64,000 nt of DNA. Origin: a virus. Both the position numbers and the translations under genes were made by a program. Numbering within the stretch: position 1 is the stretch's first letter; the number at the start of each line of letters is the position of its first letter. This document shows, piece by piece, positions 1-64,000 of this stretch. The notes beneath the pieces were generated by a model. That model was given only the letters and a program-made list of their open reading frames with translations, did no database searches and had not been told where the DNA came from. Where the stretch lies: UHGV virus genome UHGV-1351772. The stretch is one strand, 5' to 3'.

Positions 1-897
1 CCCAACCAATTCCGCAATCGCGGCACGCACCCAAGCCGTTGTGGAGATGCTCGTGTCGTTTGAATCTTTCGGGGGTGTTGGTGACGTCGGCTTACCCGTA
101 AAATTCGGCGAATGTTTGTTAGCCTTTAACTGTAGTTCGTCATTCAACTGCTTAACTGTAGACGGTGTAGCAGCCTCCGTCACGGATTCGCTAGTCAGGG
201 TATTGTTAAGTTTAACGATACCTTTACCAGTCGTACTAGCGTCGATTAAGCCCTGTGCAGCGATTTTCTCCGCACGCAGTGCAGCTGATTCCGAGCGCGT
301 AGCTGCGCCTTCTGAGCTTTCTTTATCTTTCGTGACCTGCGCAGCAACCTTTTCCACTGCGCCCTTACTGGCCTCAACTGAAGCTGCGGTATTTGCGATA
401 CTGGTAGCCGTCTGTTGTACTTGCCCGGCTTTTTGCGTAACCGTTTCTGCTTTCTTAGTTACATCAGCCGCTGCAGCCGTCACCGATTGTTCGCTTGTAG
501 CGATAGCTTGAGCTTTCTCATTTACCGACTGTAATACAGTATCTACGGCAGTTTTCGCGGCTAAAACTTCAGCGTGTTTTTTGCTAACCTCAGCAGTTTT
601 AGTGGCAACGGTTCCCGCTTGCTCGCTAACTGTGGAAGCTAACGTGTCAGTTTGTTGCTTCGCTGTTTCTGCTAAGTCTTTTGCTTGTGTGGCTTCTGTT
701 GCAGACTGTTGCGATTTGGCCGCCGCCGTTTGTGCGTCAGCAACCGCGTTTCTGACGGTGTCAATATCCGCAACAATCTCGCGGACAGGTAACTGATAAT
801 CCCTTTCGTCTTTCGAAAAAAGTAAAACGCCTTCACCGATATCCCCGGTGTATGGACGTAAATCGTGTAAACGAATTTTCTTTACCGCTTTAGCCAT
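1..897 (-). CDS. tail fibre protein, N-terminal ~299 aa (partial; gene runs past window start)
   Basis: ATG at 897-895, open frame to position 1; Ala/Gln/Thr-rich coiled region then conserved fibre motif GKGIVKLNNTLTSESVTEAATPSTVKQL...NFTGKPTSPTPP...TAWVRAAI as in lambda Stf / P2 H-type fibres; absent from ORF track because no stop in window. Confidence 0.6.
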   Translation of the reverse strand, partial: MAKAVKKIRLHDLRPYTGDIGEGVLLFSKDERDYQLPVREIVADIDTVRNAVADAQTAAAKSQQSATEATQAKDLAETAKQQTDTLASTVSEQAGTVATKTAEVSKKHAEVLAAKTAVDTVLQSVNEKAQAIATSEQSVTAAAADVTKKAETVTQKAGQVQQTATSIANTAASVEASKGAVEKVAAQVTKDKESSEGAATRSESAALRAEKIAAQGLIDASTTGKGIVKLNNTLTSESVTEAATPSTVKQLNDELQLKANKHSPNFTGKPTSPTPPKDSNDTSISTTAWVRAAIAELVG

Positions 898-1099
898 GAT
901 ATTTAATTCTCTATCGGGAGCTAAAAGATCTGAGGAAGTGTTTTACCCCTCAACATTTTTATAAGCGGATTATTATACTGGTTTTAATCCATCATCTTCT
1001 AACGTGAAAGTGATGCCCAACTCCGCGCTTCATGATTTGGGATTGTTAAGTTTTGATAAAAGTTTGCTTTGGCCTCCATTACCGGTAAAACGGTCAAGT

Positions 1100-1660
1100 T
1101 CATGTAGCCGGGTTTTCTTCAACTGAGTCGTCATCTGGAACCTCAAAGGTAAGAACAGCATCATCACCAATACAGAAGATCGCATCATCTTCGTTTGCTA
1201 ATGCTCGTTCTGTTGTATCGAATAACGTTACCATAAACGCATTCATCCACGCAGGAGAATCGTCAGCAACGTTAACAGCAATGGGTTCGTTACCTAAGGT
1301 GATATCTGCAGCACGTAAATCTTCGGGTTGTAAGTTCGTTCCGCAGAATTCATTTACAACACCTAAAATGTCACGAAGGTTGTCTTCAGTACCGTCTAAC
1401 GAAATCAAAATAGGTTCAGACGCTAACACTTCGTCCGCATCCAAACGGTCGTAATAAACAACCACAGAAGCACCATCAGGTTTCCTGATTTTTGTAATCT
1501 CTGTCAGTGTGTTACGACGCGAAGTGGTCGGGGACGGGTTTGCCATAGTGTTGCTAATACGGATTTCGTTTAGAGACAACCGTGAACCGTTATCGTGGTT
1601 GATTAAAGCGACCACCAATTCGGCTGAGGCCAGACTTAAATCAGGTACGTAAGTAGTCAC
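1100..1660 (-). CDS. hypothetical protein, acidic C-terminus
   Basis: Track ORF 1100..1693 starts inside terminator hairpin; in-frame GTG at 1660 preceded by GGGAGG 5 nt upstream. Confidence 0.35.
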   Translation of the reverse strand: MTTYVPDLSLASAELVVALINHDNGSRLSLNEIRISNTMANPSPTTSRRNTLTEITKIRKPDGASVVVYYDRLDADEVLASEPILISLDGTEDNLRDILGVVNEFCGTNLQPEDLRAADITLGNEPIAVNVADDSPAWMNAFMVTLFDTTERALANEDDAIFCIGDDAVLTFEVPDDDSVEENPAT

Positions 1661-1692
1661 TAAAACCTCCCAGATCAAAAAAAAATAAAACA

Positions 1693-1720
1693 CCTACCGC
1701 CCATAGAATCGGGCGGTAGG
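1693..1720 (-). terminator. rho-independent terminator
   Basis: 10 bp stem cctaccgccc/gggcggtagg, 8 nt loop, U-run on minus strand (plus 1671-1690 A-run). Confidence 0.6.
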
Positions 1721-1746
1721 CGGTCATTTTACAGCTAAATATCAAA

Positions 1747-2121
1747 TCAGACCGTTAGTTCTCCACATAACTCAACGTCGATACCGAACGTCATTCCCAC
1801 TTCTTGAAGTTTGTTCGCCAGTAGGTGACGATGACAAAACTTACCTGCGGGACAATAGCACATCAAAACCAAATCTTCGTGTCTAAGCAACGAGACCAAC
1901 GTTTCGGCATCGGTATCTAACAGTCGTTCGAGTTTGTACAAATACTTTACCGTGTATTCACGCTCAGCGGCAGCGTCTTGGGCAGAATTTTTATACGCCA
2001 TTAAGAAATCCCAGTCGGGGGCGAGTTCCTTTCGCCCTGACTTCACAGTGATATCCACTGCGTGAAATCCTTTTTGCTTAGCTAACCGCCACTTAGCGAG
2101 TTGTAGCGTCCAGATACGCAT
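1747..2121 (-). CDS. conserved hypothetical protein, DUF488-like (CYCPAGKFCHRH motif)
   Basis: ORF track; motif resemblance recalled from memory only. Confidence 0.4.
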   Translation of the reverse strand: MRIWTLQLAKWRLAKQKGFHAVDITVKSGRKELAPDWDFLMAYKNSAQDAAAEREYTVKYLYKLERLLDTDAETLVSLLRHEDLVLMCYCPAGKFCHRHLLANKLQEVGMTFGIDVELCGELTV

Positions 2122-2321
2122 TAGGAACGAGTCTGCGATTCAGCCATCAGCGCACAACTTTTTACAGCCTGTGCATGAAGCTCTGTACCTGGTGTGTAAT
2201 CCTTTATACAATCCTGATACAATTCACGTTTTGTTTCTAGAACACGATTATCGTACTCAGCACTTGCTAGTGCACCTGCGATAAGGATAAAAACTAGAAT
2301 CGGCAACCAAATTTTCATCAT
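2121..2321 (-). CDS. small secreted peptide with cleavable signal (ALASA|EY), two Cys
   Basis: N-terminal hydrophobic signal MMKIWLPILVFILIAGALASA; paralog of adjacent 2318..2527 (RELYQDC...C vs RETLYREC...C). Confidence 0.4.
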   Translation of the reverse strand: MMKIWLPILVFILIAGALASAEYDNRVLETKRELYQDCIKDYTPGTELHAQAVKSCALMAESQTRS

Positions 2322-2527
2322 CCATCTCCCATACGTTTAGCGTATTCCGTACACGCCATTACTAATTCGGCGTAACGTGGATTATCTACAGTAGTACCTG
2401 ACATACATTCACGGTAAAGGGTCTCTCTACGTGATTCGTCAGACGTCTTAACGTAGAACATCAGCATCGATACAATCAGCGCAGTTGAAACAATTGCCGA
2501 GATGATATATCCGTCATTTATTTTCAT
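2318..2527 (-). CDS. small membrane-anchored peptide, paralog of 2121..2321
   Basis: N-terminal TM segment, conserved RExLYxxC...A..V..C core. Confidence 0.4.
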   Translation of the reverse strand: MKINDGYIISAIVSTALIVSMLMFYVKTSDESRRETLYRECMSGTTVDNPRYAELVMACTEYAKRMGDG

Positions 2528-3044
2528 CTATAAAACACCATGGTTCTGGATAAAACTCTGTAAGTAAATCAACGTAAAAACTATGTAAATTTGTTAGTGT
2601 TATAACGCACCCTAACAAATCATGCTCAGTATGGTGATAAATCACTACAGATGTTTCTGATACCCGTTTAACATGTATATGGCCCACGTCTTTAATGCTC
2701 TGATACAATCGTCCGAAATCGACCGTACCGACAGCATCAGATGAATCCGTAACCGAGTACCGTATACGTGGGGTTTCATTATTTACTAACGAAAGAAATT
2801 TCTCCACACTTTCAGCATGGATTTGTTCCATAAAGGATAAGTGTGGGAACACTTCTTTACGTAACGCGCTGCTTGAAATCTTAGCAAAAACCTGACGTTC
2901 CGTTAAGCGCATTAACTCGCCCAATTTCTTCAAGTCTTTGTTATAATTCAGAAAAGCAACCACCTTTTCATCGTGCGTAATAGGCGGCCATTCGACCGCC
3001 TTTGCCCGACGTTGCTTAAACCAACTCGCAAGTCGCGCTATCAC
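2514..3044 (-). CDS. hypothetical protein
   Basis: ORF track, compact operon context. Confidence 0.4.
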   Translation of the reverse strand: MIARLASWFKQRRAKAVEWPPITHDEKVVAFLNYNKDLKKLGELMRLTERQVFAKISSSALRKEVFPHLSFMEQIHAESVEKFLSLVNNETPRIRYSVTDSSDAVGTVDFGRLYQSIKDVGHIHVKRVSETSVVIYHHTEHDLLGCVITLTNLHSFYVDLLTEFYPEPWCFIDENK

Positions 3045-3046
3045 GC

Positions 3047-3739
3047 TTAGTAATCCTCTTCCTGATTCACTACCGATTGGATACGGGATGCGACTTCGTT
3101 AGTGTCCAGGTCAGTTTCGTCTACCTTATCCACAAGTTTCTGTACTTTACGTACATGTGATTCGGTAATATCAAAACGACCACGATCAGCTAACAGCAAC
3201 GTTACCATGTCCTTACGTGTAACCATCAGTTCTTCTTCAGGTAAGTGTAAGGATTTGTCTAACAGACCCGAATGCATGAAGTTTTCCAGTAAGCGTTCTT
3301 CTCCCTGGTCAAAATCATAACGTTCATTAGGTGCAGCAACGAAAGCATAACCGAAGTAGTTTTCTTCCGTCTCACGTAGCGACTTGATGATTTTGTCACC
3401 GTGTTGACAGAAATCACTTAACGTGTAGTCGTCAAGCGTTGCCACGATGGTTTCTGCTTGCACGCCGTTATCTGTTTCGTACAGATGCGCAACCCACAGT
3501 TTCCAGTTACGTGGCTCGTCAAACAAACCACCGATTAACATATCGGTAGCCGCCATGCGCATACGCGGTGACGTTGTAAATTGGAAACCACGACCTGCGT
3601 ACGGACCGATAGGACGAATAGAACTACCGACGAAAGTAATGCGGTTTAGCGCATTTTCAGCAATGGTGTGCGCAGTACGGTTAGCAGCGGCTTTCGGGTT
3701 ATACTTTTTGTTACGCGGTTTCTTTTGTTTGGTAGCCAT
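3047..3739 (-). CDS. hypothetical protein, basic N-terminus
   Basis: ORF track. Confidence 0.45.
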   Translation of the reverse strand: MATKQKKPRNKKYNPKAAANRTAHTIAENALNRITFVGSSIRPIGPYAGRGFQFTTSPRMRMAATDMLIGGLFDEPRNWKLWVAHLYETDNGVQAETIVATLDDYTLSDFCQHGDKIIKSLRETEENYFGYAFVAAPNERYDFDQGEERLLENFMHSGLLDKSLHLPEEELMVTRKDMVTLLLADRGRFDITESHVRKVQKLVDKVDETDLDTNEVASRIQSVVNQEEDY

Positions 3740-4221
3740 TATTTATTCTCAACTAATACTGTGTGGAATGCTTTATAAAGAGCCTGTCGTGCCTCAATTA
3801 ATACTGGACGATTAATCAAGCACATGTATCCGATTTTCCAAGACCAGTAAGACGTGTCATCGGTATTTAACCCGTAATCAGGTTCAAGATATACCAAATC
3901 AGTGTATGCATCTGGTATATAAAGACGACACAAACTAAGATTCCAGAAATTCGGTAAATCCGATTTTGCAAGTTCACTCATTAGCCGCATTGGAATCTGT
4001 CTTCCAATAGCGTCCGTTGCAAAAACGATATGCAGATTTCCAGGTGACTTAGAATACATACCGTGACCTTCACAACTCCACATTGTCGCCAGGTGCGGAT
4101 GGTCGTTGATTAGTTTACAGGTATCACGAACACCTTTTTCAATATAGCCGTTTTTAACTGCAAACTGAGCACGCTCTTTAAATGACGCTAATCTTTCTGC
4201 GTCAACGGAAAATTGAATCAT
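3739..4221 (-). CDS. hypothetical protein
   Basis: ORF track; start overlaps upstream stop. Confidence 0.45.
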   Translation of the reverse strand: MIQFSVDAERLASFKERAQFAVKNGYIEKGVRDTCKLINDHPHLATMWSCEGHGMYSKSPGNLHIVFATDAIGRQIPMRLMSELAKSDLPNFWNLSLCRLYIPDAYTDLVYLEPDYGLNTDDTSYWSWKIGYMCLINRPVLIEARQALYKAFHTVLVENK

Positions 4222-4682
4222 GACGGATTCTTCCCTAAAATTATCTCGCGCATTTCCAGATAGGTGTCAAACGGCACCACGGTGTCTTTATAACGTAGCG
4301 TTACGTAGGTTACAAAATGTTGGGGTGCCAGGAAAGGACGTTTTGGTGACCCGTCGTGATTGTAATACTGCTTCGGACGATATTTGTTGAAAATATCTTC
4401 CCGTGGGAACAATGATTTCTGAATAACCACTTCCCAACGGTGTGGCGTTTCCAAGAGCCCAATACGGATCAGCATACCGTCTACCCACCGGCTCATGTTT
4501 TCGGTTAATACGAAACTGACGTGGTGGTGCTGTACCTCTGCTAACGCGACTTCGGGTTCTTTATCCAGTCGCATTAATACCGCAAACAGTGGGCGATAAT
4601 CAGAATCGTACAAGTCACGGAAAGCAGTTTTCTCACGCTGTTTAAACAACTCAACAATTTCTTTAGATTCGAAGTAATTCAT
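4218..4682 (-). CDS. hypothetical protein
   Basis: Internal ATG at 4682 (MNYFESK) with GGGGA RBS and ATGA overlap with upstream stop; track start 4724 less likely. Confidence 0.4.
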   Translation of the reverse strand: MNYFESKEIVELFKQREKTAFRDLYDSDYRPLFAVLMRLDKEPEVALAEVQHHHVSFVLTENMSRWVDGMLIRIGLLETPHRWEVVIQKSLFPREDIFNKYRPKQYYNHDGSPKRPFLAPQHFVTYVTLRYKDTVVPFDTYLEMREIILGKNPS

Positions 4683-5074
4683 TTTGAAATCCCCAATTCG
4701 TAAGTAACTAAATCGAACAAACACATTTCCAGCATCGCTTGATACAACGTGTGTTCCCCATTACCCACAAAACCATTGTTCAACATTTTATACGTATCTA
4801 TTCCAAACATCGTCTTTACGTCTATAGGACGTTTTTCGAGAATACGTAATAGCGATATTTCCATTACAATCCAATAAGCAGGCTCAACCTTAATTCTGAA
4901 TAACGGATTGATTTTACTTATTGTTTTATCCCAAATATTAAACCAGCGAACCCATTCTGTGCTATTCTGGGGTTTACGCAATCTAAGACGCGTATACGGT
5001 GAGTTGTTATATTGGTCGATAAATGTCTTAATGACATCAGCTTTTCTTGACATTATACCTATTATTGCGGTCAT
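4679..5074 (-). CDS. hypothetical protein
   Basis: ORF track. Confidence 0.4.
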   Translation of the reverse strand: MTAIIGIMSRKADVIKTFIDQYNNSPYTRLRLRKPQNSTEWVRWFNIWDKTISKINPLFRIKVEPAYWIVMEISLLRILEKRPIDVKTMFGIDTYKMLNNGFVGNGEHTLYQAMLEMCLFDLVTYELGISK

Positions 5075-5120
5075 CTCTATATTCTCCTAATCATTAAAAT
5101 AGCCGCAGTTGTAAAAAAGA

Positions 5121-5642
5121 CTACGGGTTAAAAGGCAGCGGTTTGCAATCCCGCTTTTTCAACTCCTCTACTAACTCAGGTAATGTACACCAACGTTTAA
5201 ATTGGTTGTTAGCTTTAAAGTGGCTGAGAATCTCCTCAATGCGCTCAATAGACCACTTCCCTTTCCCTACGTTGTCTAGATCCTTACGTACCGAGAGCGT
5301 CTCAATGGTAAACGCTAACTCTGAACTATCCGAGTGGTCGTACAACAATCTTACTGGTGTTGGTTGGTGTAGCGTAACACGCCACCCTGACTCTTTAGCC
5401 CAGTAGACGTCTTTAATTCGACCGCTGACGTCAATTACGGAACTGATATAAGTCCAATCACTATCCAGTTTGTTCTTTTCGGCGGTTAATGCATCTTCTA
5501 ATCGTAATGAGTTAGGAGACGGAATCCACCAACCGTACTTACCGTAATAATCGTCTATTACAGTAATACCTTCGTAATACAGATATTGTGTTTTTGTATT
5601 AACGAATATTTCATCGCCAATTAAGACAGCGTTTATCTTCAT
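5121..5642 (-). CDS. hypothetical protein
   Basis: ORF track. Confidence 0.45.
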   Translation of the reverse strand: MKINAVLIGDEIFVNTKTQYLYYEGITVIDDYYGKYGWWIPSPNSLRLEDALTAEKNKLDSDWTYISSVIDVSGRIKDVYWAKESGWRVTLHQPTPVRLLYDHSDSSELAFTIETLSVRKDLDNVGKGKWSIERIEEILSHFKANNQFKRWCTLPELVEELKKRDCKPLPFNP

Positions 5643-6130
5643 CGTAAGTGTTTCCTGTAAAATAAGTCGTACGTTTGTGATGAAGCTGTATCAATAGAAC
5701 CTACCAATGGCATAATTTTCTTTTCTGATATTCCGGTTGCCCAAGCAGCTCGCGCAAAACCTCCGCCAGAACCCGTTGTCCAAACCGCATTTTTATTTAT
5801 TACAAACGTTTTAAACTTATCTGCTACTAATGTCAGCCAATGTGTTTCTTTAGCCGTAAAAATGACGATTTGATCGTATATTCGCTCTTTTTCGATAAGA
5901 TCCGCAAGCAAGGGCTCAACCTTCTTACGTTTATCCTCGTCTAAATATTCTTCTATAGCAGCGGTAATCGACATTTTCCAAAACTCGGTGTCCAGTACAC
6001 GTTCGCCCGTGTAGAAAACAAACTTGTTTTTGTGTTTATGCAGTTTGGGCAATTCTTTAACCGTACCAGCATAATCCACAAGTCGGTCAGCTAAAATGTA
6101 ATCCTTTGTTACCAATACCGTTGTCATCAC
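5639..6130 (-). CDS. HslV/proteasome-beta-like Ntn-hydrolase (putative peptidase)
   Basis: N-terminus MMTTVLV (cf. HslV MTTIVSV, catalytic Thr after Met removal) and TTGSGGGFARAAWA matching HslV [14 protein letters not shown]; size 163 aa like HslV. Confidence 0.5.
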   Translation of the reverse strand: MMTTVLVTKDYILADRLVDYAGTVKELPKLHKHKNKFVFYTGERVLDTEFWKMSITAAIEEYLDEDKRKKVEPLLADLIEKERIYDQIVIFTAKETHWLTLVADKFKTFVINKNAVWTTGSGGGFARAAWATGISEKKIMPLVGSIDTASSQTYDLFYRKHLR

Positions 6131-6154
6131 ACACCTCGAAGAAAAATAAAAGTA

Positions 6155-6178
6155 CCCTCTCTCCTAACGGAGAGAGGG
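6155..6178 (-). terminator. rho-independent terminator
   Basis: ccctctctcc/ggagagaggg stem, 4 nt loop, U-run on minus strand. Confidence 0.65.
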
Positions 6179-6185
6179 GCACTGC

Positions 6186-6455
6186 TTAAATCTTACGGCT
6201 GCTACCGTAGCAGCCACAACCGGCTGTCGTTTTCGCAGCACTGACAGGCGCTAACGCAGCCATCGTACCATCGGCCTTAACAATGTGTAAGTTATTTACG
6301 CGAGTCAGACCTTTAAAGGTAATCTTCACACCCTTACGTAAACTCTTCACATCAAATCCGTCGAGTTTGAGTGTTTTAACTTTTTCAGGTTTACCTTCTT
6401 CGTAATAGGAAAGAACATTACCTGTACGTTTTTCAACAATATAAATCTTACCCAT
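6186..6455 (-). CDS. small hypothetical protein with Ala-rich linker and C-terminal GCGCYGSS motif
   Basis: ORF track; own promoter-like motif upstream and terminator downstream. Confidence 0.45.
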   Translation of the reverse strand: MGKIYIVEKRTGNVLSYYEEGKPEKVKTLKLDGFDVKSLRKGVKITFKGLTRVNNLHIVKADGTMAALAPVSAAKTTAGCGCYGSSRKI

Positions 6456-6485
6456 TTTAGATTACACCATTTAGTTAAGTGAGAA

Positions 6486-6512
6486 CTCTCACATAGATGA
6501 AATATATCTTAA
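6486..6512 (-). promoter_or_regulatory. conserved promoter-like motif (minus-strand cAGATATAT...TAgGTGAGAG), copy 1
   Basis: Shared 27 bp motif ~30-50 nt upstream of a start codon; GTGAGA...TCTCAC inverted repeat just downstream. Confidence 0.45.
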
Positions 6513-6525
6513 AATTTTTAAACCG

Positions 6526-6837
6526 TTAACTGAACAAAGCAATGTTAACCGACTTACCAGGTAGCGGGAAATGCTGTAGTTCTATTGACTGAAGTTTCCT
6601 GTCAATAGTCAGTATTTCATCAACGTTGGGCGTAAGACGGAATACGGCGCGTGGTAGCGTGAAAGGTACGTTCGTCGAGCAGTTGTTTAACAGTAACTGA
6701 TCCTGAGAATAGTCAATTTCTACCACCCTCGCAATTACCCAACGTTCGTGAATCTCGCCACCCAGCGGTGCAGTTAGTGCCCGTTGCAAGCGCTGTGAAT
6801 TCGTTTCATCGGTATTAGTGTGGTTTTGGTTCGACAT
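6526..6837 (-). CDS. hypothetical protein
   Basis: Track ORF 6526..6948 overlaps upstream gene by >100 nt; internal ATG 6837 (MSNQNH) more plausible. Confidence 0.3.
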   Translation of the reverse strand: MSNQNHTNTDETNSQRLQRALTAPLGGEIHERWVIARVVEIDYSQDQLLLNNCSTNVPFTLPRAVFRLTPNVDEILTIDRKLQSIELQHFPLPGKSVNIALFS

Positions 6838-7132
6838 AAGTTTCCCCAAACACGTACGCAGATTCTGTTTCAAGCGTCGGTTTAGCGACACGCCACTTCC
6901 ATGCACCGGTTTCAGGATCTTGCCAGGACAACAAAAGAGAACCCTCACAGATTTCAGAGGTATCGACCTCAGGGTGGAACAGCATGAATTCGTTTTCGTT
7001 GTCGTCCACTACGACGAATTGACCTTCTTCTACCCTTTCGAACTTAGCAACGCCTACTACAGTTGCTGGCTCGCCAACAGTAAATACCATTTCTTGTTTT
7101 GGTAAATCACGGTGAATCGCACTTAACCACAT
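6815..7132 (-). CDS. small acidic hypothetical protein
   Basis: ORF track; D/E-rich. Confidence 0.4.
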   Translation of the reverse strand: MWLSAIHRDLPKQEMVFTVGEPATVVGVAKFERVEEGQFVVVDDNENEFMLFHPEVDTSEICEGSLLLSWQDPETGAWKWRVAKPTLETESAYVFGETYVEPKPH

Positions 7133-7202
7133 TTAAGCTGTTCCTCAATTAATTTTGTTTACGTGTGCATAATTAGACACGAAACCGTAAAAATAAATAC
7201 TC

Positions 7203-7226
7203 CCTCTCTCCGTTTGGAGAGAGGGT
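7203..7226 (-). terminator. rho-independent terminator (near-identical stem to 6155-6178)
   Basis: ccctctctcc gttt ggagagaggg, U-run on minus strand. Confidence 0.65.
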
Positions 7227-7230
7227 AAGT

Positions 7231-7737
7231 TTACAGTACGTTTTCTTCTCGATCGTCTACTAAAATCGAAGTAATCACATAACGCGCTAAACGACTGCGT
7301 GCTTCTTCCGTTTCTTCTTCAGAAGGTAACTGTTCGCCCGCAGGTGCACACAACGTTAGCCCAGACTCACGAAGCTGCTCGGTATAGTCTTCCACAGCGC
7401 TGTCGAACGTACCACGAATACCTGCTACCGCATCCATAATTTCGTCGTTCGGAATAATGGATTCTTTTAGCACGGCGTGAGCATCCGTAGGCTCCACCAT
7501 TTGCAGGTTCTGTTCTACCAACAACGCCTGTTTCGCTAAGCTGTCGGTGATAAAGCAAGATAGAATCTTTTCGAAATCGTCTAACGAGAATTCGGTGTCT
7601 TCAGATGCCCCGGTAATCAATTGCCCGTAGCGATTAAAGAATTCTTTACAACGTGTTTCGTAGTCAGCTTCTAAGTCGCGAACACCGAGATCAAAATCGT
7701 GCTGCTCCAGCTGATTAAAATCCAGAGTCTCTTTCAT
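7231..7737 (-). CDS. acidic hypothetical protein
   Basis: ORF track; strongly D/E-rich. Confidence 0.45.
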   Translation of the reverse strand: MKETLDFNQLEQHDFDLGVRDLEADYETRCKEFFNRYGQLITGASEDTEFSLDDFEKILSCFITDSLAKQALLVEQNLQMVEPTDAHAVLKESIIPNDEIMDAVAGIRGTFDSAVEDYTEQLRESGLTLCAPAGEQLPSEEETEEARSRLARYVITSILVDDREENVL

Positions 7738-7775
7738 CTCTAAGTCTCCAGTTAAGAGGTCATATTACCTGCTGG

Positions 7776-8003
7776 TTAGAGTGCCAACGTTAACCCGGTA
7801 TGGGTTTCTACTGAACCAACACCGTCACGCGCTTTTGCTTTGGCGATGAGTTTGTCAATCACGCGCTGATGGCTACGAGTAATGACTTTACCTGGATAAC
7901 CGATAATCAGCACGTTCTCAGTATTAATAACCGCCGAGAATTCGTTATCACCTGCGACGTAAGTAATCTTTTTGTCTTTGGTTACAATACGTTTGATTTC
8001 CAT
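7776..8003 (-). CDS. small hypothetical protein
   Basis: ORF track. Confidence 0.35.
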   Translation of the reverse strand: MEIKRIVTKDKKITYVAGDNEFSAVINTENVLIIGYPGKVITRSHQRVIDKLIAKAKARDGVGSVETHTGLTLAL

Positions 8004-8012
8004 TCAATGTCC

Positions 8013-8786
8013 TTAAAAGATAAAATGGCCAGTTAATGCTTCTACTTCAACACCAGGCATCGCCGGTGGTGCTGAGTATGGAAAAGTAAGACGCACGGCT
8101 GCACCCTTTAAATACGCAATACGGCAGTATGTGGTTAAGAGTGCATTCCCGTAAGTACAGTCGTTATAGAAGAAACCTTCGGTGGCAAACGTCTTTTCGT
8201 TGATTTTCGAATAGACTAAGATACCTTCAACTTTACCGTCTTTACGACAGCACAGCCCTTCGGCAGCCCCAATCGCTAACAAACCCAGGCAGTACGTATC
8301 CAAGCTGACATTAGCCACCTTAGGAATCGTAAACGTTTCTTCTAATGTTAGAGATTCAATATCATCTACATCAGGTAAATCGGTACGAACTTCAGGTTTT
8401 TCAGTAAACGTCAGCTCATAGTCGATAGACGTCGGTTGCATACTCAAAAACGCCATTAACTGATCGCGACGTTTTAGGTCGTTGGCAGGGTAGGTGATAT
8501 CAAACACCTCCACACTTAACAAACGTTTGAGTTGTGCGAAATTGATGTTCTTCTTCGCAAACACAACGATTGCTGACATGTAGAAAATCTTACCGTCAGT
8601 GCGGCCGGAGAAGATTCCTTGTAGCTGATTCGTGTTCGAAAGAATAATAAAGGTCGGATCTTCAGATTCGCGAATGACGTCCTTTTCCAGTAACCCTTTC
8701 CGTACACGGGTTAGCGAAACCATTTTGCCATCCACACCAATTGCTAAATGGTCATTACGATAATCGTGGATATCCACTATGCGCAT
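8013..8786 (-). CDS. hypothetical protein, translationally coupled to dam
   Basis: ORF track; ATGA overlap with dam stop at 8786. Confidence 0.45.
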   Translation of the reverse strand: MRIVDIHDYRNDHLAIGVDGKMVSLTRVRKGLLEKDVIRESEDPTFIILSNTNQLQGIFSGRTDGKIFYMSAIVVFAKKNINFAQLKRLLSVEVFDITYPANDLKRRDQLMAFLSMQPTSIDYELTFTEKPEVRTDLPDVDDIESLTLEETFTIPKVANVSLDTYCLGLLAIGAAEGLCCRKDGKVEGILVYSKINEKTFATEGFFYNDCTYGNALLTTYCRIAYLKGAAVRLTFPYSAPPAMPGVEVEALTGHFIF

Positions 8787-9601
8787 TAGAGCACTCCCAG
8801 TAATTCAGTCACCGTTTTCCGAGCGGCACCAGACGCACCCATATAGCGACCAACCTCAATACTGCGCCACTCAAAACCGTAATAAATTTCTCGGGTGAGT
8901 AGGGTGTCTGCATTTGACAGCACGACGCTGTTGCCACGTTCCACCTGCTGCTGTAGTAACTTGGCTAATTCCCGATGATCCGTTTGTGAGAATTCTTTAC
9001 GGTGGTATTGCGCATGTTTCGCGGTATCCGATAACGGAATATAAGGAGGATCAGCATAAATCACGGCATCCTCAGGTGTCCGCGCTAAGACAGAACGAAA
9101 GTCCTCACAAACAATTTCCAGATACTCAACTTCTGTGCAACGTTTAGCCCAATCCCGAATTTCTTCTAATGGATAATAAACGCCGTTCGGGTAACGTCCA
9201 AACGGAACATTGAACCCACCACTACTGTTATAGCGACACATCCCATTATAACCATGACGCATTAAGTATAAAAACATCGCGGCACGTTCAACCTCGGTCA
9301 TCGTTTTACCGCTATTAAACAGTTCACGACGTTCCATATACTTTACAGTGGCATTACCGTCTAAGAACAACGGTTGCGATGCAGCGATCAGTTCTTCAGG
9401 CTGTTCACGCGCAACACAAAGTAAGCGTATCAAATCGGGGTTAGAATCCGATAGAATATACCGGCTGTAATTCGTATTTAGGAAAACAGACCCTGCGCCC
9501 ACAAACGGTTCTACAAAGGTTGTACGTTTAGGTAAGACCTTCTGTAATTCACCCAAAACGCGTGTTTTCCCACCCATCCATTTAATTATCGGTTTCCGCA
9601 T
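8786..9601 (-). CDS. dam: DNA adenine methyltransferase (Dam family)
   Basis: N-terminus IIKWMGGK...FVEPFVGAGSV (AdoMet site) and DPPY catalytic motif, ~270 aa. Confidence 0.85.
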   Translation of the reverse strand: MRKPIIKWMGGKTRVLGELQKVLPKRTTFVEPFVGAGSVFLNTNYSRYILSDSNPDLIRLLCVAREQPEELIAASQPLFLDGNATVKYMERRELFNSGKTMTEVERAAMFLYLMRHGYNGMCRYNSSGGFNVPFGRYPNGVYYPLEEIRDWAKRCTEVEYLEIVCEDFRSVLARTPEDAVIYADPPYIPLSDTAKHAQYHRKEFSQTDHRELAKLLQQQVERGNSVVLSNADTLLTREIYYGFEWRSIEVGRYMGASGAARKTVTELLGVL

Positions 9602-10580
9602 TATATCCGCCTTGTAACGATGACACTTCGTCGACTAACACCAATTTGACATGATTTTTCTGACGCTCCCAACTGACGACGTTTTCGTCACGCACTAAAA
9701 CAAATTCGTATTCGTAGGGGCGAAATTTAAATAATTCGACGGCCAGGTGCCTGAATGCAGGGTTGTTATTGAAACACCCTATCTCTAATGGTGCCGCTGT
9801 TGTCGATGCAATTTGTAGGGCACGATACAACAAAGTCCGTCCGATACCACGACCCCGATGTGTCTCACTTACCGCAATGGCTTTTAATTCACATTCGTTA
9901 AGATTACGCAATTTAACTTGCACCGCGCCCACAATATCGTTGCCGTCCATCCAAACGTAAGTATGGTGGTTGACATGACGTACTAACTCCACCAACGTTT
10001 CGACTTGTGGCATGATTTGACGTGAGCGACTCACAGGGTCAGCGTTGATGTTTTCAACGACACTCGTACCCAAAAGCAACATAAGCTGTTCGCGTTGTGT
10101 GGCGGTTAACTCTTTATAAAAATCACCGGAGATGTTCTTCACGTTTGTTGGTAGAGCGATATCCAACAACGAGCGTGTACCTAAACGATACGTAGTGTGG
10201 GTGTGTCTAAATCCTAAGTCATTAAGCTCAGCGATTTCTTCTACACCACTGGCGATTCGATTAAGGTACGTAAAACCGGTATAGTCGAGTACCAGTAGCA
10301 GGTTCAGTTTGTTCAAACAACCCGGTACAATTTCATGCATGTACAAGCAGTGTAACGTTGGGTCGCCGTAAATGTGTTTTGTGATGATAAACCCTTGGAT
10401 TGTTTTTCCTTTTTGTAAAGAGAACGTATTCAGTTCACTATTGCACAACGCCTCACGAATCACCGCGCCGTTAGGGCCCGATAAACATGCCTGAAGTTGA
10501 GGGTTGCGAATATCTCTACGTGCTAACCGACCTACTGTTAAATCCGTGGCGGTATGTTTTATAATCTTCATAAAAGCCAT
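9582..10580 (-). CDS. GNAT-family acetyltransferase with ~170 aa N-terminal extension
   Basis: C-terminal half carries acetyl-CoA motif AIAVSETHRGRGIGRTLL; AAGGAG RBS 8 nt upstream of ATG 10580. Confidence 0.55.
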   Translation of the reverse strand: MAFMKIIKHTATDLTVGRLARRDIRNPQLQACLSGPNGAVIREALCNSELNTFSLQKGKTIQGFIITKHIYGDPTLHCLYMHEIVPGCLNKLNLLLVLDYTGFTYLNRIASGVEEIAELNDLGFRHTHTTYRLGTRSLLDIALPTNVKNISGDFYKELTATQREQLMLLLGTSVVENINADPVSRSRQIMPQVETLVELVRHVNHHTYVWMDGNDIVGAVQVKLRNLNECELKAIAVSETHRGRGIGRTLLYRALQIASTTAAPLEIGCFNNNPAFRHLAVELFKFRPYEYEFVLVRDENVVSWERQKNHVKLVLVDEVSSLQGGYNAETDN

Positions 10581-10644
10581 GTTAATTACTCCTTAAAAGG
10601 TCGTCTCAAAACAATACGCTAAAGTTGTAAAAACAAAAAAGAAA

Positions 10645-10662
10645 GGGGAACCGAAGTTCCCC
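10645..10662 (-). terminator. rho-independent terminator
   Basis: ggggaac cgaa gttcccc, preceded on plus by A-run. Confidence 0.6.
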
Positions 10663-10674
10663 AATTATTAAACA

Positions 10675-11346
10675 TCATGCAGAAGGGGCAGAGTTTGTAA
10701 AAGCAAGATTGGGTGTCAAGCCAGCTTTCCCTAATTTTTCATACAGGTAGTTGAAAAATCTGAGATGGGCATCGTAGTGGCCAGCCGCTACTCGCTGGCC
10801 GTAAACTTCTACCAAGTCAGGCGAAAACTTAATATGGCAGTTTTGTCTAGAGAACAAAGGTTGTTGCACCCCACCCTTAATTAAGATGCGATACTTTTTA
10901 CCGTCGTCTGTTACGGCGTGAAGAATATTTGTACTGAAATGGAAATAGATAGAAGGGTTAAAACACAACCAGGTGGCGGCATTGATTAGCAAGTCAGCTA
11001 ACTTAACAGCGATTTTGTCAAGTTCAGGCCCTTCAAACTTATGCATTAACCGCAGAAGAATTTCAGTAATAACCGTGCCTGTAAGTAATTTGTCTCTATT
11101 GAGACCAGGTGCAACCGCCAAAACATCACCATTATAAGTGCAGACAAGTGTGAATAAGTTGAAAGGCTGGTCTTGATAAAGTTCGAAAACCAGGTCAGTA
11201 TACGGGCTAAAAGTTAAGAATTTCACCCCGAGTATTTCATTAACGCAGGGTAAAAGCTCAACTTTCACAGGCGGTTGTGCTTCGTTAACTTTAGTCTCGT
11301 TCTTTACAGTTTCTTCAATTACGGTTTTACCAATTTTCGGTGGCAT
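10675..11346 (-). CDS. hypothetical protein
   Basis: ORF track. Confidence 0.45.
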   Translation of the reverse strand: MPPKIGKTVIEETVKNETKVNEAQPPVKVELLPCVNEILGVKFLTFSPYTDLVFELYQDQPFNLFTLVCTYNGDVLAVAPGLNRDKLLTGTVITEILLRLMHKFEGPELDKIAVKLADLLINAATWLCFNPSIYFHFSTNILHAVTDDGKKYRILIKGGVQQPLFSRQNCHIKFSPDLVEVYGQRVAAGHYDAHLRFFNYLYEKLGKAGLTPNLAFTNSAPSA

Positions 11347-11367
11347 GATAATACTCCTTCAGGTTGA

Positions 11368-11727
11368 TTAGTGCGTTGCGGTGTTAGTGATAAAACGCAC
11401 ATTCTTCGTGGTGCGTTTAATGGACGTGTTTGCAACGTAGTCCAACGCTGATTCTACGTGAACGGTTACTGAGCAACGACCCTTAACGGAATTAAAACTA
11501 ATCTGGTATTTCAGACGAATCGCATCAGCAACTTTCATCATAATCGGCAAACTTAAACGTTCTGAGTGATCGTTCTTAATAGACGAGATAACAGGTTGTG
11601 AAACTTTCGCAAGCTGGGCAAGTTCACGCTGAGTAATGTCTTTTGTGGTCAAATGACGAATTACGTAAGACAAGTGAAGACCGAATTTACGTTTTGCCAG
11701 AACGATGGAATTGTGATTGTAAGCCAT
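11368..11727 (-). CDS. helix-turn-helix DNA-binding protein (XRE-like)
   Basis: ITQRELAQLAKVSQPVISSI HTH-like segment; AAAGGAG RBS. Confidence 0.45.
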   Translation of the reverse strand: MAYNHNSIVLAKRKFGLHLSYVIRHLTTKDITQRELAQLAKVSQPVISSIKNDHSERLSLPIMMKVADAIRLKYQISFNSVKGRCSVTVHVESALDYVANTSIKRTTKNVRFITNTATH

Positions 11728-11776
11728 TGTAAATACTCCTTTAGGTTAACAAGTCGGTGTAAAGAGTTAATCATAA

Positions 11777-11803
11777 CTCTCACCTAAGTAAAATATATCT
11801 GAG
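11777..11803 (-). promoter_or_regulatory. conserved promoter-like motif, copy 2
   Basis: ctctcacctaagtaaaatatatctgag; upstream of HTH gene. Confidence 0.45.
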
Positions 11804-11818
11804 AAAAAATAAAATATA

Positions 11819-11840
11819 GGTACCACCGTTGGGTGGTACC
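11819..11840 (-). terminator. rho-independent terminator
   Basis: ggtaccacc/ggtggtacc stem, U-run on minus strand. Confidence 0.55.
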
Positions 11841-11847
11841 TAAGCGG

Positions 11848-12471
11848 TTAGTTTGCTAAAATGTGCGTAACAATCTCAGCGGCTTTCAAACGGTAATCGT
11901 CATTCTGCGTTACTGGTAATAATGCGTGAAGACAACCACCTTCTGTTAAGATGTGATGCGCGAAACGATAATGGTCGCGTAGGCCATCCCAACATTGATT
12001 GTCCATTAGATACTTAACCGTAAGTACCTCATCGTCCCAATTCTTACCTTGTTCTTCTACACGTTTCTTAAATCGCGCTAACGCTGTTGGGTAATCAACA
12101 TCAGTCCAAACATAAAGGTCGGGTGCGTGGAAATGACGAGTTAGCTTACGTTGGAAAACTACGTCCTTGCCATCTGTCCCCTGATAAACAATCGTTGAAG
12201 GGCAAAAACGATCGAAAATGACGACATCGTACTCGTCAACAACATGGTCTAACGTGTGAAGGAAGTCATCACACATTGCTTCAGCAATTTTTGTTTTCGA
12301 AGCAGACTGTACAACCAAGCTACGTGCACGAATACCCGCCTCGGTTTCAGACGTCGGATGGTTCCGAATACACACTTTTAATCCTGCGGACTCCAACATC
12401 GCTTTTACCATTTTACACAACGTTGATTTCCCAGAAAAATCAGGACCATCAATAGACACGGTCTTAAGCAT
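11848..12471 (-). CDS. thymidylate kinase / dNMP-kinase-like P-loop kinase
   Basis: Walker A GPDFSGKST at N-terminus, ~200 aa. Confidence 0.6.
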   Translation of the reverse strand: MLKTVSIDGPDFSGKSTLCKMVKAMLESAGLKVCIRNHPTSETEAGIRARSLVVQSASKTKIAEAMCDDFLHTLDHVVDEYDVVIFDRFCPSTIVYQGTDGKDVVFQRKLTRHFHAPDLYVWTDVDYPTALARFKKRVEEQGKNWDDEVLTVKYLMDNQCWDGLRDHYRFAHHILTEGGCLHALLPVTQNDDYRLKAAEIVTHILAN

Positions 12472-12502
12472 TATTGTTTTACCTTTACGCGCTTTTAGAT
12501 AA

Positions 12503-12525
12503 AAGGGGTGTAAAAAACACCCCTT
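12503..12525 (-). terminator. hairpin, probable terminator
   Basis: aaggggtg/cacccctt stem with A-rich loop. Confidence 0.4.
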
Positions 12526-12533
12526 AGTTTTAC

Positions 12534-13148
12534 TTACAATTCAAAATATGTGGAAATTAAGCTCTCAAGGTTACGTTCTTCGTACACTTCCTTACTCGTA
12601 GGGTAACCGACGGTATGGTATTTCGCTGTAAAAGAAATGGCCTTGTTTGCAACGACGTACCGGTCATCGATACTCACCTTTTCAGGATGCTTGAGGCTGA
12701 GCGTGACGGTACGTATATGGGTCACCTCAAAATCTTTGATGATAACGCGATCTCTGTGTCGTGAGATAGCAAAATTGCTACTGCCCGCCACGAACTCCTC
12801 ATAACCGCCGACCAATTTAAGAGCTGCTAAACATGCAGTATAAGCGGGATATTTATCAGCCAATAGTTGTTCTTTTGTTACAAAGAGTTTATAGTCTTCC
12901 TCATCGCGAAGGTATCTCAGCAATAATTGGGAACGGAATTTCGACAACAGTCTTTCGTACTGCGATTCCCAGAGTTTTCCATTTTCAGTGAAGAGATGAC
13001 CAACGGTATACTTTAATTTCTCACCTTCATAAATCAAAAGCGAATTTTTCGAGACAAAGCCCGCATTCTTTCTATTTTCGCCAATTTCATTTTCAGCAAC
13101 TTCAACTAAAGTGTAGTTGTTAGGGAGTTCAAAGCGCTTAATTTCCAT
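12534..13148 (-). CDS. hypothetical protein
   Basis: ORF track. Confidence 0.45.
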   Translation of the reverse strand: MEIKRFELPNNYTLVEVAENEIGENRKNAGFVSKNSLLIYEGEKLKYTVGHLFTENGKLWESQYERLLSKFRSQLLLRYLRDEEDYKLFVTKEQLLADKYPAYTACLAALKLVGGYEEFVAGSSNFAISRHRDRVIIKDFEVTHIRTVTLSLKHPEKVSIDDRYVVANKAISFTAKYHTVGYPTSKEVYEERNLESLISTYFEL

Positions 13149-13191
13149 AATTTATCTCTCTTTAAATTGGTGAGTTACCGACTCACTACGG

Positions 13192-13218
13192 TTGTCACAT
13201 TGATAATATCAATCTGTA
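13192..13218 (-). promoter_or_regulatory. promoter-like motif, divergent copy
   Basis: ttgtcacattgataatatcaatctgta; matches consensus at TCAC and TAATAT..ATCTG. Confidence 0.35.
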
Positions 13219-13248
13219 ATAAAATTTAGGGTAAAAAAAAGAAACCCG

Positions 13249-13268
13249 CCCCTACCGTTAAGTAGGGG
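13249..13268 (-). terminator. rho-independent terminator
   Basis: cccctac/gtagggg stem after A-run. Confidence 0.5.
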
Positions 13269-13275
13269 TAAGGTT

Positions 13276-13881
13276 TTATTGGTGATCAACAATCGGACCA
13301 CTCCACACTTCTGACGTTTGTGGTGCGGTGAGGTTAGCAGCCTGTGCAGACGTTACGCACAGCAAGACTAACCCTTGTTTAGCAAGATAGTGTTGCATTC
13401 TTGCTGCCTCCACGGAGGTGTCCACAATAACGAGCTCAGCGCCACGTAGAAGCGTTAGAGCCGCTTGTCCCTCCTGTGGCGTGGTTAAAGCATCACTGTC
13501 GTCCAGAATGCGTTTAAGGCGGTTATACGCCAACCCAGTTACATTACTCCGACCTGCACGAAGATCGACAACCATATTGTTGTATTCCCCCACCACTTGT
13601 TGCGTCGAATTGGGATAAAATCGAAACGCGGCACGGCGGCGTTTACGACGCACCTCAGAAATCGCGCGTTGTAAAACTAGTAAAACGTATTTCGGTGCCG
13701 CTTCGCTATTCGGACGACGCATCTTGGCTAAACGTGCAGCTAAATCCAAAATTTTCGTTAAGGGATAGCGATGTTTAAACCCGTCGCGTTCAATAGTAAC
13801 GCCACGCTTAGGCAACTTGCCCGTTTTGTTGATATACGATACTGTAATCAATAGTAATGAATCGAGAATCATCTCTGACAT
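13276..13881 (-). CDS. hypothetical protein
   Basis: ORF track. Confidence 0.45.
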   Translation of the reverse strand: MSEMILDSLLLITVSYINKTGKLPKRGVTIERDGFKHRYPLTKILDLAARLAKMRRPNSEAAPKYVLLVLQRAISEVRRKRRRAAFRFYPNSTQQVVGEYNNMVVDLRAGRSNVTGLAYNRLKRILDDSDALTTPQEGQAALTLLRGAELVIVDTSVEAARMQHYLAKQGLVLLCVTSAQAANLTAPQTSEVWSGPIVDHQ

Positions 13882-13895
13882 TACAAGGCCCTCTC

Positions 13896-14267
13896 TTAGA
13901 ACCCCTCAAGAACAGCTTTCACAAATTCATAAACTGTGCGTCGGTGTTCTTCAAGCGGATAAACAAACTTAGAATAATCGTTGTTCCAGACAACCGGATA
14001 GAGGTCGCCATCACAACTTAAATAGCTCTTACGAACCATGTAATAATCTAAACCTACACGGAAGTTTAACGACAGACTACCGTGTTTACTACAAACGTGT
14101 AGCTGGAGCGATTTCACACCGTCTTGAGTTGGTGATTCAATCGTTTCCGCATACAATACATCCGAACACTGTTCTATAGCGCTAACGACATCTCTGAGGT
14201 TGTTGTCTGCATCGATGGTCGCTTTTCGGAGAGCGTCGGTGTATTGCTGAAGTTCTCGATAGAACAT
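13896..14267 (-). CDS. hypothetical protein
   Basis: ORF track; start uncertain (overlaps 14174..14806). Confidence 0.35.
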   Translation of the reverse strand: MFYRELQQYTDALRKATIDADNNLRDVVSAIEQCSDVLYAETIESPTQDGVKSLQLHVCSKHGSLSLNFRVGLDYYMVRKSYLSCDGDLYPVVWNNDYSKFVYPLEEHRRTVYEFVKAVLEGF

Positions 14268-14806
14268 CCTGCTAATCTCCTGTCTCTACCGTATGGCAGA
14301 GGAAATGCTTTGTGTTCAAATTCTGCAACGACATACGCAGGATAGAACAAAAGGTATTTATAGAACGTAGACAACGTAACGTTTTTCTGGGTGGCTAAAA
14401 AGTAATTAAGATCGGGGTTGTCTGGAAAAGCAAAATGCAACCCTGTGTATACCTGACCTTTATACTCCCCATTAAAGGGTGTGACTGCACATCGTGGGTG
14501 TGTCGGCTCGACGTGTAACCAACGACTTCTTACGTGATAAACGCCACGGACTGTCGCGTTTCGTGTTTTACCCAAATAACGGCAACGGATATTCTTTTCC
14601 CACGCCGCACGTTGAGTGGGTGAACCCAGAGAAACAAACCGCGTTAAAGCTTCAGGTGTAAAGTAATCAAAAATGCCGGTCGGTAAACACCAACACGCTT
14701 TATCGATTCGTACCACTCTCCAACCAGGACGAAAACCCACAGCGTAACGCTCTACACCAAAAGTATATCTAGACCCGTCATGAAACGGTACTAATCTTGC
14801 AGCCAT
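14174..14806 (-). CDS. hypothetical protein
   Basis: ORF track. Confidence 0.4.
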   Translation of the reverse strand: MAARLVPFHDGSRYTFGVERYAVGFRPGWRVVRIDKACWCLPTGIFDYFTPEALTRFVSLGSPTQRAAWEKNIRCRYLGKTRNATVRGVYHVRSRWLHVEPTHPRCAVTPFNGEYKGQVYTGLHFAFPDNPDLNYFLATQKNVTLSTFYKYLLFYPAYVVAEFEHKAFPLPYGRDRRLAGCSIENFSNTPTLSEKRPSMQTTTSEMSLAL

Positions 14807-14807
14807 T

Positions 14808-15275
14808 TTAGATTTCCTTTATCATTTCCCTGCATTCGGTACGGAATCCCATTTTCTCATACAAGGAGATAGCTTTAACGTTGTTGTCTAACACATCCAG
14901 ACTCATCCAACCACAACCTTTGGACTTTCCGTATTCACGAACTTTGTCCATAAGCGCACGTCCTACCCCTTGAGAACGTGCTTCGGGAATCACATAGTAG
15001 TTCCCAATATAAACAAATGTGTCCTTCGAGCAAGAACCTATTGAGAACGTCATGAAACCCAGAAGTTGTTCGTTGTCATCCACGGCACACGCACAGAGAT
15101 AATCTTGGGGCCAAATCTCTTCTAAGTGTTCAATTGGGTTGAACGTGTCGCGACCGGTTAACTGACTAATACGCACTTTCTCTTCTGCGAACAACATGTT
15201 GTGCAGTTTGAGTACCTGGTCGCCGTATAACTTTCCGTATTTACTGTCGGGTTTGAGAATAATAGTGATACGCAT
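14808..15275 (-). CDS. GNAT-family acetyltransferase
   Basis: VIPEARSQGVGRALMDKV acetyl-CoA-binding motif, 155 aa. Confidence 0.6.
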   Translation of the reverse strand: MRITIILKPDSKYGKLYGDQVLKLHNMLFAEEKVRISQLTGRDTFNPIEHLEEIWPQDYLCACAVDDNEQLLGFMTFSIGSCSKDTFVYIGNYYVIPEARSQGVGRALMDKVREYGKSKGCGWMSLDVLDNNVKAISLYEKMGFRTECREMIKEI

Positions 15276-16408
15276 TATTTAACCTCAATCAGTGACAACC
15301 TGCACCACTCCAGTAACCCTTCCGCAACGCGCACTAACGAGGTAGTAAACGCATCTTCTAAACGCAGTGCGTTTTTATAACGTACGGTAGCGTCGCGTAA
15401 CTCCCGCCCTTCAAGCGACTTAAGTTCCTTACGCATACGCTGAATTTCGTCATAAATTCCTGTATACCCTACACTACGTCGTTTCGCACCACGCTGACGT
15501 AACGCTCGGATAATGTTTCTAACGGCGTCGAGTGCTGAACCGATTTCGTGCAAGTTCAGAGATTTGATTGTGTGGCCAAAATCACCATCGCGAGCAATCG
15601 CCCATTCAATCTTACCGCTGTCGTGTTCAACGACCACCACGTTACCTGGCCACGGATATGCTTTCACCGTTTTAAACGGATCGATAATACCAAACAACCC
15701 TGCGCTTCGTTTAATCGCCCAGTTCGTTGACCGACCCACTTTCTCCAAACCGCTCTCGGTAACTTTCTTGCTCTTACCGATTAACGTACGTGTTTTAACG
15801 GTATACTCGTTGACCATCGCATCCATTGCACTCAGGTTCTTACTGAACTCAATACATGCTTTTACGTTAGGCTTGTCTTCTAAACAAACTTTGGTTGTCC
15901 AACTTCCCGTGTCACAGTCAACCGGTTCTAAAGTGTCCTTGATACCGAGTAAACTTAAACGTGCTTCTAACTTCTGTAGCTTGCGCTCTAACGACGATGC
16001 TTTGGACGTCGCTTCTTTCAGTTCATTAATAACTTCTTTACCGGCGGCTTCCGCGAAGTCGATAAAACGTAAGGCCAATTGCTTAGAATGTTTACCTGCG
16101 AATTTTCCAGACGCTTTGGCTCCCGCCACTGCTGCTTTTCCAGCAACGCGTCCAACTCCCTTAACCGCTCTGCCGGTCGCACGCGCGACCGCTTTACCTA
16201 CCCCTGCGTAAGGCTCGGTGTCCGCAACAAATTGCGCGCGTTCCATCATCGCTGCAGACTCCAACGCAACGTGGACATCATCTAAAGCCCACCGTTTTCG
16301 GATAGCGACAACCGCCGGATAATTGTCTTTAACATTAAGCGATTCTAACTCGACCAAACGATCGTAGTCATCGCAAAGGACTTCTAAATCGGAATCTAAT
16401 GTTGACAT
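15275..16408 (-). CDS. hypothetical protein with Gly/Ala/Lys-rich repeat segment
   Basis: ORF track; GKAVARATGRAVKGVGRVAGKAAVAGAKASGK low-complexity region. Confidence 0.45.
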   Translation of the reverse strand: MSTLDSDLEVLCDDYDRLVELESLNVKDNYPAVVAIRKRWALDDVHVALESAAMMERAQFVADTEPYAGVGKAVARATGRAVKGVGRVAGKAAVAGAKASGKFAGKHSKQLALRFIDFAEAAGKEVINELKEATSKASSLERKLQKLEARLSLLGIKDTLEPVDCDTGSWTTKVCLEDKPNVKACIEFSKNLSAMDAMVNEYTVKTRTLIGKSKKVTESGLEKVGRSTNWAIKRSAGLFGIIDPFKTVKAYPWPGNVVVVEHDSGKIEWAIARDGDFGHTIKSLNLHEIGSALDAVRNIIRALRQRGAKRRSVGYTGIYDEIQRMRKELKSLEGRELRDATVRYKNALRLEDAFTTSLVRVAEGLLEWCRLSLIEVK

Positions 16409-16458
16409 CCTTTACCCCATTTTAAGCTAAAGCGGGGAGAAGCCCGCCCTGACTAACT

Positions 16459-17007
16459 TCATAATAAGCGTAGGTCTTCTAACCACTTAGATGCATCCGT
16501 AACATGATAATAACAAGGGATGTTCAGTGACTGTGCGTAGCGGACACCCATCGCCGTACCCCCTTTTGGATTTCCCTTTTTATCATGCTCAGCGTAATAA
16601 TAGACGGCGTCTACATGATCGTCCAAAGAATCACCGGATACAATATTTAAGTTTCGTCCATGCAACGCCCAAGCTATTTCCGATAGCTTATCAGGATTAG
16701 GGTGAAGCGATGCCACAATCCCACGATAACGGACGTCTTGTGGAATAACGCGAAAATCCACATTCGGATGTAACTTACGTAACCACAACTTACGTTCGTC
16801 AGGCAAATAGCAAATATGTGGACCTGGTTCAGTACGTGCTAACATAAACTGTAATTGGTCTGGTCCTTTGTAACAACCGCCTGACCGCGTTTCGATACTG
16901 TGCTGTTTATTACGAAGAATTTTGAACCCGCGTTGCAACACATCCAACATTTCATGCATCGTATCTTCGGGCGTTTCTCGAGAACCAATAATAGCAATTT
17001 TATACAT
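16459..17007 (-). CDS. SLOG/DprA-like Rossmann-fold protein (putative nucleotide-binding)
   Basis: N-terminal KIAIIGSRE and SGGCYKGPD resemble DprA/SLOG motifs; low certainty. Confidence 0.35.
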   Translation of the reverse strand: MYKIAIIGSRETPEDTMHEMLDVLQRGFKILRNKQHSIETRSGGCYKGPDQLQFMLARTEPGPHICYLPDERKLWLRKLHPNVDFRVIPQDVRYRGIVASLHPNPDKLSEIAWALHGRNLNIVSGDSLDDHVDAVYYYAEHDKKGNPKGGTAMGVRYAQSLNIPCYYHVTDASKWLEDLRLL

Positions 17008-17053
17008 TTGTCACCTCCATACTGAAGTTGTGAAGTGAAAAAAAAAGAAAGCA

Positions 17054-17080
17054 GGAGAGAACCTTTTCAGGGTTCTCTCC
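17054..17080 (-). terminator. rho-independent terminator
   Basis: ggagagaacc/ggttctctcc stem after 10 nt A-run. Confidence 0.6.
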
Positions 17081-17094
17081 TATCGGTGATGTTA

Positions 17095-17757
17095 TCACGC
17101 TTCTAAACCACTTAAAACGACGGTCTCGAGTAACGCTTTGCCCATCCAGACGTCCAACTCACCATCTAAGCCCCCTAAAGGACGTTTATTCAGTTCGTTG
17201 TTGTAATTAAGTCCGTCAAGGGTTTTATTCGTAATAATTTGCCCAATATGAAGCGGTAGAATAAATCGATTTCGTGCGCTATAAATAAACGAATCACATT
17301 CGTAAATTACCACATAGCGCTCGAGATCCTCATCATACTCAACGTGACACTGCGAGCCCGTGTCCCATGCACGCGACAAAACCATACCACGGTCTTGACA
17401 CATCTTCTCCACCGACACTTTCGCGGACTCTGCCCATTTATCGTAATTTTTAGGTTGGCCGTTTTCGAAATCGAACCAATCCAGATACTTACCGGGAATA
17501 TCAAGAAAGTCGTTCAATTGAAGTTTCGTGTAAGATATCATCACCGCGTCGTTAATATCATTGCGGTTAGTTAACTTTACTCGATACCGACCTTCCGGTG
17601 TGGGTGCGCCTATTAAAGAAACATCCACTTTCTCAGCCGAAAGCTTTTTACGTACACTGCCGCTATTACAGTAACTAACGAGGTTGAGTAAGTTCTGTCT
17701 ATGACCAACTTCAAAATCAATTACAAAAGACATACAAACTCCGCGGGGGTTAATCAC
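17095..17757 (-). CDS. hypothetical protein
   Basis: ORF track. Confidence 0.4.
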   Translation of the reverse strand: MINPRGVCMSFVIDFEVGHRQNLLNLVSYCNSGSVRKKLSAEKVDVSLIGAPTPEGRYRVKLTNRNDINDAVMISYTKLQLNDFLDIPGKYLDWFDFENGQPKNYDKWAESAKVSVEKMCQDRGMVLSRAWDTGSQCHVEYDEDLERYVVIYECDSFIYSARNRFILPLHIGQIITNKTLDGLNYNNELNKRPLGGLDGELDVWMGKALLETVVLSGLEA

Positions 17758-18149
17758 TAATACCCGTATAACGGGTACCGTGCGGTGATCTCATCACCAA
17801 CATAGAAAGTTAAACGTTGAACATTAATACTTTTATTTGCGTAGGGTACAGTTTCTAACGTTACCTTTACACTGGCAGAGCAACTACCCGGATCAACAAA
17901 CTGATATGTACGCCGTTTGATGTTTACCAAATAGTAGCCGCCTGCCGGGCACAATTCGGTTTTACCGTAATTTACCGTGGCGAACTCATCGTTTTGAACT
18001 GCAACAACTGGCTGGTCGGTAGATTTAAAAACGACGGGTTTATCGCCCGGCACTGTAGGTTCAAAACGACTAATATCGTGCGGTTTAAATTCCGCGAACG
18101 CGGAAAATGAAAGTAACGTTAGAAATAGGGTAATGACAGTTCGTTTCAT
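17757..18149 (-). CDS. secreted/periplasmic hypothetical protein
   Basis: N-terminal signal peptide MKRTVITLFLTLLSFSAFA. Confidence 0.45.
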   Translation of the reverse strand: MKRTVITLFLTLLSFSAFAEFKPHDISRFEPTVPGDKPVVFKSTDQPVVAVQNDEFATVNYGKTELCPAGGYYLVNIKRRTYQFVDPGSCSASVKVTLETVPYANKSINVQRLTFYVGDEITARYPLYGY

Positions 18150-18625
18150 CGGTCTACCTCATCAAGATGATCGCGTAGCCATGGCATCGACTCTAAGCGC
18201 GGAATCATATTCCGTGTGTTCGGCGAAAACCATAGCGCTTCACGATATTTCTTTTTGAAACGTTCCCAGTGATACGAGAAAGGTTTGGGTGTAAAACCGC
18301 GCTCTTTTAGCACCTCCTCCCAAACCAAGTCTTTAATAAAATCGTCCACTAAAATTAATACCAACACTTTCCATTTACTGCGTCGGTAGTGCCGTGTAAA
18401 AGATTTGCGGAGATCAGAAAAGTCCTCTCGACGACGAGAACGTACTGCTGGAGTTGCCTTCTCTTTAAATTGCGAACAAGGATTATGTTGTAGTATCGTT
18501 ACAGGAACTCCCCGAACACGGCCTGTACGTAAATCAACCTCGTGTGCGGGGATAACTTCAACGCAACGTAACACTTTTGCTTTATTGCCTTCCAAGCACC
18601 GCGTCTCATATTCGACACGAATCAT
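18146..18625 (-). CDS. hypothetical basic protein
   Basis: ORF track. Confidence 0.4.
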   Translation of the reverse strand: MIRVEYETRCLEGNKAKVLRCVEVIPAHEVDLRTGRVRGVPVTILQHNPCSQFKEKATPAVRSRRREDFSDLRKSFTRHYRRSKWKVLVLILVDDFIKDLVWEEVLKERGFTPKPFSYHWERFKKKYREALWFSPNTRNMIPRLESMPWLRDHLDEVDR

Positions 18626-18644
18626 TTTGGGCTCTCAACTGTTT

Positions 18645-19121
18645 CTAATAAATCTTATCCGCAACAGAGAGAAAGATGGGGGTGTTTTCAATAAAATCCA
18701 CCAAATATCCTTCTTCCGGCGGGGCGTATGACGAATCAACGTTACTGTTCGTCATACGAAAATACCGACGGGAGTCACTGGCAATAAACCATCGGTCTAT
18801 TTGGAAGCCTTTTTTGGAAAAGAAACACAGTCCGTCAATGTTTGAGGGATGCACACGACACATCACCATTTGACGATCTGAATTAAGTTGAACGTATTTC
18901 AGTAAAAAGGAACCTACACCGCTACGGCGAGAACCTTCGGCCACTACCAGATAGATAAGATTCCCCGGCTCCCAGATTGCAACCCCATGTGTAATATCAT
19001 CTTCAACGGCCAACGTGATTCTAACTGGCGTTTCCCGAATCGAATTTAAGTCTTTGACGTATTCACGTAATTCAGGAAATTTAGCGGAAATTTTGTCTTC
19101 GGTAATATCTAACTGCTGCAT
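18645..19121 (-). CDS. GNAT-family acetyltransferase
   Basis: VVAEGSRRSGVGSFLLKYV motif. Confidence 0.55.
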   Translation of the reverse strand: MQQLDITEDKISAKFPELREYVKDLNSIRETPVRITLAVEDDITHGVAIWEPGNLIYLVVAEGSRRSGVGSFLLKYVQLNSDRQMVMCRVHPSNIDGLCFFSKKGFQIDRWFIASDSRRYFRMTNSNVDSSYAPPEEGYLVDFIENTPIFLSVADKIY

Positions 19122-19774
19122 TATTGTTCCCCTATCGATAAAACGTTTTTAACAAATTCATCCCACGTGGTGTTCCCACCAGAAGTAAATAAACTGCTAA
19201 GTGGAACGTTTCGATGCTGTGGAATAATCGCATCGAGCTTCGTTACTGGAACTTCGCTCCATAAAGCCCAACCGTACAACCCTTCCACCGTTTTTCTCTC
19301 ACCTCGTAGGGATGGCACCCACCAGGTAAACTGTATGAATCTTTTACCACGACAGATTTTAAGGCTGGTAGTAAAACCGTGGTCTAACATCCGAACGTCG
19401 TCAAACTTACAATTAATCGAGAAAAGACCATAACGGGCAAGCAATCTCCTTATCTGTAACATTAGGTCGTTTTGGTATTTGTTCAGTGTGACAGTGTCTA
19501 CAAAAACCTGTCCCTTCCCGACCCCAAACCCTTTCTTTTCTAAATGCTCCGCCATTAAGGCAGACGTACTCCCCTCTACACCCGGACAATCTAGACTGCC
19601 GGATAAAGGTACTGCACGATAATAGCGATGGAGCGTCTCTTGAAAAGCCGCCGTAACAATTTTTTCCTCTTTAACGAAATCAACAATTTCCCCATTGGAG
19701 GTGACCAACGGTCCAACCTTCAGGTCCTGAATAGGTATCAGTAACGTTCTGGTCATTAAGCGTAATGGTTCCAC
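19121..19774 (-). CDS. hypothetical protein
   Basis: GTG 19774 with AGGAG 7 nt upstream preferred over track start 19801. Confidence 0.4.
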   Translation of the reverse strand: MEPLRLMTRTLLIPIQDLKVGPLVTSNGEIVDFVKEEKIVTAAFQETLHRYYRAVPLSGSLDCPGVEGSTSALMAEHLEKKGFGVGKGQVFVDTVTLNKYQNDLMLQIRRLLARYGLFSINCKFDDVRMLDHGFTTSLKICRGKRFIQFTWWVPSLRGERKTVEGLYGWALWSEVPVTKLDAIIPQHRNVPLSSLFTSGGNTTWDEFVKNVLSIGEQ

Positions 19775-19834
19775 AATAGCACTCCTTCTTTTAAGTCTCA
19801 CAGTATGTTTAAAAATTGTAAAAATAAAAAGAAG

Positions 19835-19860
19835 TAACCTCTACCCGAAGGTAGAGGTTA
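19835..19860 (-). terminator. rho-independent terminator
   Basis: taacctctacc cgaa ggtagaggtta, A-run upstream on plus. Confidence 0.65.
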
Positions 19861-19863
19861 ATG

Positions 19864-20442
19864 TTATTTCGTTGTTGGGCTTTCTGTCTTCGACTTAAGC
19901 TGGCCTGATTTCTCAAGCTTCTTCTCAACAACTTTTGTGGCTATCTCAAGAGACTTATAAGCCAACGTTTTAATCGGCCAAGTCGCAAAAACAACCAACG
20001 CAAAGAACGGTACCAACGTCACAATCAGAACATCTAAACTGTCTTCTGGAAAATGTTGATGCGTGTCATAACCCAGGAAACCGGTTACAACAACCGTCGC
20101 TAACGTCAGGAGGGCAATAATGAACTTCTGGGGAGCGGATAATTTCGGCCATAAGGTTAGCATGGTTTCTTTGCTAATCTCATCCCCTAGAGATTCCACA
20201 GCGTCAGTTGCCTGCTGATGGAATTGTTCTGATATTTTGCCTAAGTTATCGATTAGCGTCGGGCGTAAGTCGGAAAGAATCTTTGTTCCCGAACGGGTAA
20301 CGTCAACGTCGACGTCATCCCCATACGCCGCTTTCAAGAGTTTCGTTAACTGTTCAGACTGTTCTTTACTTAACTTTCTGTTTCCAGCTTGGATCAATAA
20401 GTCAAGTATTTCAGTGGGTAGTGCTTGTGTGCTCGGTTCCAT
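19864..20442 (-). CDS. membrane protein (two predicted TM helices)
   Basis: hydrophobic segments FIIALLTLATVVVTGFLGY and VLIVTLVPFFALVVFATW. Confidence 0.45.
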   Translation of the reverse strand: MEPSTQALPTEILDLLIQAGNRKLSKEQSEQLTKLLKAAYGDDVDVDVTRSGTKILSDLRPTLIDNLGKISEQFHQQATDAVESLGDEISKETMLTLWPKLSAPQKFIIALLTLATVVVTGFLGYDTHQHFPEDSLDVLIVTLVPFFALVVFATWPIKTLAYKSLEIATKVVEKKLEKSGQLKSKTESPTTK

Positions 20443-21086
20443 TATCGTTTTCTCCGACGCCTTCTCCGCCTGGAGGTCTTAGTCGACTTTTGTTTAGGCG
20501 GTAGCAGGCTGTTTAAGTTTAACAGATTTACCCTGACGAAAATATTTCCCACCGCCACAGCATCAATACTGTGCTCATCTAACGTTGTAATATCAAACAA
20601 AGCATGTTCGCGATAGAGCTTGGTCACGGCCCGAAACATATCGGTTTTATCCGTCCCCTTCGCTTCCACCCCAACGAATGATTTTACAATGATAGGATTG
20701 AAGCCGTGTAAAATTTTCTCCGGGTAAACGTCCCACAAAGTACGTCGCAACATTAATTGTAGTTCGACACCAGATTCATAAGCGGAGAGTTTTGCTCTCC
20801 GCATAAACGGTGTCTCTGTTGCAACGAAAGTTGGGCAGGCAATCCGAAGAAATTCACGGTAACAAGCTTCGAGCTTAACTAAACGATCGTCACGTTTACC
20901 GACACACTCTGCAAACGCATTTGGATGCGTTGGGTCTAATACATGCATGGTATCAGCCCAAACCACTTCGGCTTGATCGCTGCCGTATTCCCAATCCAAT
21001 ACTGCCATACCAAGATGGCTAGTACCGGGGTCTATTGCCGCGATTCTTACCATCTTATCTGGAAGTCTCGGCTCGGGTATCAACAT
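20442..21086 (-). CDS. RuvC-like Holliday junction resolvase with poly-Arg C-terminal tail
   Basis: VRIAAIDPGTSHLGMAV (cf. RuvC IILGIDPGSRVTGYGV), ATET and HSIDAVAVG acidic motifs; ATGA coupling to upstream gene. Confidence 0.5.
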   Translation of the reverse strand: MLIPEPRLPDKMVRIAAIDPGTSHLGMAVLDWEYGSDQAEVVWADTMHVLDPTHPNAFAECVGKRDDRLVKLEACYREFLRIACPTFVATETPFMRRAKLSAYESGVELQLMLRRTLWDVYPEKILHGFNPIIVKSFVGVEAKGTDKTDMFRAVTKLYREHALFDITTLDEHSIDAVAVGNIFVRVNLLNLNSLLPPKQKSTKTSRRRRRRRKR

Positions 21087-21973
21087 CAGTTAGCTGTCCC
21101 CAGGAAGAACGGTGCAGGCTGTCCGATACGAATGGTCAAAGACAATTTGTCATTCGTCTGTGCCAGGTTGGTAAACATCGAAATATAGTACAACGCCTGA
21201 ACACCGATCGCCTCGTTATAGCTGAATTTAGACCCAGTTGCAGAATCCCCGGACGCGACCTGGTCTAACCCTGAGCAGAGTGCCAGTTCAGAGATAATTG
21301 AACTACGCGGGCTACCACGCATAATGCTCGTTACGTTCATATATTCCTGAACATCAAAGTCTGTCCACGGAATAACCAGGTCAGCACCTGACTCCACATA
21401 ACGGCCATCTGGGATTGCAACGGTACCATCGTCGTCGTAATCGTAGTCCGGCAATACTTTCGGTACGGGGTTTAATTCCGTGTCTGTGTACACAAAGTCT
21501 TCGACGGTCTCAACACCGTTCTCACGCCTGATATCGTAATCGGTGGTTTTTACAGCGCGCATGTCGATGCGTTTTAAATAATACGCCCAGTATTCGCGTT
21601 TGTTAAACGTTTCCAAAGTACGAAAAGCGTAGTTCTTACGTTGTTCGTCAGACAGATCATTGTCTTTTGTACGCAGGACAAACGGAACGCGGGAAAACAT
21701 CCCGGAAGCAATAGGTTCTTTACCTACAGGCACAACGTCAGCCACCACATCAGAGGTGTCGACCATATGACCACGGTTGCCAATTGCCATGTACTGCAAA
21801 TGAGGACGCGCTTTACCGTCCGGCACTGGTGTTTGCATGAGTTTATAAAACTCATTCAGTGTGGATTTTTGCGGGTATTGCACGTCAGCACCGGTAATTA
21901 ATGCGGTAGCCAAACGCATCGCATTAAGCGTTACCGTCGAGAGTTTACCGTCGTAAACTTTGACATTAGACAT
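21086..21973 (-). CDS. hypothetical protein
   Basis: ORF track. Confidence 0.45.
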   Translation of the reverse strand: MSNVKVYDGKLSTVTLNAMRLATALITGADVQYPQKSTLNEFYKLMQTPVPDGKARPHLQYMAIGNRGHMVDTSDVVADVVPVGKEPIASGMFSRVPFVLRTKDNDLSDEQRKNYAFRTLETFNKREYWAYYLKRIDMRAVKTTDYDIRRENGVETVEDFVYTDTELNPVPKVLPDYDYDDDGTVAIPDGRYVESGADLVIPWTDFDVQEYMNVTSIMRGSPRSSIISELALCSGLDQVASGDSATGSKFSYNEAIGVQALYYISMFTNLAQTNDKLSLTIRIGQPAPFFLGTAN

Positions 21974-22493
21974 TGATTAATTCTCCTGGGCGGAACCCAT
22001 CCAACGCTAATTTCGTCACAAGAGACGCCAATTTGCGTGGGGTGGAATCAGTAAATACGACCGGAATCGTTCCTTTAAAAGACAAATGATTCGGGACGAG
22101 ACGAACATCATAAGAATCCAGCTCCTCTGAAATCGGCTCAATCATAATGTCGTCAGCACGCAGGTCAATCCCTGTTTGTGCAACGATATAATCAGCCAAC
22201 TCTTCGCTGGACGTTACTGCGCCTTTCGGTACACTCACCGGTTCATCGGCCAGGAACGTTGCCAAATCAACGCGAGTTAAAATGAATTCCTGGTTACCGA
22301 CAACGCCGTTACGGAAGACGGCAGCAACCTTTGATTCTAGTCCGTAACGTTGACGTTCTGCTAAAGTTAGTGGTTGAACGCCGTTTGCGTTAAACTCGAT
22401 GTTATCAGCAGTATAGGATAGACTAAATACGTAGTTAATCCGGTCTACTAAAATTTGTTTAGGTGCTTTCGTTAAATCGACACGATATGCCAT
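21966..22493 (-). CDS. hypothetical protein
   Basis: ORF track. Confidence 0.45.
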   Translation of the reverse strand: MAYRVDLTKAPKQILVDRINYVFSLSYTADNIEFNANGVQPLTLAERQRYGLESKVAAVFRNGVVGNQEFILTRVDLATFLADEPVSVPKGAVTSSEELADYIVAQTGIDLRADDIMIEPISEELDSYDVRLVPNHLSFKGTIPVVFTDSTPRKLASLVTKLALDGFRPGELINV

Positions 22494-22500
22494 GATTCTC

Positions 22501-24684
22501 TCACTTAGGTAGCTGGTCTAACGTAAACCCTTCGAGATCGTTAATTTTCACCTGTTCGTTTAACGCCCAGTCGTCAAGTGAAGACTTGACCTTAACAACC
22601 CCGGTGGTCGGTTCATTAATATCCACCACGACTTGCTGATTCACTCTCACACGGATACCCATGTAAATGTTCATCCGTAGTTTGATGTGTTGCGGCATGG
22701 ACAGCTCTTTAATCACCGGCGCTGCGGGAAGCACTTTGTCCGTCGTCATGTATTGGTGTCGCGTAACTGACTGTACGCCTAAGAGAGGTTCAATGATGGT
22801 AACTGTACCCTCCCCACTCATAGGGATATCCCCTAAGATTGGACAAAGCGGGTCCATAACGTCGTAAGAATCTGACCCCATCCGTGCAGCAAAATGTACG
22901 GTATACGACGAAAGCGTGGTCATTAATCGAACCATCGCGCGCTGTATTTCAGATTGCGAAATGGTTGCACGCGTTTCAAGGTTTGTTGCGGTGTTCAATG
23001 CATCGACTGCAATATCTTGCCACGTCTCTGCAGAGACCAACGTATAGTCTAACCCAAAGGTCTTAAAGAACTCGTCATAGTTACGATACTTTAACTTTAA
23101 ATCACAGCGATAATCACGATAATGGTAATCGAACAGCATTAAGCCCGCAGCACGATCGGGAATCTTACGCCGGTTTTGGCTGTAACGCCAACGGCGTCGC
23201 TTCTGTAAGATAATTTCATTAATCGTATCGTAAAGTTCGTCGGCACTGAGAATGGTCCCGACCACCTCGGTGTGGGTGTCGGTGTAGTAGTTAATCAGCG
23301 CATCGAAACGGTGTTCCCAACTCGGGATAAGATGTTGTTCCATTTCATCGAAGGGCACCCAACGTTTAATCAACACATCAAAAACGTTAAATACGGGGAT
23401 TTCTTCAAGGGCAACATCGGAGTAACCTTTATACGCCGCGTACAAAAACAGTGCCAACAGTTCTTTCGAACTTAACTTTAATGTATCGCCGTTCGTTGGG
23501 TTAAGAATCTCGTGGTAGATGTTGTATTTTCCCTTCGCTACCAAATGTACCCATTCATTAAAGAGGTTATGTGTGTATTCAAAACGCTCAATAGCTTCTG
23601 GGTCAACGGCGGTTACTTCTACGAGCTTCGTCGTTAAGTTAGGATATTGTGTCAGACTCAGTCGCGTGTCTAAGTCTTCTTGGTACTCTGGTTCGTACGC
23701 CGGGTTGTTATACGCTAACCCCACCTCTTTTTGGATTATGTCCGTAGTGGTAACAATATCCAAATCGCGTCCAGAGTCTTTCTCTGTGTAGTTTAAAGAT
23801 TGCTGATAACCGATAGGCAACGGTGTTAAGGTTGAATCGTCATCATCTTTCGGTTCGTGAATCTGCTGCGCAACATTATACCCAACCGCAGGCATTCCCC
23901 AGCCTGTCAGTAGCGCATCGATTTGCCAATCGAAGATCTCCTCTTTCCCTGAATTGCGTTCCCAGTATCGAATATTTCGATAAAGAATGAATTTTTGTTT
24001 CTGAGTCAGGTACGGCATAAACTCATGCAGTTCCTGGTGCGAAGCTAAAAATTCGGTAACGAAGAAAGAGTGTGTTTCTGTCGTATGCTGTAAAGAAGAA
24101 CGAATATAACCAATTATGCCCGGTAGCTGCGGAAACAACATGCAGTAGAAAGCTAACACAAACGCATCGTTGTGGACCTTCCAACCCTCAGCCATGTACC
24201 GGACGTGGGCTGCACGAATTCTCGCTTCCAGTCGGCTAATCAATGACGTCTCTTGTGATTCTACTAACGAACTGTCGTAGTACAAAATAGAACAATCGTC
24301 TACACGTAACGCGTAATTTAAATCGATTGGCGTAAAGACGCCGCGAATATAAACCGCGTATTCGGGATAAGTTGCGATCAACGCCTCGATATACTCGACA
24401 TTCGAACGAAAAACGTTAGAGGTCTTTTTATGACGGGACAGGTTGGCTGTCGTTAATTCTATCTGCTCTTGCGTGTCGAGCGACGTGATGTAAATGGGTT
24501 TATCCATTTCGTGACGTTGTCCTGCTAAATGCAGGTAGTATCGCCACGTACTACGGTTATCGGAAACGAAACCGCCGTTCTCGGTTATTGCCAGATTCAT
24601 CTGTTGTGCGATTGATTCTGATTTAATAATCAGCGATTTCGCCAACGCGATGTTCTGATCACGAAATATGTTAAATCTCTGCAT
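22501..24684 (-). CDS. large hypothetical protein (~727 aa)
   Basis: Track start 24741 would overlap divergent gene; internal ATG at 24684 (MQRFNIF) used. Confidence 0.45.
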   Translation of the reverse strand: MQRFNIFRDQNIALAKSLIIKSESIAQQMNLAITENGGFVSDNRSTWRYYLHLAGQRHEMDKPIYITSLDTQEQIELTTANLSRHKKTSNVFRSNVEYIEALIATYPEYAVYIRGVFTPIDLNYALRVDDCSILYYDSSLVESQETSLISRLEARIRAAHVRYMAEGWKVHNDAFVLAFYCMLFPQLPGIIGYIRSSLQHTTETHSFFVTEFLASHQELHEFMPYLTQKQKFILYRNIRYWERNSGKEEIFDWQIDALLTGWGMPAVGYNVAQQIHEPKDDDDSTLTPLPIGYQQSLNYTEKDSGRDLDIVTTTDIIQKEVGLAYNNPAYEPEYQEDLDTRLSLTQYPNLTTKLVEVTAVDPEAIERFEYTHNLFNEWVHLVAKGKYNIYHEILNPTNGDTLKLSSKELLALFLYAAYKGYSDVALEEIPVFNVFDVLIKRWVPFDEMEQHLIPSWEHRFDALINYYTDTHTEVVGTILSADELYDTINEIILQKRRRWRYSQNRRKIPDRAAGLMLFDYHYRDYRCDLKLKYRNYDEFFKTFGLDYTLVSAETWQDIAVDALNTATNLETRATISQSEIQRAMVRLMTTLSSYTVHFAARMGSDSYDVMDPLCPILGDIPMSGEGTVTIIEPLLGVQSVTRHQYMTTDKVLPAAPVIKELSMPQHIKLRMNIYMGIRVRVNQQVVVDINEPTTGVVKVKSSLDDWALNEQVKINDLEGFTLDQLPK

Positions 24685-24695
24685 CGGAGACCCCA

Positions 24696-27413
24696 ATGGA
24701 CGATATTTGTAAATTAACGGGCGACCCCGCCGTAGCTGCAATTCTTCGTAAAACTACGGGCCCAGCACCCCAGCAACAACGCGGTACGCGTAGCGAGGGT
24801 GGTTCTACGCCAACACGTCAGGAACTTGCAGGAATTGTAAGTTCGCGTATTCGTACTATCAAAAATGCGGAACGTATCTTTGATGCGTTACCTGAACTCG
24901 AAACGATTGTTACCATTGCAACTTCGAGCTTGCTGTCGACAAAAGACTTAATCAACACCACGTTGATTTACGACAACATCGCAGACATTCCAATTGACTT
25001 ACGCAATGACCTACTGACACCAACGCGTGATTATCATGATAACGTACGTCAATTACCTAAGAAATTATATCAGTGGATTTACGACGCGTTAAAAACAAAA
25101 GGCGCAAGTCCAGTGATGATAATCTCGGACAACGGATTTGACCAGTTGTTCGGTTTAGACGCCAAAGTCGCTACCGAGTCCGTACGTCATTCTCAAGCTG
25201 CCTTTTTCGAAGACCAGCTCGGTATTCTCGGCCCAATCAACGGGCAAGAAGACGGGCAACGCGTAGGTGTGGAATCTATACTGAGTCGTGTTCGTGGCCC
25301 TGTTAAAGGACCACAGTCGCTGAAAATCAATTTCAGTAACCACGATAAGATGTTCTCAGATAAGTTCGAAATGGACATCTCGATCACCGACAACCCACGT
25401 ATCACGTTACTACCCCATGCTTATCGTCGAATCGCTCATGAGAACGCACGTACTGGTCTCTACGGCCAATTAGAGCAAGCCGCATATGAAAAGCCTGCCA
25501 CACCGACAGGTGCTACGCCGTATGAAGTTAATCAACAGTTTAACGATCGTCAGCGTGACGCGGCTGAAAAAGGCTTCATTAACTTAGGCGATCTGAACGA
25601 AGCGTACAAAGGTACACCAAAAACTCAGACTTATGGTGATATTCCGATTATTTCGATGAATGAAAACAACCAAATCGAATATTTCGAATGTCTATTGCCT
25701 GCTGAGTCTACCGCACCGTTGGTTATCGGCGACGACGTTCGTAACCCTATTGGGTTTCTGACCATTATTGACGATATGGGTAACTTCATCAACTCACGTT
25801 CTTCACTTTACGGGGACGCGAACTTTATGAACTACCTTAATAACGACGGCATGACGGACAGTATTATCAACCGCTCTAATTTAGGTTTGGGTAATACCTC
25901 TCGTATAACGCCAGAGATCGCCAACCGTTTAAGTGCCCGTTGTAGCGAGATTGCTGAGAACGAATTTACCCGTGCGTTAAGCCAGGCATTGGGTGGAGCT
26001 GAAATCAGCATGAAAATTACCGAAACTTTCGGTCGTATTCTGCTGGCACGTCACCTCGCAAAACGTCACACACAGGTTGTCTATATCCCGGCTAATAACT
26101 TGTGCTACTTTGCAACGGACTTTAACGAAGATGGTATTGGGGTGTCTATCACCGAACGTTCCTTTATCATCTCTACGGTCAGGATGGCACTGTTGTTCGC
26201 AACGATGAACTCCTCAGTGTTGAACTCAGCACGTCACATGCAATACGACATTGAGTTATCGCCAGACGATATGAACGGTCAGAAAACGGTTGACCAAGTT
26301 AAATCAGATATTCTCAACTCCTATAACCGTCGTTTACCGATGTGGGGTGATATCAATGACGCTTGGTCAATGGGGGCTAATGCCGGGATTGCATTTAACG
26401 TGACGGGTAATGAATACTACGCCAGTCATAAAGTGTCGGTTTCGGACACAACGCCTGAGTATAAAGTGCCCGATCAACAAATCGATGAAAACTTACTCCG
26501 TCGTACTTGTCACATCGCGTGTGTAGACCCGGATCTTGTTTTGACGCCGGAAAACCTGGAATTTGCTTCACAGATTTATTCCAAGTCACTGCTGGTGACT
26601 CAGCAAATCGTGAAAAAACAAGAAATCCTATCTACGCCGTTAACACGCTACGTGACAAACAGTTTGCAAGCCTCTCCTAAGTTACAAGCAGAACTGATTC
26701 GTGTTATCGTTGAATATATTCGCAATCAGAATCCTAATGTAACAGGTGAAGACTTGACCAAACAGACGTCAGAGTATCTGGCGAAGTTCATCAATGGCAT
26801 GAAAGTCACCTTACCACCACCAGACACATCAGCTTCTTCTTCACAAGCGGATCTGTTTGATAAACGCTATGAGTTCATTGAGAAACTGGCGGATCTGGTT
26901 GTTACCGACGACATTTCGAATATGCTTCAGAATGAAGGTATCGAAATGCAGCCTGATGATCTCAAGACGATGATTAAATCGTTCTATACGCGTAACTGGC
27001 TGCGTAATCAAGGTATCGAAACCGATCTGTTTGATTTGATCTACGACGAAGATAAACGTGGTGAAAACGTCAAGATGATTTCTGATGAAATCGCAGCAGC
27101 ATCGAAGACGCTGATTCAGTTAGCTAAACGCACAACAGGTAAAGTTGAAACCTTAGCAAAAGCGGCTGATTTGAATCCTGAGGACGCCAATAGCTTCGGC
27201 GGGGGTAGCGACTTCGGTGGCGGCTCTGAAGACGACGGTGGCTTAGGGGGCGATGAGGACTTAGGTGGCGACGATATGGGCGGTGATGAAGACTTGGACA
27301 TGTCTGATGATGAAACGACGGAAACCGATACGACAACGGAAGAAGACGTTTCTGCTGAAGACACAGACGAGACGGATACCGGTACAGACGACAACGCCGA
27401 CGAAACTCTCTAA
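24696..27413 (+). CDS. large hypothetical protein with acidic Gly/Asp/Glu-rich disordered C-terminus
   Basis: GGAGA RBS before ATG 24696; C-terminal GGGSDFGGGSEDDGGLGGDEDLGGDDMGGDEDLD. Confidence 0.5.
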   Translation: MDDICKLTGDPAVAAILRKTTGPAPQQQRGTRSEGGSTPTRQELAGIVSSRIRTIKNAERIFDALPELETIVTIATSSLLSTKDLINTTLIYDNIADIPIDLRNDLLTPTRDYHDNVRQLPKKLYQWIYDALKTKGASPVMIISDNGFDQLFGLDAKVATESVRHSQAAFFEDQLGILGPINGQEDGQRVGVESILSRVRGPVKGPQSLKINFSNHDKMFSDKFEMDISITDNPRITLLPHAYRRIAHENARTGLYGQLEQAAYEKPATPTGATPYEVNQQFNDRQRDAAEKGFINLGDLNEAYKGTPKTQTYGDIPIISMNENNQIEYFECLLPAESTAPLVIGDDVRNPIGFLTIIDDMGNFINSRSSLYGDANFMNYLNNDGMTDSIINRSNLGLGNTSRITPEIANRLSARCSEIAENEFTRALSQALGGAEISMKITETFGRILLARHLAKRHTQVVYIPANNLCYFATDFNEDGIGVSITERSFIISTVRMALLFATMNSSVLNSARHMQYDIELSPDDMNGQKTVDQVKSDILNSYNRRLPMWGDINDAWSMGANAGIAFNVTGNEYYASHKVSVSDTTPEYKVPDQQIDENLLRRTCHIACVDPDLVLTPENLEFASQIYSKSLLVTQQIVKKQEILSTPLTRYVTNSLQASPKLQAELIRVIVEYIRNQNPNVTGEDLTKQTSEYLAKFINGMKVTLPPPDTSASSSQADLFDKRYEFIEKLADLVVTDDISNMLQNEGIEMQPDDLKTMIKSFYTRNWLRNQGIETDLFDLIYDEDKRGENVKMISDEIAAASKTLIQLAKRTTGKVETLAKAADLNPEDANSFGGGSDFGGGSEDDGGLGGDEDLGGDDMGGDEDLDMSDDETTETDTTTEEDVSAEDTDETDTGTDDNADETL

Positions 27414-27437
27414 ATAGCAAAAAAAATAATTCGAGCT

Positions 27438-27462
27438 TACTCCGACCCCAGAAGGGTCGGAG
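27438..27462. terminator. bidirectional rho-independent terminator
   Basis: actccgaccc/gggtcggagt stem, T-run on plus and A-run upstream. Confidence 0.65.
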
Positions 27463-27477
27463 TGGCTTTTCTTTTTT

Positions 27478-27777
27478 TCACCACGCTATCTCGTCTTTCT
27501 TAATAGCAAGGTCTAGCATCACTCCTATTGCTAAGGGATCGTTATCGTACGCCGTCAGTTTCGCTAACAGTTCCGACTGACCTGATTTCTTGACGGCTTT
27601 CAGTAGCTCATTGCGGGCATTATAGTAGATAAGCCAGTATCTACCGTGATTGATTTTGGTGTTTGAATGCTCTAATAAGTAGCGATTAAACTCCATGGTT
27701 GCTTTGGTTTCAGGTAACTCAAAACGAAAACGTGGGCTACGTTCGTAGTCTACATTAATAACGACATATTTAATCAT
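27478..27777 (-). CDS. hypothetical protein
   Basis: ORF track. Confidence 0.4.
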   Translation of the reverse strand: MIKYVVINVDYERSPRFRFELPETKATMEFNRYLLEHSNTKINHGRYWLIYYNARNELLKAVKKSGQSELLAKLTAYDNDPLAIGVMLDLAIKKDEIAW

Positions 27778-27835
27778 TTCCTCATTCCCTCACTATAGTG
27801 GGCGGCTATAATAAATTGGGGAATAAAAATAAAGG

Positions 27836-27855
27836 AGGAGAGCCGAAGCTCTCCT
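27836..27855 (-). terminator. rho-independent terminator
   Basis: aggagagc cgaa gctctcct after A-run. Confidence 0.55.
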
Positions 27856-27864
27856 GTGGGGCGA

Positions 27865-28113
27865 TTAGACAATAGCGGCAATACGTTCTTCTAACAACAA
27901 CTTCTCTGCGGCCATTACCTCCAGTTCCGCAGTGATCAGTTTCACTTGGCGATCGTCAATGAAAATTGGGCGTTTTTCAATGAACTGTTCGCGTTCGTGC
28001 ATCCGAACTTGGAGTTGGTATAACTCCAGATTAAGCTGTTGCTTTAAACGAGCGGCGGTATCAATCTCCTTTAACTCAATTTTTGTATTACTGTAATCAA
28101 CATAGGCTGCCAT
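27865..28113 (-). CDS. small coiled-coil protein
   Basis: heptad-like E/L/Q-rich sequence. Confidence 0.4.
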   Translation of the reverse strand: MAAYVDYSNTKIELKEIDTAARLKQQLNLELYQLQVRMHEREQFIEKRPIFIDDRQVKLITAELEVMAAEKLLLEERIAAIV

Positions 28114-28157
28114 GATACTGTCCTGTGGTGTCTATAGATTAGGGGGCACGAAGCCCC

Positions 28158-29810
28158 TTAGTAACGCACCGGTGCGGTAATTTCACCATTGCTAAGCAGT
28201 GTATAGGATACCGACGGGGTAGCCAGCTTCACAATAGCTTCAGGTGCGCGTTGGTTAATTGCTTCATAGATACCGACAATAGGTTCAAACGCATTACCGA
28301 AGGAGGAAATCTCTACGATATTGCGTCCTTTTGCAGACGGGTAATCCGCAGGCAGCTGGATAGTGTAAGTTACGCGGCAAATTTCAATAGCACGATCGTT
28401 AGATTTCAGACGGAAGTGCAGCTTACGAACAGAACGTGCAACCAGCAAGCACAGTTCGCGGAAGAAATCTGCAGCCGTGGTTACGCCATTTTCACCGATA
28501 GTGCGCGGGAACAGCGTGTCACGGAAGTATTCGAGATCGCTTAAGTTACAATCGAATTGTACAAATTTCGTACCTGGAATTCCTTTACCGTAGTTTGTCG
28601 CAACAGAAATCGCGTTATGAACCAAAACAGTGAGTGTTGCGTTAAACTGCTGACAAAACTCCACACAGCTTTGTTTCAGTGTATCCGGCTCCTCTGCCTG
28701 AGTATTGAAATATTGCAGTAGGCGCTCAGACATTTTACGGATGCGGAACACCTCATCGATCGTACGCTTCAGCATTTCTTCCGGATCGTCAATATCGCGA
28801 ATATCTTCGATACCATCGATTGCCTGGCGGGTGGCAGTATAAAATTCTTGAAGGTAAGTTTTGCTCGAATTCGTACTCACCATCGGGAACAATTTATACT
28901 CGCTTTCGGTTTTCACCATCACATCCGCTTCATCATAAACGCAATAATCGACGTCTTCATTATCGATGATTTCGTCAACCTTTTCTGACCAATTGTGATG
29001 GCTAGAATACGGTGAATTCTTGATGCGTTCATTGAGTTCTTTCGGCGTAAGAATATTTTTCTTAATCTGTTCTCTAAGTTCGTGATCTAAATAGTCTTCC
29101 ACAATTTCCACCCGGAAATGATCGATGATAGGTTTATTGTAACGTTCGACAAGTTCTTCGATAGTTTTCTCGTCGAGCTCACGCGGTTTGTTAGCTTCCA
29201 CCATAGACTGCGAAACAGTCGGTTTAGGCTGTGCCTGTTGCACGGGTTGCTGTGCAGGTTGTTGTGCAGGCTGGCCGAAGTTACCTTGCGGTTGCGGTGA
29301 TTGTTTCTGTGCCGCTGTGCGCGGATCGTAAGTTGACATTGGGATAGAACCCCCTTGTACCGCTGGTGCTGGTTGTGGACTACCATAGCCGCTGCCTGGG
29401 AAGCCAGACGCTGGCATCGCTAAGCTCGGAGACCCACCCATTGCTGGGCCACCAAAAGTGCTCGATTGCGCCATAAGCTGTTTAGCTTGCACCGCATACT
29501 GATTCGCCGTACGGAATTCCTGTTCCAGCTGGCTGTGAATACGCGGGTCCAGTGGCTGCATACCACGTCCCAGTAAGTCACTATACAGCGTCGATTTAAA
29601 AGTTGCCAGAATCGCCGATGCAGTTTCGTTATCTGGACGACGGTTGTATACAAACCACGTGGCGACGGTAACGGCATTATCCATGTATTTGTCGTCATTC
29701 AATCCAGCAGCACGTGCTTGATTACAAAGATACGATAAAAGTTCATCACGACCACTGGAGATCGTGCTATAGATGTGGTTACGAATTACGTCTTTATTGA
29801 CAGTTGCCAT
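28158..29810 (-). CDS. hypothetical protein with Pro/Gln-rich linker
   Basis: ORF track. Confidence 0.5.
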   Translation of the reverse strand: MATVNKDVIRNHIYSTISSGRDELLSYLCNQARAAGLNDDKYMDNAVTVATWFVYNRRPDNETASAILATFKSTLYSDLLGRGMQPLDPRIHSQLEQEFRTANQYAVQAKQLMAQSSTFGGPAMGGSPSLAMPASGFPGSGYGSPQPAPAVQGGSIPMSTYDPRTAAQKQSPQPQGNFGQPAQQPAQQPVQQAQPKPTVSQSMVEANKPRELDEKTIEELVERYNKPIIDHFRVEIVEDYLDHELREQIKKNILTPKELNERIKNSPYSSHHNWSEKVDEIIDNEDVDYCVYDEADVMVKTESEYKLFPMVSTNSSKTYLQEFYTATRQAIDGIEDIRDIDDPEEMLKRTIDEVFRIRKMSERLLQYFNTQAEEPDTLKQSCVEFCQQFNATLTVLVHNAISVATNYGKGIPGTKFVQFDCNLSDLEYFRDTLFPRTIGENGVTTAADFFRELCLLVARSVRKLHFRLKSNDRAIEICRVTYTIQLPADYPSAKGRNIVEISSFGNAFEPIVGIYEAINQRAPEAIVKLATPSVSYTLLSNGEITAPVRY

Positions 29811-29849
29811 TATTATACTCCTGTTACGTCTTTTCTATAATTTAATTCG

Positions 29850-31625
29850 TTAACGGCCAATCTTCGCAATGTCTTCTTCGGTTGCTTGGATCAACTCGTT
29901 GAGTTTTGGATTACGTACCATCACCAGTTGGGTGTTCGTCTTCATATACGGATTGAGAATACCCGATTTGAACGGTGATGATTTCGGAATGTAATACACG
30001 TTACCACATTCCAGATGAGATGCAGAGGCATGTTTTGTCCGGTCATTAAGGTTAACCGTCTTACCGCCCTTGCTGTTACGTTTTGATTCTGTTTCTGTCT
30101 GGCTGATAGCATGGGTTGAAACCCCCAGCACCATAGACTCGGTAGAAGCGTTGAAATAACTTACACCGCCATTGCCGGTAATGTTGCGTAATACCAGGCT
30201 GGTTACAATGTCTTTATTCAACGCACTGCGTATCATGTTCGCACAAGACTCCGGTGTTCGATTTTCCGTTTGTCCCAAGTGGAAACGAATCGCTGCGATG
30301 GTAGGCGTAAAGCCACGCTCACCCAATAACAGGTAATCTGTTACGGTCAGACGTTTTCCATACATTGACGGAATATCACCTTGTTTCGTAAGGCGCGTTC
30401 TCACCATCAACTTCGTCGCGTACCAGAAGAAATCAAACATATCCATATCGTCCGGGATATCGGGATCTGACATCATTAACTCGCCACGGAATGTTGAGTT
30501 AACGTAACGTTCACACTCCGTATAGTGCTTCGTCATGCTGTGTGCCAGTTCAATATCGGACGGTTTAAGTCCAACAATACTTCTCCCCAAAATCTCCCGC
30601 CAAATTGCGGAGGAATTCAGGTTTACAACATCGTCCTCCATTGCAAGTTCGTTAATCGCGGTAAACAACGGCGGTAAAGGAACAACGTTGCCGCTTTTAA
30701 TCGCTTGCTTTCCGCAATAATAGTGCGCTGCTTTAAAGAATGCAGAAATCGCCACGAGTAATAAGTGCTCGTTTTGATCCCATCCCGCTTTATCGAGATT
30801 TGGTAAAGCCTCTGCAGGAACCGTCACTACGTACATAATCGACCGATTATGTTTAGGCTCACCTGAACTGATTACTACTTTTTTATCGAGATCGATTTCA
30901 GGTACTTTGAATGCAGGATATATCTCCACATCCACGCCAGTATAACGTTTGATGGCTTCCTTAAATCCATAACGTCCGAATAGCCAGTACATTAACGGCT
31001 TTTCGTCCGTGTCAGGATGTGTGGCGTTTTTGGCTTTAAACAAATTGTTTGTTCCGGGTAAGAACAACTCTTCTTTCTTCCCATTCACTAAAATCCGTAC
31101 CGGGTGCTTACAGAATTTTAATGACGCTTTACGTTTAAAGTCAAAATTAACAAACACCCCGCCGTGCTCACGACAGATACCCGGCTGATGAATAACAGGT
31201 GCAACATGATACGTTGTTCCGTAATAGTTCATCAACCCACCACGACGAATGAAAGGCAAGTTAATCGGTCTTGAGATTGGTCTTGAGTCTCCAGGAATAC
31301 GGAACGACGACATGACCATATACGCATCGGTATTCGCGATAGACATCACCCCACGACGCTTATCCATCCTGCTGCTCTCTGAACGAGACAGCTTATAGAT
31401 AAAAGTTTCGAACGGCGACATTAAACGAACACCCAACACGGCCAAGCCTTCAGGAACACGAGGGTTCTCTACAGGATGGTAATCTAGCTCACGTTTCAAG
31501 ATACGATGTACACGATCGTGAATACCATCTTTGGCTTGTGTATAACCGACTCCTTCCGCAATCGCACGGTTAAAGGGTACTATTTTACCACTCTCTTTAA
31601 GCTTTTTGATTGCATCTTTAAACAC
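29850..31625 (-). CDS. hypothetical protein
   Basis: ORF track. Confidence 0.5.
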   Translation of the reverse strand: MFKDAIKKLKESGKIVPFNRAIAEGVGYTQAKDGIHDRVHRILKRELDYHPVENPRVPEGLAVLGVRLMSPFETFIYKLSRSESSRMDKRRGVMSIANTDAYMVMSSFRIPGDSRPISRPINLPFIRRGGLMNYYGTTYHVAPVIHQPGICREHGGVFVNFDFKRKASLKFCKHPVRILVNGKKEELFLPGTNNLFKAKNATHPDTDEKPLMYWLFGRYGFKEAIKRYTGVDVEIYPAFKVPEIDLDKKVVISSGEPKHNRSIMYVVTVPAEALPNLDKAGWDQNEHLLLVAISAFFKAAHYYCGKQAIKSGNVVPLPPLFTAINELAMEDDVVNLNSSAIWREILGRSIVGLKPSDIELAHSMTKHYTECERYVNSTFRGELMMSDPDIPDDMDMFDFFWYATKLMVRTRLTKQGDIPSMYGKRLTVTDYLLLGERGFTPTIAAIRFHLGQTENRTPESCANMIRSALNKDIVTSLVLRNITGNGGVSYFNASTESMVLGVSTHAISQTETESKRNSKGGKTVNLNDRTKHASASHLECGNVYYIPKSSPFKSGILNPYMKTNTQLVMVRNPKLNELIQATEEDIAKIGR

Positions 31626-31635
31626 GCCATGCTCC

Positions 31636-32646
31636 TTACGTTAGCATCCCTATAAATGCGACACCCGCCGCCAAATACGCAGGGACAGATTTAAATAGGT
31701 CTGAGCCGTCCTTACGAATGTAAGAACGCGTCTCGTAGAATTCTTTACGCGCCTCAGCCCGTGACTTCGCTTCCAATTCCTGTTGCTTGAATGCTAAAGT
31801 CAATCGCTCCTTTTCTAAAGCCATGCTCTGTAGTTGTTTCTTGTGTTCCAATTCTAGCTTGTCTTTTGCCGAATCCAAGCTTTCTAATTTTTCTTTGTAC
31901 TGCTCCTCTAAACGCTGCTTAATCTCAAAGAGACCGGGAACTGCTTCTTGCCATCGAAACGCGTCCGCCGCTGCCTCGTCCTTAAATAATCTAAACGGTG
32001 AAGTAATGTCGTCAAATTCAAAATGAATCATTCGACTGCCTTCCACCCTCGTTCCACCTCCTATTATCATGTAAACGCCCGGTTCATAATAGCGTGACGT
32101 TATTGGCTCGATTTTCATTTTCGTGCCGTAGAAACGTAGCCACCGATAGTTGTCAGGCTCATCGTAGCGCTGCACAACAACAACACCCAATGTAAATTCA
32201 GTGCGCTCACCTCCAGGGCGCATAGTTGGGGGTTTACTATCTAAGCGTATTGGTGTTGTTGAGAAAGCAAAGCCTAATTGCTTTAGTACAACCAAATCTC
32301 CTCGCAGCAACGCGCCAACATCGTTTACTGCATACTCTAACGTTACCTCTCCTTTTTCTTTCAATTGGGCGCAAAAGCGAGAAAATTGTTTTCCCGGCAT
32401 CAGTTCAGCAAACCCATTGAGATTCGCGCATCTTCCGTATGATTGATACGTCACGTAAACGATAACCCCATGCTCATCAGCGGGGTTTTTCGAAGCATTT
32501 AAAATAAAGCTACCGCCACTGGTTTCAGTGACGTGGATAGGCACGCCAGTGTTATTTTCAAACGTAACAAGTTTCCTCAATCCAGACGTTTGACATAACG
32601 AGCGTTCAGAGATACTGGGCACCACATCAATATCAAGACGTTTCAT
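31636..32646 (-). CDS. hypothetical protein with C-terminal coiled coil and hydrophobic anchor
   Basis: ORF track; promoter-like motif ~90 nt upstream. Confidence 0.5.
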   Translation of the reverse strand: MKRLDIDVVPSISERSLCQTSGLRKLVTFENNTGVPIHVTETSGGSFILNASKNPADEHGVIVYVTYQSYGRCANLNGFAELMPGKQFSRFCAQLKEKGEVTLEYAVNDVGALLRGDLVVLKQLGFAFSTTPIRLDSKPPTMRPGGERTEFTLGVVVVQRYDEPDNYRWLRFYGTKMKIEPITSRYYEPGVYMIIGGGTRVEGSRMIHFEFDDITSPFRLFKDEAAADAFRWQEAVPGLFEIKQRLEEQYKEKLESLDSAKDKLELEHKKQLQSMALEKERLTLAFKQQELEAKSRAEARKEFYETRSYIRKDGSDLFKSVPAYLAAGVAFIGMLT

Positions 32647-32735
32647 GGGAACCCAAGCTAAATTTTAATGATGACACATATCTTTAGTTTAAACTGTATT
32701 TTTTCCATACATACTCCTTTAAAACCAACTGGCCG

Positions 32736-32760
32736 TCTCCCATTAATAATATCTATCCAA
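32736..32760 (-). promoter_or_regulatory. promoter-like motif, variant copy
   Basis: tctcccattaataatatctatcc, closest to the 46862 copy. Confidence 0.35.
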
Positions 32761-32788
32761 AAAATAATAGAAAGAAAAAAAATAAAAG

Positions 32789-32812
32789 GTCTAAGCCCCG
32801 AAGGGCTTAGAC
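32789..32812 (-). terminator. strong rho-independent terminator downstream of the 764-aa structural gene
   Basis: gtctaagccc cgaa gggcttagac with long flanking A/T runs. Confidence 0.7.
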
Positions 32813-32827
32813 ACTTTTTATTCGGTA

Positions 32828-35122
32828 TTATTTACCAGCAGCAGCTTTGCCTTCGCCAGCAACGTTACCTGCTACACCACCTTCGGTTTGTTTCTGACCG
32901 TTCTGTTCAACAGAAACATTGTAAGCCAGTTTTTCTTCAACCAGTTTGGTGATGCCTTTAACCCAGATCAGACCAGTGATCGGGCAGTGGCAGATGTGCG
33001 CGTTACGTGGCTGTACGGCCAGCTCTTTAGAGGTAGAACCGTTACGCTGAATGTTGATGTTGGTAACCATGATCGGAGACCAGAAGTGGTTACCCCAGTT
33101 CAGCACGTTGTAGGAACCATCGTCCGCAGTCGGAACTTTCAGGAACCATTGCAGACGACGAGTCCAGGAACCGTCAGCTGCGTTGTAGATACGCCAGCGG
33201 TCATCGTTGGTGGTGATCACTTCGTATTCGTAGCGATCGCCCAGCAGACGTTGGTCGCCCTGTACCAGCAGCAGCATAGATGCAGTCGGTTCGTCAGTTG
33301 CAATAACAACTTTCGGCAGAATGTCCGGATCGGCAGTGTACAGACGCAGCGCAGGAATGAAGCGAGATTCCTGGATAGCCTGAGTTACCTGATTACCGAT
33401 ACGCTGTACCAGGCCCTGACGAGCGTTGATCAGTGCATCTTTGGTATCCAGGGACTGTACAACTTCATCAACGTTGTAGTCAGACTCTTTGAACCACGGA
33501 GCAACCCAGTGACGTCCCAGACCACGAATGGCCGGTTTGTCCCACGGAGTGATCATGCTTGCAGCAGCGTTACGTACCGCTTCGGTGTAAGACAGCGTCT
33601 GAGTGATAGCCAGCTGTTCGTTACGGATGTTAACTGCGGAAATCAGGTCGTCCAGACGTTCGGTATCGTCGTATTCAACTCCAACCGGAGACTTGGTCAG
33701 GATCGGAGAACCGTATTGCAGTTTGTAGTTTTCTTGTTCCCAGATTGGGTCAAGCAGCAGACCCTGGGTACGACGGTTTTCGTTGGTACGAGTACCATCG
33801 AAGCGCCAGCCCATCAGTTCAAGTTTCAGACCGTCCAGGATAACTTTGCCGGTACCAGATTTGGTATCAACTTTGTTACCGGTAGCGTCGTACAGACCTT
33901 CGATTTCCAGTTTGTGACCAGCGATGTCAACTTTACCACCGAACTGACCGGTAGTGAACAGAGACATGTTGATGGTGATCACATAACGCAGGGTGTAGGA
34001 GTTCTGACCAAGCGCTTGCAGTGCCGGAATAGCCGCACCAGTCCAGTCGGTAGTTTTCGCGTTCAGAGAGAACGCAGTACGACGGAATTGCAGTACCAGC
34101 TCACGGCCATCACCTTCAGCAGGACGCTGGAAGGTTGCGAACTGCATGTCACGAACGTGCAGTTTGATGAATTTACCTGCTTTTGCTTCTTCGGTCGGTT
34201 TACGTACGGAAATCAGCAGGCTGCCCAGAGCACAACCCGGTGCGATTTCATCAGTTTCGTCGTAACCTTCCTGAACGATACCCGGATGCGCAGACAGCTG
34301 GAACAGGTTCAGAGTGTCTTTAGCAAAGCTCAGGTAGTTAGTCGGGTACGGAGGTACACGACCCAGGCGAACAGATTCGTTCGGTACCAGTTCTTCGCTT
34401 ACGAAGTATTCAGCGTTTTCACCGGTTTCCATTACGTAAGGAACGATGTTGATCGCTTCGTCCTGAAGAACGGTGTGGTCAGTCAGCGCTTCGTGCAGGT
34501 TACGACGATGATCTTCAACAACGTCTTTGGTCAGTAACGCGTGCATGACACCACGAGAAACGGTGGTCACTTTGGTACGTACGGTAATACCAACGTCATT
34601 GGTGTCAACGGTGATGGTCGGGAACAGAGTCTCAGCGAAACGAGACTGAGTTTCCAGAGCACGTACGTTCAGCGTCCAGGTCAGACCCAGGTTTTTGTCG
34701 TAATCTTTGTTGGTGTAGTATTCCTGAGCAACAACCATACGCTCTTTGCCCCAGTCGCCGTTACCAGCTTGGGAACCAGGAATCGCAACGTCCAGGTTAA
34801 AACGGCTATGGAATTCTGGCTTAGCGTATTCTTGCGCTACTTTTTCTTGCAGGTCCATACCGTGACCAGCAGCACCCAGAATCATTGCAGAAGCAACTTC
34901 CGCAGCGTGGGACATTTTCTTGCCGCCAGCAAACGCGTTTGCGTAGTGCTGTGCAGCATCGTCACGCAGGGTACCAAAAACTTTCGTGTTGCTACGTACA
35001 GACTCACCAGCAACGATGGTGTTCCACATTTCGCCAGCACTGTTGTTACTAATGACGCTTTGTACCAGCGAGTTACCAGCTTGTACGAGTTTCTCCAGAT
35101 TAGAGATTCGGGTATCTTTCAT
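32828..35122 (-). CDS. major virion structural protein, possibly jumbo-phage-type major capsid protein
   Basis: 764 aa, strongest host-like codon bias in window, strong terminator, N-terminal S/A/G-x-E motifs typical of prohead-protease-processed capsid proteins; assignment is inference. Confidence 0.45.
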   Translation of the reverse strand: MKDTRISNLEKLVQAGNSLVQSVISNNSAGEMWNTIVAGESVRSNTKVFGTLRDDAAQHYANAFAGGKKMSHAAEVASAMILGAAGHGMDLQEKVAQEYAKPEFHSRFNLDVAIPGSQAGNGDWGKERMVVAQEYYTNKDYDKNLGLTWTLNVRALETQSRFAETLFPTITVDTNDVGITVRTKVTTVSRGVMHALLTKDVVEDHRRNLHEALTDHTVLQDEAINIVPYVMETGENAEYFVSEELVPNESVRLGRVPPYPTNYLSFAKDTLNLFQLSAHPGIVQEGYDETDEIAPGCALGSLLISVRKPTEEAKAGKFIKLHVRDMQFATFQRPAEGDGRELVLQFRRTAFSLNAKTTDWTGAAIPALQALGQNSYTLRYVITINMSLFTTGQFGGKVDIAGHKLEIEGLYDATGNKVDTKSGTGKVILDGLKLELMGWRFDGTRTNENRRTQGLLLDPIWEQENYKLQYGSPILTKSPVGVEYDDTERLDDLISAVNIRNEQLAITQTLSYTEAVRNAAASMITPWDKPAIRGLGRHWVAPWFKESDYNVDEVVQSLDTKDALINARQGLVQRIGNQVTQAIQESRFIPALRLYTADPDILPKVVIATDEPTASMLLLVQGDQRLLGDRYEYEVITTNDDRWRIYNAADGSWTRRLQWFLKVPTADDGSYNVLNWGNHFWSPIMVTNINIQRNGSTSKELAVQPRNAHICHCPITGLIWVKGITKLVEEKLAYNVSVEQNGQKQTEGGVAGNVAGEGKAAAGK

Positions 35123-35134
35123 TTGTTTAATACC

Positions 35135-35659
35135 TTAATGAGATAAATGACATGCGTATAATTGCGTCAGCACTTCGTTAGCGGCAAACTGCGTTGAGGT
35201 ACTGAAGCAGTCATCCACGACGCGAGTCTTGGTACGCATATATTTAAAAAGTTCTGCGCAGAACATCTTTTTCGCAGCGTGGTCTTCACCCGAAGAAAAA
35301 CCCGAACCGGACTTCGCTTCTGCAAATGACGCCACAATCGTATCACCACGTTGAGTAAACACCCAACGTACGCGACAAGGAATTGTTTCCCCATATAAAT
35401 CGTCAAGGGAAACCTTTTCGCCTGATTCGACCAGACGTAACACCTGATCATAATATTTACCTGGAAGCACAGGCGGAGCCATTAACGCTTTATAAATAGC
35501 AGAACGACTTACTTCAGGTAAGATAATAGAACTGAAACCATTCGGACAGTCATATAACCAGTTAAAGAACCCTGCCTGGAGCAATTCTATACTTTTAACG
35601 GCAGCGCCTTTATCTATGTTAGGTTGAACTTCCCACGGTGGACTAAAACGAATTTGCAT
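35135..35659 (-). CDS. hypothetical protein immediately upstream of structural gene
   Basis: ORF track. Confidence 0.45.
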   Translation of the reverse strand: MQIRFSPPWEVQPNIDKGAAVKSIELLQAGFFNWLYDCPNGFSSIILPEVSRSAIYKALMAPPVLPGKYYDQVLRLVESGEKVSLDDLYGETIPCRVRWVFTQRGDTIVASFAEAKSGSGFSSGEDHAAKKMFCAELFKYMRTKTRVVDDCFSTSTQFAANEVLTQLYACHLSH

Positions 35660-35672
35660 TTAAGGATGCTCC

Positions 35673-37235
35673 ATGAATAACAAAATGATGTTGATAACCG
35701 CCTTAGCCACATTATACGCTGAAAGTCTTCTGACCGATCCTGAAAAGGACCACGACATCATAAGAAAAGTGCTGTTAGAGGCTAAGCTTCCTGATTACGC
35801 AGAAGAAGGTGACGAACGTGCCGCCCTCGTCGAAATCAAGGATATCATCACATCCATCATAGACGGCGGTATGCCTTACGACCACACAAACGTCATGAAA
35901 CGTTTGAAACTGGCCACTACGCAAATACGTCCTCTATACGATACGATTACCAAATTCCTGGAAGATGATATTCCAGAAGAACCAGAAGCACGCATCGAGC
36001 ATCTTAATCGCCAAGTAGCACAATACTACTTTCAGTTACGTCAAGCTATTCAAGGCGTACAACTGAAACAAAAATTGGGTCGTACGTTAGGCGCACTGAA
36101 CGGCACTGAAACGCGTGTTGATTTACAAACGGCGCTCAACGACCTTAAGGATACCTTATCCACGTTCAGTGAACGCTCTCATAATAAGATTCCTTCTCTG
36201 GTAGGGGAATTGATTACTGATAATAAAGCACCTTTCGTGCATGTATTCGACTCTATCAGTAAGAAAGCGGCAGGGAACGGGTTGCGTACGGGGTGGAAAG
36301 CAATTAACCAAATGCTCGGTTGTAACAAAGGGATCACCGAAGAACTCTGGCTGATGCCTGCTCTTCCCTTTAACTGTAAATCATTATTCAGTTTATTGCT
36401 CTCTATTAGCATTCCTGTATTCAACACTCCAGAAAAGGTGATGGCGAATGTTAAAGGTGACCTACAACCGGTTATTCTGGATTTAAGTTTAGAAAACGAA
36501 TTGGATGTTAACTTGGCTTACGCGTATCAAGCACTTTACGGACACTTTGAAGGTACAGCTCCGGTAATGGTTGCACCTGAAACGGCAACTGACGAAGAAA
36601 AAGCGCTACACAATGCACAAATGTCAGATTACCTCTGTAGTAAAATGCGGGCAAACGGTTGGGAGTATATTTTCCAAAAACACACAAACTCCGATTTTAA
36701 AATTCACTATTTGAATGATTTGATTTTAGATTTAAAACGTCGAGGTTATCATGTAGCTGGAATACGCGGAGACTATTTCGGTACTATCAGCAAAGCAGGA
36801 CACGGTAACGGCATTGCGGGTAGTGACATTAAAGAAATTTATCGTATCGCGCGAAACATCCAAGTGGTACGTAATCGTGGTTTCCTCTTAGCACCACACC
36901 AAATCTCACCTGAAGGCAAAAAATTAAAAGCACTCGACCCAGCAAGTTTCTGTAAGAGCTTACCTGGTCGTGGTCTTTACGACAACTGCTCTAGCTTAGA
37001 CAACGAAGCTGACGGTGAGATGTATTTTAACAAACGTGTCGTCAGCGGACACAGCTATTTAGAAGTACAACGCGGTAAACACCGTACCATTATTGATACC
37101 AAAGAAGCTTATCATTATACTGTAATACCTTTCCGTGATGTTGGCATTTTGCCATGGGATTGTGATAAAGAAGAAACTGTAACAGCCTCGTCGATTAACG
37201 TATTTACCGGCGGCATGGGTGACGAACTCTTTTGA
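35673..37235 (+). CDS. hypothetical protein (520 aa)
   Basis: AAGGATG RBS; plus-strand island. Confidence 0.5.
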   Translation: MNNKMMLITALATLYAESLLTDPEKDHDIIRKVLLEAKLPDYAEEGDERAALVEIKDIITSIIDGGMPYDHTNVMKRLKLATTQIRPLYDTITKFLEDDIPEEPEARIEHLNRQVAQYYFQLRQAIQGVQLKQKLGRTLGALNGTETRVDLQTALNDLKDTLSTFSERSHNKIPSLVGELITDNKAPFVHVFDSISKKAAGNGLRTGWKAINQMLGCNKGITEELWLMPALPFNCKSLFSLLLSISIPVFNTPEKVMANVKGDLQPVILDLSLENELDVNLAYAYQALYGHFEGTAPVMVAPETATDEEKALHNAQMSDYLCSKMRANGWEYIFQKHTNSDFKIHYLNDLILDLKRRGYHVAGIRGDYFGTISKAGHGNGIAGSDIKEIYRIARNIQVVRNRGFLLAPHQISPEGKKLKALDPASFCKSLPGRGLYDNCSSLDNEADGEMYFNKRVVSGHSYLEVQRGKHRTIIDTKEAYHYTVIPFRDVGILPWDCDKEETVTASSINVFTGGMGDELF

Positions 37236-37239
37236 GTCT

Positions 37240-37257
37240 GGGGAGCTTCGGCTCCCC
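37240..37257 (+). terminator. hairpin with UUCG loop, weak terminator
   Basis: ggggagc ttcg gctcccc directly after stop of 35673..37235. Confidence 0.45.
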
Positions 37258-37340
37258 CTTATGACCCCTTATGCGTCTCGAAAAACAAAAAAAAACAGAA
37301 GGCTATTAATTATGAACGGGAAACAACTACTGAACTAAGT

Positions 37341-37363
37341 AGGGGGTGGTGACAACACCCCCT
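37341..37363. terminator. GC-rich hairpin (agggggtg...caccccct), terminal member of repeat series
   Basis: T-rich run follows on plus strand; same architecture as hairpin 3 of the two full units. Confidence 0.4.
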
Positions 37364-37378
37364 TTATTAGTTAGTAAC

Positions 37379-37540
37379 TTATCTCCTTACAGGTGGTTGG
37401 TGAACATTGTGGTTGTTAACCGTTTTCGGTGCCGCAACGAGGCCGAGACGAACATATTCGTCCATGCGTTGGTTAAACTGAATTTGTTTTTCACGATTTC
37501 GCATCGCGGTATTGGACATCTGTATTTGATATTCGTTCAT
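37379..37540 (-). CDS. small basic protein, paralog A (53 aa), not in ORF track
   Basis: Manual translation MNEYQIQMSNTAMRNREKQIQFNQRMDEYVRLGLVAAPKTVNNHNVHQPPVRR; AAAGG RBS-like. Confidence 0.35.
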   Translation of the reverse strand: MNEYQIQMSNTAMRNREKQIQFNQRMDEYVRLGLVAAPKTVNNHNVHQPPVRR

Positions 37541-37599
37541 TTTTCATTACCTTTCGTAATGTTGTAAAAACGTCAACAACTTTATGTGTTGACACCGTA

Positions 37600-37687
37600 C
37601 AGCAGAGACTGTTCCGCCAGTCTCTGCTGCTTTAACTTCTCTTTCGAAAAGTTAAAGCTATGAAAAGGGGTGCTTCACCACCCCTTT
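37600..37687. other. conserved three-hairpin structured element, copy 1 (candidate sRNA or intercistronic RNA structure)
   Basis: hairpin1 37600-37629, hairpin2 37629-37658, hairpin3 37664-37687 plus T-run. Confidence 0.4.
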
Positions 37688-37694
37688 ATTTTAT

Positions 37695-37865
37695 TTAGTA
37701 GTTACTTCTCCTTTCGGTGAAGATTTGTACTCGAGGATTATTAGAAGGTTTAAGCCTTTTATTTAATCCTAGCTGTTGAACTTCTCTTAATCGTTCATTA
37801 AACCTCGCTTGTTCTGCATAGCTGTTTGAGATAGAAGTAAAGATACGTGTATTGTTGTTAGTCAT
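37695..37865 (-). CDS. small basic protein, paralog B (56 aa), not in ORF track
   Basis: MTNNNTRIFTSISNSYAEQARFNERLREVQQLGLNKRLKPSNNPRVQIFTERRSNY; GTGAGG RBS 7 nt upstream. Confidence 0.35.
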   Translation of the reverse strand: MTNNNTRIFTSISNSYAEQARFNERLREVQQLGLNKRLKPSNNPRVQIFTERRSNY

Positions 37866-37921
37866 GTTAAAACCTCACACGAGTTGGGGATTAAGCTATT
37901 ACGCGGGTGTAATAGCAACAA

Positions 37922-38006
37922 GTAGGGACTGTACCGGCAGTCCCTACTGCTTTATCTTCTCTTTCGAAAAGATAAAGCGCCTATGGGGAGTGTTGGCGCA
38001 CTCCCC
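37922..38006. other. conserved three-hairpin structured element, copy 2
   Basis: hairpin1 37922-37947, hairpin2 37949-37978 (28/30 identical to copy 1, one compensatory pair), hairpin3 37985-38006. Confidence 0.4.
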
Positions 38007-38015
38007 TTTAGGTTG

Positions 38016-38168
38016 TTACCTCCTCTCAACTGCCAACTGGGTGTTTCTTGAATATGCAACTTTGGGCTGTGTTAACGTTGGTTGCGCTATTTCACTAACC
38101 CTTCGCTGAAACTCAAGTTGTTTTGTTGACAACTCGTTTAACCGTCGAAACAGCAGTTCATGTTTCAT
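38016..38168 (-). CDS. small basic protein, paralog C (50 aa), not in ORF track
   Basis: MKHELLFRRLNELSTKQLEFQRRVSEIAQPTLTQPKVAYSRNTQLAVERR; AGGTGA RBS-like. Confidence 0.35.
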   Translation of the reverse strand: MKHELLFRRLNELSTKQLEFQRRVSEIAQPTLTQPKVAYSRNTQLAVERR

Positions 38169-38212
38169 GAACTCATCACCTATGTCGATTTTGCGAAAAT
38201 AAATAAAGTGTA

Positions 38213-38238
38213 CCCCTAATCCTTTTCGGGATTAGGGG
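38213..38238. terminator. bidirectional rho-independent terminator
   Basis: cccctaatcc/ggattagggg stem with T-runs both sides. Confidence 0.6.
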
Positions 38239-38244
38239 TTGCTT

Positions 38245-39060
38245 TTATTTAGTCGCTACGTATTGAACATGGCCACATTCCTTACATTCCACGTTGGCTT
38301 TCGGGATTGTCAGGCCGGTTAAAGGAACACGTATTTGGTACTGTGCTCCACATTCTTCACAAACAAAATCGTGTTCTGGATAAACACGACCTTCTAATTT
38401 CTCTTCTTTCCTTAGTGTGCCTGCTAAGAACAGCATCGCACCTAACGCTTCATTAATCTGCTGTTCCCATTCTCCGTCTAACGGGTAAGCGAACGCACGA
38501 GTCAACGTTTCCACCATCTCTGGAGTATTACTTACATAAACGTGTTTCAGTTCAAACTCAACACGCTGTAAGCCAAACAATACGCGTGCTGTTACAGTAA
38601 CATTATCCAACGTTTGTGCAAATACAACGGGATTATCGTCGCCGTACATCGCGAATAACGCAGCACGTTCGTATTCGATATCACTCCACTCGATTAGTTC
38701 TACAGATTTAATCTCTTCCGCAATCGTAGCATTACCGAACGTTTCATGTTCCAATAATCCGACGATAACTTCATTCAACGATTTCAATTGCTGTAAACGA
38801 ATCACAGGATCGGTGTTCACGATAAGCAAACGATGCATTCTGGATTTCAACCAATTAATCGTTCCTTCTACACCGCCCCCAAACGAGCAGATGCTTATCA
38901 CTTCAGGTTCGCGAAGGATAAGAGTGGATTTTCCTGCTGCCGTACTCAAGTAGAGTTTAAAAGACTTATCGCTGGACTCTGCAACGATGGCAATGTCTTC
39001 AGTTGGAACAAAGTTTTCATTGCTCAGTCCACGCGGAAAATAATCTTTAATGGTAATCAT
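38245..39060 (-). CDS. hypothetical protein with C-terminal zinc-ribbon (CxxC...CxxC)
   Basis: FVCEECGAQ...VECKECGHV. Confidence 0.45.
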   Translation of the reverse strand: MITIKDYFPRGLSNENFVPTEDIAIVAESSDKSFKLYLSTAAGKSTLILREPEVISICSFGGGVEGTINWLKSRMHRLLIVNTDPVIRLQQLKSLNEVIVGLLEHETFGNATIAEEIKSVELIEWSDIEYERAALFAMYGDDNPVVFAQTLDNVTVTARVLFGLQRVEFELKHVYVSNTPEMVETLTRAFAYPLDGEWEQQINEALGAMLFLAGTLRKEEKLEGRVYPEHDFVCEECGAQYQIRVPLTGLTIPKANVECKECGHVQYVATK

Positions 39061-39090
39061 CTTTTATGCTCCAATTAATAAAAAATTAAG

Positions 39091-39106
39091 GGCACCCGAA
39101 GGTGCC
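39091..39106 (-). terminator. rho-independent terminator
   Basis: ggcacc cgaa ggtgcc after A-run. Confidence 0.6.
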
Positions 39107-39113
39107 TTATACA

Positions 39114-39257
39114 TTAACCACGACCAGTGCACTGTGCAACGGAGTTACCGTTGTCGATGCAAGTGTCGTAGCCTTTGTCGATGTCCAGATACAGGCAACC
39201 CAGAACAACAGCGATAACAACAGCGAAAATAGCTTTTTTGTGTTTTACAGAAATCAT
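39114..39257 (-). CDS. small lipoprotein-like peptide (47 aa), not in ORF track
   Basis: MISVKHKKAIFAVVIAVVLGCLYLDIDKGYDTCIDNGNSVAQCTGRG; AGGAG RBS 8 nt upstream; host-like codon bias. Confidence 0.4.
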   Translation of the reverse strand: MISVKHKKAIFAVVIAVVLGCLYLDIDKGYDTCIDNGNSVAQCTGRG

Positions 39258-39302
39258 GATATAACTCCTAATTAGGTATTCGATAAATGAGTATTACGTA
39301 AA

Positions 39303-39328
39303 CTCTCACCTAGGTAATATATATCTGA
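39303..39328 (-). promoter_or_regulatory. conserved promoter-like motif, copy 3
   Basis: ctctcacctaggtaatatatatctga upstream of lipoprotein-like gene. Confidence 0.45.
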
Positions 39329-39460
39329 AATCTTTTTGAATCCATATACCCTCTAGAACGCTCTAAAACGCATTCTGACGCAATTTTCTTTTTAAAGGGT
39401 AATTAGTCGTCTTAGCGGTTAAATGACTTCTGCGTGTCGTTTAGGAATAAATAAAAGGTA

Positions 39461-39488
39461 TTCCCGTTACCCATAGAGGTAACGGGAA
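39461..39488 (-). terminator. rho-independent terminator
   Basis: ttcccgttacc/ggtaacgggaa stem, A-run upstream on plus. Confidence 0.6.
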
Positions 39489-39492
39489 GTTT

Positions 39493-40299
39493 TTACAGAC
39501 CTTGCATCTTATCCATTACAGCGATTTCAGGATCGTTAATGCCCGTCTTCGAAGAAATCATAAAGCGCTTATCGCTAATAGCTTCTACAGATTCGCGAAT
39601 AAACAATGACTTTTCTTCCGCAACAGGGAGAATAGAATCGTTATCCTGCGGACCCACAAGCTGACAACTGAATGGCACATAGCTGTTGAAAGTCACATAA
39701 GGACCTAACTGCAAGACCGGATACACTTCATTAAAGTTATTTGATGTACCGCTGTCTGTAGAAATAACAGAATAGCGCACCACCGCACGAACCGCTGTTG
39801 TGTATTCAGGATCGCGGGCTTCACCCACCACGGTAAAACGAAACGCATTGAAGTCGTAGTCTTCCGACTCACTAAAGTGTGAAGGGAGAATACGTTCAAT
39901 ATACTGAGGATAGGTTTCTTGTTGCCCTGGAATAACCGCTGCAGCTAATTTCTGAGCATAGAAGTAACAATAAGCAAAGCCGTATTGCGCTTCTAAAGCA
40001 CCAGACACCACGGCAGTTGTGATCGCGTGCAGGAACAACAAATGGCCTAACGTCCCTTTTTCTTCGATTGGTAATAAGCGACAATTCTGTACACCGTCTA
40101 CGGTATAAATAACAGAAATCGTTTTGTCAGCACTGGACGCCATGATGTAGTCCAACTGGCGTTGTTCGCCACCAGGAATAACATTAAGGCAACGTTCTAA
40201 CAACTTCGACGGTTTCGAAAAATTCTCTTCTTCGAACTTGTCGATTTGAATTAACGTTTGGCCAGACATTCTGAAAGTAAGTAGATTACTCATTAACAA
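39493..40299 (-). CDS. hypothetical protein
   Basis: ORF track. Confidence 0.45.
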   Translation of the reverse strand: MLMSNLLTFRMSGQTLIQIDKFEEENFSKPSKLLERCLNVIPGGEQRQLDYIMASSADKTISVIYTVDGVQNCRLLPIEEKGTLGHLLFLHAITTAVVSGALEAQYGFAYCYFYAQKLAAAVIPGQQETYPQYIERILPSHFSESEDYDFNAFRFTVVGEARDPEYTTAVRAVVRYSVISTDSGTSNNFNEVYPVLQLGPYVTFNSYVPFSCQLVGPQDNDSILPVAEEKSLFIRESVEAISDKRFMISSKTGINDPEIAVMDKMQGL

Positions 40300-40325
40300 A
40301 TCCTTTAGGTTACGGACGACATAAT

Positions 40326-41645
40326 TTACGTAGCGGTTGTAAATTTTTCATTAGTCAACCACAACGTCAATTGACTAATGGTATTAAATTGTGGGGACGC
40401 CATCGAACCACCGTCAACGGCAGCTTGGAAAACTTCACCAACCAACGTCCCATAACGAGTGTATACACCGTAATTATTCGCATACAGATATTTTACTGCC
40501 ATACCCGGCTGCAATAAACCGTACGCTGAACGGTTCCAGGTCGTTGCGGTCAGTGTCCCTCTGGCGGCAGCCAACTTAGAACGACGAGGCTTATCTGTGT
40601 CGCTGAAGTGCTCATTTGGATCAATAGGCGCATTAACAACACCACCGGGGTACTGTGTAGGGTCTGCTGCCGAAACAAACGAATCTGACGTCGTTGCTGA
40701 AACGTCGCCTGGAGAGAAAGAACTTGCACGACCATCTAAGGCACGGATTGAACCCACGCGGTAACCCGTTCCCTGGTTTAACGCAAGAGCGTCTTTGTCT
40801 TCGAAGGTGTGAACATCACCACCACAAATCAGATAAATGACGTCACCTGCAATGTGACACGTTTTATCTAAATAGGCAACTTTCTCTCTTGGAAGGTTAA
40901 TTACCACCAGTTTCTTTTTTGCCGTAGAGAATTTCTTAGAATCCCACGGTTGAAAGATATGCCAACGGTGTTTATACAAAAAGACACCTAATCCTTGGCT
41001 ATACACACCGTAGCGGTTTTGAATGAAATCGAAAACCGAAAGAAAACTTTGCGAATCGGGAATCAAAATGTCGCGATAAGGCTGTTGTTCTTCTTCCTCG
41101 TATTCCACACCAACCAACTGACCTTCTGGTGCATCCCCAGTAGGTAACGTATCAGCAAGTAATGCACGAACGACACTTAATCCGTCGGTTTCGTGATAAA
41201 TCCCTCCTACCTGACGGCAACGAAGGAACCACATCGATTCGTCCATCAACTCCAACGTCACCACACCCAACCCTTTTTGGTCAGATTCACCCAAGAACAT
41301 CGTGGGCGATTCCATATCAGGATCGTGATTGTTAACTACGATTCCTCGGTAGTTCAGTTGCGCAATGGTTTTCTTGTTCATTGTCCGCATCAGGATTTTA
41401 ACTGATAAATCCCCTTCTGCCGACGACGTAAGAATACGTTGCTGGCTCAGTGGAATCACCACACTGAGGTGCGTGATGGTCGTTAAATCCTGAGCGAAAT
41501 TACTGGCATGGATTATCGACATGGTTTTGTAAACGTCAATCGTCACCCCACGAACCGTGATAAGGGGTACGTAGTCGATGGCCGGTAATCCCGCCGCTTG
41601 TGCAATGTGCACGTTTGCTATGTTCTGTAACCGACCAAACGACAT
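40326..41645 (-). CDS. hypothetical protein (439 aa)
   Basis: ORF track. Confidence 0.5.
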   Translation of the reverse strand: MSFGRLQNIANVHIAQAAGLPAIDYVPLITVRGVTIDVYKTMSIIHASNFAQDLTTITHLSVVIPLSQQRILTSSAEGDLSVKILMRTMNKKTIAQLNYRGIVVNNHDPDMESPTMFLGESDQKGLGVVTLELMDESMWFLRCRQVGGIYHETDGLSVVRALLADTLPTGDAPEGQLVGVEYEEEEQQPYRDILIPDSQSFLSVFDFIQNRYGVYSQGLGVFLYKHRWHIFQPWDSKKFSTAKKKLVVINLPREKVAYLDKTCHIAGDVIYLICGGDVHTFEDKDALALNQGTGYRVGSIRALDGRASSFSPGDVSATTSDSFVSAADPTQYPGGVVNAPIDPNEHFSDTDKPRRSKLAAARGTLTATTWNRSAYGLLQPGMAVKYLYANNYGVYTRYGTLVGEVFQAAVDGGSMASPQFNTISQLTLWLTNEKFTTAT

Positions 41646-42199
41646 TACAGAATTCCTCCACGTCTACGGTATATCTGTTCAATACGGTGCATAATCGTAT
41701 CGTTGAACTGATGCCGCTCTGTTTCCAATCGGACTTCGCCAAATAACGCTTGTACGGAAACCGCCATTGTTACTTCAGGTTTCTTAAAGTAACCGTAACG
41801 GTTCGCTACCGGGAACAGTTTACGCGCTAACGCATTAAACTGACGCAAGCCCTCCATAGGGACTTTACGTGTTGTCAGGTGTGGGGTCTGCATGTAATTT
41901 AGCCAATCGGCTAAGTGTTCCATGATATACCCGTACACGATAATCCCGTCATGTGGGTCGTGGACGTCTAACGCCGCGCCAGATTCTGCATAAACCGCAA
42001 CTTCGAAAGGTCGCATGTATACGGTCTTTTTATTGAGCAGTATCGCGCGTGCTTTTTTCTCGTCTTCCGGTAAGAACAACCCATGTTCCTGAGACATGTA
42101 CGTTGAAATCGTCGTCCATTCAGGGACACGCCACCCCACCCACTTGTGAAACAGCATAAATGCTGCGCTACGTTTTTCAGCCACGTTAATCCCTCGCAT
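41645..42199 (-). CDS. hypothetical protein
   Basis: Track ORF 41645..42286 overlaps upstream gene by 100 nt; internal start chosen, uncertain. Confidence 0.3.
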   Translation of the reverse strand: MRGINVAEKRSAAFMLFHKWVGWRVPEWTTISTYMSQEHGLFLPEDEKKARAILLNKKTVYMRPFEVAVYAESGAALDVHDPHDGIIVYGYIMEHLADWLNYMQTPHLTTRKVPMEGLRQFNALARKLFPVANRYGYFKKPEVTMAVSVQALFGEVRLETERHQFNDTIMHRIEQIYRRRGGIL

Positions 42200-43556
42200 A
42201 CCGTAACAACAAATACACCATCGGAATATAGTAGAACTGCGCATCCTTCGGCAAACGGTAAACTTCTTCAAACAACCGTAATGCAATTACCGTTGACAGT
42301 GGGCGTTTATTCAGATAGAGATATAAACCGTATTCTAATAACGAACTGTACGAACCCTCGTAGAACGTTGGGCTTAACAAATACGGTTCGTAAGTCAGTG
42401 GTAGAAATGCAGGGATTGATTCACCTTCATTACCCCGATAATTCTCCACTTCAACCGGTTCAAACTCCGTCCACTTCGGCCACTGTCCAGGGAAACGTTG
42501 CGCCATCCCATAGCCCGGTTTTAATTCATCGGTAAAGAATCGGGTATCCGAAATTAATGACCAGGTCACAGAATTCCGATGCTGCATCGTACGGAAGGTT
42601 TTTACCTGCCAGACACTAGAATCACGTTTGTAATCCGCTAAGAACGTTGGCGATTGATTTAACAACGCAGTCCAGACCGTTTCAATATCTTCCACACGCA
42701 TTGGTGGATGCGGATAAATTTGAATATCTTTACCAACGGTGCGTAAGCCTACAGAGCGTACGAACTGTGCCAAGAACACATCGTAGTACGCACGACTACG
42801 CAACCCATCGCTGTGTCGATCGTGCGGGAAAAGCAACGTTGCCGTTTCCCCATCGTAAAACCGTTTTACGTAAGTCTGTTCAATGTCTGCAATCGCATCA
42901 ACGACCTTCAAAAACGCACGATATTCTTTCGGTGTCAGTAACGTATCACCGCCCGTCCAGGCACGCTCAGAAACGTAATAATACTCACGGACCGTACACC
43001 GGCGAATGGTTTCTGCAACTTCTGGATCAACTTCAAACAACAGCGTATATTCAATGTTATACGTTGCAATTTTGTTATTGGACATCCGTATGACGTTCGT
43101 GACATTGAACAACGCGAACCGTCCGTCTCCAATCGGTGCAACGAAAAAACACCCTTCGTTGGGAATCACCGAGTTCGCCATTGTTGCGGCACCGGACATG
43201 GTAAACGTTTTGTTTGTTGTGTCCTGAGAACGATCTAACGGTGTGGTAACCCGCAATTCTAACCCGATGATTTTCTCTACTTGCTGGTCAGGCGTAAGTA
43301 CCTTCGAATCGAAGAATTTCTTCGCGTCGTTACGCCCTTTCAGGAAATTAAAGAAATCCACTGTCCAGGAAGACCCTTCCAGGTATTTCATCAGGTACTG
43401 TTTCGGTATACGCTCTAAATCCGTCACCGTTGTACGTGTCGGTTGTGTCACCACGTTCGTGGTTTCCTTCACACCGTCTTGTGGTTTATTCAACTCAGGG
43501 ATCGGGCGTTCCACCGGTTCGAAAGAAGACGGTTTATCACGCTTCGCTTTGAGCAT
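42186..43556 (-). CDS. hypothetical protein (456 aa)
   Basis: ORF track. Confidence 0.5.
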   Translation of the reverse strand: MLKAKRDKPSSFEPVERPIPELNKPQDGVKETTNVVTQPTRTTVTDLERIPKQYLMKYLEGSSWTVDFFNFLKGRNDAKKFFDSKVLTPDQQVEKIIGLELRVTTPLDRSQDTTNKTFTMSGAATMANSVIPNEGCFFVAPIGDGRFALFNVTNVIRMSNNKIATYNIEYTLLFEVDPEVAETIRRCTVREYYYVSERAWTGGDTLLTPKEYRAFLKVVDAIADIEQTYVKRFYDGETATLLFPHDRHSDGLRSRAYYDVFLAQFVRSVGLRTVGKDIQIYPHPPMRVEDIETVWTALLNQSPTFLADYKRDSSVWQVKTFRTMQHRNSVTWSLISDTRFFTDELKPGYGMAQRFPGQWPKWTEFEPVEVENYRGNEGESIPAFLPLTYEPYLLSPTFYEGSYSSLLEYGLYLYLNKRPLSTVIALRLFEEVYRLPKDAQFYYIPMVYLLLRYARD

Positions 43557-45045
43557 TCTCTGTTCCTCGCATGGTAATAATGGTCGAGTTCAGCACCGTC
43601 AATAACACACGGGCTTCTACGTTCGGAATCAGTTTATTAATGTCATCGATAACACTCGGCGGTAACACCGGCTTATCCCACCACCAATCAGGAACGTCCC
43701 ATTTCGGGAATAACCACTCAATTAATACTTTCGCTGCCTTCGGATATAACTGTAATGGCCAGAGGTTCATTCCACGCCAGTCAAACATGACCGATTCGGT
43801 TAAGTAATAACCCTTATTTACTTTCAGGTCACGACCTTTAAGCGAAAACGTATTTCCTTCCCAATGGTAGAAACGCGGTTCGATAATCTGTCCCTCTTCG
43901 AACAGCTCGATACGGAAAACACCCGTCTGTCCTGTCGGGTCGATCGCACGACAATGTTCGATATACGGTAGCAACGCTTCGTTCCACTCGTAAGGTAAAT
44001 CTTCCGTAGACATCACCTTCGGCGATAACATGTTGTCCGGTTCAAAAACAACATCTGTACCGAAAATCGGTAGGAGTTTATCTTTCAACGGGGAATGTGT
44101 ACGGTGGAACTGTTCTGTCGGTGACAGTAAATACGGTAAACGAATATACTGACGGGTTTCGTTAATCCACCAGGTTGAATCGAGATTCTTCTGTTGTGGA
44201 TGACGATACACCAGTTCTTCGTTAGACACCCACGGTGGGTCTATCTCTGGCCAATATTCATCAGGCAGCGGTGTCTGATTGATGATATACGGATACGAAA
44301 CCACAATCTCTTCAGGGCGCTGATAAGAGAAACGGATAACGAACGTTGCTTCCCAGTGGTTTTCATCTTTATCCCAAGCCGGTGTTTGAACATCGTATAC
44401 CGTTTCTAAACGCGTAGGTGCGTAACGTACCGCAATGGTTTCCTGACCGCCAGCAACATTAGCTGCGCGAAATACATCGGGCGTAAAATACGCTTTCAAA
44501 TAGGCTTTAAAATCGTCAAACGTTGATACTCGCGTTCCCGCAGCAACGTAGCAGGCATTCAACAATTTTAAAGCAGGTTTAGGGATATAATAGAACGCTT
44601 CTGACTCCGTCATAGTCGAATAACGACCCATGTCCACTAACGAGTCTAAACGGTTCGTCCAGCGCAATAACTCGTCACGTGAGGCACTGGTACGTCGTAA
44701 CGTTACTGTTACGTTATACATCGTTCTAACGGGCCAGGCGCGTACCTGATCGACGGAGTTTTCAAAGAAGTACGGTTCAGCCTGCTGACCAACCTGACGA
44801 TTGATTCTGGCCCACTCATCGCGTTCTTCTTCTACTTCAACGTAAACCTTTTCAGGTGAACTGTACTCTACTTCAGTACCGTCACCTAAAGTAGAATCCG
44901 GTTGATGGGCGCTATTGAATTCATCGAGGAAAACAACCGCTGCTGTATCAATACCAGACTCATTAAGTACACGTTGTATAACACCATCGATTATTGGTTT
45001 GCGAATGGTCGCGTCTAACGACGGAATTTCAAAATACTGTTGCAT
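43537..45045 (-). CDS. hypothetical protein (502 aa)
   Basis: ORF track. Confidence 0.5.
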   Translation of the reverse strand: MQQYFEIPSLDATIRKPIIDGVIQRVLNESGIDTAAVVFLDEFNSAHQPDSTLGDGTEVEYSSPEKVYVEVEEERDEWARINRQVGQQAEPYFFENSVDQVRAWPVRTMYNVTVTLRRTSASRDELLRWTNRLDSLVDMGRYSTMTESEAFYYIPKPALKLLNACYVAAGTRVSTFDDFKAYLKAYFTPDVFRAANVAGGQETIAVRYAPTRLETVYDVQTPAWDKDENHWEATFVIRFSYQRPEEIVVSYPYIINQTPLPDEYWPEIDPPWVSNEELVYRHPQQKNLDSTWWINETRQYIRLPYLLSPTEQFHRTHSPLKDKLLPIFGTDVVFEPDNMLSPKVMSTEDLPYEWNEALLPYIEHCRAIDPTGQTGVFRIELFEEGQIIEPRFYHWEGNTFSLKGRDLKVNKGYYLTESVMFDWRGMNLWPLQLYPKAAKVLIEWLFPKWDVPDWWWDKPVLPPSVIDDINKLIPNVEARVLLTVLNSTIITMRGTENAQSEA

Positions 45046-45096
45046 TGGCTTGTTCCTTCGTTATAGTCATATCACAGGCGCGAAATGAAAAAAAAT

Positions 45097-45120
45097 AAAA
45101 GGGAACCGAAGTCCCCTTTT
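45097..45120 (-). terminator. rho-independent terminator
   Basis: GC hairpin with cgaa-containing loop after long A-run. Confidence 0.5.
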
Positions 45121-45133
45121 ACGTTTATCCTAC

Positions 45134-45430
45134 CTATAACAGATAAGGTATACCTTCAAAGATAATCTCGTCGTTAGCGAAGCCAACAGACGCTTCCTCA
45201 CCCCCAGAGGTGGTTGCCCAAATCTCTGCCGCAAAACGCTGATTGTTAATCAACAGCCCACGGTTGTTTTCGAACAACACTATCAAGACCAACCTGACGC
45301 TTTTATCTTGATGTAAACGGCGTATAAAGGCGTGCTTTACAGAGGAAGGATACCAGGTGAAGCGTGCTATTTTCCCTTTCGCAACTCTACCTAAAAAGAG
45401 CTTTTCTAAGGTTACAAACTCAGTGCCCAT
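45134..45430 (-). CDS. hypothetical protein
   Basis: ATG 45430 overlaps DHFR stop by 11 nt. Confidence 0.35.
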   Translation of the reverse strand: MGTEFVTLEKLFLGRVAKGKIARFTWYPSSVKHAFIRRLHQDKSVRLVLIVLFENNRGLLINNQRFAAEIWATTSGGEEASVGFANDEIIFEGIPYLL

Positions 45431-45956
45431 CTCTTTTCCAAATCTGATAATGCCAACGTGGGACATCGCTATCCGGTTTGGAAGCGTGCGTTAAGTTATA
45501 AACCAGTCTAAACTTGTTACGATCGATTTCAGGAAAGAACGCATCTGCACCATCGACTTTAACTTCTACGCGTGACAAGTAAATCTTATCCACATAAGGT
45601 AACGCCTGATGGTAAATTTCTGCGCCGCCGATAATAAAGATTTCCTTAGGATAACCCTTTTTCTCAACCTCGGTTTTGAGGAATTCAATAATCGAACCCA
45701 TTTCACCCTTAAGGTTAAGCACCCCATCGATATCGGGCACACCACCAGGTCTTCTCGTTAACACGACATGGTGGCGATTTGGTAGGGGTTTATACCCTAA
45801 CGATTCCCATGTCTTGCTTCCCATCACAATAACTTTACCTGACGTAAGAGCCTTAAAATTCTTTAAGTCATCGGGAATACGCCACGGCAGTTTATTGTCT
45901 TTCCCAATTTCGTTATTCAACCCAGCAGCAGCTATCATCGAAACTGTAATTGTCAT
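45420..45956 (-). CDS. dihydrofolate reductase
   Basis: MTITVSMIAAAGLNNEIGKDNKLPWRIPDDLKNFKALTSGKVIVMGSKTWESLG... typical bacterial-type DHFR; start at internal ATG 45956 (ATGA overlap with upstream stop), not track start 46145. Confidence 0.8.
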   Translation of the reverse strand: MTITVSMIAAAGLNNEIGKDNKLPWRIPDDLKNFKALTSGKVIVMGSKTWESLGYKPLPNRHHVVLTRRPGGVPDIDGVLNLKGEMGSIIEFLKTEVEKKGYPKEIFIIGGAEIYHQALPYVDKIYLSRVEVKVDGADAFFPEIDRNKFRLVYNLTHASKPDSDVPRWHYQIWKRDGH

Positions 45957-46258
45957 TTCTTTATCTCCAGTGAGCCTCTTAAATGGCGTATAAAATCTTT
46001 TCGGGTATACCGACTCGTTTTGTACTGATCGGCTAAATGGTAAACGGTAACGTACCGCCCTTTGGCTTCCATATGCAAATGCGTTATATTGCCATCGTTC
46101 GTAGGGAGTGGTCTGATCAGAGGAATCATCAAATCCCCATTCCAACCAGGTTCATTAAGTCTCGGTATCAGTAATCGAATGTCTAGCCGTTTTACGCAGT
46201 ACACCACATTACTTTCCGGCAACTTAACAACACATATCGCATCGGCTTTGAGTTTCAT
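45953..46258 (-). CDS. hypothetical protein
   Basis: ORF track. Confidence 0.4.
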   Translation of the reverse strand: MKLKADAICVVKLPESNVVYCVKRLDIRLLIPRLNEPGWNGDLMIPLIRPLPTNDGNITHLHMEAKGRYVTVYHLADQYKTSRYTRKDFIRHLRGSLEIKK

Positions 46259-46260
46259 TT

Positions 46261-46812
46261 TTAACCTTCCTGGTATTGTCTAATTCCGTAATCAGGTAGA
46301 ATGTTTTCTACTGTGGTTTTCGGTACAACTGAAAGCTGGTTGTATAAATTCAACAAATCCTCGCGCAGTAACTTCTGCTCGATATCAAGTTTATAACAAG
46401 CCAGTTCTTTTTCTAGCGGTTTAAGTAATACAACGCGTGTTTGAAAACCGTCAATAGGCTCAGGAACACGATAACCGCGACGACGATAGAACGTTTCCAG
46501 CTTCGAATAATCACGAATGTATGTTTTCGTCAGTGTAGAATAACCTGCGTCTAACATAAACTTGTAGAACGGACGTAAAGCGATGAAACGATTATATTCC
46601 AGGTGCACCGGAATATAGAATTCGTAATTGCCGTAAGTGAGCGTGGAGAGTTGGGAACCATTACAATGCACACAGTTAATAAAAATAGCCAGTCCAATCA
46701 TTACCGGGCGTGGGACGATAAGAGTTTTATCGCCAAACTGAATGCGGAAAATTTCCTGCTGCAGGCTGGTTTCAGATACGACTTCAGCGTCTAAGATATT
46801 AAATTTGTTCAT
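46261..46812 (-). CDS. hypothetical protein
   Basis: ORF track; TAGGAG RBS; promoter-like motif upstream. Confidence 0.45.
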   Translation of the reverse strand: MNKFNILDAEVVSETSLQQEIFRIQFGDKTLIVPRPVMIGLAIFINCVHCNGSQLSTLTYGNYEFYIPVHLEYNRFIALRPFYKFMLDAGYSTLTKTYIRDYSKLETFYRRRGYRVPEPIDGFQTRVVLLKPLEKELACYKLDIEQKLLREDLLNLYNQLSVVPKTTVENILPDYGIRQYQEG

Positions 46813-46861
46813 TTCTATTCTCCTAAAGGTAATAAACTGGTCGTTAAAAGATTACAATGTA

Positions 46862-46888
46862 ATCTCACTAAGATAATATCTATCTGTG
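46862..46888 (-). promoter_or_regulatory. conserved promoter-like motif, copy 4
   Basis: tctcactaagataatatctatctgtga followed by AGATTACA/TGTAATCT palindrome. Confidence 0.4.
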
Positions 46889-46919
46889 ATTATTTTTAAT
46901 AGAAAAAAAAAAGAAAAGG

Positions 46920-46948
46920 GAGAACCACCCCATTACAAGGTGGTTCTC
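46920..46948 (-). terminator. rho-independent terminator
   Basis: gagaaccacc/ggtggttctc stem after ~20 nt A-run. Confidence 0.65.
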
Positions 46949-46966
46949 TTACTAAACAATCAGGGA

Positions 46967-48229
46967 TTATTTAGATTTTTCGTAAGCAGCGATACCTGCG
47001 GAGATATAGCCGTTCAGACCGCTGGCCAGGTGTTTCTGGGTAGAAGCAATAATTTTCTCATTAAAAGAGAGACTACGTTGAACACTGGTAATGTGGCGAC
47101 GTAACTTACGCACATTGTCGGTCAGTTCTGGTTTTTCATCGATCTTGACTTTATCGATTTCTTTCAACAGATTACCGATTTTATCTTCAAAGGACTTACG
47201 TGCGCTTTCGACTTTACGATAAGCCTGAACGTTTTTCTCGATCTGTTTACCCACTTCGTTGAAGAAGGCATTGATCTTAGCCAGTTCGCCAACAGACGGA
47301 GTTTTCACGCTGGTTTCAACGCTTTTCTCAGCTTCGACAAAGGTATAACTAAAGCCACCTTCTTCATCGTACTCGACTTTCGCAGAGACGTTGCCGAGAT
47401 GATATTCGATAACTTCTTTTTTGGCGATCGCTTCGAAAACTTTCTTCAGTTCTCCATCAAAAGAAGCATCGCCTTTAAGGGCTTTATCAACCATGCCAGC
47501 AGCATCAGTGGCTAAAGAAGGGACTTCATTACTATAGAAATTAGAAACTCTGTGCAGATCGTCTTTCAGTGACGGGATATCGTTGCCAACGAACTTGCCA
47601 TCGATAGACAGAGACTTGATAAAGCCACCAGAGATTTCATCTTTCTTCTGTTTGCCCAGCTTACGAATAACTTCATCGTATTTCTTAGCACGCGCCTGGA
47701 TAGATTTACCCTGGTTGTGGAATTTCAGCCAGCGATCTTTGATCTTACGACCCTGTTCTTTCAGCCAATCCCAGATACGACCAATGAAGGCTTTAATGTC
47801 TTCCCACAGGGATTCACGAGCAACCTGACGACGGTTACGAGAACCGTAGGATTCGTGAGCAACAGAAGAACGGTGTTCGAAGTTCCAACGAGAACGGATA
47901 GATTCCTGAGCAACGTCCAGCGCAGTCGCAGCGTCGTCCGGCATATCTTCTTCGGCGTCCATCGGTTCTTCACCGTCTTCGCCAGCACCTTCACCGTCAG
48001 CAGCAGCCTGAGCTTCATCCAGAACATCCAGCTGAGCGTCAGTTTCGTCGCCGTCTTCTGCCAGCAGTTCAGCGTCAGCGTCCAGAGCTTCGATCGGTTT
48101 GGTGTCATGCTCGATATCGGCCAGAGTGCCTTCTACGGATTCTGCTGGCAGTTCGATGCCGTCTGGAACTACAGTAGAAGTAGACTCCATAGACTCACGA
48201 GCAATTTTGTTTTTGTAGAAATTCGCCAT
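46967..48229 (-). CDS. abundant virion-type protein, tandem paralog 1 (420 aa)
   Basis: Shares N-terminus MANFxK..ARESME, central KKYxExxRKLGKQKKDEISGGFI and C-terminus GLNGYxxAGIxAYEKSK with 48312..49583; acidic N-terminal region; strong codon bias. Confidence 0.5.
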   Translation of the reverse strand: MANFYKNKIARESMESTSTVVPDGIELPAESVEGTLADIEHDTKPIEALDADAELLAEDGDETDAQLDVLDEAQAAADGEGAGEDGEEPMDAEEDMPDDAATALDVAQESIRSRWNFEHRSSVAHESYGSRNRRQVARESLWEDIKAFIGRIWDWLKEQGRKIKDRWLKFHNQGKSIQARAKKYDEVIRKLGKQKKDEISGGFIKSLSIDGKFVGNDIPSLKDDLHRVSNFYSNEVPSLATDAAGMVDKALKGDASFDGELKKVFEAIAKKEVIEYHLGNVSAKVEYDEEGGFSYTFVEAEKSVETSVKTPSVGELAKINAFFNEVGKQIEKNVQAYRKVESARKSFEDKIGNLLKEIDKVKIDEKPELTDNVRKLRRHITSVQRSLSFNEKIIASTQKHLASGLNGYISAGIAAYEKSK

Positions 48230-48248
48230 TTTAAGCTTTTCCTCTAAG

Positions 48249-48267
48249 GGGAACGTATTGTTCCCCT
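48249..48267 (-). other. inter-paralog hairpin (ggggaac aatac gttcccc)
   Basis: Lies between the two paralog genes without a clear U-run on the minus strand. Confidence 0.35.
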
Positions 48268-48311
48268 GATGATTTATTTCAAGAACTGTACGGAACTACG
48301 AATCTAAATGA

Positions 48312-49583
48312 TTATTTAGATTTTTCGTAAGCACCGATACCAGCACCCAGGTAGCCATTCAGACCGCTAATAACGGTGTTAGCAACATAGCTAACTGCGC
48401 GGTTCAGGGTCTGGTAGTTCTTAACAGACCAATCGGCAGCTTGACGTGCGTTACGCAGGCCATCCCACTTGCTATCGTCTTTTTCGTTGTTCAGCGCCTT
48501 AGCAGCATTCTCAGCAGCCTGTTGCAGCTTCACGATTTCAGAATCGTAAGCACGGAAATCTTTCAGTACGGCTTCGAAGCCTTTACCGATCGCTTCCAGA
48601 GCAGAAGCAGCGCCAGCCATTTCAGAAACAGACGGAGTTTTCACGTCTTTATCGTCAGAAGCGTCGCCGGTGCTCATGAATGCGATTGCAGTGAACTTGT
48701 GGCCGCCAGCCAGTTCTTTAGTACCAGCCTGAATGTAAGCGTTGCCCGGCAGTGCCAGCAGTTTAGACGCATCACCTTTTTCAAAGTTCGGCAGAGTGTG
48801 TAGTTTAGAAGCAGCTTTACCAAACAGTTCTACCGGCTGATCACCACGCATTGCCTTGAATGCGTCATCGTCACCTTTGGTAACGGCAGTCACAGCTTCA
48901 CCAGCTTGTTTTTCCAGAGCACCGATGGAACCTTTAGCTTTACCAGCGGTAACTTCTTTCGCAATAGCGATAGAGCCAGCAGCATCGAATTTACCTTCGA
49001 TAGACAGCTTGGTGATAAAGCCACCAGAGATTTCATCTTTCTTCTGTTTGCCCAGCTTACGCAGCATTTCCTGATATTTCTTCGCACGTTTCTGTGCGGT
49101 CTTACCGACGTTGAAATATTTCAGTTTCAGGTCTTTGATCTTCGCAATCACTTCTTTACAGAACTGAATGAAACGATCGTAAAGATCTTTCAGGGTTTCT
49201 TTCCAACCTTCCTGTGCAGCAGCAGTCATACCACGACCACGGCGATAGGATTCGCGAGCCAGTTTAGTACGTTCCAGGCACCAACGACGTGCGATGGATT
49301 CCTGTGCCACTTCGTGCAGGGCAACCGCTTCTTCCGGCATTTCTTCACCGTTAGCAACGGCTTCTTCCGCCTGTTCGATAGCGTCTTCAGTACGCTCGGT
49401 ATCGGCAGCCAGGGTTTCACCGTCGGTTTCCAGCTGATCGAGCTGACCGTCGATAGATGCTACGTCCGCAAGTTGGACGTCCAGGTTCTCTTCTGCCGGT
49501 TCAACGTTGCTGATACCGTCGATTACTTCATCGGCCGCTTCCATCGATTCACGAGCGGCGCGAGTTTTTGCGAAATTTGCCAT
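48312..49583 (-). CDS. abundant virion-type protein, tandem paralog 2 (423 aa)
   Basis: See paralog 1; AAAGGAAA RBS. Confidence 0.5.
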   Translation of the reverse strand: MANFAKTRAARESMEAADEVIDGISNVEPAEENLDVQLADVASIDGQLDQLETDGETLAADTERTEDAIEQAEEAVANGEEMPEEAVALHEVAQESIARRWCLERTKLARESYRRGRGMTAAAQEGWKETLKDLYDRFIQFCKEVIAKIKDLKLKYFNVGKTAQKRAKKYQEMLRKLGKQKKDEISGGFITKLSIEGKFDAAGSIAIAKEVTAGKAKGSIGALEKQAGEAVTAVTKGDDDAFKAMRGDQPVELFGKAASKLHTLPNFEKGDASKLLALPGNAYIQAGTKELAGGHKFTAIAFMSTGDASDDKDVKTPSVSEMAGAASALEAIGKGFEAVLKDFRAYDSEIVKLQQAAENAAKALNNEKDDSKWDGLRNARQAADWSVKNYQTLNRAVSYVANTVISGLNGYLGAGIGAYEKSK

Positions 49584-49642
49584 TTCGTTTATTTCCTTTG
49601 GTTATATAACCCAATTACACGCCCCTAGAATGAGGGGCCCCC

Positions 49643-50203
49643 TTAGGGACGTGCGATTTTCAAAAACACTGCTAACGACGAGATCATGTCGGACAACCCG
49701 TTCGGGCGCGTCATCCAGCGTGCCAGCAGTTCATGGTCTGCATAAGATAAAAGACGTTTGCTACACTCAACGGATTGGTGAGCAGAGCCCATATTACGTA
49801 CAGTACCTCGGCGACCAAACGCAGCAGCTAATAGACGCGAGCCTAATGCACCCGTCTGTTCAACATTCTTCGTGTTACGAACATCGTTCATATACGACGA
49901 CAGCAAAGTCGACCACTGCCCTAACGTCACATTACGTCGCTTACCATCCAGCAAGAAATCTACACTTTCGTTATAAAACGTATTAAAGGTAAATCCGACC
50001 TGCGGATATTCGTCATATAATACTTGCTGCAAAGAATCAGCAGCCATCAGACGAAAGTACGGTAAAATAACGGCGGCGGCTTCCAGTGTTTTGTGAATAA
50101 CCTCGTCATCGTGTGTGTCGATTGGGTTTTTCGATAAAATCGACATGTAGGATTTAATGCGCTCTACAGCAACATTAAATTCAGGACTATCGTGCTCAAA
50201 CAT
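49643..50203 (-). CDS. hypothetical protein
   Basis: ORF track. Confidence 0.45.
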   Translation of the reverse strand: MFEHDSPEFNVAVERIKSYMSILSKNPIDTHDDEVIHKTLEAAAVILPYFRLMAADSLQQVLYDEYPQVGFTFNTFYNESVDFLLDGKRRNVTLGQWSTLLSSYMNDVRNTKNVEQTGALGSRLLAAAFGRRGTVRNMGSAHQSVECSKRLLSYADHELLARWMTRPNGLSDMISSLAVFLKIARP

Positions 50204-50220
50204 TCGCCTCTCCTAACGGT

Positions 50221-51156
50221 TTACGCTAAACCGTATTTCTTTTCAAGACGCTCACGCTTGTGCTTGAGTTCCATCAGATGCTTTTCACTGATTTCAATCA
50301 GTTTCTCAATGTAGGCATCACCCTTACCTTCTGCGACTTGCTTTTTGTAAAGTAAGATACGCAGTTCCGCCGCTTTCGCCGCTTCTACACACTCGTCGTA
50401 CTTATCCATCTGCCGTTCAGCGATATTCAAACGTACGCGCAATATCAGCGAGATTGGGAACGGTACACTGCTCATTCCCAGTGGGTCAACGGAGCTCGAA
50501 CCGAACTGTTGCGCCAACTCACCGTAAGTTTCGTCGTTAAAGATCGCTTCAGGAATTTCCGCATAATCCGCTTTCAGTTTATTCAGCGGCGTTGCCAGCA
50601 CACGGACAGCAATGCAGTAAGAAATAGAACGAGTATTGAGGTATTGAAGGTCATTCGGACCGACGCCTTTTACTTCAATATTCGAGCCTTCTACGGCGGC
50701 TATTTCTTCCGCGGTTACGTAGTTAAGTAAGGTGGCACTGTAACCTGTAAAGAAGTCAATCAGGTCAAGCAGTCTGAGCACCGTTAATTTATTAAACGTC
50801 ATTGAAGACGTGACTAACGCTTTACCAATGTCACGCGTAATACATTGGTCTAAGAAAGAACGCAATTGTAGCGTGTTTTCCATCGAGGCAACGATGTATT
50901 CCAGCATCGAAGGATTACGGAGACCTTTGGCTTCCAGACCGGAATTCCGCAGGTATTTAACCAAATCATCCGACATGTCCTGCACCGTTTTCGATTTAAA
51001 CGGCTTGCCTTCTTTCGACGCTACCAGCTCTTGCAGAGACTGGAAACGCGGTAAAAGTTGTTCACCAATCGCATCGCAGTTTGATGAGAGTTGGTTTTTC
51101 AAGTTTGTTGCTTCAAAGCTCGGCAACAACATAGCGAGCATATTCGGGATTGCCAT
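50221..51156 (-). CDS. hypothetical protein
   Basis: ORF track. Confidence 0.45.
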   Translation of the reverse strand: MAIPNMLAMLLPSFEATNLKNQLSSNCDAIGEQLLPRFQSLQELVASKEGKPFKSKTVQDMSDDLVKYLRNSGLEAKGLRNPSMLEYIVASMENTLQLRSFLDQCITRDIGKALVTSSMTFNKLTVLRLLDLIDFFTGYSATLLNYVTAEEIAAVEGSNIEVKGVGPNDLQYLNTRSISYCIAVRVLATPLNKLKADYAEIPEAIFNDETYGELAQQFGSSSVDPLGMSSVPFPISLILRVRLNIAERQMDKYDECVEAAKAAELRILLYKKQVAEGKGDAYIEKLIEISEKHLMELKHKRERLEKKYGLA

Positions 51157-51166
51157 GCCTTACCCC

Positions 51167-52273
51167 TTAAAGAACTGGCTGAGCGCCAGAGCGATACGCT
51201 TCGATGATTTTATTTACATCGGCGCTACCAGACTTCGATTTACTAAAGTCAGATTTATCGAGTTCCTGAGAGCCGTTCTGACCACGGGTATAAATAGTGA
51301 CGCGATTCCAGGTGGTGTCCACAACAACGTAGTAGACGGTCAAGGTGTCTTTGAACACACGCTGACGGATATTGAAATCGTCAAATTCGCCACCTAGCTG
51401 TGCGGTCAAACCGTCGATGGTGTCTTGAGAAACCACCATAACGGAAGAAGCGTTATTGATAGACGGTGCCAGAGACAGCAAACCAGATAACCAGTTACCG
51501 TTCTTCTTCTCCACCATCTTACGGTAATAACCGGACTTATCGCGATAACGGTTCTTACGATATTCTTCTACCAGGTCGTTACAGAACGCAATGTCTTTTA
51601 CGTAACTCAACGCGCCAACGCGTGCACGCAGCCAACGTTCCCAGAATGTTTTCGTCTGGTCACTGAACGCAATCAGTGTTTCAATTTGTTCGGTCGGTAA
51701 GGATTTCACATCCAAACGTAAACGCATTGGGAGTTCGACTTTATTACCGTCACGTTCGAATGTTACTGAGAACATCTTCCCGTTGGACAACCCTTCTTGA
51801 TCGAAAAGCTGTTTAATCGGATCACCTTTCCCACCACTGACTGAACCTTTTGATTCTTGGGCAACCCGTCGGGAAGATTCACCGACCGCAATGCCGATTT
51901 TATCGTATGACGGTAAACCATAACGGGCAGATTCGCCGACCGCAAGCGCTGCTAAGCGGGAACCGCTGCGGACTGCATTATCGAGCGCACTACGACGTGT
52001 GCTGACCTGATCCAGTGTGCCGATAATATCGACATCCGGTACACCAGTTAACAGGGAGATAGCCGTTAGTTGGTTTCCTGCCAGCAAAATTTGGATTTTC
52101 TCCAGAATTCCCGGAAGGTAATCTAAACCCAGCAGGCTTTGTTCGACTAAGGTAATGTGCTCGTTATAGAGCACTGAGTTAAATTCCTCCATCGACTCCG
52201 CACGTGAACGAAACAGCATGGGAAGTCTGGAGAGGAAAGAGACAACGCTTGTCTCAAACGTTTTTTCTAACAT
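51167..52273 (-). CDS. hypothetical protein
   Basis: ORF track. Confidence 0.45.
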   Translation of the reverse strand: MLEKTFETSVVSFLSRLPMLFRSRAESMEEFNSVLYNEHITLVEQSLLGLDYLPGILEKIQILLAGNQLTAISLLTGVPDVDIIGTLDQVSTRRSALDNAVRSGSRLAALAVGESARYGLPSYDKIGIAVGESSRRVAQESKGSVSGGKGDPIKQLFDQEGLSNGKMFSVTFERDGNKVELPMRLRLDVKSLPTEQIETLIAFSDQTKTFWERWLRARVGALSYVKDIAFCNDLVEEYRKNRYRDKSGYYRKMVEKKNGNWLSGLLSLAPSINNASSVMVVSQDTIDGLTAQLGGEFDDFNIRQRVFKDTLTVYYVVVDTTWNRVTIYTRGQNGSQELDKSDFSKSKSGSADVNKIIEAYRSGAQPVL

Positions 52274-52299
52274 TTTCCTAATGAACTCCGGAGTTAAAG

Positions 52300-53598
52300 A
52301 TGAGTGACGAGACAGATAAGAACGATCCGGGGTATGACCCGAATACTGATTACGACGATTCTCTCCACAATCCGAATAATGCGGACGCAGTGCCTTCGGT
52401 CGCAGGGTATTTCGACGGACGGATTAGTAATGCTAACCCCCCGACGCCTTACGACGCTAATACTGAACTTACGGCATGGAACGATCGTATCCGTCTTACT
52501 GTAGGTTTGGGTCTTGCTGCGCAGCGTTTGACCAACCCCTACATGGGGTTCAACCATATGATGGCGTCTAACCCCACGCCAATCAACCGAGAATACGGTG
52601 GACTAACTTTTATTACCCGGCCCGATTTTAACCTGTGCTACGACAACATTGCTAAGTCTCGTAAAATGTCGAACATGGCAATGCAGCCAAAGGACTCCAT
52701 AGATTATTCGATTTTAGCTGCGCTTGACCCCGATTTTGAACTCGGATTTACGGACGCACCTATGGAAAACGGTAGGCGGAAGAATCGCTTAGGTACGCCG
52801 TTTATGCCTCAAGTAAAATTCGATAATCTACAAGCGTTCATACCAATACTCAGTACGCAGCTGATTAGCCTTAGTGGTGCACCCGATCAATCTATTGATA
52901 ACTGGATGGCAAGTGAAGGTTTAATGCGTGAACAGTGGGGGATGGTTGACTCTACCCACGAAGTTAACAACAGCTTTTCCATCAGCATGTCATTAAACAA
53001 CCCCTATGGCGACCCATTGATGAAAATGATGGGTGTGTGGCTGGAGTATATGTCTGGTGTGAAAATGGGTAAATTCCGTCCGAAAATGCGTAACTCCATT
53101 CAACGCAGAATCGATTATCAGTCGCGAATCTACGGGATGCGTTACGATGCCTTAGGGAACATCACCCGTTTCTGGACGATTTGCGTCGCTTGGCCGATGA
53201 ACGATAACGCGGGACAAATGGCGAACGTTGATAACTCCAAACCGCAGTTAAACGACGACGTTACGATTACTATTAACTGGCAAGCTATCGGTGCGCGGTT
53301 TAACGATCCATTATACATGGAAATGTTTAACCGCACCGTTTCCATTTTTAATCCGGATATGCTCCCGCAGCCAGGCTCTATTCAATCGGGCAACTTCATC
53401 CCGATTGCTAGTGACCAATTAGTACCCATCGCGCCACAATTGCTGCCGTTGTTTAACTATTACGGTTATCCACACATCGATTCCGTGCGACGCAAACTTA
53501 CCTGGTATGTTTACCAGGCAGACTACCAACATATTCTCAAGAAAGCGGGATTACTGGATAACGCTAATGCCGCTTCACTACCGACAGGTAATAACTGA
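52300..53598 (+). CDS. hypothetical protein (432 aa)
   Basis: GGAG RBS; ATGA coupling to downstream gene. Confidence 0.5.
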   Translation: MSDETDKNDPGYDPNTDYDDSLHNPNNADAVPSVAGYFDGRISNANPPTPYDANTELTAWNDRIRLTVGLGLAAQRLTNPYMGFNHMMASNPTPINREYGGLTFITRPDFNLCYDNIAKSRKMSNMAMQPKDSIDYSILAALDPDFELGFTDAPMENGRRKNRLGTPFMPQVKFDNLQAFIPILSTQLISLSGAPDQSIDNWMASEGLMREQWGMVDSTHEVNNSFSISMSLNNPYGDPLMKMMGVWLEYMSGVKMGKFRPKMRNSIQRRIDYQSRIYGMRYDALGNITRFWTICVAWPMNDNAGQMANVDNSKPQLNDDVTITINWQAIGARFNDPLYMEMFNRTVSIFNPDMLPQPGSIQSGNFIPIASDQLVPIAPQLLPLFNYYGYPHIDSVRRKLTWYVYQADYQHILKKAGLLDNANAASLPTGNN

Positions 53599-56552
53599 TG
53601 AGTTCTACGACTTACGATACTTTGGCAAAGAACATATTGTTGTTTGCCCACCATCCGGCAGCGATGCAAACACTGCTCTTGAATCAGCTTCTGGATGTAG
53701 AAGACGCCGAAGGCCAAATAGTGTTACGTGACCCAACAGACCCTGTTGTTTATTTGGCGGAAATGGGGACAATGTTGGGCCATGCAACGCTTATGGGGTT
53801 GCAGGAATCAGTGCCAAAGACATTTCCATCGATGGCGCAAACGTACGATGACCTGTTCCGACATATGTCCGATGTGGACTACGTTGATGTGTTCGCCCAA
53901 CCTTCAACCACCGAGCTGTTGTTATTAATCGATGTTGATAGTTTAATCTCCAAGGCGTACCCTTTACAGATTGCGGGTGTGCGTAAAGTTGTTATCCCAC
54001 GAGACACAGTTTTCACGGTGTCAGGTTACACCTTTGCCATCCAGTACCCGATTGAAATCAGGGTACTTCCTTACGGTACCAATGAAAACCCGGCGTTTCA
54101 GGTTCTTTGGATTACCGAAACACAGTCACCTATTTCTCCTGTGTCGACGAATGCGCTGGATTGGGAGTTGACGTCGTCTAACACCACGGCCTCGCAACTA
54201 CTGGCAATCCATATCCCGGTCATGCAGTATGCGGTGAAAAACGAAAGTGACACCGTTGCTGGGAAAAATACCTTTGTCATGACCCGTCATTACACTAACA
54301 AATTTTTCTACGTAAGGGTATGGATGAAATCAACCAACGATAACAAGTGGGTTGAAATTCAGCATACGCACAGTCGTGACGTTTACGACCCCAACACCCC
54401 AACCGCGTTAATCCAGGTCGGTGACGGTGTTATACGGTGTACTATCCCCTCGATCTACATGGCGAAGAACTTGGTCAGCGGCGAAATTCGTATGGATATC
54501 TACACGACCTTAGGGCCTTTAAGTGTCGATATCTCGGCTTATCCGTCTGACGAATACACGTTCACGTTGCGTGATTTAAACGGCGAATATGACGAAAACT
54601 ACGTTAACCCGATTAAGAGTTTTTCCATCAAACAGATGGCTGCAAAAGCAGGTAAAATGTTGTCAGGTGGTCGTAGCCAGCTCACCTTCGAAGATTTACG
54701 TACACGTGTAGTCAATAACGCTGTAGGTGCACGAAAACTCCCTGTAACGGAGAAACAATTAGAAGCAACGGTTTCTGACTACGGTCTAACGTTGTCGAAA
54801 CCAAACGACTATGTTACTAGCCGTACATACTTCTTAACGGCACCGATGCTCGAATCGACAATTCCCAATGTCAGTTCTCCCATCGGGACAATCACGGCAC
54901 CGTTCTATTTCTCCTGGAATGAATTGGTTAATCTACCAACGGTAAAGGTTAACGGTAATCGCCTGACGATTCTTCCTGACACACTTTATCGGTTCACCGA
55001 CACCAGCTTGACGGTTGATGCGGAGATGACGGTCTTGGCAAAAACCATGCGTAAAGAAGATTTGATTAATGCGGCCAACGCTAATCGTTATCTCTTTACA
55101 CCATTCCATTACGTTGTGGATATCAACAACAAAGCCATTGACGTTCGTATTTATCAATTAGATAAACCGACGTTAAACTCCAAACGCTTTATCGCCACTA
55201 ACGTAAGCACGGAACTCAGTGTGGTAACAGCCGACTACACTATCGAAAAGACCGAAGCCGGTTATGTATTGCGTACCGTAACGAAGTCAGAGGCACCTTA
55301 TCAAGCACTGACCGACGATCAAGTTTTTGCACAGCTATCGTTCCGTCCACGTAACGCAGACAACACTTTAGCGTACATCAACGGTACGTTAGTCGGTAAA
55401 CAGGGTAGTGAGCGCGTATGGGAATTCCTGCTGGAAACCAACCTAGACGTTGACCGTAACGACGAATTAATGCTAACGAATACACGCATTAGTAGTAGCA
55501 CACCCACGGAAACGCCTGTACCGCTGATGACGGACTTCAACCTGTTCTACGGCTGCACCGGTTATTATCCTGGTAATTACGAACGTGCGGAAATGGATGC
55601 GTTAATCACTGCCCCGTCACGCGATGCTATTGGTATTACTCACGAGATTTTCAAAATCGAATTGGGTAAAGCAATGACGTACTACTGGCGTAAAGCGCGT
55701 GCTGTTACTGACAGCATTAACTACCAGTATTACGAAAAAGACGTGATGGCAACGTGGGAAATCGATGTGGTTAAACGCGATGAGAACGGTGTACCAATCT
55801 ACACCTACGACGCAGGTCGCACGCCACCACTTCAGATTACGTACGAGCATCGTAAAGGTGATCCTAAACTTGACGAGGCTGGACAACAGATCGTCCTACA
55901 TCGTGAAGGAGACTTAGTTAAAGACGAATTCGGCAATCCGAAAATTGCGAAATCGCGTTCTATCAAATTCCGTAGTGAGATGGCGGTATTCGATGCGCGA
56001 TATAAATTCGCGACGACGCCTTCTGCAAAATCGTATCTGAACGAGGTTATCGAAAACATCGTTAACTACGTTACGGTAATACTGCCAACTTTGAAGCCTA
56101 TGTTGTTAGAACGTACCGAAGGTTACTTTGTGCCGATTACAACAATGGGGTATATCGACGCCCGTACCGAGGACGGGGTAGTAACGCCTGTCCCTGCGGA
56201 AAACCAGTTCACCGTGCGTTATTACCTAACAGCTGCTAACCGTAATAACACCGAGCTCTTAACGCAGATTCGTAAGAAAACGTCTCAGGTTATCAATGAT
56301 TACTTGGGTAGTCATCTAACAATCTCTGCAACAGAAATCGGTAATGCATTGAGTGAAACCCTCGATGCGTCTATTATCGGTGTTGAACTCGATGCTATGG
56401 GACCAGATAAAGACATGCGTCTCTTTACCGTTGTTTCGGAAGCATCAAGAGCAACTATAGGTAAAAAGCTGGACATTGAGGCCAGCGGCGACATCGGACT
56501 TAAAGACGATATCGTTATTGTCTATAACCGTCACGATACTACCGCCGATTAA
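53598..56552 (+). CDS. large hypothetical protein (984 aa), possibly structural
   Basis: ORF track; no catalytic motifs recognised. Confidence 0.5.
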   Translation: MSSTTYDTLAKNILLFAHHPAAMQTLLLNQLLDVEDAEGQIVLRDPTDPVVYLAEMGTMLGHATLMGLQESVPKTFPSMAQTYDDLFRHMSDVDYVDVFAQPSTTELLLLIDVDSLISKAYPLQIAGVRKVVIPRDTVFTVSGYTFAIQYPIEIRVLPYGTNENPAFQVLWITETQSPISPVSTNALDWELTSSNTTASQLLAIHIPVMQYAVKNESDTVAGKNTFVMTRHYTNKFFYVRVWMKSTNDNKWVEIQHTHSRDVYDPNTPTALIQVGDGVIRCTIPSIYMAKNLVSGEIRMDIYTTLGPLSVDISAYPSDEYTFTLRDLNGEYDENYVNPIKSFSIKQMAAKAGKMLSGGRSQLTFEDLRTRVVNNAVGARKLPVTEKQLEATVSDYGLTLSKPNDYVTSRTYFLTAPMLESTIPNVSSPIGTITAPFYFSWNELVNLPTVKVNGNRLTILPDTLYRFTDTSLTVDAEMTVLAKTMRKEDLINAANANRYLFTPFHYVVDINNKAIDVRIYQLDKPTLNSKRFIATNVSTELSVVTADYTIEKTEAGYVLRTVTKSEAPYQALTDDQVFAQLSFRPRNADNTLAYINGTLVGKQGSERVWEFLLETNLDVDRNDELMLTNTRISSSTPTETPVPLMTDFNLFYGCTGYYPGNYERAEMDALITAPSRDAIGITHEIFKIELGKAMTYYWRKARAVTDSINYQYYEKDVMATWEIDVVKRDENGVPIYTYDAGRTPPLQITYEHRKGDPKLDEAGQQIVLHREGDLVKDEFGNPKIAKSRSIKFRSEMAVFDARYKFATTPSAKSYLNEVIENIVNYVTVILPTLKPMLLERTEGYFVPITTMGYIDARTEDGVVTPVPAENQFTVRYYLTAANRNNTELLTQIRKKTSQVINDYLGSHLTISATEIGNALSETLDASIIGVELDAMGPDKDMRLFTVVSEASRATIGKKLDIEASGDIGLKDDIVIVYNRHDTTAD

Positions 56553-56569
56553 GAAAAAAATAATAAAAG

Positions 56570-56597
56570 TTACCCTACTCCTTCGGGAGTAGGGTAA
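56570..56597. terminator. bidirectional terminator, UUCG tetraloop; identical sequence repeated at 61930-61957
   Basis: ttaccctactcc ttcg ggagtagggtaa flanked by A-run and T-run between convergent genes. Confidence 0.7.
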
Positions 56598-56603
56598 TCT
56601 TTT

Positions 56604-58274
56604 TTAATCAATCAATTTATTGAACTTCCCACCTTTCACAAGTGGGTTGGACTTGGCACGCTTCAACACCGTTGCCATAGACCCTGCGGCCTTGCACCAC
56701 ATGTTAATCATGTTTGCACTGTGCGCAACAGAATCCCAGACATTGCGGTCAGGGTTTAACACCATCATCGTGGTCAGCTCACGACCGTGAAGGTTAAAGT
56801 TTTCCCCTCGCGTCACTTGGTCTTTAAACGCCTGTTCCATCGCCTGCCATTTCTGACTGTCGACGCCAGAACGTGATTGGCGTGCCATCTCTTTCAAGGT
56901 TTTTACAACCTGATCGACACGTTTCTCCAACACCTTATACTTGTCTAGCGCAGTATTCGCTACGCCATCAGAGATACCACTACGTGCCAGTGTAATCAGA
57001 CATGCCAACAGCTCACGGTAATCCCCGTTACTTAAGCTCAACTCCTGGCGCATCATCTCCAGGTTTGTTGTGGAGCCAAAGAAAGAGTTAGCACCGATTG
57101 ATGCAATCATCCAACCGTTGTCTAATTCACGTGTGGTATAACCGAGAAGCTCAACCTTGTCTTTTACACGCAAAATTGGACCAGGACTACCTTTCTGTCG
57201 TCCAAATTCCGTGGCAGTATATTCAATTCGGCCATTGATCTCGCCTAACGCACGAACCAGATGCACAGCGGCGACTTGGTTCTCTTGCGATGTGCCTACC
57301 TTCGGATTATTCGACAGGTAATACGTTTTGATGTCTTTCAGCGACTGGTCTAAGTCCTGAAGCGCACCGGCAAAACTGTCAAGAATCGTGCTCATTAAGT
57401 TGAACTGAATATCTGACGGAATGTTCACCCCAGCACGTTTCACATCAGGCGGCAAACCGTTATAGACTTCCTCAGCAACCCCGAAGTCAAATACACCGTA
57501 ACCGATGTTCGTCCGAAGCAGCGTATCGAGCAGATCCTGAATAACCTGCAGCTCATTCTGCCGACGTTTAAGATGGTTCTTAAACGTATCGATAAACGGT
57601 GATTTACCTAACGCAGCGGCGAGTTTATTTAGAAACTCTTCAGCTTCCATGTTCACGAAAACGTCGTCAGCCAGCGAAAGAGATAACTCCAGGTTGCTTA
57701 ACTCGCTGTCTTTCAAACCTTTTGACAGTACCAGATAAACTTCTTTCAGTACGGTTGTTTTCAGGCGCTCTGTGAAAGGAACATCGGCCAACTTCTCTTC
57801 CAGTTTCTCGCGATAGTCGTTCCCGTCAATGTTCGCAGCACCTGCAAAAGGAACGGCGTTGCTGATAATCCAACTGAGGATTTTCATTATCCCCATCATC
57901 ACCATCACGATGAGGCTAATCTTACCAAAATTAGCGTAAGACTCTAATGCCACCACCGTTTCTTTCTGGTGTGTTTTGGAATAATTCGACGTCAGGACAC
58001 TTTGTACAGCCTTTGGGATCGTACCAGGACGCAACGATTCAGTCGCTACAGCAACATCACGGTTCAACCCTGCTTTACGTATTTCCCGTAAGATCGCTTC
58101 AATCTGCGCGATAAGGCGAGAGCCGTAAATCAGGTCTGCTTCATTACGTTGCATGTAGAGATTGAGTTGGCTAACAGAATCGATGCGTTCTTCCATGCGC
58201 TGTTCTAACAGTGCAGGAAGTTCATCGAGTTTCCATTGCGGTTGCGCAATGTTTGCTGTCATCTCCATACTCAT
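56604..58274 (-). CDS. membrane-associated hypothetical protein
   Basis: Internal ATG 58274 (ATGA overlap with upstream stop); hydrophobic segment ISLIVMVMMGIMKILSWIISNAVPFAGAA. Confidence 0.4.
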   Translation of the reverse strand: MSMEMTANIAQPQWKLDELPALLEQRMEERIDSVSQLNLYMQRNEADLIYGSRLIAQIEAILREIRKAGLNRDVAVATESLRPGTIPKAVQSVLTSNYSKTHQKETVVALESYANFGKISLIVMVMMGIMKILSWIISNAVPFAGAANIDGNDYREKLEEKLADVPFTERLKTTVLKEVYLVLSKGLKDSELSNLELSLSLADDVFVNMEAEEFLNKLAAALGKSPFIDTFKNHLKRRQNELQVIQDLLDTLLRTNIGYGVFDFGVAEEVYNGLPPDVKRAGVNIPSDIQFNLMSTILDSFAGALQDLDQSLKDIKTYYLSNNPKVGTSQENQVAAVHLVRALGEINGRIEYTATEFGRQKGSPGPILRVKDKVELLGYTTRELDNGWMIASIGANSFFGSTTNLEMMRQELSLSNGDYRELLACLITLARSGISDGVANTALDKYKVLEKRVDQVVKTLKEMARQSRSGVDSQKWQAMEQAFKDQVTRGENFNLHGRELTTMMVLNPDRNVWDSVAHSANMINMWCKAAGSMATVLKRAKSNPLVKGGKFNKLID

Positions 58275-58714
58275 ACCAGCTCGCCTCGCGTTTCTTCCAT
58301 ATAGAATTTCACCGTTTCCATGAAACGTTCCAGCCACAGATTAACGGTATCCCATACATCGTCGCCCAAGGCTTCATTGAAAATCTCACGGACAGAGAAG
58401 TTTTCAATAGCGCGACGGCCGCCCCAAGCGCTATCGTAGCGGTTACAAAACAGTGCCACTGTCAAATCTTCAATACTGCCCAGATCGACACAATAAAGCT
58501 CGTTTACGTCCGAAACAACATTTTTCATCAGCGGGCGAAGCTTTAGCTGCGACACTTCATTCGACCCAAACGGGCCATTATCGGGCATATCGGTATTATA
58601 AGCCAAAGCGAATGCGACCAGGCCAGTCAGCGCGCGTTGTGCCTGTACACCTTTACCCTCGTTCGTACGTTTAAAGTCCAGAACCAGGGAATTTAAAGAA
58701 ACTTTATGCGTCAT
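58271..58714 (-). CDS. hypothetical protein
   Basis: ORF track. Confidence 0.4.
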   Translation of the reverse strand: MTHKVSLNSLVLDFKRTNEGKGVQAQRALTGLVAFALAYNTDMPDNGPFGSNEVSQLKLRPLMKNVVSDVNELYCVDLGSIEDLTVALFCNRYDSAWGGRRAIENFSVREIFNEALGDDVWDTVNLWLERFMETVKFYMEETRGELV

Positions 58715-58728
58715 GATTTTACCTTTAC

Positions 58729-60063
58729 TTATTCGACATTAAACATGGCTGAAGCAATACGAAGATCGTTCGACATATACTTCCCAATCGCACGCTGGTA
58801 ATCAACTGCAGCACGTGAGCGACGACCCTTCGGCGTTAAAGTATTCCAGATAAACTGATACAAGTTATCTTTATCTTTTACGGTTTCTAATAACTTGTCG
58901 ATAACCGCAATACCATCTAAAATACGTTTACGTTGCTCGTTAGCCGCCTTCGTATTTTTGTCTTTAATCGTATTGAGTTCTTCAACGAGTGTACGTCGCA
59001 TTGCCTCAAAACGCTGCTGCGGCGGATCGTAAATGGTGTTATCCGGGTCATTTAAGATCATTCCGAACGTCACGGAAATCACTGGAATAATTGGAATCGT
59101 AGAAGAGACTATTAACGCGGTCACGCGGAAAAGTTCTACTGTCAAATGGACACCCATGTTCATATACGCTGAGTTCCGCAGCAAATAGAACGAACTGGTT
59201 TCCATTTTATACAGTGCAGAGGCCAGATAAGGAGCGCCTCCGAAACGGGAAGCAAAATCATCCGCAGCACGTTCCCACGTCCTGTTAGCAAAGCCTTGAC
59301 TACCGCTAATGAACGGACGATCTAATAACAGCTGTGTGACCAAGTGCATGTAGACGTTTTCTTTTTTGTACTCAGTACAAATCGTTTCTGGCTGATTCAC
59401 TTTCGTGTTCAGCATCTTCTCTACGTCTTTAACAATGCGCAAGCGGACAGTTTGGTCTTCTGTTTCCATGATGCGGTTAGCCGCAGCATCTGCCAGCAAA
59501 TCAGTCACCACGGTACGCATTAGCGTACGGAAATAATAATAGATGTGGCCGACTTCATGAAGAATCACCGAGGCGATTTCCAGATCGGTCAGATTTAATT
59601 TTTCCAGCAGCACCGGGGTAAGATAAAGCGGAGAACCCACTTTGCTTAAATCGCCACTGATTTTTGCGCTGCTGTCATCGATTGATGTGTTCAGTTCGTT
59701 TTCTTTGATGAACTTACTGTACATATCCAGGTCTTTGTTACCTGCGTACAGTGCGCGAGTCATCGATGCAATGATTGGACTGTTTGCATCCAATTTCGGT
59801 GGTTCTACGCCTGCAAAAGCAACGTCAACAAGACCCAGTTCGCTACCGTTCTTAAAGTGAATCGTAATGCCGATATTCTTAAATACCCAATCCGAAACCC
59901 CGGCACTTTCGTAGCCAGCAGGACTGAAATCGCCTGCTCCACGAAACTTAGCAATAATATCAGCCAATTCTGCCAGCTTCTTTTTGTCTTGGAATTTAAT
60001 CGATTCTGCGGCTACAACCTTTGCATCCGCAACTGATGCAATGTGATTTTGCCAATATCCCAT
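58729..60063 (-). CDS. putative zinc metallopeptidase (HExxH) with C-terminal hydrophobic segment
   Basis: ASVILHEVGHIYYYF motif; ATG 60063 with AAGGAAA RBS preferred over track start 60096; single-motif call. Confidence 0.35.
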   Translation of the reverse strand: MGYWQNHIASVADAKVVAAESIKFQDKKKLAELADIIAKFRGAGDFSPAGYESAGVSDWVFKNIGITIHFKNGSELGLVDVAFAGVEPPKLDANSPIIASMTRALYAGNKDLDMYSKFIKENELNTSIDDSSAKISGDLSKVGSPLYLTPVLLEKLNLTDLEIASVILHEVGHIYYYFRTLMRTVVTDLLADAAANRIMETEDQTVRLRIVKDVEKMLNTKVNQPETICTEYKKENVYMHLVTQLLLDRPFISGSQGFANRTWERAADDFASRFGGAPYLASALYKMETSSFYLLRNSAYMNMGVHLTVELFRVTALIVSSTIPIIPVISVTFGMILNDPDNTIYDPPQQRFEAMRRTLVEELNTIKDKNTKAANEQRKRILDGIAVIDKLLETVKDKDNLYQFIWNTLTPKGRRSRAAVDYQRAIGKYMSNDLRIASAMFNVE

Positions 60064-60134
60064 TTGTGTTTCCTTTTGAGAAATTACATTACCCACAAAT
60101 CAGTATAGCAGCCGCTAGATTTGAGAGTGAAATC

Positions 60135-61916
60135 ATGAATAACTATTACGCACCGGAAGACGTTATTGCCAAGGAGTGCAAGTTTGTTTCTTACGCAACC
60201 GATCAGCAGAAAGAAAACGACTTCGTGCTCATAAAGGAGGTCGTCCATACTAAAGATGGCAGATATATCCCACGAATTGTCATGCGTGAAAATCTGAAAC
60301 GGCCCATCTACATTACTTTACCACAACATCGTAACCACAAGGAAAAGAAAGAATACGAAGAACGTAGTAAGTGCCAGGAATATTTAACAACGGACGTAAT
60401 GATGTCCTCAACCATACAGATGGGTCTGGGGATTCGTTTTCCCGATAAAAAGAAACCACTCCGTCAGGTTTGTACTTCACCGTATGTTTACTGGGCTGAT
60501 TTGCCCATTACTAGCTGGATTAAAGAAAAGTACATACGTAAATGGCCTAATGCTGTTTCACCTAACCGCATCTGTGTATACGACGTGGAAACTCGAGAAG
60601 AAGACAAGTCTCGAGACCCCTGGATTATGAGTTTTGTTTTAGACGACGAAATTCATTTCTTTGCTACGAAAGACTACGTCACCCGTTGCGGACGTGAAAA
60701 CTTTGAAGCGCGACTCGTCAAACGTGCTCAAGAATTGCTTTCTAAAATCGCTTTTCGTGGAAAAGACGAGAACGACAACCCTATCGTTAAATACAAAAAC
60801 GTTATCGACGGTTACAAAATCTTCGTTTACGAATGTCTCAATTCGGGTTGTTGTATTCAACGGATGTTTGAGGAAATTCACCCTCGTCTCCCTGACTTAC
60901 TCGTCGCATGGAACCACGAGTTCGATATTTCACGTATGTTAGAAGCTTTAGAAGCAGCGGGCATTCCACCGGAAGACGTCTTCTGTCATCCAGACGTGCC
61001 GAAACAGTACCGTCGTGTCTACTTTAAGAAAGACGAAGCATCGAAGAAAACGGAATCAAAGTCATTAACAAAAGCGCCTTCGCAACAGTGGCACATTCTT
61101 TATTGTACGGCGTCATTCTACTGTGTAGATGCAATGTGTCTATTCCGTTCATTGCGTGTACACGAGGGACAACGCCCCTCTTACAAACTTAACGCGATAC
61201 TGGAAACCGAGTTGGGTTTAAACAAGTTGGACTTACCAGAACTACCCTACGAGGAAAAGTTGGAATGGCACTTAAAGGCGCAGAAAGATTTCCCGTTAGA
61301 ATACTGCGTTTATAACATCTTCGATAACTTGATGATTGTTCTGCTGGATAAAAAGACGAACGATCTGTCTTCTGCTATTTCAGTTTTGGCGGGTTATTCG
61401 ATGTATGATATTTTCCCTTCTCTACCGAAGCGAATCTGTATTGCATACACGTATTACCTCTATGAACAGGGTCTGGTTATCGGTTGTGTGGGTAGCGCGA
61501 TGCGTAACGATTTCGACAATGAAGTCATTGGGACGGATGGTTGGATTGTTACATTGACTGCGTGTATGAACGCAGAGAATGGGCTACGAAACATCATCAA
61601 GGAAGTTGATGATTTCTACACGGCTTTCCGTGGGCAAACTGCGGATGCTGACTTAACCCAGGCATACCCATCTGCAACGAACATGATGAACCAGTCTCGT
61701 GAAACAACGTTAATCGAGCTATTGAGCATTCACGGTGTTCCTGAAGAGGTGCGGCGTCGTGTCGGTATTAACCTTACTGCGGGGCGTGTCAATGCAATGG
61801 AAATCGCGACAGATTTCTTCCTGTTGCCCGATAAAAACGACGTCTTAGAAGCTTTTCTACGTAGACAAGGAGAAACGATTACCGATCCTTTTGAATATAT
61901 CAAAGCTGCAAAGTAA
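60135..61916 (+). CDS. family-B DNA polymerase, N-terminal portion (3'-5' exonuclease domain through motif A)
   Basis: Exo I ICVYDVETRE, Exo II VAWNHEFDISRML, Exo III YCVYNIFDNLMI, motif A DADLTQAYPSA with T4/RB69-like spacing; motifs B and C absent; ATG 60135 used because track start 60021 overlaps divergent gene. Confidence 0.6.
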   Translation: MNNYYAPEDVIAKECKFVSYATDQQKENDFVLIKEVVHTKDGRYIPRIVMRENLKRPIYITLPQHRNHKEKKEYEERSKCQEYLTTDVMMSSTIQMGLGIRFPDKKKPLRQVCTSPYVYWADLPITSWIKEKYIRKWPNAVSPNRICVYDVETREEDKSRDPWIMSFVLDDEIHFFATKDYVTRCGRENFEARLVKRAQELLSKIAFRGKDENDNPIVKYKNVIDGYKIFVYECLNSGCCIQRMFEEIHPRLPDLLVAWNHEFDISRMLEALEAAGIPPEDVFCHPDVPKQYRRVYFKKDEASKKTESKSLTKAPSQQWHILYCTASFYCVDAMCLFRSLRVHEGQRPSYKLNAILETELGLNKLDLPELPYEEKLEWHLKAQKDFPLEYCVYNIFDNLMIVLLDKKTNDLSSAISVLAGYSMYDIFPSLPKRICIAYTYYLYEQGLVIGCVGSAMRNDFDNEVIGTDGWIVTLTACMNAENGLRNIIKEVDDFYTAFRGQTADADLTQAYPSATNMMNQSRETTLIELLSIHGVPEEVRRRVGINLTAGRVNAMEIATDFFLLPDKNDVLEAFLRRQGETITDPFEYIKAAK

Positions 61917-61929
61917 AAAAAAATAAACG

Positions 61930-61957
61930 TTACCCTACTCCTTCGGGAGTAGGGTAA
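61930..61957. terminator. bidirectional terminator, identical copy of the 56570 hairpin
   Basis: ttaccctactcc ttcg ggagtagggtaa. Confidence 0.7.
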
Positions 61958-61962
61958 TACTT

Positions 61963-62472
61963 TTATGCCGCGTTGAAGCAGTAAGCCAGTAAGTGTTGCA
62001 GCTCTGGATCGGTCACACGTTGTACCAAACGTCCAACGTTGTCACGCTGAGCAAAGTTTGCTTTATCCTGAGAATTTGCGAAACGTACTAACATGTTGAT
62101 AAACACGACGTATGTTTCACGTTCAGCGGAATCGTAAAACCAATCTAAATGGTAGTTCACATTCGGATAGTAGAAGATACCACGTTTGTGTTTAATTGCA
62201 GCTTCAACGAACACGTTGAACGCATCAATGAATGCTTGGCCACGCAGTTCAAATAACGTACGGAACGATTGATGCAGCTTACGGAAAGCGTCGTCAGCTT
62301 CTGGGGTATCTTTCGGTTTATTTTGGCTAATTGCCCCGCCAGCCTCATCGAGCTGAGTAGCAATAAGTCGCACCTGGTACGCATCATCCTGACTGTAAGT
62401 TACCGCATTTTCCTCAGCGCGTCTTACCGCTGATGGGCGTTCATCTTGTGTCGAAATATCTTTAGTTGCCAT
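61963..62472 (-). CDS. hypothetical protein
   Basis: ORF track. Confidence 0.45.
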   Translation of the reverse strand: MATKDISTQDERPSAVRRAEENAVTYSQDDAYQVRLIATQLDEAGGAISQNKPKDTPEADDAFRKLHQSFRTLFELRGQAFIDAFNVFVEAAIKHKRGIFYYPNVNYHLDWFYDSAERETYVVFINMLVRFANSQDKANFAQRDNVGRLVQRVTDPELQHLLAYCFNAA

Positions 62473-62485
62473 TGGCTAATAATCC

Positions 62486-63787
62486 TTACGTAATGTGGAT
62501 CGATGGATTAAATTCGTGTACCACTGTCTCTTTACCGTGCATCGCGGCCATTGCCACGGACATAACGTTAGAGAACGCCGAGGATATATCCGCAGCGATT
62601 GCGCGAGGTTCTTCCCCTTTATTCGCAGACGAACACGCTGTGCAGGTGTCGATGTGGCCATACTGACATAAGATGGGTCGGCGTAACCGCACCACTTTAC
62701 CTAACTGCTGTTTTAAATATTCCTCAGTCAGTGGTGTCAGTTTACCATTAACCATCGCATTCATCCCAACGTAACGTTTTACGTTATCATCGGTAATCAC
62801 AACCGGATACGTTAGTTTCGTTCCACAGTCACCAGGGACGATTCGGTGGTTCTGGAAAATCATCTGGATAATACGTACCTGCTCACCCCCTTTCGCTGTT
62901 TCCGCACCACGAGAGAACGAACCTTCACGGATAGAGTTGAATTTCGCGACCAGGTTTTCCATCCCCGCCTTATCAACTTCAACTAATGCGTTCGGAATGA
63001 GCGTGTAATGGCCCCCTTCCTGAAAAGACGATTCAATACCGTACATCAGCATTAATTTACGTCGACGCATCCGCGATTTCGGCGAGTTATAAAACTCAAT
63101 AGATTGGTCACCCGACAACCACTCTTTATCTAACTCATCCAGCGCTTTTTCAATCTTAACGATAACGGCAGGATCGTCTAACTCGTCTTTGTGCTTCAAC
63201 AGTAACGCATCGCGGATTTTATACGCATCAGGATGCACCGTGAGGCTTCGTAACGTACCTGTTGGTGCAATACCTGACGTGAGCGGTGCGAGCTCGTGTA
63301 AGCCGCTTACAAAGCGCTCAATCATACTCGGTCGAATTGCACCTTCGTTTTCTGGCTCATCGGTTTCATGGTCTAAACAACGACGATGCATCTCTTTGCG
63401 ATATTCCAACGGGTTTTGTGAAATCGCCAGATAAGGTAAGCGTGTACCAAATGCATACCAGATAACAATCCAGTTAAAAACGTATCGTCCTACTGTCGTG
63501 GGAATAGGACCGTCTAAACCGGGATAATCGTCAGGGCGTAGCTCGAACTGTTCTTCAGGGACAAACAGCTCCTGGTCCTTTACACCGTCAGTAATCGGTT
63601 CCCAACTGCCCTTACCGTCTTCTACAGCGTAATAATGCGGTAAGCCGTCGATATACGTTATATCAAACACTTCGGGTTCTTCGCGCCCTGTTGGAAACAC
63701 CGACATGTTAAAAATAGCAATACGCCAAACCAATCGACGCCAAGCTTCTGCTTTACATGCCGCTACTAAGAACTCAAACCTCGTCAT
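62486..63787 (-). CDS. hypothetical protein
   Basis: ATG 63787 with GAGGAGG RBS; track start 63805 is TTG. Confidence 0.45.
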   Translation of the reverse strand: MTRFEFLVAACKAEAWRRLVWRIAIFNMSVFPTGREEPEVFDITYIDGLPHYYAVEDGKGSWEPITDGVKDQELFVPEEQFELRPDDYPGLDGPIPTTVGRYVFNWIVIWYAFGTRLPYLAISQNPLEYRKEMHRRCLDHETDEPENEGAIRPSMIERFVSGLHELAPLTSGIAPTGTLRSLTVHPDAYKIRDALLLKHKDELDDPAVIVKIEKALDELDKEWLSGDQSIEFYNSPKSRMRRRKLMLMYGIESSFQEGGHYTLIPNALVEVDKAGMENLVAKFNSIREGSFSRGAETAKGGEQVRIIQMIFQNHRIVPGDCGTKLTYPVVITDDNVKRYVGMNAMVNGKLTPLTEEYLKQQLGKVVRLRRPILCQYGHIDTCTACSSANKGEEPRAIAADISSAFSNVMSVAMAAMHGKETVVHEFNPSIHIT

Positions 63788-64000
63788 CGTGCTCTGCCTC
63801 CTCAACCTGATAAATCAGCCGTAGGCTTTTTAATGCAGGTTGTAAAACAGTAATGGGTTGTAACCCATCATTATTAAGTTTCTCTAAGTTCGTCGAAAGA
63901 TCGGCATAGGCGTCATCGAAGTCATCGTTATCGATAATCGAAAGCCCTACCGTGTACATCTCGAGCAATTCTGTTTCGCTATAATCCTCGACGTCAAACA
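63774..64000 (-). CDS. acidic hypothetical protein, C-terminal part (gene starts beyond window end)
   Basis: Frame remains open to position 64000; track start 63968 is TTG. Confidence 0.3.
   Translation of the reverse strand, partial: FDVEDYSETELLEMYTVGLSIIDNDDFDDAYADLSTNLEKLNNDGLQPITVLQPALKSLRLIYQVEEAEHDDEV

Follow-up and report, generated by a model that had tools for sequence, protein, structure and literature searches.

A compact phage peptidase of the proteasome/HslV superfamily, kept under purifying selection in a jumbo phage lineage that appears to have lost its HslU-like ATPase

The window analysed here, a stretch of 64,000 nucleotides of the virus genome UHGV-1351772, belongs to a jumbo phage of phiKZ-like type. 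Pfam identifies in it the major capsid protein of PhiKZ (E 1.6e-208), along with three internal head proteins of phiKZ, a tail tube protein and, in divergent form, DnaB. On the minus strand, among small genes that are annotated without function and lie downstream of a Dam methylase, is a gene for an HslV-like N-terminal-threonine peptidase (5639..6127; 162 aa and a TGA stop). Contigs of roughly 222-226 kb, assembled from Salmonella isolates or from metagenomes, carry close relatives of the gene. The sister genome NZ_CP134650.1, which is circular and complete at 222,441 bp and was deposited as an Enterobacter ludwigii plasmid, is approximately 84% identical to positions 1-12000 of the window.

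The open reading frame can be read from a GTG at 6130 (5639..6130, minus strand; 163 aa), which is the reading behind the N-terminus MMTTVLV of the original prediction. Translation almost certainly initiates at the ATG in 6125-6127 and the predicted product begins MTTVLV, because a GAGG ribosome-binding site read from the sequence (6134..6137, minus strand) lies 6 nt 5' of this ATG and the homologues are all 162 aa long and begin MTT (56 of 56 close homologues); the MMTTVLV start is thus not upheld. Methionine aminopeptidase (MetAP) cleaves Met-Thr and not Met-Met-Thr, and E. coli HslV is matured in this way. The choice of start codon therefore matters, since Met-Thr would let the host MetAP expose Thr1 and Met-Met-Thr would not. 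A strong intrinsic-terminator-like hairpin (6155..6178, minus strand; 10-bp stem with 7 GC pairs, then a T-rich tail) separates an upstream 89-aa gene from the ribosome-binding site, and is the sole such site in 4500..7000. At the 3' end the TGA of the peptidase gene overlaps, as ATGA, the ATG of a gene for a 173-aa protein, here called g173 (5121..5642, minus strand; phrog_25529). The peptidase gene is real, with 56 close homologues as well as distant ones and pairwise dN/dS values of 0.07-0.20 within the lineage.

The AlphaFold model of the peptidase (pLDDT 85.9) was compared with the PDB by Foldseek, and the HslV proteins of T. brucei, E. coli and S. aureus came out on top (E 2e-7 to 8e-5), followed by 20S beta subunits. 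The protein has the Ntn sandwich (alpha-beta-beta-alpha) by which the proteasome/HslV superfamily is recognised, while its identity to HslV is 16-20%. Sequence profiles gave a consistent picture. A profile built from 24 family sequences matched, among the PDB sequences, the solved T. brucei HslV (4hnz, E 2.8e-5), and its hhalign comparison with bacterial HslV reached 84.7% probability; with 59 sequences this rose to 97.1% (E 7e-11, 147 columns), with residue 1 aligned on residue 1. In the PHROGs database the peptidase matched phrog_23394 over its full length (E 1.7e-9) and phrog_1040, 'peptidase HslV family' (E 1.4e-5). Searches with the single window sequence gave no match in Pfam, where it falls below the PF00227 threshold, or in the PDB, and none in NCBIfam, where the HslV equivalog TIGR03692 was not reached. 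Among the 59 relatives, nine individually match Pfam Proteasome and six match TIGR03692 (best E 1.3e-5). An exhaustive profile search collected 133 representatives at 50% clustering, nearly all of 140-210 aa and starting at the first profile position. From fold and family together we assign the peptidase, with very high confidence, to the proteasome-beta/HslV superfamily (Ntn hydrolase, MEROPS clan PB, family T1), in which it lies in a phage-specific, compact and propeptide-less branch.

The active site points in the same direction. Thr2 (codon ACA, 6122..6124, minus strand), which would be Thr1 after removal of Met, is in register with HslV Thr1 and is the predicted nucleophile. In the profile alignments with HslV, Asp14 (6086..6088, minus strand) corresponds to HslV/20S Asp17, Lys28 (6044..6046, minus strand) to HslV/20S Lys33, and Gly119-Ser120-Gly121 (5765..5773, minus strand) to the HslV Gly-Ser124-Gly loop, that is, 20S Ser129. 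Asp146 and Ser149 (5681..5692, minus strand) align with D-V-F-S of T. brucei HslV and have the D-x-x-S spacing of 20S Asp166/Ser169, of which, from the known 20S numbering, we take them to be the equivalents. Across 151 family members these positions are invariant or nearly so for the core set: position 2 is Thr or Ser in 149, nearly all of the proteins starting M-T or M-S, while Asp14, Lys28 and the loop glycines Gly119 and Gly121 are each kept in 150; the middle residue of the loop is Ser or Thr in 144, position 146 is Asp in 132 and position 149 is Ser or Thr in 126. The motif TTGSGGGFARAAW (containing GSGGGFARAAW), which had been aligned with an HslV segment in the original prediction, comprises residues 117-129 and aligns with that segment in the profile-profile comparisons as well. 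The prediction of an HslV/proteasome-like hydrolase is thus borne out, with HslV at the top of the structure search and 97.1% probability in the profile-profile comparison. Proteasome-fold matches were obtained by both profile and structure, and the equivalents of Thr1, Lys33 and the Gly-Ser-Gly loop are conserved (T2, K28, G119-S120-G121); the protein is therefore best described as an Ntn enzyme that has the proteasome fold and a complete active site.

Comparison with known systems places the peptidase more precisely. Like bacterial HslV (ClpQ; MEROPS T1B; TIGR03692) it has a Met-Thr-Thr N-terminus and no propeptide, with Thr1, Asp17, Lys33 and Gly-Ser-Gly in register. It is also of similar size (162 aa against about 175 aa). 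Next to it, however, stands a phage-specific partner gene instead of hslU. Judged from its scores below the NCBIfam and Pfam cut-offs and from the lack of a cognate HslU, it is not a bona fide HslV. Direct homologues are found in the phage 'peptidase HslV family' (phrog_1040, phrog_23394), as in the Erwinia phages Phobos, EarlPhillipIV and Derbicus, with 25-29% identity over the full length, the same invariant residues, the same gene block downstream of a Dam methylase and a g173 homologue as next gene. The HslV-family protein of SPN3US/EL type is a different paralogue, and the sister genome carries one of this type as a second HslV-like gene at another locus. In a survey that covers phage-borne proteasome homologues, Fuchs et al. 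2021 (PMC8665760) reported PPH, AAH and CPH from phages. The window peptidase falls within their compact group I homologues (BPH, AAH, CPH, PPH), which are likewise insertion-less and propeptide-less and have no known ATPase partner. From PPH, described as proteins of about 140 aa lacking helix H2 (PMC8665760), it is set apart, on this description, by its 162 aa and by a model with both H1 (48-62) and H2 (67-80). In contrast to 20S beta subunits and Anbu it is propeptide-less, much shorter and without an alpha-type partner. A search of BFVD gave 35 viral structural matches at E<1e-3, mostly to uncharacterised jumbo-phage proteins, and many RefSeq entries, including those of Erwinia and Salmonella jumbo phages, are labelled 'peptidase HslV family'. 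The gene is for this reason less unusual than first claimed, since such proteins are already covered by the RefSeq labels, by a PHROGs family and by the survey of Fuchs et al. 2021 (PMC8665760). Our literature searches on the function of HslV-like proteins of phages found no experimental work; phage proteasome homologues are already known, being bioinformatically described and experimentally uncharacterised.

The peptidase had been described as lacking an HslU-like partner in the window, and this is confirmed: neither tblastn and HMM searches, for which 61 HslU/ClpX-like proteins served as queries, nor Pfam scans of its 20 longest ORFs revealed such an ATPase. Its stand-alone status also holds for the complete 222,441-bp sister genome NZ_CP134650.1, where tblastn and HMM searches with the same number of queries and the PGAP gene names gave no HslU/ClpX-like gene. 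The best E values in these searches of the window and the sister genome were 0.002-0.03. The sister genome gave two weak candidates for an AAA-like protein, neither of which is an AAA+ protein: one is a coiled-coil protein and the other has no domain match. The window edge (1..2600) holds no HslU-like gene, and the minus strand there enters a tail-fibre-like ORF. Two HslU-like proteins encoded on contigs of about 225 kb (P0102 and P0093) belong to other phage lineages and not to that of the window.

The Erwinia relatives (Machinavirus and Derbicusvirus) differ from the lineage of the window in this respect, since an HslU-like AAA+ ATPase is encoded four to seven genes downstream of their peptidase (Phobos gp130; pEa_SNUABM_43_00130), and L021, a third lineage related to that of the window, is arranged alike. 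Synteny between the window and these relatives extends from the acetyltransferase and Dam methylase genes through the peptidase, and the slot that holds the ATPase in the relatives can be located at 2121..3047 (minus strand), where only ORFs of 176, 69 and 66 aa are found. It is delimited by synteny, upstream by a homologue of Phobos gp125/S43_128 (3047..3739) and downstream by a DUF488-like gene (1747..2121) that matches Phobos gp132 and its L021 counterpart. Both anchors flank the HslU-like gene in L021 and in Phobos (L001), a Derbicusvirus phage; in Machinavirus (L002) one gene stands between S43_128 and the HslU-like gene, and no DUF488-like gene was identified. Three IMG/VR contigs of the lineage align contiguously across the slot, and a pattern-limited scan of them gave no HslU-like match; there were also no Salmonella contigs among the matches of the HslU-like protein search. 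Taken together, the sister genome (about 84% nucleotide identity), the three contigs and the lack of Salmonella-contig matches lead us to infer that the HslU-like ATPase is absent from the phage of the window itself. Since elsewhere in the clade the ATPase gene is widespread and keeps its synteny (Machina-, Derbicus-, Caitlin-, Wellington-, Seoulvirus-, CR5- and RAY-like phages), this absence is best read as a lineage-specific loss. A published statement that pSal-SNUABM-04 has HslV and lacks HslU (PMC7823757) is refuted by our analysis, as its HslU-like gene is annotated there as 'putative DnaA'.

Loss of the gene from a syntenic slot could suggest that the peptidase left behind is decaying, as the last trace of a phage HslVU pair, or that it is inactive and, as a subunit, poisons the HslV rings of the host. 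The selection on the gene contradicts such a reading. Within the lineage that lacks the HslU-like gene the peptidase gene is under purifying selection (dN/dS 0.07-0.20). It occurs there in the form of two alleles that have diverged deeply (amino-acid identity 73-76%, dS 1.4-2.6), and dN/dS stays within this range even at the saturating dS between them. The contrast is sharpest in one genome (L006), where the neighbouring genes are 90-99% identical with dS of 0.1-0.4. All catalytic residues are kept besides, and with 16-20% identity to HslV, co-assembly with host rings would be unlikely. Given the dN/dS values and the intact active site, we consider a relic or decoy highly improbable.

Whether the peptidase depends on an HslU-like ATPase at all may be approached through the C-terminal tail by which HslU docks on HslV and activates it (PMC6429459). 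In bacterial HslU this C-terminus is DL(S/T)(R/Q)FIL. Among approximately 30 phage HslU-like proteins none carries it, with the exception of one protein with a bacterial-type tail (P0103). Accordingly, the family seems not to have been built for tail docking. The pocket of HslV that receives the tail includes Phe54 and Phe57 in E. coli (PMC6429459), and these residues are not recognisably conserved in the phage peptidase; they would map to E48 and K51 in the 24-sequence alignment or to T47 and T55 in the 59-sequence alignment, the alignment of that helix being too unreliable for the mapping to carry weight. The two kinds of gene also occur apart from each other. No HslV-like gene of this type lies within 12 kb of the HslU-like gene in SPAsTU, phage 1252, Wellington and RAY, and HslV-family peptidases are carried as well by phages of 40-50 kb that have no annotated or known HslU-like gene. 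The HslU-like protein gp116 of RAY has been reported in the phage nucleus (bioRxiv 10.1101/2023.02.24.529968), a localisation that hints at a role of its own for the HslU-like protein. The missing docking tail, the HslU-like genes without a peptidase nearby, the selection after the loss and the phages of 40-50 kb all argue that the peptidase is likely to be ATPase-independent, as far as can be judged from the genomes. An ancestral functional link between the peptidase and the ATPase may nevertheless have existed, given that three related lineages have the HslU-like gene at a distance of four to seven genes downstream.

An orphan peptidase of this kind could alternatively dock on the HslU hexamer of the host, so that a hybrid, ATP-dependent protease of changed specificity would arise or HslU would be sequestered. 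The Salmonella and Enterobacter hosts do encode an HslU with the canonical DLSRFIL tail, HslV is the nearest structural neighbour of the phage protein, and the lineage has no phage unfoldase and yet keeps the peptidase under selection, which would all be in line with such a capture. The low identity to HslV (16-20%) speaks against it, as do the Phe54/Phe57 pocket positions, for which both profile alignments give polar or charged residues in the phage protein (with the uncertainty of that helix), and the phage HslU-like proteins of the relatives, none of which ends in a tail suited to such a pocket. We therefore regard the use of host HslU as unlikely, and prefer a peptidase that works independently of an ATPase.

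The gene most closely tied to the peptidase is g173. It stands directly downstream of the peptidase in every lineage examined (Machinavirus, Derbicusvirus, L021 and the sister genomes), and a weaker match (E 3.9e-5) lies beside a remote member of the peptidase family in L034. The start/stop overlap of the two genes is present in the window and in L034, and dN/dS of g173 is 0.05-0.12. Comparison of g173 with Pfam and with the PDB, including profiles against solved structures, gave no match, and its single-sequence structure model has a pLDDT of 36.5. The possibility that g173 is a catalytically dead proteasome-like partner of alpha type was discarded, since neither the phage family nor HslV reached a probability of 1% with it in hhalign; the pair thus differs from the alpha/beta pairing of 20S proteasomes in that g173 has no profile similarity to the proteasome fold. 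We conclude that the conserved, translationally coupled g173 is probably a partner of the peptidase, a role that is suggested by gene adjacency.

Such a tightly coupled and conserved partner would also be in agreement with a non-proteolytic Ntn enzyme, in which Thr1 performs acyl transfer, as in a connectase-like ligase or transpeptidase, or acts as an amidase, with g173 as possible substrate. Divergent proteasome homologues can indeed have functions other than proteolysis (Fuchs et al. 2021, PMC8665760). In the fold searches, however, connectase and the acylases come after HslV and the 20S beta subunits, and the conserved residues are those of the T1 peptidase set (Asp17, Lys33, Ser129-like and Asp166/Ser169-like), so that a non-proteolytic function appears quite improbable.

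The explanation that we find best as a whole, and to which we give about an even chance, is that of an ATPase-independent phage T1 peptidase which probably works with g173. The host MetAP would strip the initiator Met from Met-Thr-Thr and expose Thr1, making the enzyme active as in E. coli HslV, and the peptidase would assemble into a self-compartmentalising ring particle like other T1 peptidases and act without an ATPase in the cytoplasm of the infected cell. The co-translated g173 would probably work with it as an adaptor, a gate or a substrate, and the targets could be unfolded proteins, peptides or one specific host or phage protein. The peptidase is presumably not the protease of head maturation, a step for which the lineage has a prohead protease of its own (S80 family, annotated in the sister genome). 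It is tempting to speculate further that the peptidase and g173 form a two-component proteolytic (or acyl-transfer) module that acts, without a dedicated AAA+ unfoldase or by capturing host HslU, on one particular host target, for instance a protein of defence or of the stress response, and that the two alleles reflect an arms race over this target; in this specific form we think it unlikely to be correct.

What is new here is the loss of the ATPase while the peptidase was kept under selection, together with phage HslU-like proteins that have no docking tail, a co-translated partner and two alleles. The lineage may be seen as a natural experiment, in which retention of the peptidase after loss of the ATPase indicates that its function is separable from that ATPase, and it points to g173 as a conserved small partner for study. 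Phage proteasome homologues are common in jumbo phages. If the peptidase is a generic one, it would be an ordinary accessory gene of these phages, whereas if it uses the HslU of the host or targets host defence proteins, it would represent a new route by which a phage takes over the proteostasis of its host.

The HslV-like gene (window 5639..6127, minus strand), predicted to encode an N-terminal-threonine peptidase, occurs as two deeply diverged alleles when the window is compared with three loci of the same lineage (L004, L005 and L006) and with the complete sister genome NZ_CP134650.1. Between the alleles the amino acid identity is 73-76%, with dS values of 1.4-2.6. The contrast is strongest in L006, where the genes flanking the HslV-like gene are 90-99% identical to those of the window and have dS values of 0.1-0.4. 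Strong divergence extends to several nearby genes, for instance dam and g168, in L005 and the sister genome. The identities of the close homologues of the HslV-like gene are likewise bimodal, falling at either 85-96% or 71-78%. Together, the divergence of the alleles and this bimodal distribution suggest allelic replacement through recombination, or diversifying selection, acting on the HslV-like gene alone.

The gene immediately downstream of the peptidase gene, g173 (window 5121..5642, minus strand; phrog_25529), is constant in this position. Its start overlaps the peptidase stop in the sequence ATGA, both in the window and in L034, the locus of a remote family member, and the two genes also share a 4-nt overlap in the Machinavirus locus L002 and in L003. 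A Y-G-(W/F)-x-(F/I/L)-P motif is conserved around residue 37 of g173. On the other side, between an 89-aa upstream gene and the ribosome-binding site of the peptidase gene, lies a GC-rich hairpin with a perfect 10-bp stem and a T-rich tail (6155..6178, minus strand), which is likely an intrinsic terminator or attenuator dividing transcription units.

The phage HslU-like ATPases (L001 8832..10880 in the Derbicusvirus phage Phobos, L002 8965..10701, and the proteins P0073-P0102) are 540-755 aa long, and their Walker A (GPTGxGKT) and Walker B (FxDExDK) motifs are separated by a very large, poorly conserved insert at the place where HslU has its I-domain. Unlike bacterial HslU, they are without the C-terminal DLSRFIL docking tail. 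The Salmonella phage pSal-SNUABM-04 has been reported to carry HslV without HslU (PMC7823757); this is contradicted by an HslU-like ATPase at MT710307.1 106144..107874 (hit H51), annotated as a "putative DnaA protein" and 91% identical to its counterpart in pEa_SNUABM_43. An unrelated phage contig of 225,029 bp (L020; ENA ERZ27297904 k141_45740) encodes a 731-aa HslU-like ATPase in a cluster with thymidylate kinase, GNAT acetyltransferase, GroES, GroEL and NAD-dependent DNA ligase, in effect a neighbourhood of phage chaperone and unfoldase genes.

The sister genome contains a second HslV-like paralogue of 166 aa (MTTIVFDG...ACDGQ...AIGSGAHYA) at NZ_CP134650.1 88426..88926 (L023 39426..39926), beyond the range spanned by the window. 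It is of a type that is widespread under the label "peptidase HslV family": SPN3US, phiEaH2 and EL have it, and so do Klebsiella and Escherichia phages of 40-50 kb. Two adjacent radical SAM proteins with a DUF4376 protein beside them are encoded in the sister genome at NZ_CP134650.1 209652..211893 (L026 13652..15893), again outside the window. The open reading frame running off the window start (1..942, minus strand) is rich in coiled-coil-like Ala/Thr/Ser repeats and has a motif of the tail-fibre type at its end; the genes that correspond to it in the sister genome carry the annotations "phage tail protein" and "tail fiber domain-containing protein".

The sister genome (loci L022-L026), which represents a phiKZ-like jumbo phage lineage, was deposited as the circular "plasmid unnamed1" (222,441 bp) of an Enterobacter ludwigii isolate, and several assemblies of Salmonella isolates, from the serovars Javiana, Dublin and Enteritidis, contain the same lineage as contigs of about 224 kb. 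The plasmid-type deposit and these contigs suggest that the lineage persists as an episome or in a carrier state in cultured isolates.

Follow-up and report, generated by a model that had tools for sequence, protein, structure and literature searches.

Six intergenic elements in an SPN3US-like jumbo phage: probable early promoters, with a small hairpin predicted at the start of many transcripts in the clade

Genes and terminators around the six elements

We analyzed a 64,000-nt stretch of the virus genome UHGV-1351772, referred to below as the window. Six copies of one element occur in it, all of them intergenic and on the coding (minus) strand, with predicted transcription starts (+1) at 6490, 11781, 13196, 32739, 39307 and 46866 (minus strand) and with 31–54 nt between predicted start and start codon. 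If they act as promoters, every one would start a short transcription unit, mostly just past the terminator of the preceding unit. The genes and intrinsic terminators concerned are as follows.

6186..6455, minus: first gene of the +1 6490 unit; 89 aa, phrog_12339, C-terminal ...GCGCYGSSRKI
11368..11727, minus: first gene of the +1 11781 unit; 119-aa HTH DNA-binding protein, Pfam HTH_37, phrog_7126
11817..11842, minus: intrinsic terminator, 11-bp stem and T-run, adjoining promoter 11781 upstream
12534..13148, minus: first gene of the +1 13196 unit; 204 aa, matching no family
13249..13268, minus: intrinsic terminator adjoining promoter 13196 upstream
31636-32646: second gene of the +1 32739 unit, behind the 16-aa ORF; phrog_7286
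32658..32708, minus: first ORF of the +1 32739 unit; 16 aa (MEKIQFKLKICVIIKI), with a Shine-Dalgarno sequence
32789..32812, minus: intrinsic bidirectional terminator behind the capsid gene, adjoining promoter 32739 upstream
39091-39106: terminator behind the 47-aa peptide gene
39114..39257, minus: first gene of the +1 39307 unit; 47-aa peptide, phrog_8574, hydrophobic N-terminal stretch ...VVLGC
39461..39488, minus: intrinsic bidirectional terminator; promoter 39307 lies about 130 nt downstream
46261..46812, minus: first gene of the +1 46866 unit; 183 aa, phrog_12369
46920..46948, minus: intrinsic terminator, 13-bp stem and T-run, adjoining promoter 46866 upstream

The SPN3US positional ortholog of the HTH gene is annotated "HTH DNA binding protein." The major capsid gene directly precedes the promoter with +1 at 32739. 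Capsid and helicase genes of the window share ~79–80% nucleotide identity with the jumbo phages SPN3US, STsAS, phiEaH2 and Asesino, and the ORF at 62486..63805 (minus) is 74% identical to SPN3US ACQ60_gp224, annotated "RNA polymerase beta subunit," a sign, if the annotation is right, that this phage encodes a piece of a phage multisubunit RNA polymerase (RNAP). Judged by sequence similarity, then, the window is from an SPN3US/phiEaH2-like jumbo phage encoding its own multisubunit RNAPs.

The motif is specific to the six sites and ungapped

An earlier note on this DNA had pointed to a motif shared by these six sites and had proposed a search of the genome and its relatives. All six minus-strand sites were confirmed, and the search placed the motif far above shuffle expectation: in the window, the pattern GATWKATWTYAYYWWDGKGASA matched the six sites only, even with up to two mismatches, while shuffles gave 0.03 expected matches. 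When a matrix was built leaving one site out, each left-out site ranked in the top 6 of 127,952 positions, at 15–35 bits against 5–11 bits for the next best. A matrix trained outside the window, on SPN3US and IMG/VR relatives with no window sequences, recovered the same six sites and no others (26.8–48.1 bits; remaining positions ≤6 bits; shuffle maximum 6.2). The exact 16-bp spacing between the two conserved boxes, originally noticed in three copies, is real and in fact common to all six, since the sites align without gaps. No sigma70-type −35 hexamer was seen at the sites, as had been claimed.

Read on the minus strand, the element opens with an A-tract/T-tract (gATTAAAAAtaaTTT) followed by an AT-rich core, cAGATAKATATTAY; a spacer of 6 nt with the consensus CTAGGT then separates this core from an invariant G. 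Each copy is listed as a predicted early promoter, to be read by a virion-packaged multisubunit RNAP (vRNAP).

6486..6525, minus: predicted vRNAP early promoter (−35..+5); AAGATATATTTCAT-CTATGT-G, +1 = 6490, 26.8 bits
11777..11816, minus: predicted early promoter; core CAGATATATTTTAC-TTAGGT-G, +1 = 11781, 37.6 bits
13192..13231, minus: predicted early promoter; core CAGATTGATATTAT-CAATGT-G, +1 = 13196, 31.9 bits
32735..32774, minus: predicted early promoter; core TGGATAGATATTAT-TAATGG-G, +1 = 32739, 31.3 bits
39303..39342, minus: predicted early promoter, consensus core; CAGATATATATTAC-CTAGGT-G, +1 = 39307, 48.1 bits
46862..46901, minus: predicted early promoter; core CAGATAGATATTAT-CTTAGT-G, +1 = 46866, 47.7 bits

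The copy with +1 at 6490 diverges most among the six. Across 45 independent sites the invariant G holds the highest information of all positions (2.0 bits), and even weak SPN3US sites that lack GTGAGAG keep it. By analogy, we infer that this G is the predicted +1, and transcripts would therefore begin with GAGAG or GAGAU.

The elements probably serve as early promoters of a phiKZ-related phage

We consider it likely that a phiKZ-related jumbo phage uses the six elements as early promoters and that they are recognized by its vRNAP, which would be packaged in the virion, injected with the phage DNA and read them early in infection; both the timing and the position of +1 are argued from analogy and gene context. 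In AR9, dRNA-seq and primer extension have mapped a chloramphenicol-insensitive early promoter, AAATATATATTAT-(6N)-G+1, and in phiKZ and phiR1-37 transcription likewise starts 6 nt past an AT-rich element (PMC5312081). The core found here, AGATAKATATTAY-(6N)-G, agrees with it both in sequence and in geometry; among the annotated AR9 promoters, one reads AAATAGATATTAT-aataat-GAGAAAA. According to a review, an AT-rich early motif near −10 can be detected bioinformatically in every jumbo phage that encodes an RNAP (PMC7598289). As of 2017, no phiKZ-related phage had yet yielded a purified vRNAP (PMC5312081), and our literature search found no paper reporting a mapped transcription start site in the SPN3US/phiEaH2-like clade.

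The distribution of the motif among relatives is consistent with an early role. On SPN3US, the window-derived matrix gave about 20 sites, nearly all on the main coding strand. One of these lies 46 nt upstream of a gene whose product is homologous to phiKZ gp71, the beta subunit of the non-virion RNAP (nvRNAP; 7OGP_C, E 2e-29), and two precede an operon ending in the homolog of gp55, the nvRNAP beta′ subunit (7OGP_A, 5e-39); in the SPN3US block at 114–162 kb, mostly virion structural genes, the matrix scan found no site. In Goslar, the motif is found 66 nt upstream of Goslar_00189, presumed to be chmA (chimallin), and in PhiPA3 it precedes gene 024. A 617-aa SPN3US ORF, which had no PDB or Pfam match, is taken to be chimallin by synteny. 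For its nvRNAP subunit genes, phiKZ uses early promoters read by vRNAP (PMC13282480). When IMG/VR was scanned for the exact pattern, 52 loci turned up on 21 contigs; 14 of these contigs are >100 kb, mostly jumbo genomes of 220–248 kb. With a 42-nt consensus, blastn returned 86 records at ≥80% coverage; the matches listed at that coverage were jumbo phages of ~200–310 kb, mainly Erwinia and Salmonella phages, including several known nucleus-forming phages.

A co-varying hairpin at the start of many predicted transcripts

The promoter class is already known; the one fresh detail is a small hairpin that begins many predicted transcripts in this phage group. We folded the window leaders from the predicted +1 and compared them with the inverted repeats reported earlier.

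6479..6492, minus: inverted repeat at site 6490; GUGAG-aguu-CUCAC, −5.9 kcal/mol, z −1.3
11762..11781, minus: 5′-terminal RNA hairpin, +1..+20; GAGAGUUA-ugau-UAACUCUU, −7.5 kcal/mol, z −4.1, robust
13170..13186, minus: leader hairpin of site 13196, +11..+27; GUGAGU-cggua-ACUCAC, −6.5 kcal/mol, z −1.3
46848..46866, minus: 5′-terminal RNA hairpin, +1..+19; GAGAUUAC-auu-GUAAUCUU, −5.5 kcal/mol, z −3.9, robust

All four repeats exist, but only those at 11781 and 46866 are robust when folded from the predicted +1, so that a significant 5′-terminal hairpin is present at 2/6 window sites, and the suggestion that every site has one was overstated. At 39307 and 32739, folding from the predicted +1 gave no significant hairpin. 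The repeat at 6490 requires two bases upstream of +1, with 3 bp left when folding begins at +1, and that at 13196 lies outside the motif box: its 5′ arm GTGAGT is a second copy 12 nt downstream rather than the motif's own GTGA box. The latter hairpin is kept in the leader of the SPN3US ortholog, there ~50 nt farther from the promoter.

At the level of the clade, the proposal of a fixed GAGAG 5′ arm with a co-varying 3′ arm holds. A 5′-terminal hairpin of ≤−5 kcal/mol was found at 12/23 non-orthologous strong sites; shuffles gave 0.81 ± 0.91, and the rate at other GAGA sites was 7.3% (p 1e-8). Native pairs of 5′ and 3′ arms reached −4.96 kcal/mol, compared to −2.9 kcal/mol for swapped arms (p about 0.001). 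The co-varying hairpin across the clade is statistically real. Folding is more stable on the sense than on the antisense strand, and G·U makes up 17/127 pairs. Stems begin at the predicted +1 more often than at any other single position (7/18). Complementarity extends 1–5 nt upstream of +1 in 7/18 hairpins, near chance expectation; a start 2 nt farther upstream in some copies, for example the family of window site 6490, would also fit. None of the AR9 early promoters examined (0/8) has any hairpin, and because of this the hairpin would be no part of promoter recognition by vRNAP.

Among strong copies in the enterobacterial clade, between about one half and two thirds have a stem-loop of this kind, in which the GAGAG start would form the 5′ arm and a site-specific sequence the 3′ arm. 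The 5′ end of the RNA would then be base-paired, in many cases with G+1·U as the closing pair, and may be shielded from 5′-end-dependent decay (RppH/RNase E), as by the hairpins of the ompA and T7 phi10 leaders. Since AR9 promoters do without it, the hairpin is an RNA-level add-on, and by this analogy most likely a 5′-end stabilizer.

Alternative explanations

The earlier note's idea of a phage-specific promoter class without a sigma70 −35, read by a phage-encoded polymerase, is supported; the middle or late timing that it suggested is not. It is very unlikely that the elements are nvRNAP promoters of the middle or late class. Such promoters would also be phage-specific and without a −35 hexamer, one copy lies directly downstream of the major capsid gene, and certain phiKZ genes have a middle promoter besides an early one; however, the motif precedes SPN3US nvRNAP subunit genes, whose product could not make its own first copies, and is missing from the mostly virion-structural block of SPN3US. 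We read the elements as early because of the AR9-like core, with the N6-G geometry of a validated early promoter, and because the motif stands upstream of nvRNAP genes and of the presumed chimallin gene of Goslar. Moreover, the nvRNAP promoters known so far are of another, short kind (TATG for phiKZ late, a weak AT-rich motif at −24 for phiKZ middle, AACA-N6-TA/G for AR9), and the motif fits the early consensus (PMC7598289, PMC5312081). A role chiefly as operator for a phage DNA-binding protein such as the HTH protein of 11368-11727, with AGATA-N5-TATCT as a dimer site, has a slimmer chance still. The variant AGATAGATATTATCT forms an inverted repeat of 5 bp, "shadow" matches on the reverse strand occur at window 13196(+) and 46866(+) and SPN3US 15633(−), and one copy drives an HTH gene. 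Against this, the strongest copies (..ATATATTACCT..) are non-palindromic, and directionality is strong, all copies lying on the coding strand with the A/T tract on one side and N6-G plus GAGAG on the other; the same core in AR9 is a mapped promoter (PMC5312081). An operator overlapping the promoter would be secondary. Least credible are host sigma70 promoters, in which a −10-like TATATT and an upstream A/T-rich, UP-like tract would serve the bacterial RNAP. TATATT or GATATT hexamers do lie inside the core behind an A-tract, and 6529-6501 scores a weak 9/12 sigma70-like call, but there is neither a −35 hexamer nor an extended −10 TG, sigma70-like matches do not exceed shuffle expectation (12 vs 13.7; 19 vs 25.2), and conservation over ~40 nt, with an unvarying G 6 nt past the AT box, is not sigma70 architecture. 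Infection of the phiKZ type is also rifampicin-insensitive and independent of host RNAP (PMC7598289, PMC13282480).

With the early-promoter assignment kept, the stem-loop could instead be an attenuator or pause site (hairpin plus UUUU), a put-like anti-termination RNA or a DNA-level structure, which we regard as unlikely. Three to four U follow many hairpins (…AAUCUUUUAAC…), phiKZ 5′ UTRs contain many conditional terminators yielding short RNAs, and the units here each begin just past a terminator. Yet these short, AU-rich stems reach −5 to −9 kcal/mol, and their U-runs, also short, are partly paired with the 5′ GA, whereas the real terminators of this phage have 10–13-bp GC-rich stems and 8–10 T. 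That the stems contain G·U pairs and are more stable in sense than in antisense points to RNA rather than DNA, and stems starting most often at the predicted +1 are expected of a 5′-end function.

Comparison with known systems

As early promoters, the elements resemble those read by vRNAP in AR9 (AAATATATATTAT-N6-G+1), phiKZ, 201phi2-1 and phiR1-37, which share a conserved extended AT-rich element near −10. The core is nearly identical, with a T/A-rich tract upstream and a G start 6 nt downstream; the elements stand ahead of nvRNAP genes and of short operons in which most early genes are unknown; and the genomes hosting the motif carry two multisubunit RNAPs. Unlike AR9-type promoters, those of this clade add a conserved CTAGGT spacer and a GAGAG/GAGAU initial transcribed sequence, and many copies have a stem-loop at or near the predicted +1, whereas AR9 leaders (GAUA/GAGA) are hairpin-free; start sites are mapped in AR9 but predicted here.

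In T7, class III promoters are long conserved phage-polymerase promoters running into a purine-rich start (...TATAGGGAGA), and a 5′ stem-loop in the phi10 leader stabilizes the mRNA. The purine-rich start recurs here (...TTAATGGGAGA at 32739), but there is no sequence homology between the elements, and a split beta/beta′ multisubunit enzyme with an AT-rich promoter differs from the single-subunit T7 RNAP with its GC-containing −17..+6 promoter. Enterobacterial mRNAs of the ompA type carry a small stem-loop with 0–2 unpaired 5′ nucleotides, a geometry that blocks RppH/RNase E 5′-end-dependent decay. The predicted leaders likewise place a small stem-loop at the extreme 5′ end with 0–2 nucleotides unpaired; unlike in ompA, the 5′ arm is fixed by the promoter-linked start sequence and repeated at many units of one phage. 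Phage N4 injects a single-subunit virion RNAP that recognizes a DNA hairpin with a 3-nt loop upstream of +1. A virion-injected RNAP and early promoters associated with a hairpin would be common to both; unlike in N4, the stem-loop here begins at +1, has loops of 3–12 nt, includes G·U pairs and in AR9 is dispensable. T4-type PeSL cassettes combine an intergenic terminator stem-loop, an AT-rich tract, an early promoter and a Shine-Dalgarno sequence, and are, like the elements here, repeated composite cassettes flanking small genes of unknown function; their promoters, however, are sigma70-type and their stem-loop is the upstream terminator (PMC4122927, PMC2839356). In the present phages, besides an upstream terminator, the co-varying hairpin lies downstream, within the predicted transcript.

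A directional element at six intergenic sites

The six minus-strand sites align without gaps (aAGATATATTTCATCTATGTGAGAG / cAGATATATTTTACTTAGGTGAGAG / cAGATTGATATTATCAATGTGACAA / tGGATAGATATTATTAATGGGAGAC / cAGATATATATTACCTAGGTGAGAG / cAGATAGATATTATCTTAGTGAGAT), at the positions where the earlier note had placed a recurrent motif. The window contains six matches to a degenerate pattern derived from them, versus 0.03 expected, and allowing two mismatches finds no extra site there. In leave-one-out matrix scans over 127,952 positions, every omitted site was among the six best, well clear of the one that followed. Our strongest test used an independent matrix trained solely on 45 sites from other genomes, which recovered exactly the six window sites, at 26.8–48.1 bits; no additional window match exceeded 6 bits, and shuffled windows reached at most 6.2 bits. 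In the search against shuffled sequence that the earlier note had suggested, the six sites thus stand far above the shuffles. The 16 bp spacing described there as fixed does hold, as a simple reflection of the ungapped alignment. Whole-window k-mer enrichment was uninformative, being dominated by coding-sequence words.

The core AGATAKATATTAY-N6-G is present at all six window sites and at the 45 independent sites in relatives. Across relatives, no position carries more information than the G six nucleotides past the AT box (2.0 bits), and this G is kept in weak SPN3US copies that do not carry the remainder of GTGAGAG. For these two reasons, and because sequence and geometry match the early promoters of Bacillus phage AR9, we predict that transcription starts at this invariant G, i.e., at 6490, 11781, 13196, 32739, 39307, and 46866 on the minus strand. 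All six sites are intergenic and on the main coding strand, and the distance from predicted start to start codon is 31–54 nt, comparable to phiKZ leaders, which are typically 31–40 nt. A strong GC-rich intrinsic terminator lies upstream of five of the six, directly so at four and ~130 nt away at the fifth. The copies stand before a helix-turn-helix (HTH) gene and small genes without known function, and the earlier gene descriptions proved broadly accurate when the six units were checked. The predicted starts and their units provide an early transcription map for an uncharacterised SPN3US-like jumbo phage.

Predicted starts in the window (minus strand), the genes that follow, and the hairpin at each leader
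+1 at 6490: gene 6186-6455, 89 aa, function unknown, ending ...GCGCYGSSRKI; hairpin only with the RNA start 2 nt earlier (-5.9 kcal/mol, z -1.3)
+1 at 11781: gene 11368-11727, 119-aa HTH protein (Pfam HTH_37); robust 5'-terminal hairpin (-7.5 kcal/mol, z -4.1)
+1 at 13196: gene 12534-13148, 204 aa, no family match; hairpin at +11..+27, formed from a second GTGAGT and not from the motif box (-6.5 kcal/mol, z -1.3)
+1 at 32739: 16-aa ORF 32658-32708, then gene 31636-32646 (phrog_7286); no significant hairpin (-2.3 kcal/mol, z +0.44)
+1 at 39307: gene 39114-39257, 47-aa peptide with a hydrophobic N-terminal stretch ...VVLGC, putatively lipoprotein-like according to the earlier note; no significant hairpin (-2.7 kcal/mol, z -0.35)
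+1 at 46866: gene 46261-46812, 183 aa (phrog_12369); robust 5'-terminal hairpin (-5.5 kcal/mol, z -3.9)

The element in related jumbo phages

The capsid/helicase region of the window is 79–80% identical in nucleotide sequence to Salmonella phages SPN3US and STsAS and Erwinia phages phiEaH2 and Asesino, which are 240-kb relatives of phiKZ. An ORF at 62486–63805, for which no PDB match was obtained, is 74% identical to an SPN3US gene annotated "RNA polymerase beta subunit," and SPN3US encodes homologs of gp71 and gp55 of the phiKZ non-virion RNA polymerase (nvRNAP). These three observations place the window's phage in the group encoding both virion (vRNAP) and non-virion multisubunit RNA polymerases. 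The closest IMG/VR sequence, UViG_3300029126_000001 (225 kb), has a copy identical to window site 39303–39342.

When the whole SPN3US genome was scanned with the window-derived matrix, ~20 strong matches were detected, essentially all on the main coding strand, with the extended consensus gATTAAAAAtaaTTT-CAGATATATATTAC-CTAGGT-GAGAG; all six window sites have positional counterparts there. The site at 28968 lies 46 nt upstream of the homolog of gp71 (nvRNAP beta; E 2e-29 to PDB 7OGP_C), and those at 15613 and 15706 precede a 617-aa ORF followed by the homolog of gp55 (5e-39). In phiKZ, gp54 and gp55 are chimallin and nvRNAP beta', and because of this gene order the 617-aa ORF, which had no Pfam or PDB match, is probably chimallin by synteny alone. 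No site was found in the 114–162 kb block of SPN3US, which is mostly virion-structural. This placement agrees with that of vRNAP early promoters, which stand upstream of early genes, including those for nvRNAP subunits, and not in late structural operons.

Beyond SPN3US, Escherichia coli phage Goslar has the motif as ATTGAAAAAAATTTCAGGGTTATATTAC-CTAGGT-G, 66 nt ahead of Goslar_00189, a gene that we take to be the chimallin gene chmA, and ...CTATATTAC-CTAGTT-G lies upstream of gene 024 in PhiPA3. An exact-pattern scan of IMG/VR returned 52 loci on 21 contigs, 14 of them >100 kb and mostly 220–248 kb, while blastn with a 42-nt consensus matched 86 phage records at at least 80% coverage. Among the matches listed, those with at least 80% coverage are jumbo phages of ~200–310 kb, mainly Erwinia and Salmonella phages, several of them known to form a nucleus. 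The 40-nt consensus can serve to locate predicted early promoters in the nucleus-forming phages of Erwinia and Salmonella. The element is ~40 nt long, directional, and lineage-restricted, has an invariant G, and occupies a promoter-like position before canonical early genes.

Probable assignment to the early promoters of the virion polymerase

The promoter class itself is already known: according to a review, an AT-rich motif that is specific to each phage and can be detected bioinformatically is centered near -10 upstream of the early operons of every RNA polymerase-encoding jumbo phage, and it has proved to be the early promoter wherever tested (PMC7598289). Such phages use two multisubunit polymerases of their own, a vRNAP that is packaged and transcribes early genes and an nvRNAP made from early genes (PMC7598289; PMC13282480). 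Mapping by dRNA-seq and primer extension defined the AR9 early promoter, which is active despite chloramphenicol and has the consensus AAATATATATTAT-(6N)-G+1; phiKZ and phiR1-37 starts likewise lie 6 nt downstream of an AT-rich element (PMC5312081). The window core, AGATAKATATTAY-(6N)-G, is nearly the same sequence in the same geometry, as seen when an AR9 RefSeq promoter, AAATAGATATTAT-aataat-GAGAAAA, is set against window site 46866, AGATAGATATTAT-cttagt-GAGAT. The window sites accordingly show the extended, conserved AT-rich element with a predicted start G six nucleotides on that is typical of vRNAP promoters, and conservation of the core out to a Bacillus phage constrains how a sigma-less virion polymerase recognizes DNA. 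The AR9 record (NC_031039, 1-50000) annotates early promoters as 13-nt "regulatory" features, whereas records of SPN3US-like phages carry no promoter annotation, though the motif is equally clear in them.

Since nvRNAP cannot make its own first copies and its genes are early genes in phiKZ (PMC13282480), we infer that these are early promoters transcribed by vRNAP. The suggestion in the earlier note that these were perhaps middle or late promoters was not borne out, given that the motif precedes nvRNAP subunit gene homologs in SPN3US. A middle or late promoter read by nvRNAP is likewise unlikely in view of the element's directionality, its N6-G geometry, and the AR9 match. The same three properties argue against an operator for the HTH protein, itself encoded downstream of one copy, and against a host sigma70 promoter, both of which we consider unlikely. 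As the earlier note had observed, there is no sigma70 -35 hexamer at the six sites; sigma70-like matches in the window are no more frequent than in shuffles, and a single weak call (9/12) overlaps a motif site.

The window adds six members to the class, from an SPN3US-like phage that had not been described; the system is not of a new kind. In the searchable literature we found neither mapped starts nor time courses for this clade; for Goslar, RNA-seq at 5 min is available (bioRxiv 10.1101/2023.09.20.558163). No description of a conserved GAGAG start with a co-varying hairpin from +1 in this clade was found in open-access text. We regard the finding as sound and useful for annotation, and it yields one testable hypothesis.

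A 5' hairpin across the clade

To assess the hairpin quantitatively, we pooled the sites of the window with those of the IMG/VR loci, 65 unique ones in all, and grouped them into 32 clusters sharing no leader 9-mers, by single-linkage clustering, which is conservative and merges some non-orthologs. The main tests were run on the 23 clusters with the strong form G[T/G]GAGA. From one ViennaRNA folding run, z-scores alone were used. A single hairpin of -5 kcal/mol or lower starting at +1..+3 was found in 12 of these 23, versus 0.81 ± 0.91 (maximum 3) in shuffles; at other GAGA sites in the same genomes the proportion was 7.3% (p 1.3e-8). When stems were extended outward, the predicted +1 was the commonest 5' boundary (7/18), and the number reaching upstream of it was about that predicted by random pairing. 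Exchanging 5' arms (+1..+8/10) among sites weakened the folds to ~-2.9 kcal/mol, compared with -4.96 kcal/mol for native arms (p ~0.001); each 3' arm is therefore fitted to that portion of the 5' arm which varies from site to site. Among such matched 5'/3' arms are GAGAGUUA/UAACUCUU, GAGAUUAC/GUAAUCUU, GAGAUGAG/CUCAUCU, and GAGACGUA/UACGUUUC.

Two simpler measures performed poorly. A plain minimum free energy test of +1..+32 against other GAGA windows separated them weakly (-5.3 versus -4.1 kcal/mol, p 0.012) because base composition differs, and counting any hairpin of at least 5 bp from +1..+3 was too permissive (17/32 versus 12.3 in shuffles); adding the energy threshold made the latter discriminating.

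Three observations favor a structure in RNA rather than a palindrome that acts as DNA or binds a protein: G·U pairs occur (17/127), U is a commoner partner of G+1 than C among the representatives, and folding is more stable on the sense than on the antisense strand (p 0.03). The co-varying 5' hairpin proposed in the earlier note is thus upheld by the clade statistics and is robust at 11781 and 46866, but it is weaker in the window as a whole, with none significant at 39307 and 32739. The hairpin at 13196 is kept in the leader of the SPN3US ortholog, where it lies ~50 nt further from the promoter. Rfam covariance models gave no match at gathering score anywhere in the window. None of eight AR9 early promoters examined has a leader structure, despite the same core and GA start; the hairpin is therefore unnecessary for initiation by vRNAP and is an add-on in the enterobacterial clade.

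In the predicted transcript of Goslar_00189 (MK327938 172813-173148, reverse complement, positions 185-208), a putative stem-loop at +1 was recognized by eye, GAAUGAGC-gaguagaa-GCUGAUUC, with one mismatch in its 8 bp. On this observation, 5' hairpins may not be confined to the SPN3US/Erwinia clade.

Possible roles of the hairpin

In the mechanism we propose, injected vRNAP would bind the AT-rich box, with its A/T tract upstream, and start at the G; short units closed by strong terminators would be transcribed into RNAs beginning GAGAG.... As at the promoters of other phage polymerases, the conserved purines at the start probably help initiation or promoter escape. If a complementary 3' arm lies downstream, pairing at the 5' end of the RNA would include the very first nucleotide. 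Such 5'-terminal pairing blocks RppH/RNase E 5'-end-dependent decay in the ompA and T7 phi10 leaders, and it would do so for these transcripts in enterobacteria; early mRNAs, which predate any phage counter-measures, would gain most. The clade-specific hairpin offers a testable handle on how the mRNAs of the first minutes survive host RNases, and the promoter-leader cassette could be a strong expression module active only in infected cells.

Other roles for the hairpin may be envisaged. It may be a promoter-proximal attenuator, for which the UUUU that follows many stems speaks, or it may act as an anti-termination RNA or as a recognition tag for a phage factor. A bolder reading, to which we give little credence, is that the hairpin at +1 with its GAGAG start, joined in some leaders by an (A/T)TYGACYATYA box, is no passive stabilizer and forms a dedicated cis-signal marking early mRNAs made by vRNAP. 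That signal might serve transcript release or export from the early-infection vesicle, or might be recognized by a phage RNA-binding or ribosome-hijacking protein; if true, this would explain why the hairpin is tied to the promoter and not to individual genes.

Two known systems resemble the arrangement in part. The PeSL cassettes of T4-type phages share with five of the six window sites a terminator stem-loop upstream of the promoter, which in PeSL lies directly upstream within a repeated intergenic cassette; however, they carry a sigma70-type -35/-10 early promoter, whereas the window sites have no -35 hexamer. PeSL cassettes are also associated with indels or gene shuffling among closely related phages; the six window sites all have their positional counterparts in SPN3US. 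N4 vRNAP promoters are recognized through a DNA hairpin (5–7 bp stem, 3-nt loop) upstream of +1. In contrast, the stem-loop in the window's clade is at or downstream of the predicted +1, with loops of 3–12 nt and variable sequence, and the recognition element here is a conserved linear AT-rich sequence.

Neighboring elements

Just past the major capsid gene (32658-32774, minus strand), the promoter is followed first by the 16-aa ORF, which has its own Shine-Dalgarno sequence; the equivalent gap in SPN3US holds two tandem promoter copies, at 72485 and 72683. Some early leaders carry a box, (A/T)TYGACYATYA, 8–13 nt ahead of the Shine-Dalgarno sequence. It occurs in SPN3US at 56338, 65458, 94283, 114033, and 223321, and also at 57149, 167595, and 224200; in Erwinia-phage copies as TTGACTATCAAGGA; and in degenerate form in the window at 11749-11757, 46834-46842, and 39275-39283 (minus strand). 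The box (YGACYAT) is striking by eye, but just 3 of the 32 non-redundant leaders have it in strict form, and it is also found at ribosome-binding sites with no promoter, so we rejected it as a promoter part; it might be a translation-linked element.

In four intergenic regions without the early motif (5117, 10633, 19824, and 37570, minus strand), TTTTTACAA(C) follows the T-runs of terminators. A second promoter class drawn from TTTTTACAAC / TTTTTACAA(C) after terminators was dropped, as it is not conserved at the corresponding places in SPN3US.

Between 37300 and 39500, strong GC-rich terminators, mostly bidirectional, are densely placed among very small ORFs (37341-37363, 37600-37629, 37921-37948, 38212-38239, and 39461-39488), an arrangement suggestive of a hyper-plastic region with short, independently transcribed units. 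Two tandem 10-mers, CGTTTTAGAG CGTTCTAGAG, occupy 39351-39370 on the minus strand, ~45–65 nt ahead of the start predicted at 39307. They occur once in the window, the orthologous place in SPN3US reads CGTTTGAGAG CGTTATAGAG, and they might constitute a regulator binding site.

Follow-up and report, generated by a model that had tools for sequence, protein, structure and literature searches.

The Dam locus of the virus genome UHGV-1351772 is best explained, with a probability of roughly 0.6, as a short early-type operon that carries an orthodox orphan Dam methyltransferase together with GNAT-fold proteins acting independently of one another. The analysis covered the whole 64,000-nt stretch of this genome, hereafter called the window, which represents a new branch among the SPN3US-like jumbo phages (phiKZ-type phages of enterobacteria). 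Since a megablast search with positions 7700-10700 against 50,697 phage records returned no match, relatives could be reached at the protein level only.

Four consecutive ORFs of 332, 271, 257, and 75 aa were found on the minus strand, precisely where a first-pass annotation had placed them. All four are real conserved genes, as they belong to PHROG families 8663, 56, 9941, and 7896, respectively, and have orthologues in the phages SPN3US, Caitlin, and Wellington. The features of the locus are listed below.

10600..10662, minus strand: upstream cassette with a hairpin (GGGGAACTTCGGTTCCCC, 10662-10645), a T-run, TTTTTAC (10633-10627), and a TTGT..TGAGA box
10580..9582, minus strand: 332-aa tandem-GNAT protein with an Acetyltransf_1 match
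9601..8786, minus strand: 271-aa Dam-family N6-adenine DNA methyltransferase, matching the D12 family
8786..8013, minus strand: 257-aa protein of phrog_9941 with a predicted tandem GNAT fold
8003..7776, minus strand: 75-aa basic protein (pI 9.6), matching phrog_7896 (E=2.4e-20)
7737..7231, minus strand: 168-aa strongly acidic protein (pI 4.1), matching phrog_8221 (E=6.5e-56); final gene of the unit
7181..7225, minus strand: downstream cassette with a hairpin (CCCTCTCTCC-AAAC-GGAGAGAGGG, 7225-7202) followed by TTTTTAC (7193-7187)

The operon had originally been drawn from 7776 to 10580. A single transcription unit is very probable, but it extends past 7776; the first terminator-like hairpin with a promoter motif behind it is the one at 7225-7202, and the 168-aa gene is therefore included. 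The resulting unit of five genes (10580..7231) is flanked by two cassettes of hairpin, T-run, and TTTTTAC, and these genes are very probably co-transcribed because the two cassettes bracket them and the upstream one is conserved across five genera. The upstream cassette probably marks the end of the preceding unit and would provide the promoter of the Dam unit, while the downstream cassette, in which the terminator scan showed a 10-bp stem with seven GC pairs, closes the Dam unit and opens the next as a putative terminator and promoter. In an alignment of eight phages from the five genera, TTTTTAC was invariant in the upstream cassette, even though identity between the flanking proteins is no more than 23-30%. 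The same cassette is located directly upstream of Dam in phiEaH2 and Asesino. Within the window, intergenic TTTTTAC is enriched, with six of its 19 matches falling in the 8% of the sequence that is intergenic. This shorter motif in intergenic context was the only enriched form, whereas the 10-mer TTTTTACAAC showed no window-wide enrichment (15 matches against 11.6 expected). Nor was there any enrichment in a sigma-70 promoter scan of the window (11 sites against 11.6 expected), and neither an Rfam nor a tRNA scan of the window gave a match.

The gene order is not new, as GenBank already contains it from Seoulvirus, Machinavirus, and Wellingtonvirus. The common arrangement is GNAT, Dam, a gene for a protein of 26x aa, extra genes for proteins of ~250-270 aa, and then genes for proteins of ~90 and ~160 aa; it is carried by SPN3US (gp104-109), Caitlin (gp115-121), Wellington (gp132-137), pEa_SNUABM_29 and _11, and the metagenomic loci L013 and L022. 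In SPN3US, the block (SPN3US_0104-0109) is annotated as a GNAT, a DNA adenine methylase, and four hypothetical proteins. The window shares with it the orthologues, their order and orientation, and the upstream hairpin and TTTTTAC cassette, and thus belongs to the gp104-gp109 type, but it lacks the second ~270-aa gene (gp107 family). Equivalent gene blocks occur in the Erwinia phages Caitlin, Wellington, and phiEaH2. Pairwise BLASTP identities to SPN3US are 30% for the GNAT, 67.5% for Dam (gp105), 24% for the 257-aa protein, 42% for the 75-aa protein, and 43% for the 168-aa protein. The closest relatives of the window are the GNAT-less Erskinevirus phages, with about 80% identity in the capsid protein and 71-72% in Dam. 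In the SPN3US papers searched, no mention of gp104-gp109, a methylase, or an acetyltransferase occurs in the main text.

Across lineages, GNAT and Dam each occur without the other. When the whole phiEaH2 genome was searched with profiles, matches were obtained for Dam (7e-134), for the 257 family (6e-47), for the gp107 family, and for the 75-aa and 168-aa proteins, but not for a 332-type GNAT. The Derbicus genome, conversely, encodes two 332-type GNATs, gp102 (7.6e-13) and gp103 (8.7e-10), in an array directly after thymidylate kinase, and no Dam, 257-family, or gp107-family gene was found in it. Gp103, the positional counterpart of the 257 gene, is a GNAT that bears the motif and has no Dam as a neighbor. 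Wherever a lineage carries Dam or the 257 family, the two lie next to each other, and both are missing from Derbicus; theirs is the only pairing that is invariant across lineages. Because either gene persists without the other among the relatives, the locus reads as an inherited gene neighborhood and not as a three-part machine. Erskinevirus without the GNAT and Derbicusvirus without Dam mark the acetyltransferase and the methylase as independent accessory functions.

The methyltransferase is an orthodox orphan enzyme of the E. coli type, as judged from its sequence. It matches PF02086 (193.3 bits, E=7.8e-57, cut-off 22) and TIGR00571 (252.6 bits, cut-off 114.85), but falls below the NCBIfam equivalog of chromosomal dam, NF008152 (256.7 bits against a cut-off of 441). 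The alignment to E. coli Dam (2g1p) is full-length, with E=1e-64 and 42.9% identity, and both the FxGxG motif (EPFVGAGSVF) and the catalytic DPPY (YADPPY) align to those of the E. coli enzyme. Residues K9, Y119, N120, L122, R124, and P134 of E. coli Dam serve GATC recognition in the published Dam-DNA structures. Their equivalents are kept in the window Dam with the exception of L122, which is replaced by M as in T4 Dam, and the enzyme is thus predicted to be GATC-specific. No nuclease domain was found among the neighbors with Pfam, PHROGs, or NCBIfam, so that no cognate nuclease lies beside it. The enzyme resembles E. coli and T4 Dam in its D12 class, FxGxG and DPPY motifs, GATC-contact residues, and the lack of an adjoining restriction gene; it differs from them in being encoded by a phage, within a GNAT array. 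An acquisition from a host in place of an older Dam was also considered and rejected, since the phage Dams are 50-72% identical to one another and only 39-43% identical to E. coli Dam.

The 332-aa protein had been described as a GNAT with an N-terminal extension. The GNAT assignment holds, with Pfam Acetyltransf_1 matching residues 198-280 (E=1.7e-12) and with scores above cut-off over residues 194-280 for PF00583 (48.1 bits, cut-off 20.7), PF13508 (35.6, cut-off 27), and PF13673 (24.7, cut-off 23.6). The extension, however, turned out to be a whole second domain; residues of about 14-133 form a complete but degenerate GNAT domain, so that the fold is duplicated and the protein is a tandem GNAT. 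With Q/R-x-x-G-x-G/A as the consensus for GNAT motif A, the C-domain (about residues 147-296) carries the acetyl-CoA motif R242-G-R-G245-I-G247, and no motif A is present in the N-domain. Across the family, I246, G247, and R248 vary little or not at all, and the members from Machinavirus have R at motif position 4. Two GNAT domains per chain are also found in MshD (1ozp), VipF (6wqb), MAB_4324 (7q3a), N-myristoyltransferases, and FemAB; the phage protein has only one canonical acyl-CoA site, and the likeness implies no sequence-level relationship or common substrate. With its intact C-domain site, the protein is most likely an active N-acetyltransferase, which may act on a protein, of host or phage, or on a small amine.

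Another reading, which we consider improbable, takes the tandem GNATs for acetyltransferases of small molecules (polyamines, amino sugars, or antibiotics; cf. MshD, WecD, SpeG, and AAC) that would serve nucleotide or metabolite remodeling beside thymidylate kinase, with no role in defense and with Dam as unrelated cargo. It would agree with the best structural matches of the 332-aa protein, which include MshD, WecD, glucosamine N-acetyltransferase, the polyamine acetyltransferase DpA, and AAC(6'), and with the position of the Derbicus array next to thymidylate kinase. These phages also already encode a small GNAT, homologues of which in Caitlin and phiEaH2 acetylate spermidine (PMC9992855), and the window contains a homologue of it. 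The protein N-acetyltransferases NatD, RimI, and Naa, however, match the fold of the 332-aa protein equally well, and GNAT fold matches do not separate substrates. Moreover, the GNAT diverges fast, with 23-30% identity across relatives against 50-72% for Dam, and in L013, which falls inside the window clade, its allele has been replaced (42% amino acid identity, against 82% for Dam and 90% for the 257-aa protein). Such fast change and the swapped allele are more in keeping with a host-interaction target than with a fixed metabolite, and they suggest such a role for the 332-aa protein. Rac of phiKMV and similar phage GNATs, proposed to acetylate host proteins, offer an analogy as fast-evolving GNATs in an early-type operon, but Rac is a single-domain GNAT.

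For the 257-aa protein, in which no motif had been recognized by the first-pass annotation, we likewise obtained no Pfam, NCBIfam, or PDB sequence match, even at relaxed E-values. A structure prediction of the 8013-8786 product, which the same annotation had proposed as a check, nevertheless gave a tandem GNAT fold at moderate model confidence (pLDDT 67, with the C-domain weaker). After the predicted beta4 of its C-domain, the window protein reads C-T-Y-G-N-A; its relatives show L-E-Y-A-Q-E or a similar sequence at this place, Y212 being the sole invariant residue, and the corresponding loop of the N-domain has no glycine. A conserved motif A was thus found in neither domain of the family, which is therefore filed as GNAT-fold and not as acetyltransferase; the protein is probably non-catalytic or atypical. 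An exhaustive HMMER search of 1.84 billion representative proteins recovered nine clusters of the family, all from the same phage group, and word-indexed protein searches with the 257-aa protein found close relatives only, so that the family has no outside context. Comparison of the 332 and 257 families with hhalign was non-significant, as were profile-profile comparisons of the gp107 family with the 257 family and of Derbicus gp103/gp104 with both the 257 and gp107 families. A paralogous origin is consequently suggested by fold and position, and we regard the 257-aa protein as a diverged, paralogue-like tandem GNAT that would have lost its canonical cofactor motif. The extra ~250-270-aa genes of the relatives gave no Pfam match, and the gp107 family probably also consists of tandem GNAT-fold proteins.

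The constant company of Dam and the 257 family raises the question of whether the two form a two-component unit, in which the degenerate GNAT regulates or targets Dam or changes its specificity; the 257-aa protein might, for example, recruit Dam to replicating DNA, aid its import into the phage nucleus, or act on methylated DNA. Co-occurrence and adjacency are perfect in the window clade, Seoulvirus, Machinavirus, Wellingtonvirus, Erskinevirus, and the metagenomic loci L020 and L022, Derbicus lacks both genes, and the 257 family occurs nowhere else in the searched proteins. In Erskinevirus, with the promoter cassette directly before Dam, the two genes head the operon. All carriers are, however, collinear descendants of one ancestor, and the adjacency may go back to one historical event; since all the genomes are collinear, synteny speaks neither for dependence nor for independence of the two proteins. 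The difference in conservation (50-72% for Dam and 21-24% for the 257 family) does not amount to the co-evolution that a tight complex would lead one to expect, and Derbicus gp103 suggests an origin of the 257 family in the GNAT array rather than as an accessory of Dam. E. coli-type Dam enzymes work without partners, as is well established. On balance we judge a two-component unit to be unlikely. Were the pairing functional, it would document for the first time a DNA methyltransferase with a pseudo-GNAT partner and would provide a handle on how nucleus-forming phages manage the methylation of their DNA. A literature search on Dam in such phages found nothing.

The stricter view, that Dam and the 257 family are an obligate pair limited to SPN3US-like jumbo phages, with a pseudo-acetyltransferase as the partner of the methyltransferase, appears decidedly unlikely. 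The 257-aa protein might then control where, when, and on which DNA Dam acts, or might place or recognize an additional modification on the methylated adenine, and it would constitute a novel type of accessory subunit for an orphan methylase that is classic in all other respects.

Tight translational coupling had been taken as a hint of a multi-component module of GNAT, Dam, and the 257-aa protein. The 20-nt overlap of GNAT and Dam is indeed present (9582-9601), while the Dam/257-aa junction, which had been read as ATGA-coupled, is CTCTAATGCGC, i.e. TAATG with a 1-nt overlap. Tight junctions are ordinary in this genome and no mark of special coupling; by a crude gene call, 22 of the 62 same-strand neighboring gene pairs in the window overlap, and 28 lie within 10 nt. 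The overlaps are not conserved among relatives either. SPN3US has gaps of 30 nt (GNAT/Dam) and 9 nt (Dam/257), Wellington gaps of 79 and 9 nt, and Caitlin an 8-nt gap followed by a 4-nt overlap. In every lineage found, the distance from the Dam stop to the 257-family start is between -4 and +10 nt.

A three-part modification machine for anti-defense or epigenetic purposes, its ratios fixed by translational coupling and in one version combining a Mom-like acyl modification of adenine with methylation, could draw on the single terminator-bounded unit, the overlapping junctions, and the two acyltransferase-fold proteins that flank the DNA methylase, but is very improbable given that phiEaH2 has Dam without the GNAT, Derbicus has GNATs without Dam, GNAT alleles swap independently of Dam, the overlaps are common genome-wide and give way to a 79-nt gap in Wellington, the methylase is orthodox, and the two GNAT-fold proteins match no family in Pfam or NCBIfam beyond generic GNAT families. 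A precedent for adenine-N6 modification of DNA by a GNAT-superfamily enzyme is Mom of phage Mu, whose expression depends on Dam methylation (PMC7824862). Mom is likewise an acyltransferase-fold protein tied to Dam biology in a phage, but Mu relies on the Dam of its host, and for regulation rather than as a partner in an operon, while GNAT and Dam are phyletically independent here.

With an orphan Dam and independent GNAT-fold proteins as the preferred reading, the operon, which lies in a non-structural gene block, would probably be expressed early, and Dam would place an N6-methyl group on the GATC adenine of the phage's own DNA. SPN3US gp244 is a chimallin homologue (PMC9365700). The lineage probably replicates inside a chimallin shell, where the host Dam may not reach the DNA, and a phage Dam would maintain methylation at the GATC sites that are left and so make them insensitive to host nucleases directed at GATC, such as MboI/DpnII-type restriction enzymes or MutH. 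Strong GATC depletion throughout the group points to the same selective pressure, with observed/expected ratios of 0.50 for the window and of 0.30 and 0.21 for the genomes of phiEaH2 and Derbicus, respectively. As depletion in the Dam-less Derbicus is about as strong as in the Dam-positive relatives, Dam is not the sole answer to this pressure. The methylase itself appears to sit within an older array of tandem-GNAT paralogues.

As found, the significance of the locus is small, since the block is present and partly annotated in published SPN3US-like genomes and Dam is conventional. For annotators, the "hypothetical" phrog_9941, and probably the gp107 family as well, become tandem GNAT-fold proteins, and the 332-aa "GNAT with extension" becomes a tandem GNAT. 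Among the two small proteins at the end of the unit, the 75-aa protein, whose SPN3US counterpart is gp108, has homologues in both phiEaH2 and Derbicus, and the 168-aa protein is 37-58% identical across all six lineages, Derbicusvirus included.

ORF translation bore out the four consecutive ORFs that the first-pass annotation had placed at 7776-10580, all of them on the minus strand, together with the 20-nt overlap of the GNAT and Dam genes; plus-strand ORFs in this region are short and nested in the minus-strand genes. The Dam/257 junction, previously described as ATGA-coupled, instead reads CTCTAATGCGC, a TAATG with one base in common. The proposed downstream end did not stand: the next hairpin followed by a promoter-like motif lies only at 7225-7202, and the gene of a 168-aa protein (p168) thus belongs to the unit as well.

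10662-10645, minus strand: GC hairpin with TTCG loop and T-run, upstream edge of the unit
10580..9582, minus strand: 332-aa GNAT; Pfam GNAT families match residues 194-280; PHROG family member
9601..8786, minus strand: 271-aa Dam; Pfam D12 N6-adenine methyltransferase family (E=7.8e-57); PHROG family member
8786..8013, minus strand: 257-aa protein; PHROG family member, no match in Pfam
8003..7776, minus strand: 75-aa protein (p75); PHROG family member, no match in Pfam
7737..7231, minus strand: p168, very acidic (pI 4.1; 39 D+E against 14 K+R)
7225-7202, minus strand: next hairpin with a promoter-like motif after it, downstream edge of the unit
19818, 13231, 10627 and 7187 (after hairpins) and 5111, minus strand: TTTTTAC cassettes, which cut the minus-strand genes into short units

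We favor, at a probability of about 0.6, a single early-type operon whose accessory genes function independently of one another: the Dam would methylate the phage's own GATC sites for self-protection, the 332-aa tandem GNAT would be an active acetyltransferase that targets either a protein, from host or phage, or a small amine, and the 257-aa protein would be a diverged tandem GNAT, probably non-catalytic. TTTTTAC stands directly 3' of both bounding hairpins, and the combination of hairpin, T-run and TTTTTAC was found again at 19818 and 13231. Intergenic sequence makes up 8% of the window and holds six of its 19 TTTTTAC sites. In an alignment of eight phages from five genera the motif is invariant upstream of the unit and a TTGTGA-like box downstream of it is conserved, while the adjacent proteins are merely 23-30% identical. 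The virion-RNAP promoter of RNAP-encoding jumbo phages is a conserved AT-rich motif ahead of their early operons (PMC7598289), and on the basis of this motif and the conserved cassette we infer a five-gene early-type operon. The recurring cassettes are probably pairs of a terminator and an early promoter; this conserved terminator-promoter arrangement is new in the present analysis. The minus-strand hairpins at 7225-7202 and 6178-6155 have a 10-bp stem in common (CCCTCTCTCC/GGAGAGAGGG) and differ in their loops. Rfam and tRNA scans of the whole window returned no Rfam families or tRNAs.

The phage represents a new lineage within a known group. Megablast against 50,697 phage records gave no match, and at the nucleotide level the lineage is absent from the collection searched, the GenBank phage records of the August 2025 INPHARED release. 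At the protein level its matches are SPN3US-like jumbo phages; the major capsid protein shares ~80% identity with its Erskinevirus and Seoulvirus counterparts, and phiKZ-type polymerase and structural families are present. Close relatives (on average 85-95% protein identity across the region) are contigs of ~225 kb from the metagenome assemblies of IMG/VR and Logan, and relatives also turn up in an assembly labelled Shigella sonnei; among the relatives' protein clusters one is labelled Shigella sonnei and another E. coli. As a gene order the block is known from GenBank entries of several genera: the annotation of SPN3US_0104-0109 lists a GNAT, a DNA adenine methylase and four hypothetical proteins, and the same order is seen in Caitlin gp115-121, Wellington gp132-137, pEa_SNUABM_29 and pEa_SNUABM_11. 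Identities to SPN3US are 30% (GNAT), 67.5% (Dam), 24% (257-aa protein), 42% (p75) and 43% (p168); unlike these relatives, the window has none of the extra ~250-270-aa genes (gp107 family) that come next.

The alignment of the 271-aa Dam with E. coli Dam (2g1p) is full-length, at E=1e-64, and BLASTP gives 42.9% identity. The protein carries the FxGxG and DPPY motifs, scores above the TIGR00571 Dam-family cut-off and below the chromosomal-dam equivalog cut-off, and has no nuclease gene next to it. Of the residues by which E. coli Dam contacts GATC, K9, Y119, N120, R124 and P134 are kept, and L122 is replaced by M, as in T4 Dam. Judged by sequence, the protein is an orthodox orphan Dam. The gene has been inherited vertically inside the phage group, since the phage Dams are closer to one another (50-72% identical) than to E. 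coli Dam (39-43%).

Strong depletion of GATC runs through the whole group, with observed/expected ratios of 0.50 in the window, 0.37 at the SPN3US locus, 0.30 in the phiEaH2 genome, 0.19 at the Caitlin and Wellington loci and 0.21 in the Dam-less Derbicus genome, where no other palindromic tetramer is depleted as much. Selection against GATC is long-standing in the group, phage Dam present or not. This agrees with the established idea that GATC puts the DNA of fast-replicating enterobacterial phages at risk, via MutH or GATC-specific restriction; the Dam would then cover the sites that are left. As SPN3US encodes a chimallin homologue (PMC9365700), a phage nucleus that keeps host Dam out is a plausible reason for carrying a copy of its own.

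No sequence method placed the 257-aa protein in a wider family. Its own family (phrog_9941) is confined to nine 50%-identity clusters in a set of 1.84 billion representative proteins; every member is 257-276 aa long and comes from this phage group. The absence of recognizable motifs noted earlier agrees with Pfam, but the AlphaFold2 model of the 8013-8786 product (pLDDT 67, N-half about 80) contains two GNAT-like units. In a Foldseek search of BFVD, the best matches after the family's own members included Derbicus gp103 ("GCN5-related N-acetyltransferase", 2.4e-11), a 317-aa Kwan GNAT orthologous to the 332-aa protein (8.9e-11) and a 256-aa phiEaH2 protein of the gp107 family (9.7e-9), as well as giant-virus N-myristoyltransferases and FemAB. 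No Q/R-x-x-G-x-G/A is conserved in the family alignment, and the modelled protein is probably a tandem GNAT-fold that has lost canonical acetyl-CoA binding. This fold assignment for phrog_9941 is new. Profile-profile comparisons among the 332, 257 and gp107 families were not significant, so their common descent is argued from fold and position.

Erskinevirus has the Dam (71-72%) and capsid (80%) closest to those of the window, and its gene order is thymidylate kinase, HTH, hypothetical, hairpin/TTTTTAC cassette, Dam directly after it, 257 family, gp107 family, p75 and p168. A six-frame profile search of the phiEaH2 genome recovered Dam (7e-134), the 257 family (6e-47), the gp107 family (9e-89), p75 and p168; across the whole genome the 332-GNAT profile had no match at E<=1 and seven individual family members none at E<=0.01. 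The whole Derbicus genome has no Dam, 257-family or gp107-family gene, and its thymidylate kinase is followed by the GNATs gp102 (7.6e-13 to the 332 profile) and gp103 (8.7e-10, motif HRLKGIG), gp104 and gp105, the p75 homologue. Dam thus occurs without the 332-type GNAT, and the 332-type GNAT without Dam. The most parsimonious history starts from an array of tandem-GNAT paralogues with p75 at its end, which Dam either entered in one branch or was lost from in Derbicusvirus; Dam inside such an array, and the presence/absence test that splits GNAT from Dam, are new here. Dam and the 257 family always occur together, even in the most divergent, metagenomic members (L020 and L022), where the 257-family gene is also immediately 3' of Dam. 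This would favor Dam and the 257-aa protein as a pair, which we nevertheless hold to be unlikely. A functional partnership of Dam with a pseudo-GNAT, the sole reading with real novelty, is distinctly doubtful.

In Derbicus, gp102-gp104 (L024:44664-47395) are three Dam-free genes of ~290-320 aa directly 3' of thymidylate kinase, two of them motif-bearing tandem GNATs. The Derbicus p168 homologue lies 8 kb beyond gp105, preceded in Derbicusvirus by a nucleotide pyrophosphohydrolase and an AAA ATPase. p168 is kept in all six lineages, Dam-less Derbicusvirus among them, and could be a candidate DNA-mimic-type protein.

The first-pass annotation had described the 332-aa protein as a GNAT with an N-terminal extension. 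The GNAT assignment holds, and the supposed extension is modelled as a GNAT of its own: AlphaFold2 (pLDDT 81, from an 11-sequence alignment) gave two complete topologies, at residues 14-133 and 147-296. Small molecules as the targets of the GNATs, a reading that bears on target and not on architecture, have in our estimate a small chance of being correct. In the metagenomic relative L013 the GNAT is 42% identical to that of the window, while Dam is 82% and the 257-aa protein 90% identical; the sequences suggest an exchangeable, fast-evolving allele, which is compatible with a host-interaction role and speaks against its having co-adapted with Dam. Between L013:1227-2207 and window 9700-10580 (minus strand), the first ~110 GNAT residues remain fairly similar and the divergence lies in the catalytic half.

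Tight coupling of GNAT, Dam and the 257-aa gene is not unusual for the window, where a crude gene call gives overlaps in 22 of 62 same-strand neighbor pairs (of 1 nt in nine and of 4 nt in five) and puts the genes of 28 pairs within 10 nt of each other. Nor are the overlaps kept in relatives: GNAT and Dam are separated by 30 nt in SPN3US, 79 nt in Wellington and 8 nt in Caitlin, and Dam is followed by a 9-nt gap in the first two and a 4-nt overlap in Caitlin. The multi-component GNAT/Dam/257 modification module for which this coupling had been taken as a hint, its Mom-like version included, is very improbable given such ordinary overlaps, Dam without the GNAT in phiEaH2, GNATs without Dam in Derbicus and the swapped L013 allele.

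A separate single-domain GNAT of 155 aa (14808-15275, minus strand) shares 48% identity with SPN3US YP_009153389. On expression in E. coli, spermidine is acetylated by its Caitlin and phiEaH2 homologues, but was not by the SPN3US protein (PMC9992855). The upstream neighbor of the unit (10675-11346, minus strand) encodes a 223-aa protein, p223, with no match in Pfam or PHROG and absent from Erskinevirus. It shows 38-39% amino acid identity in the related loci L008, L009 and L013, where flanking genes show 82-94%; hypervariable within the clade, it has the look of a swapped allele and is possibly an arms-race gene.
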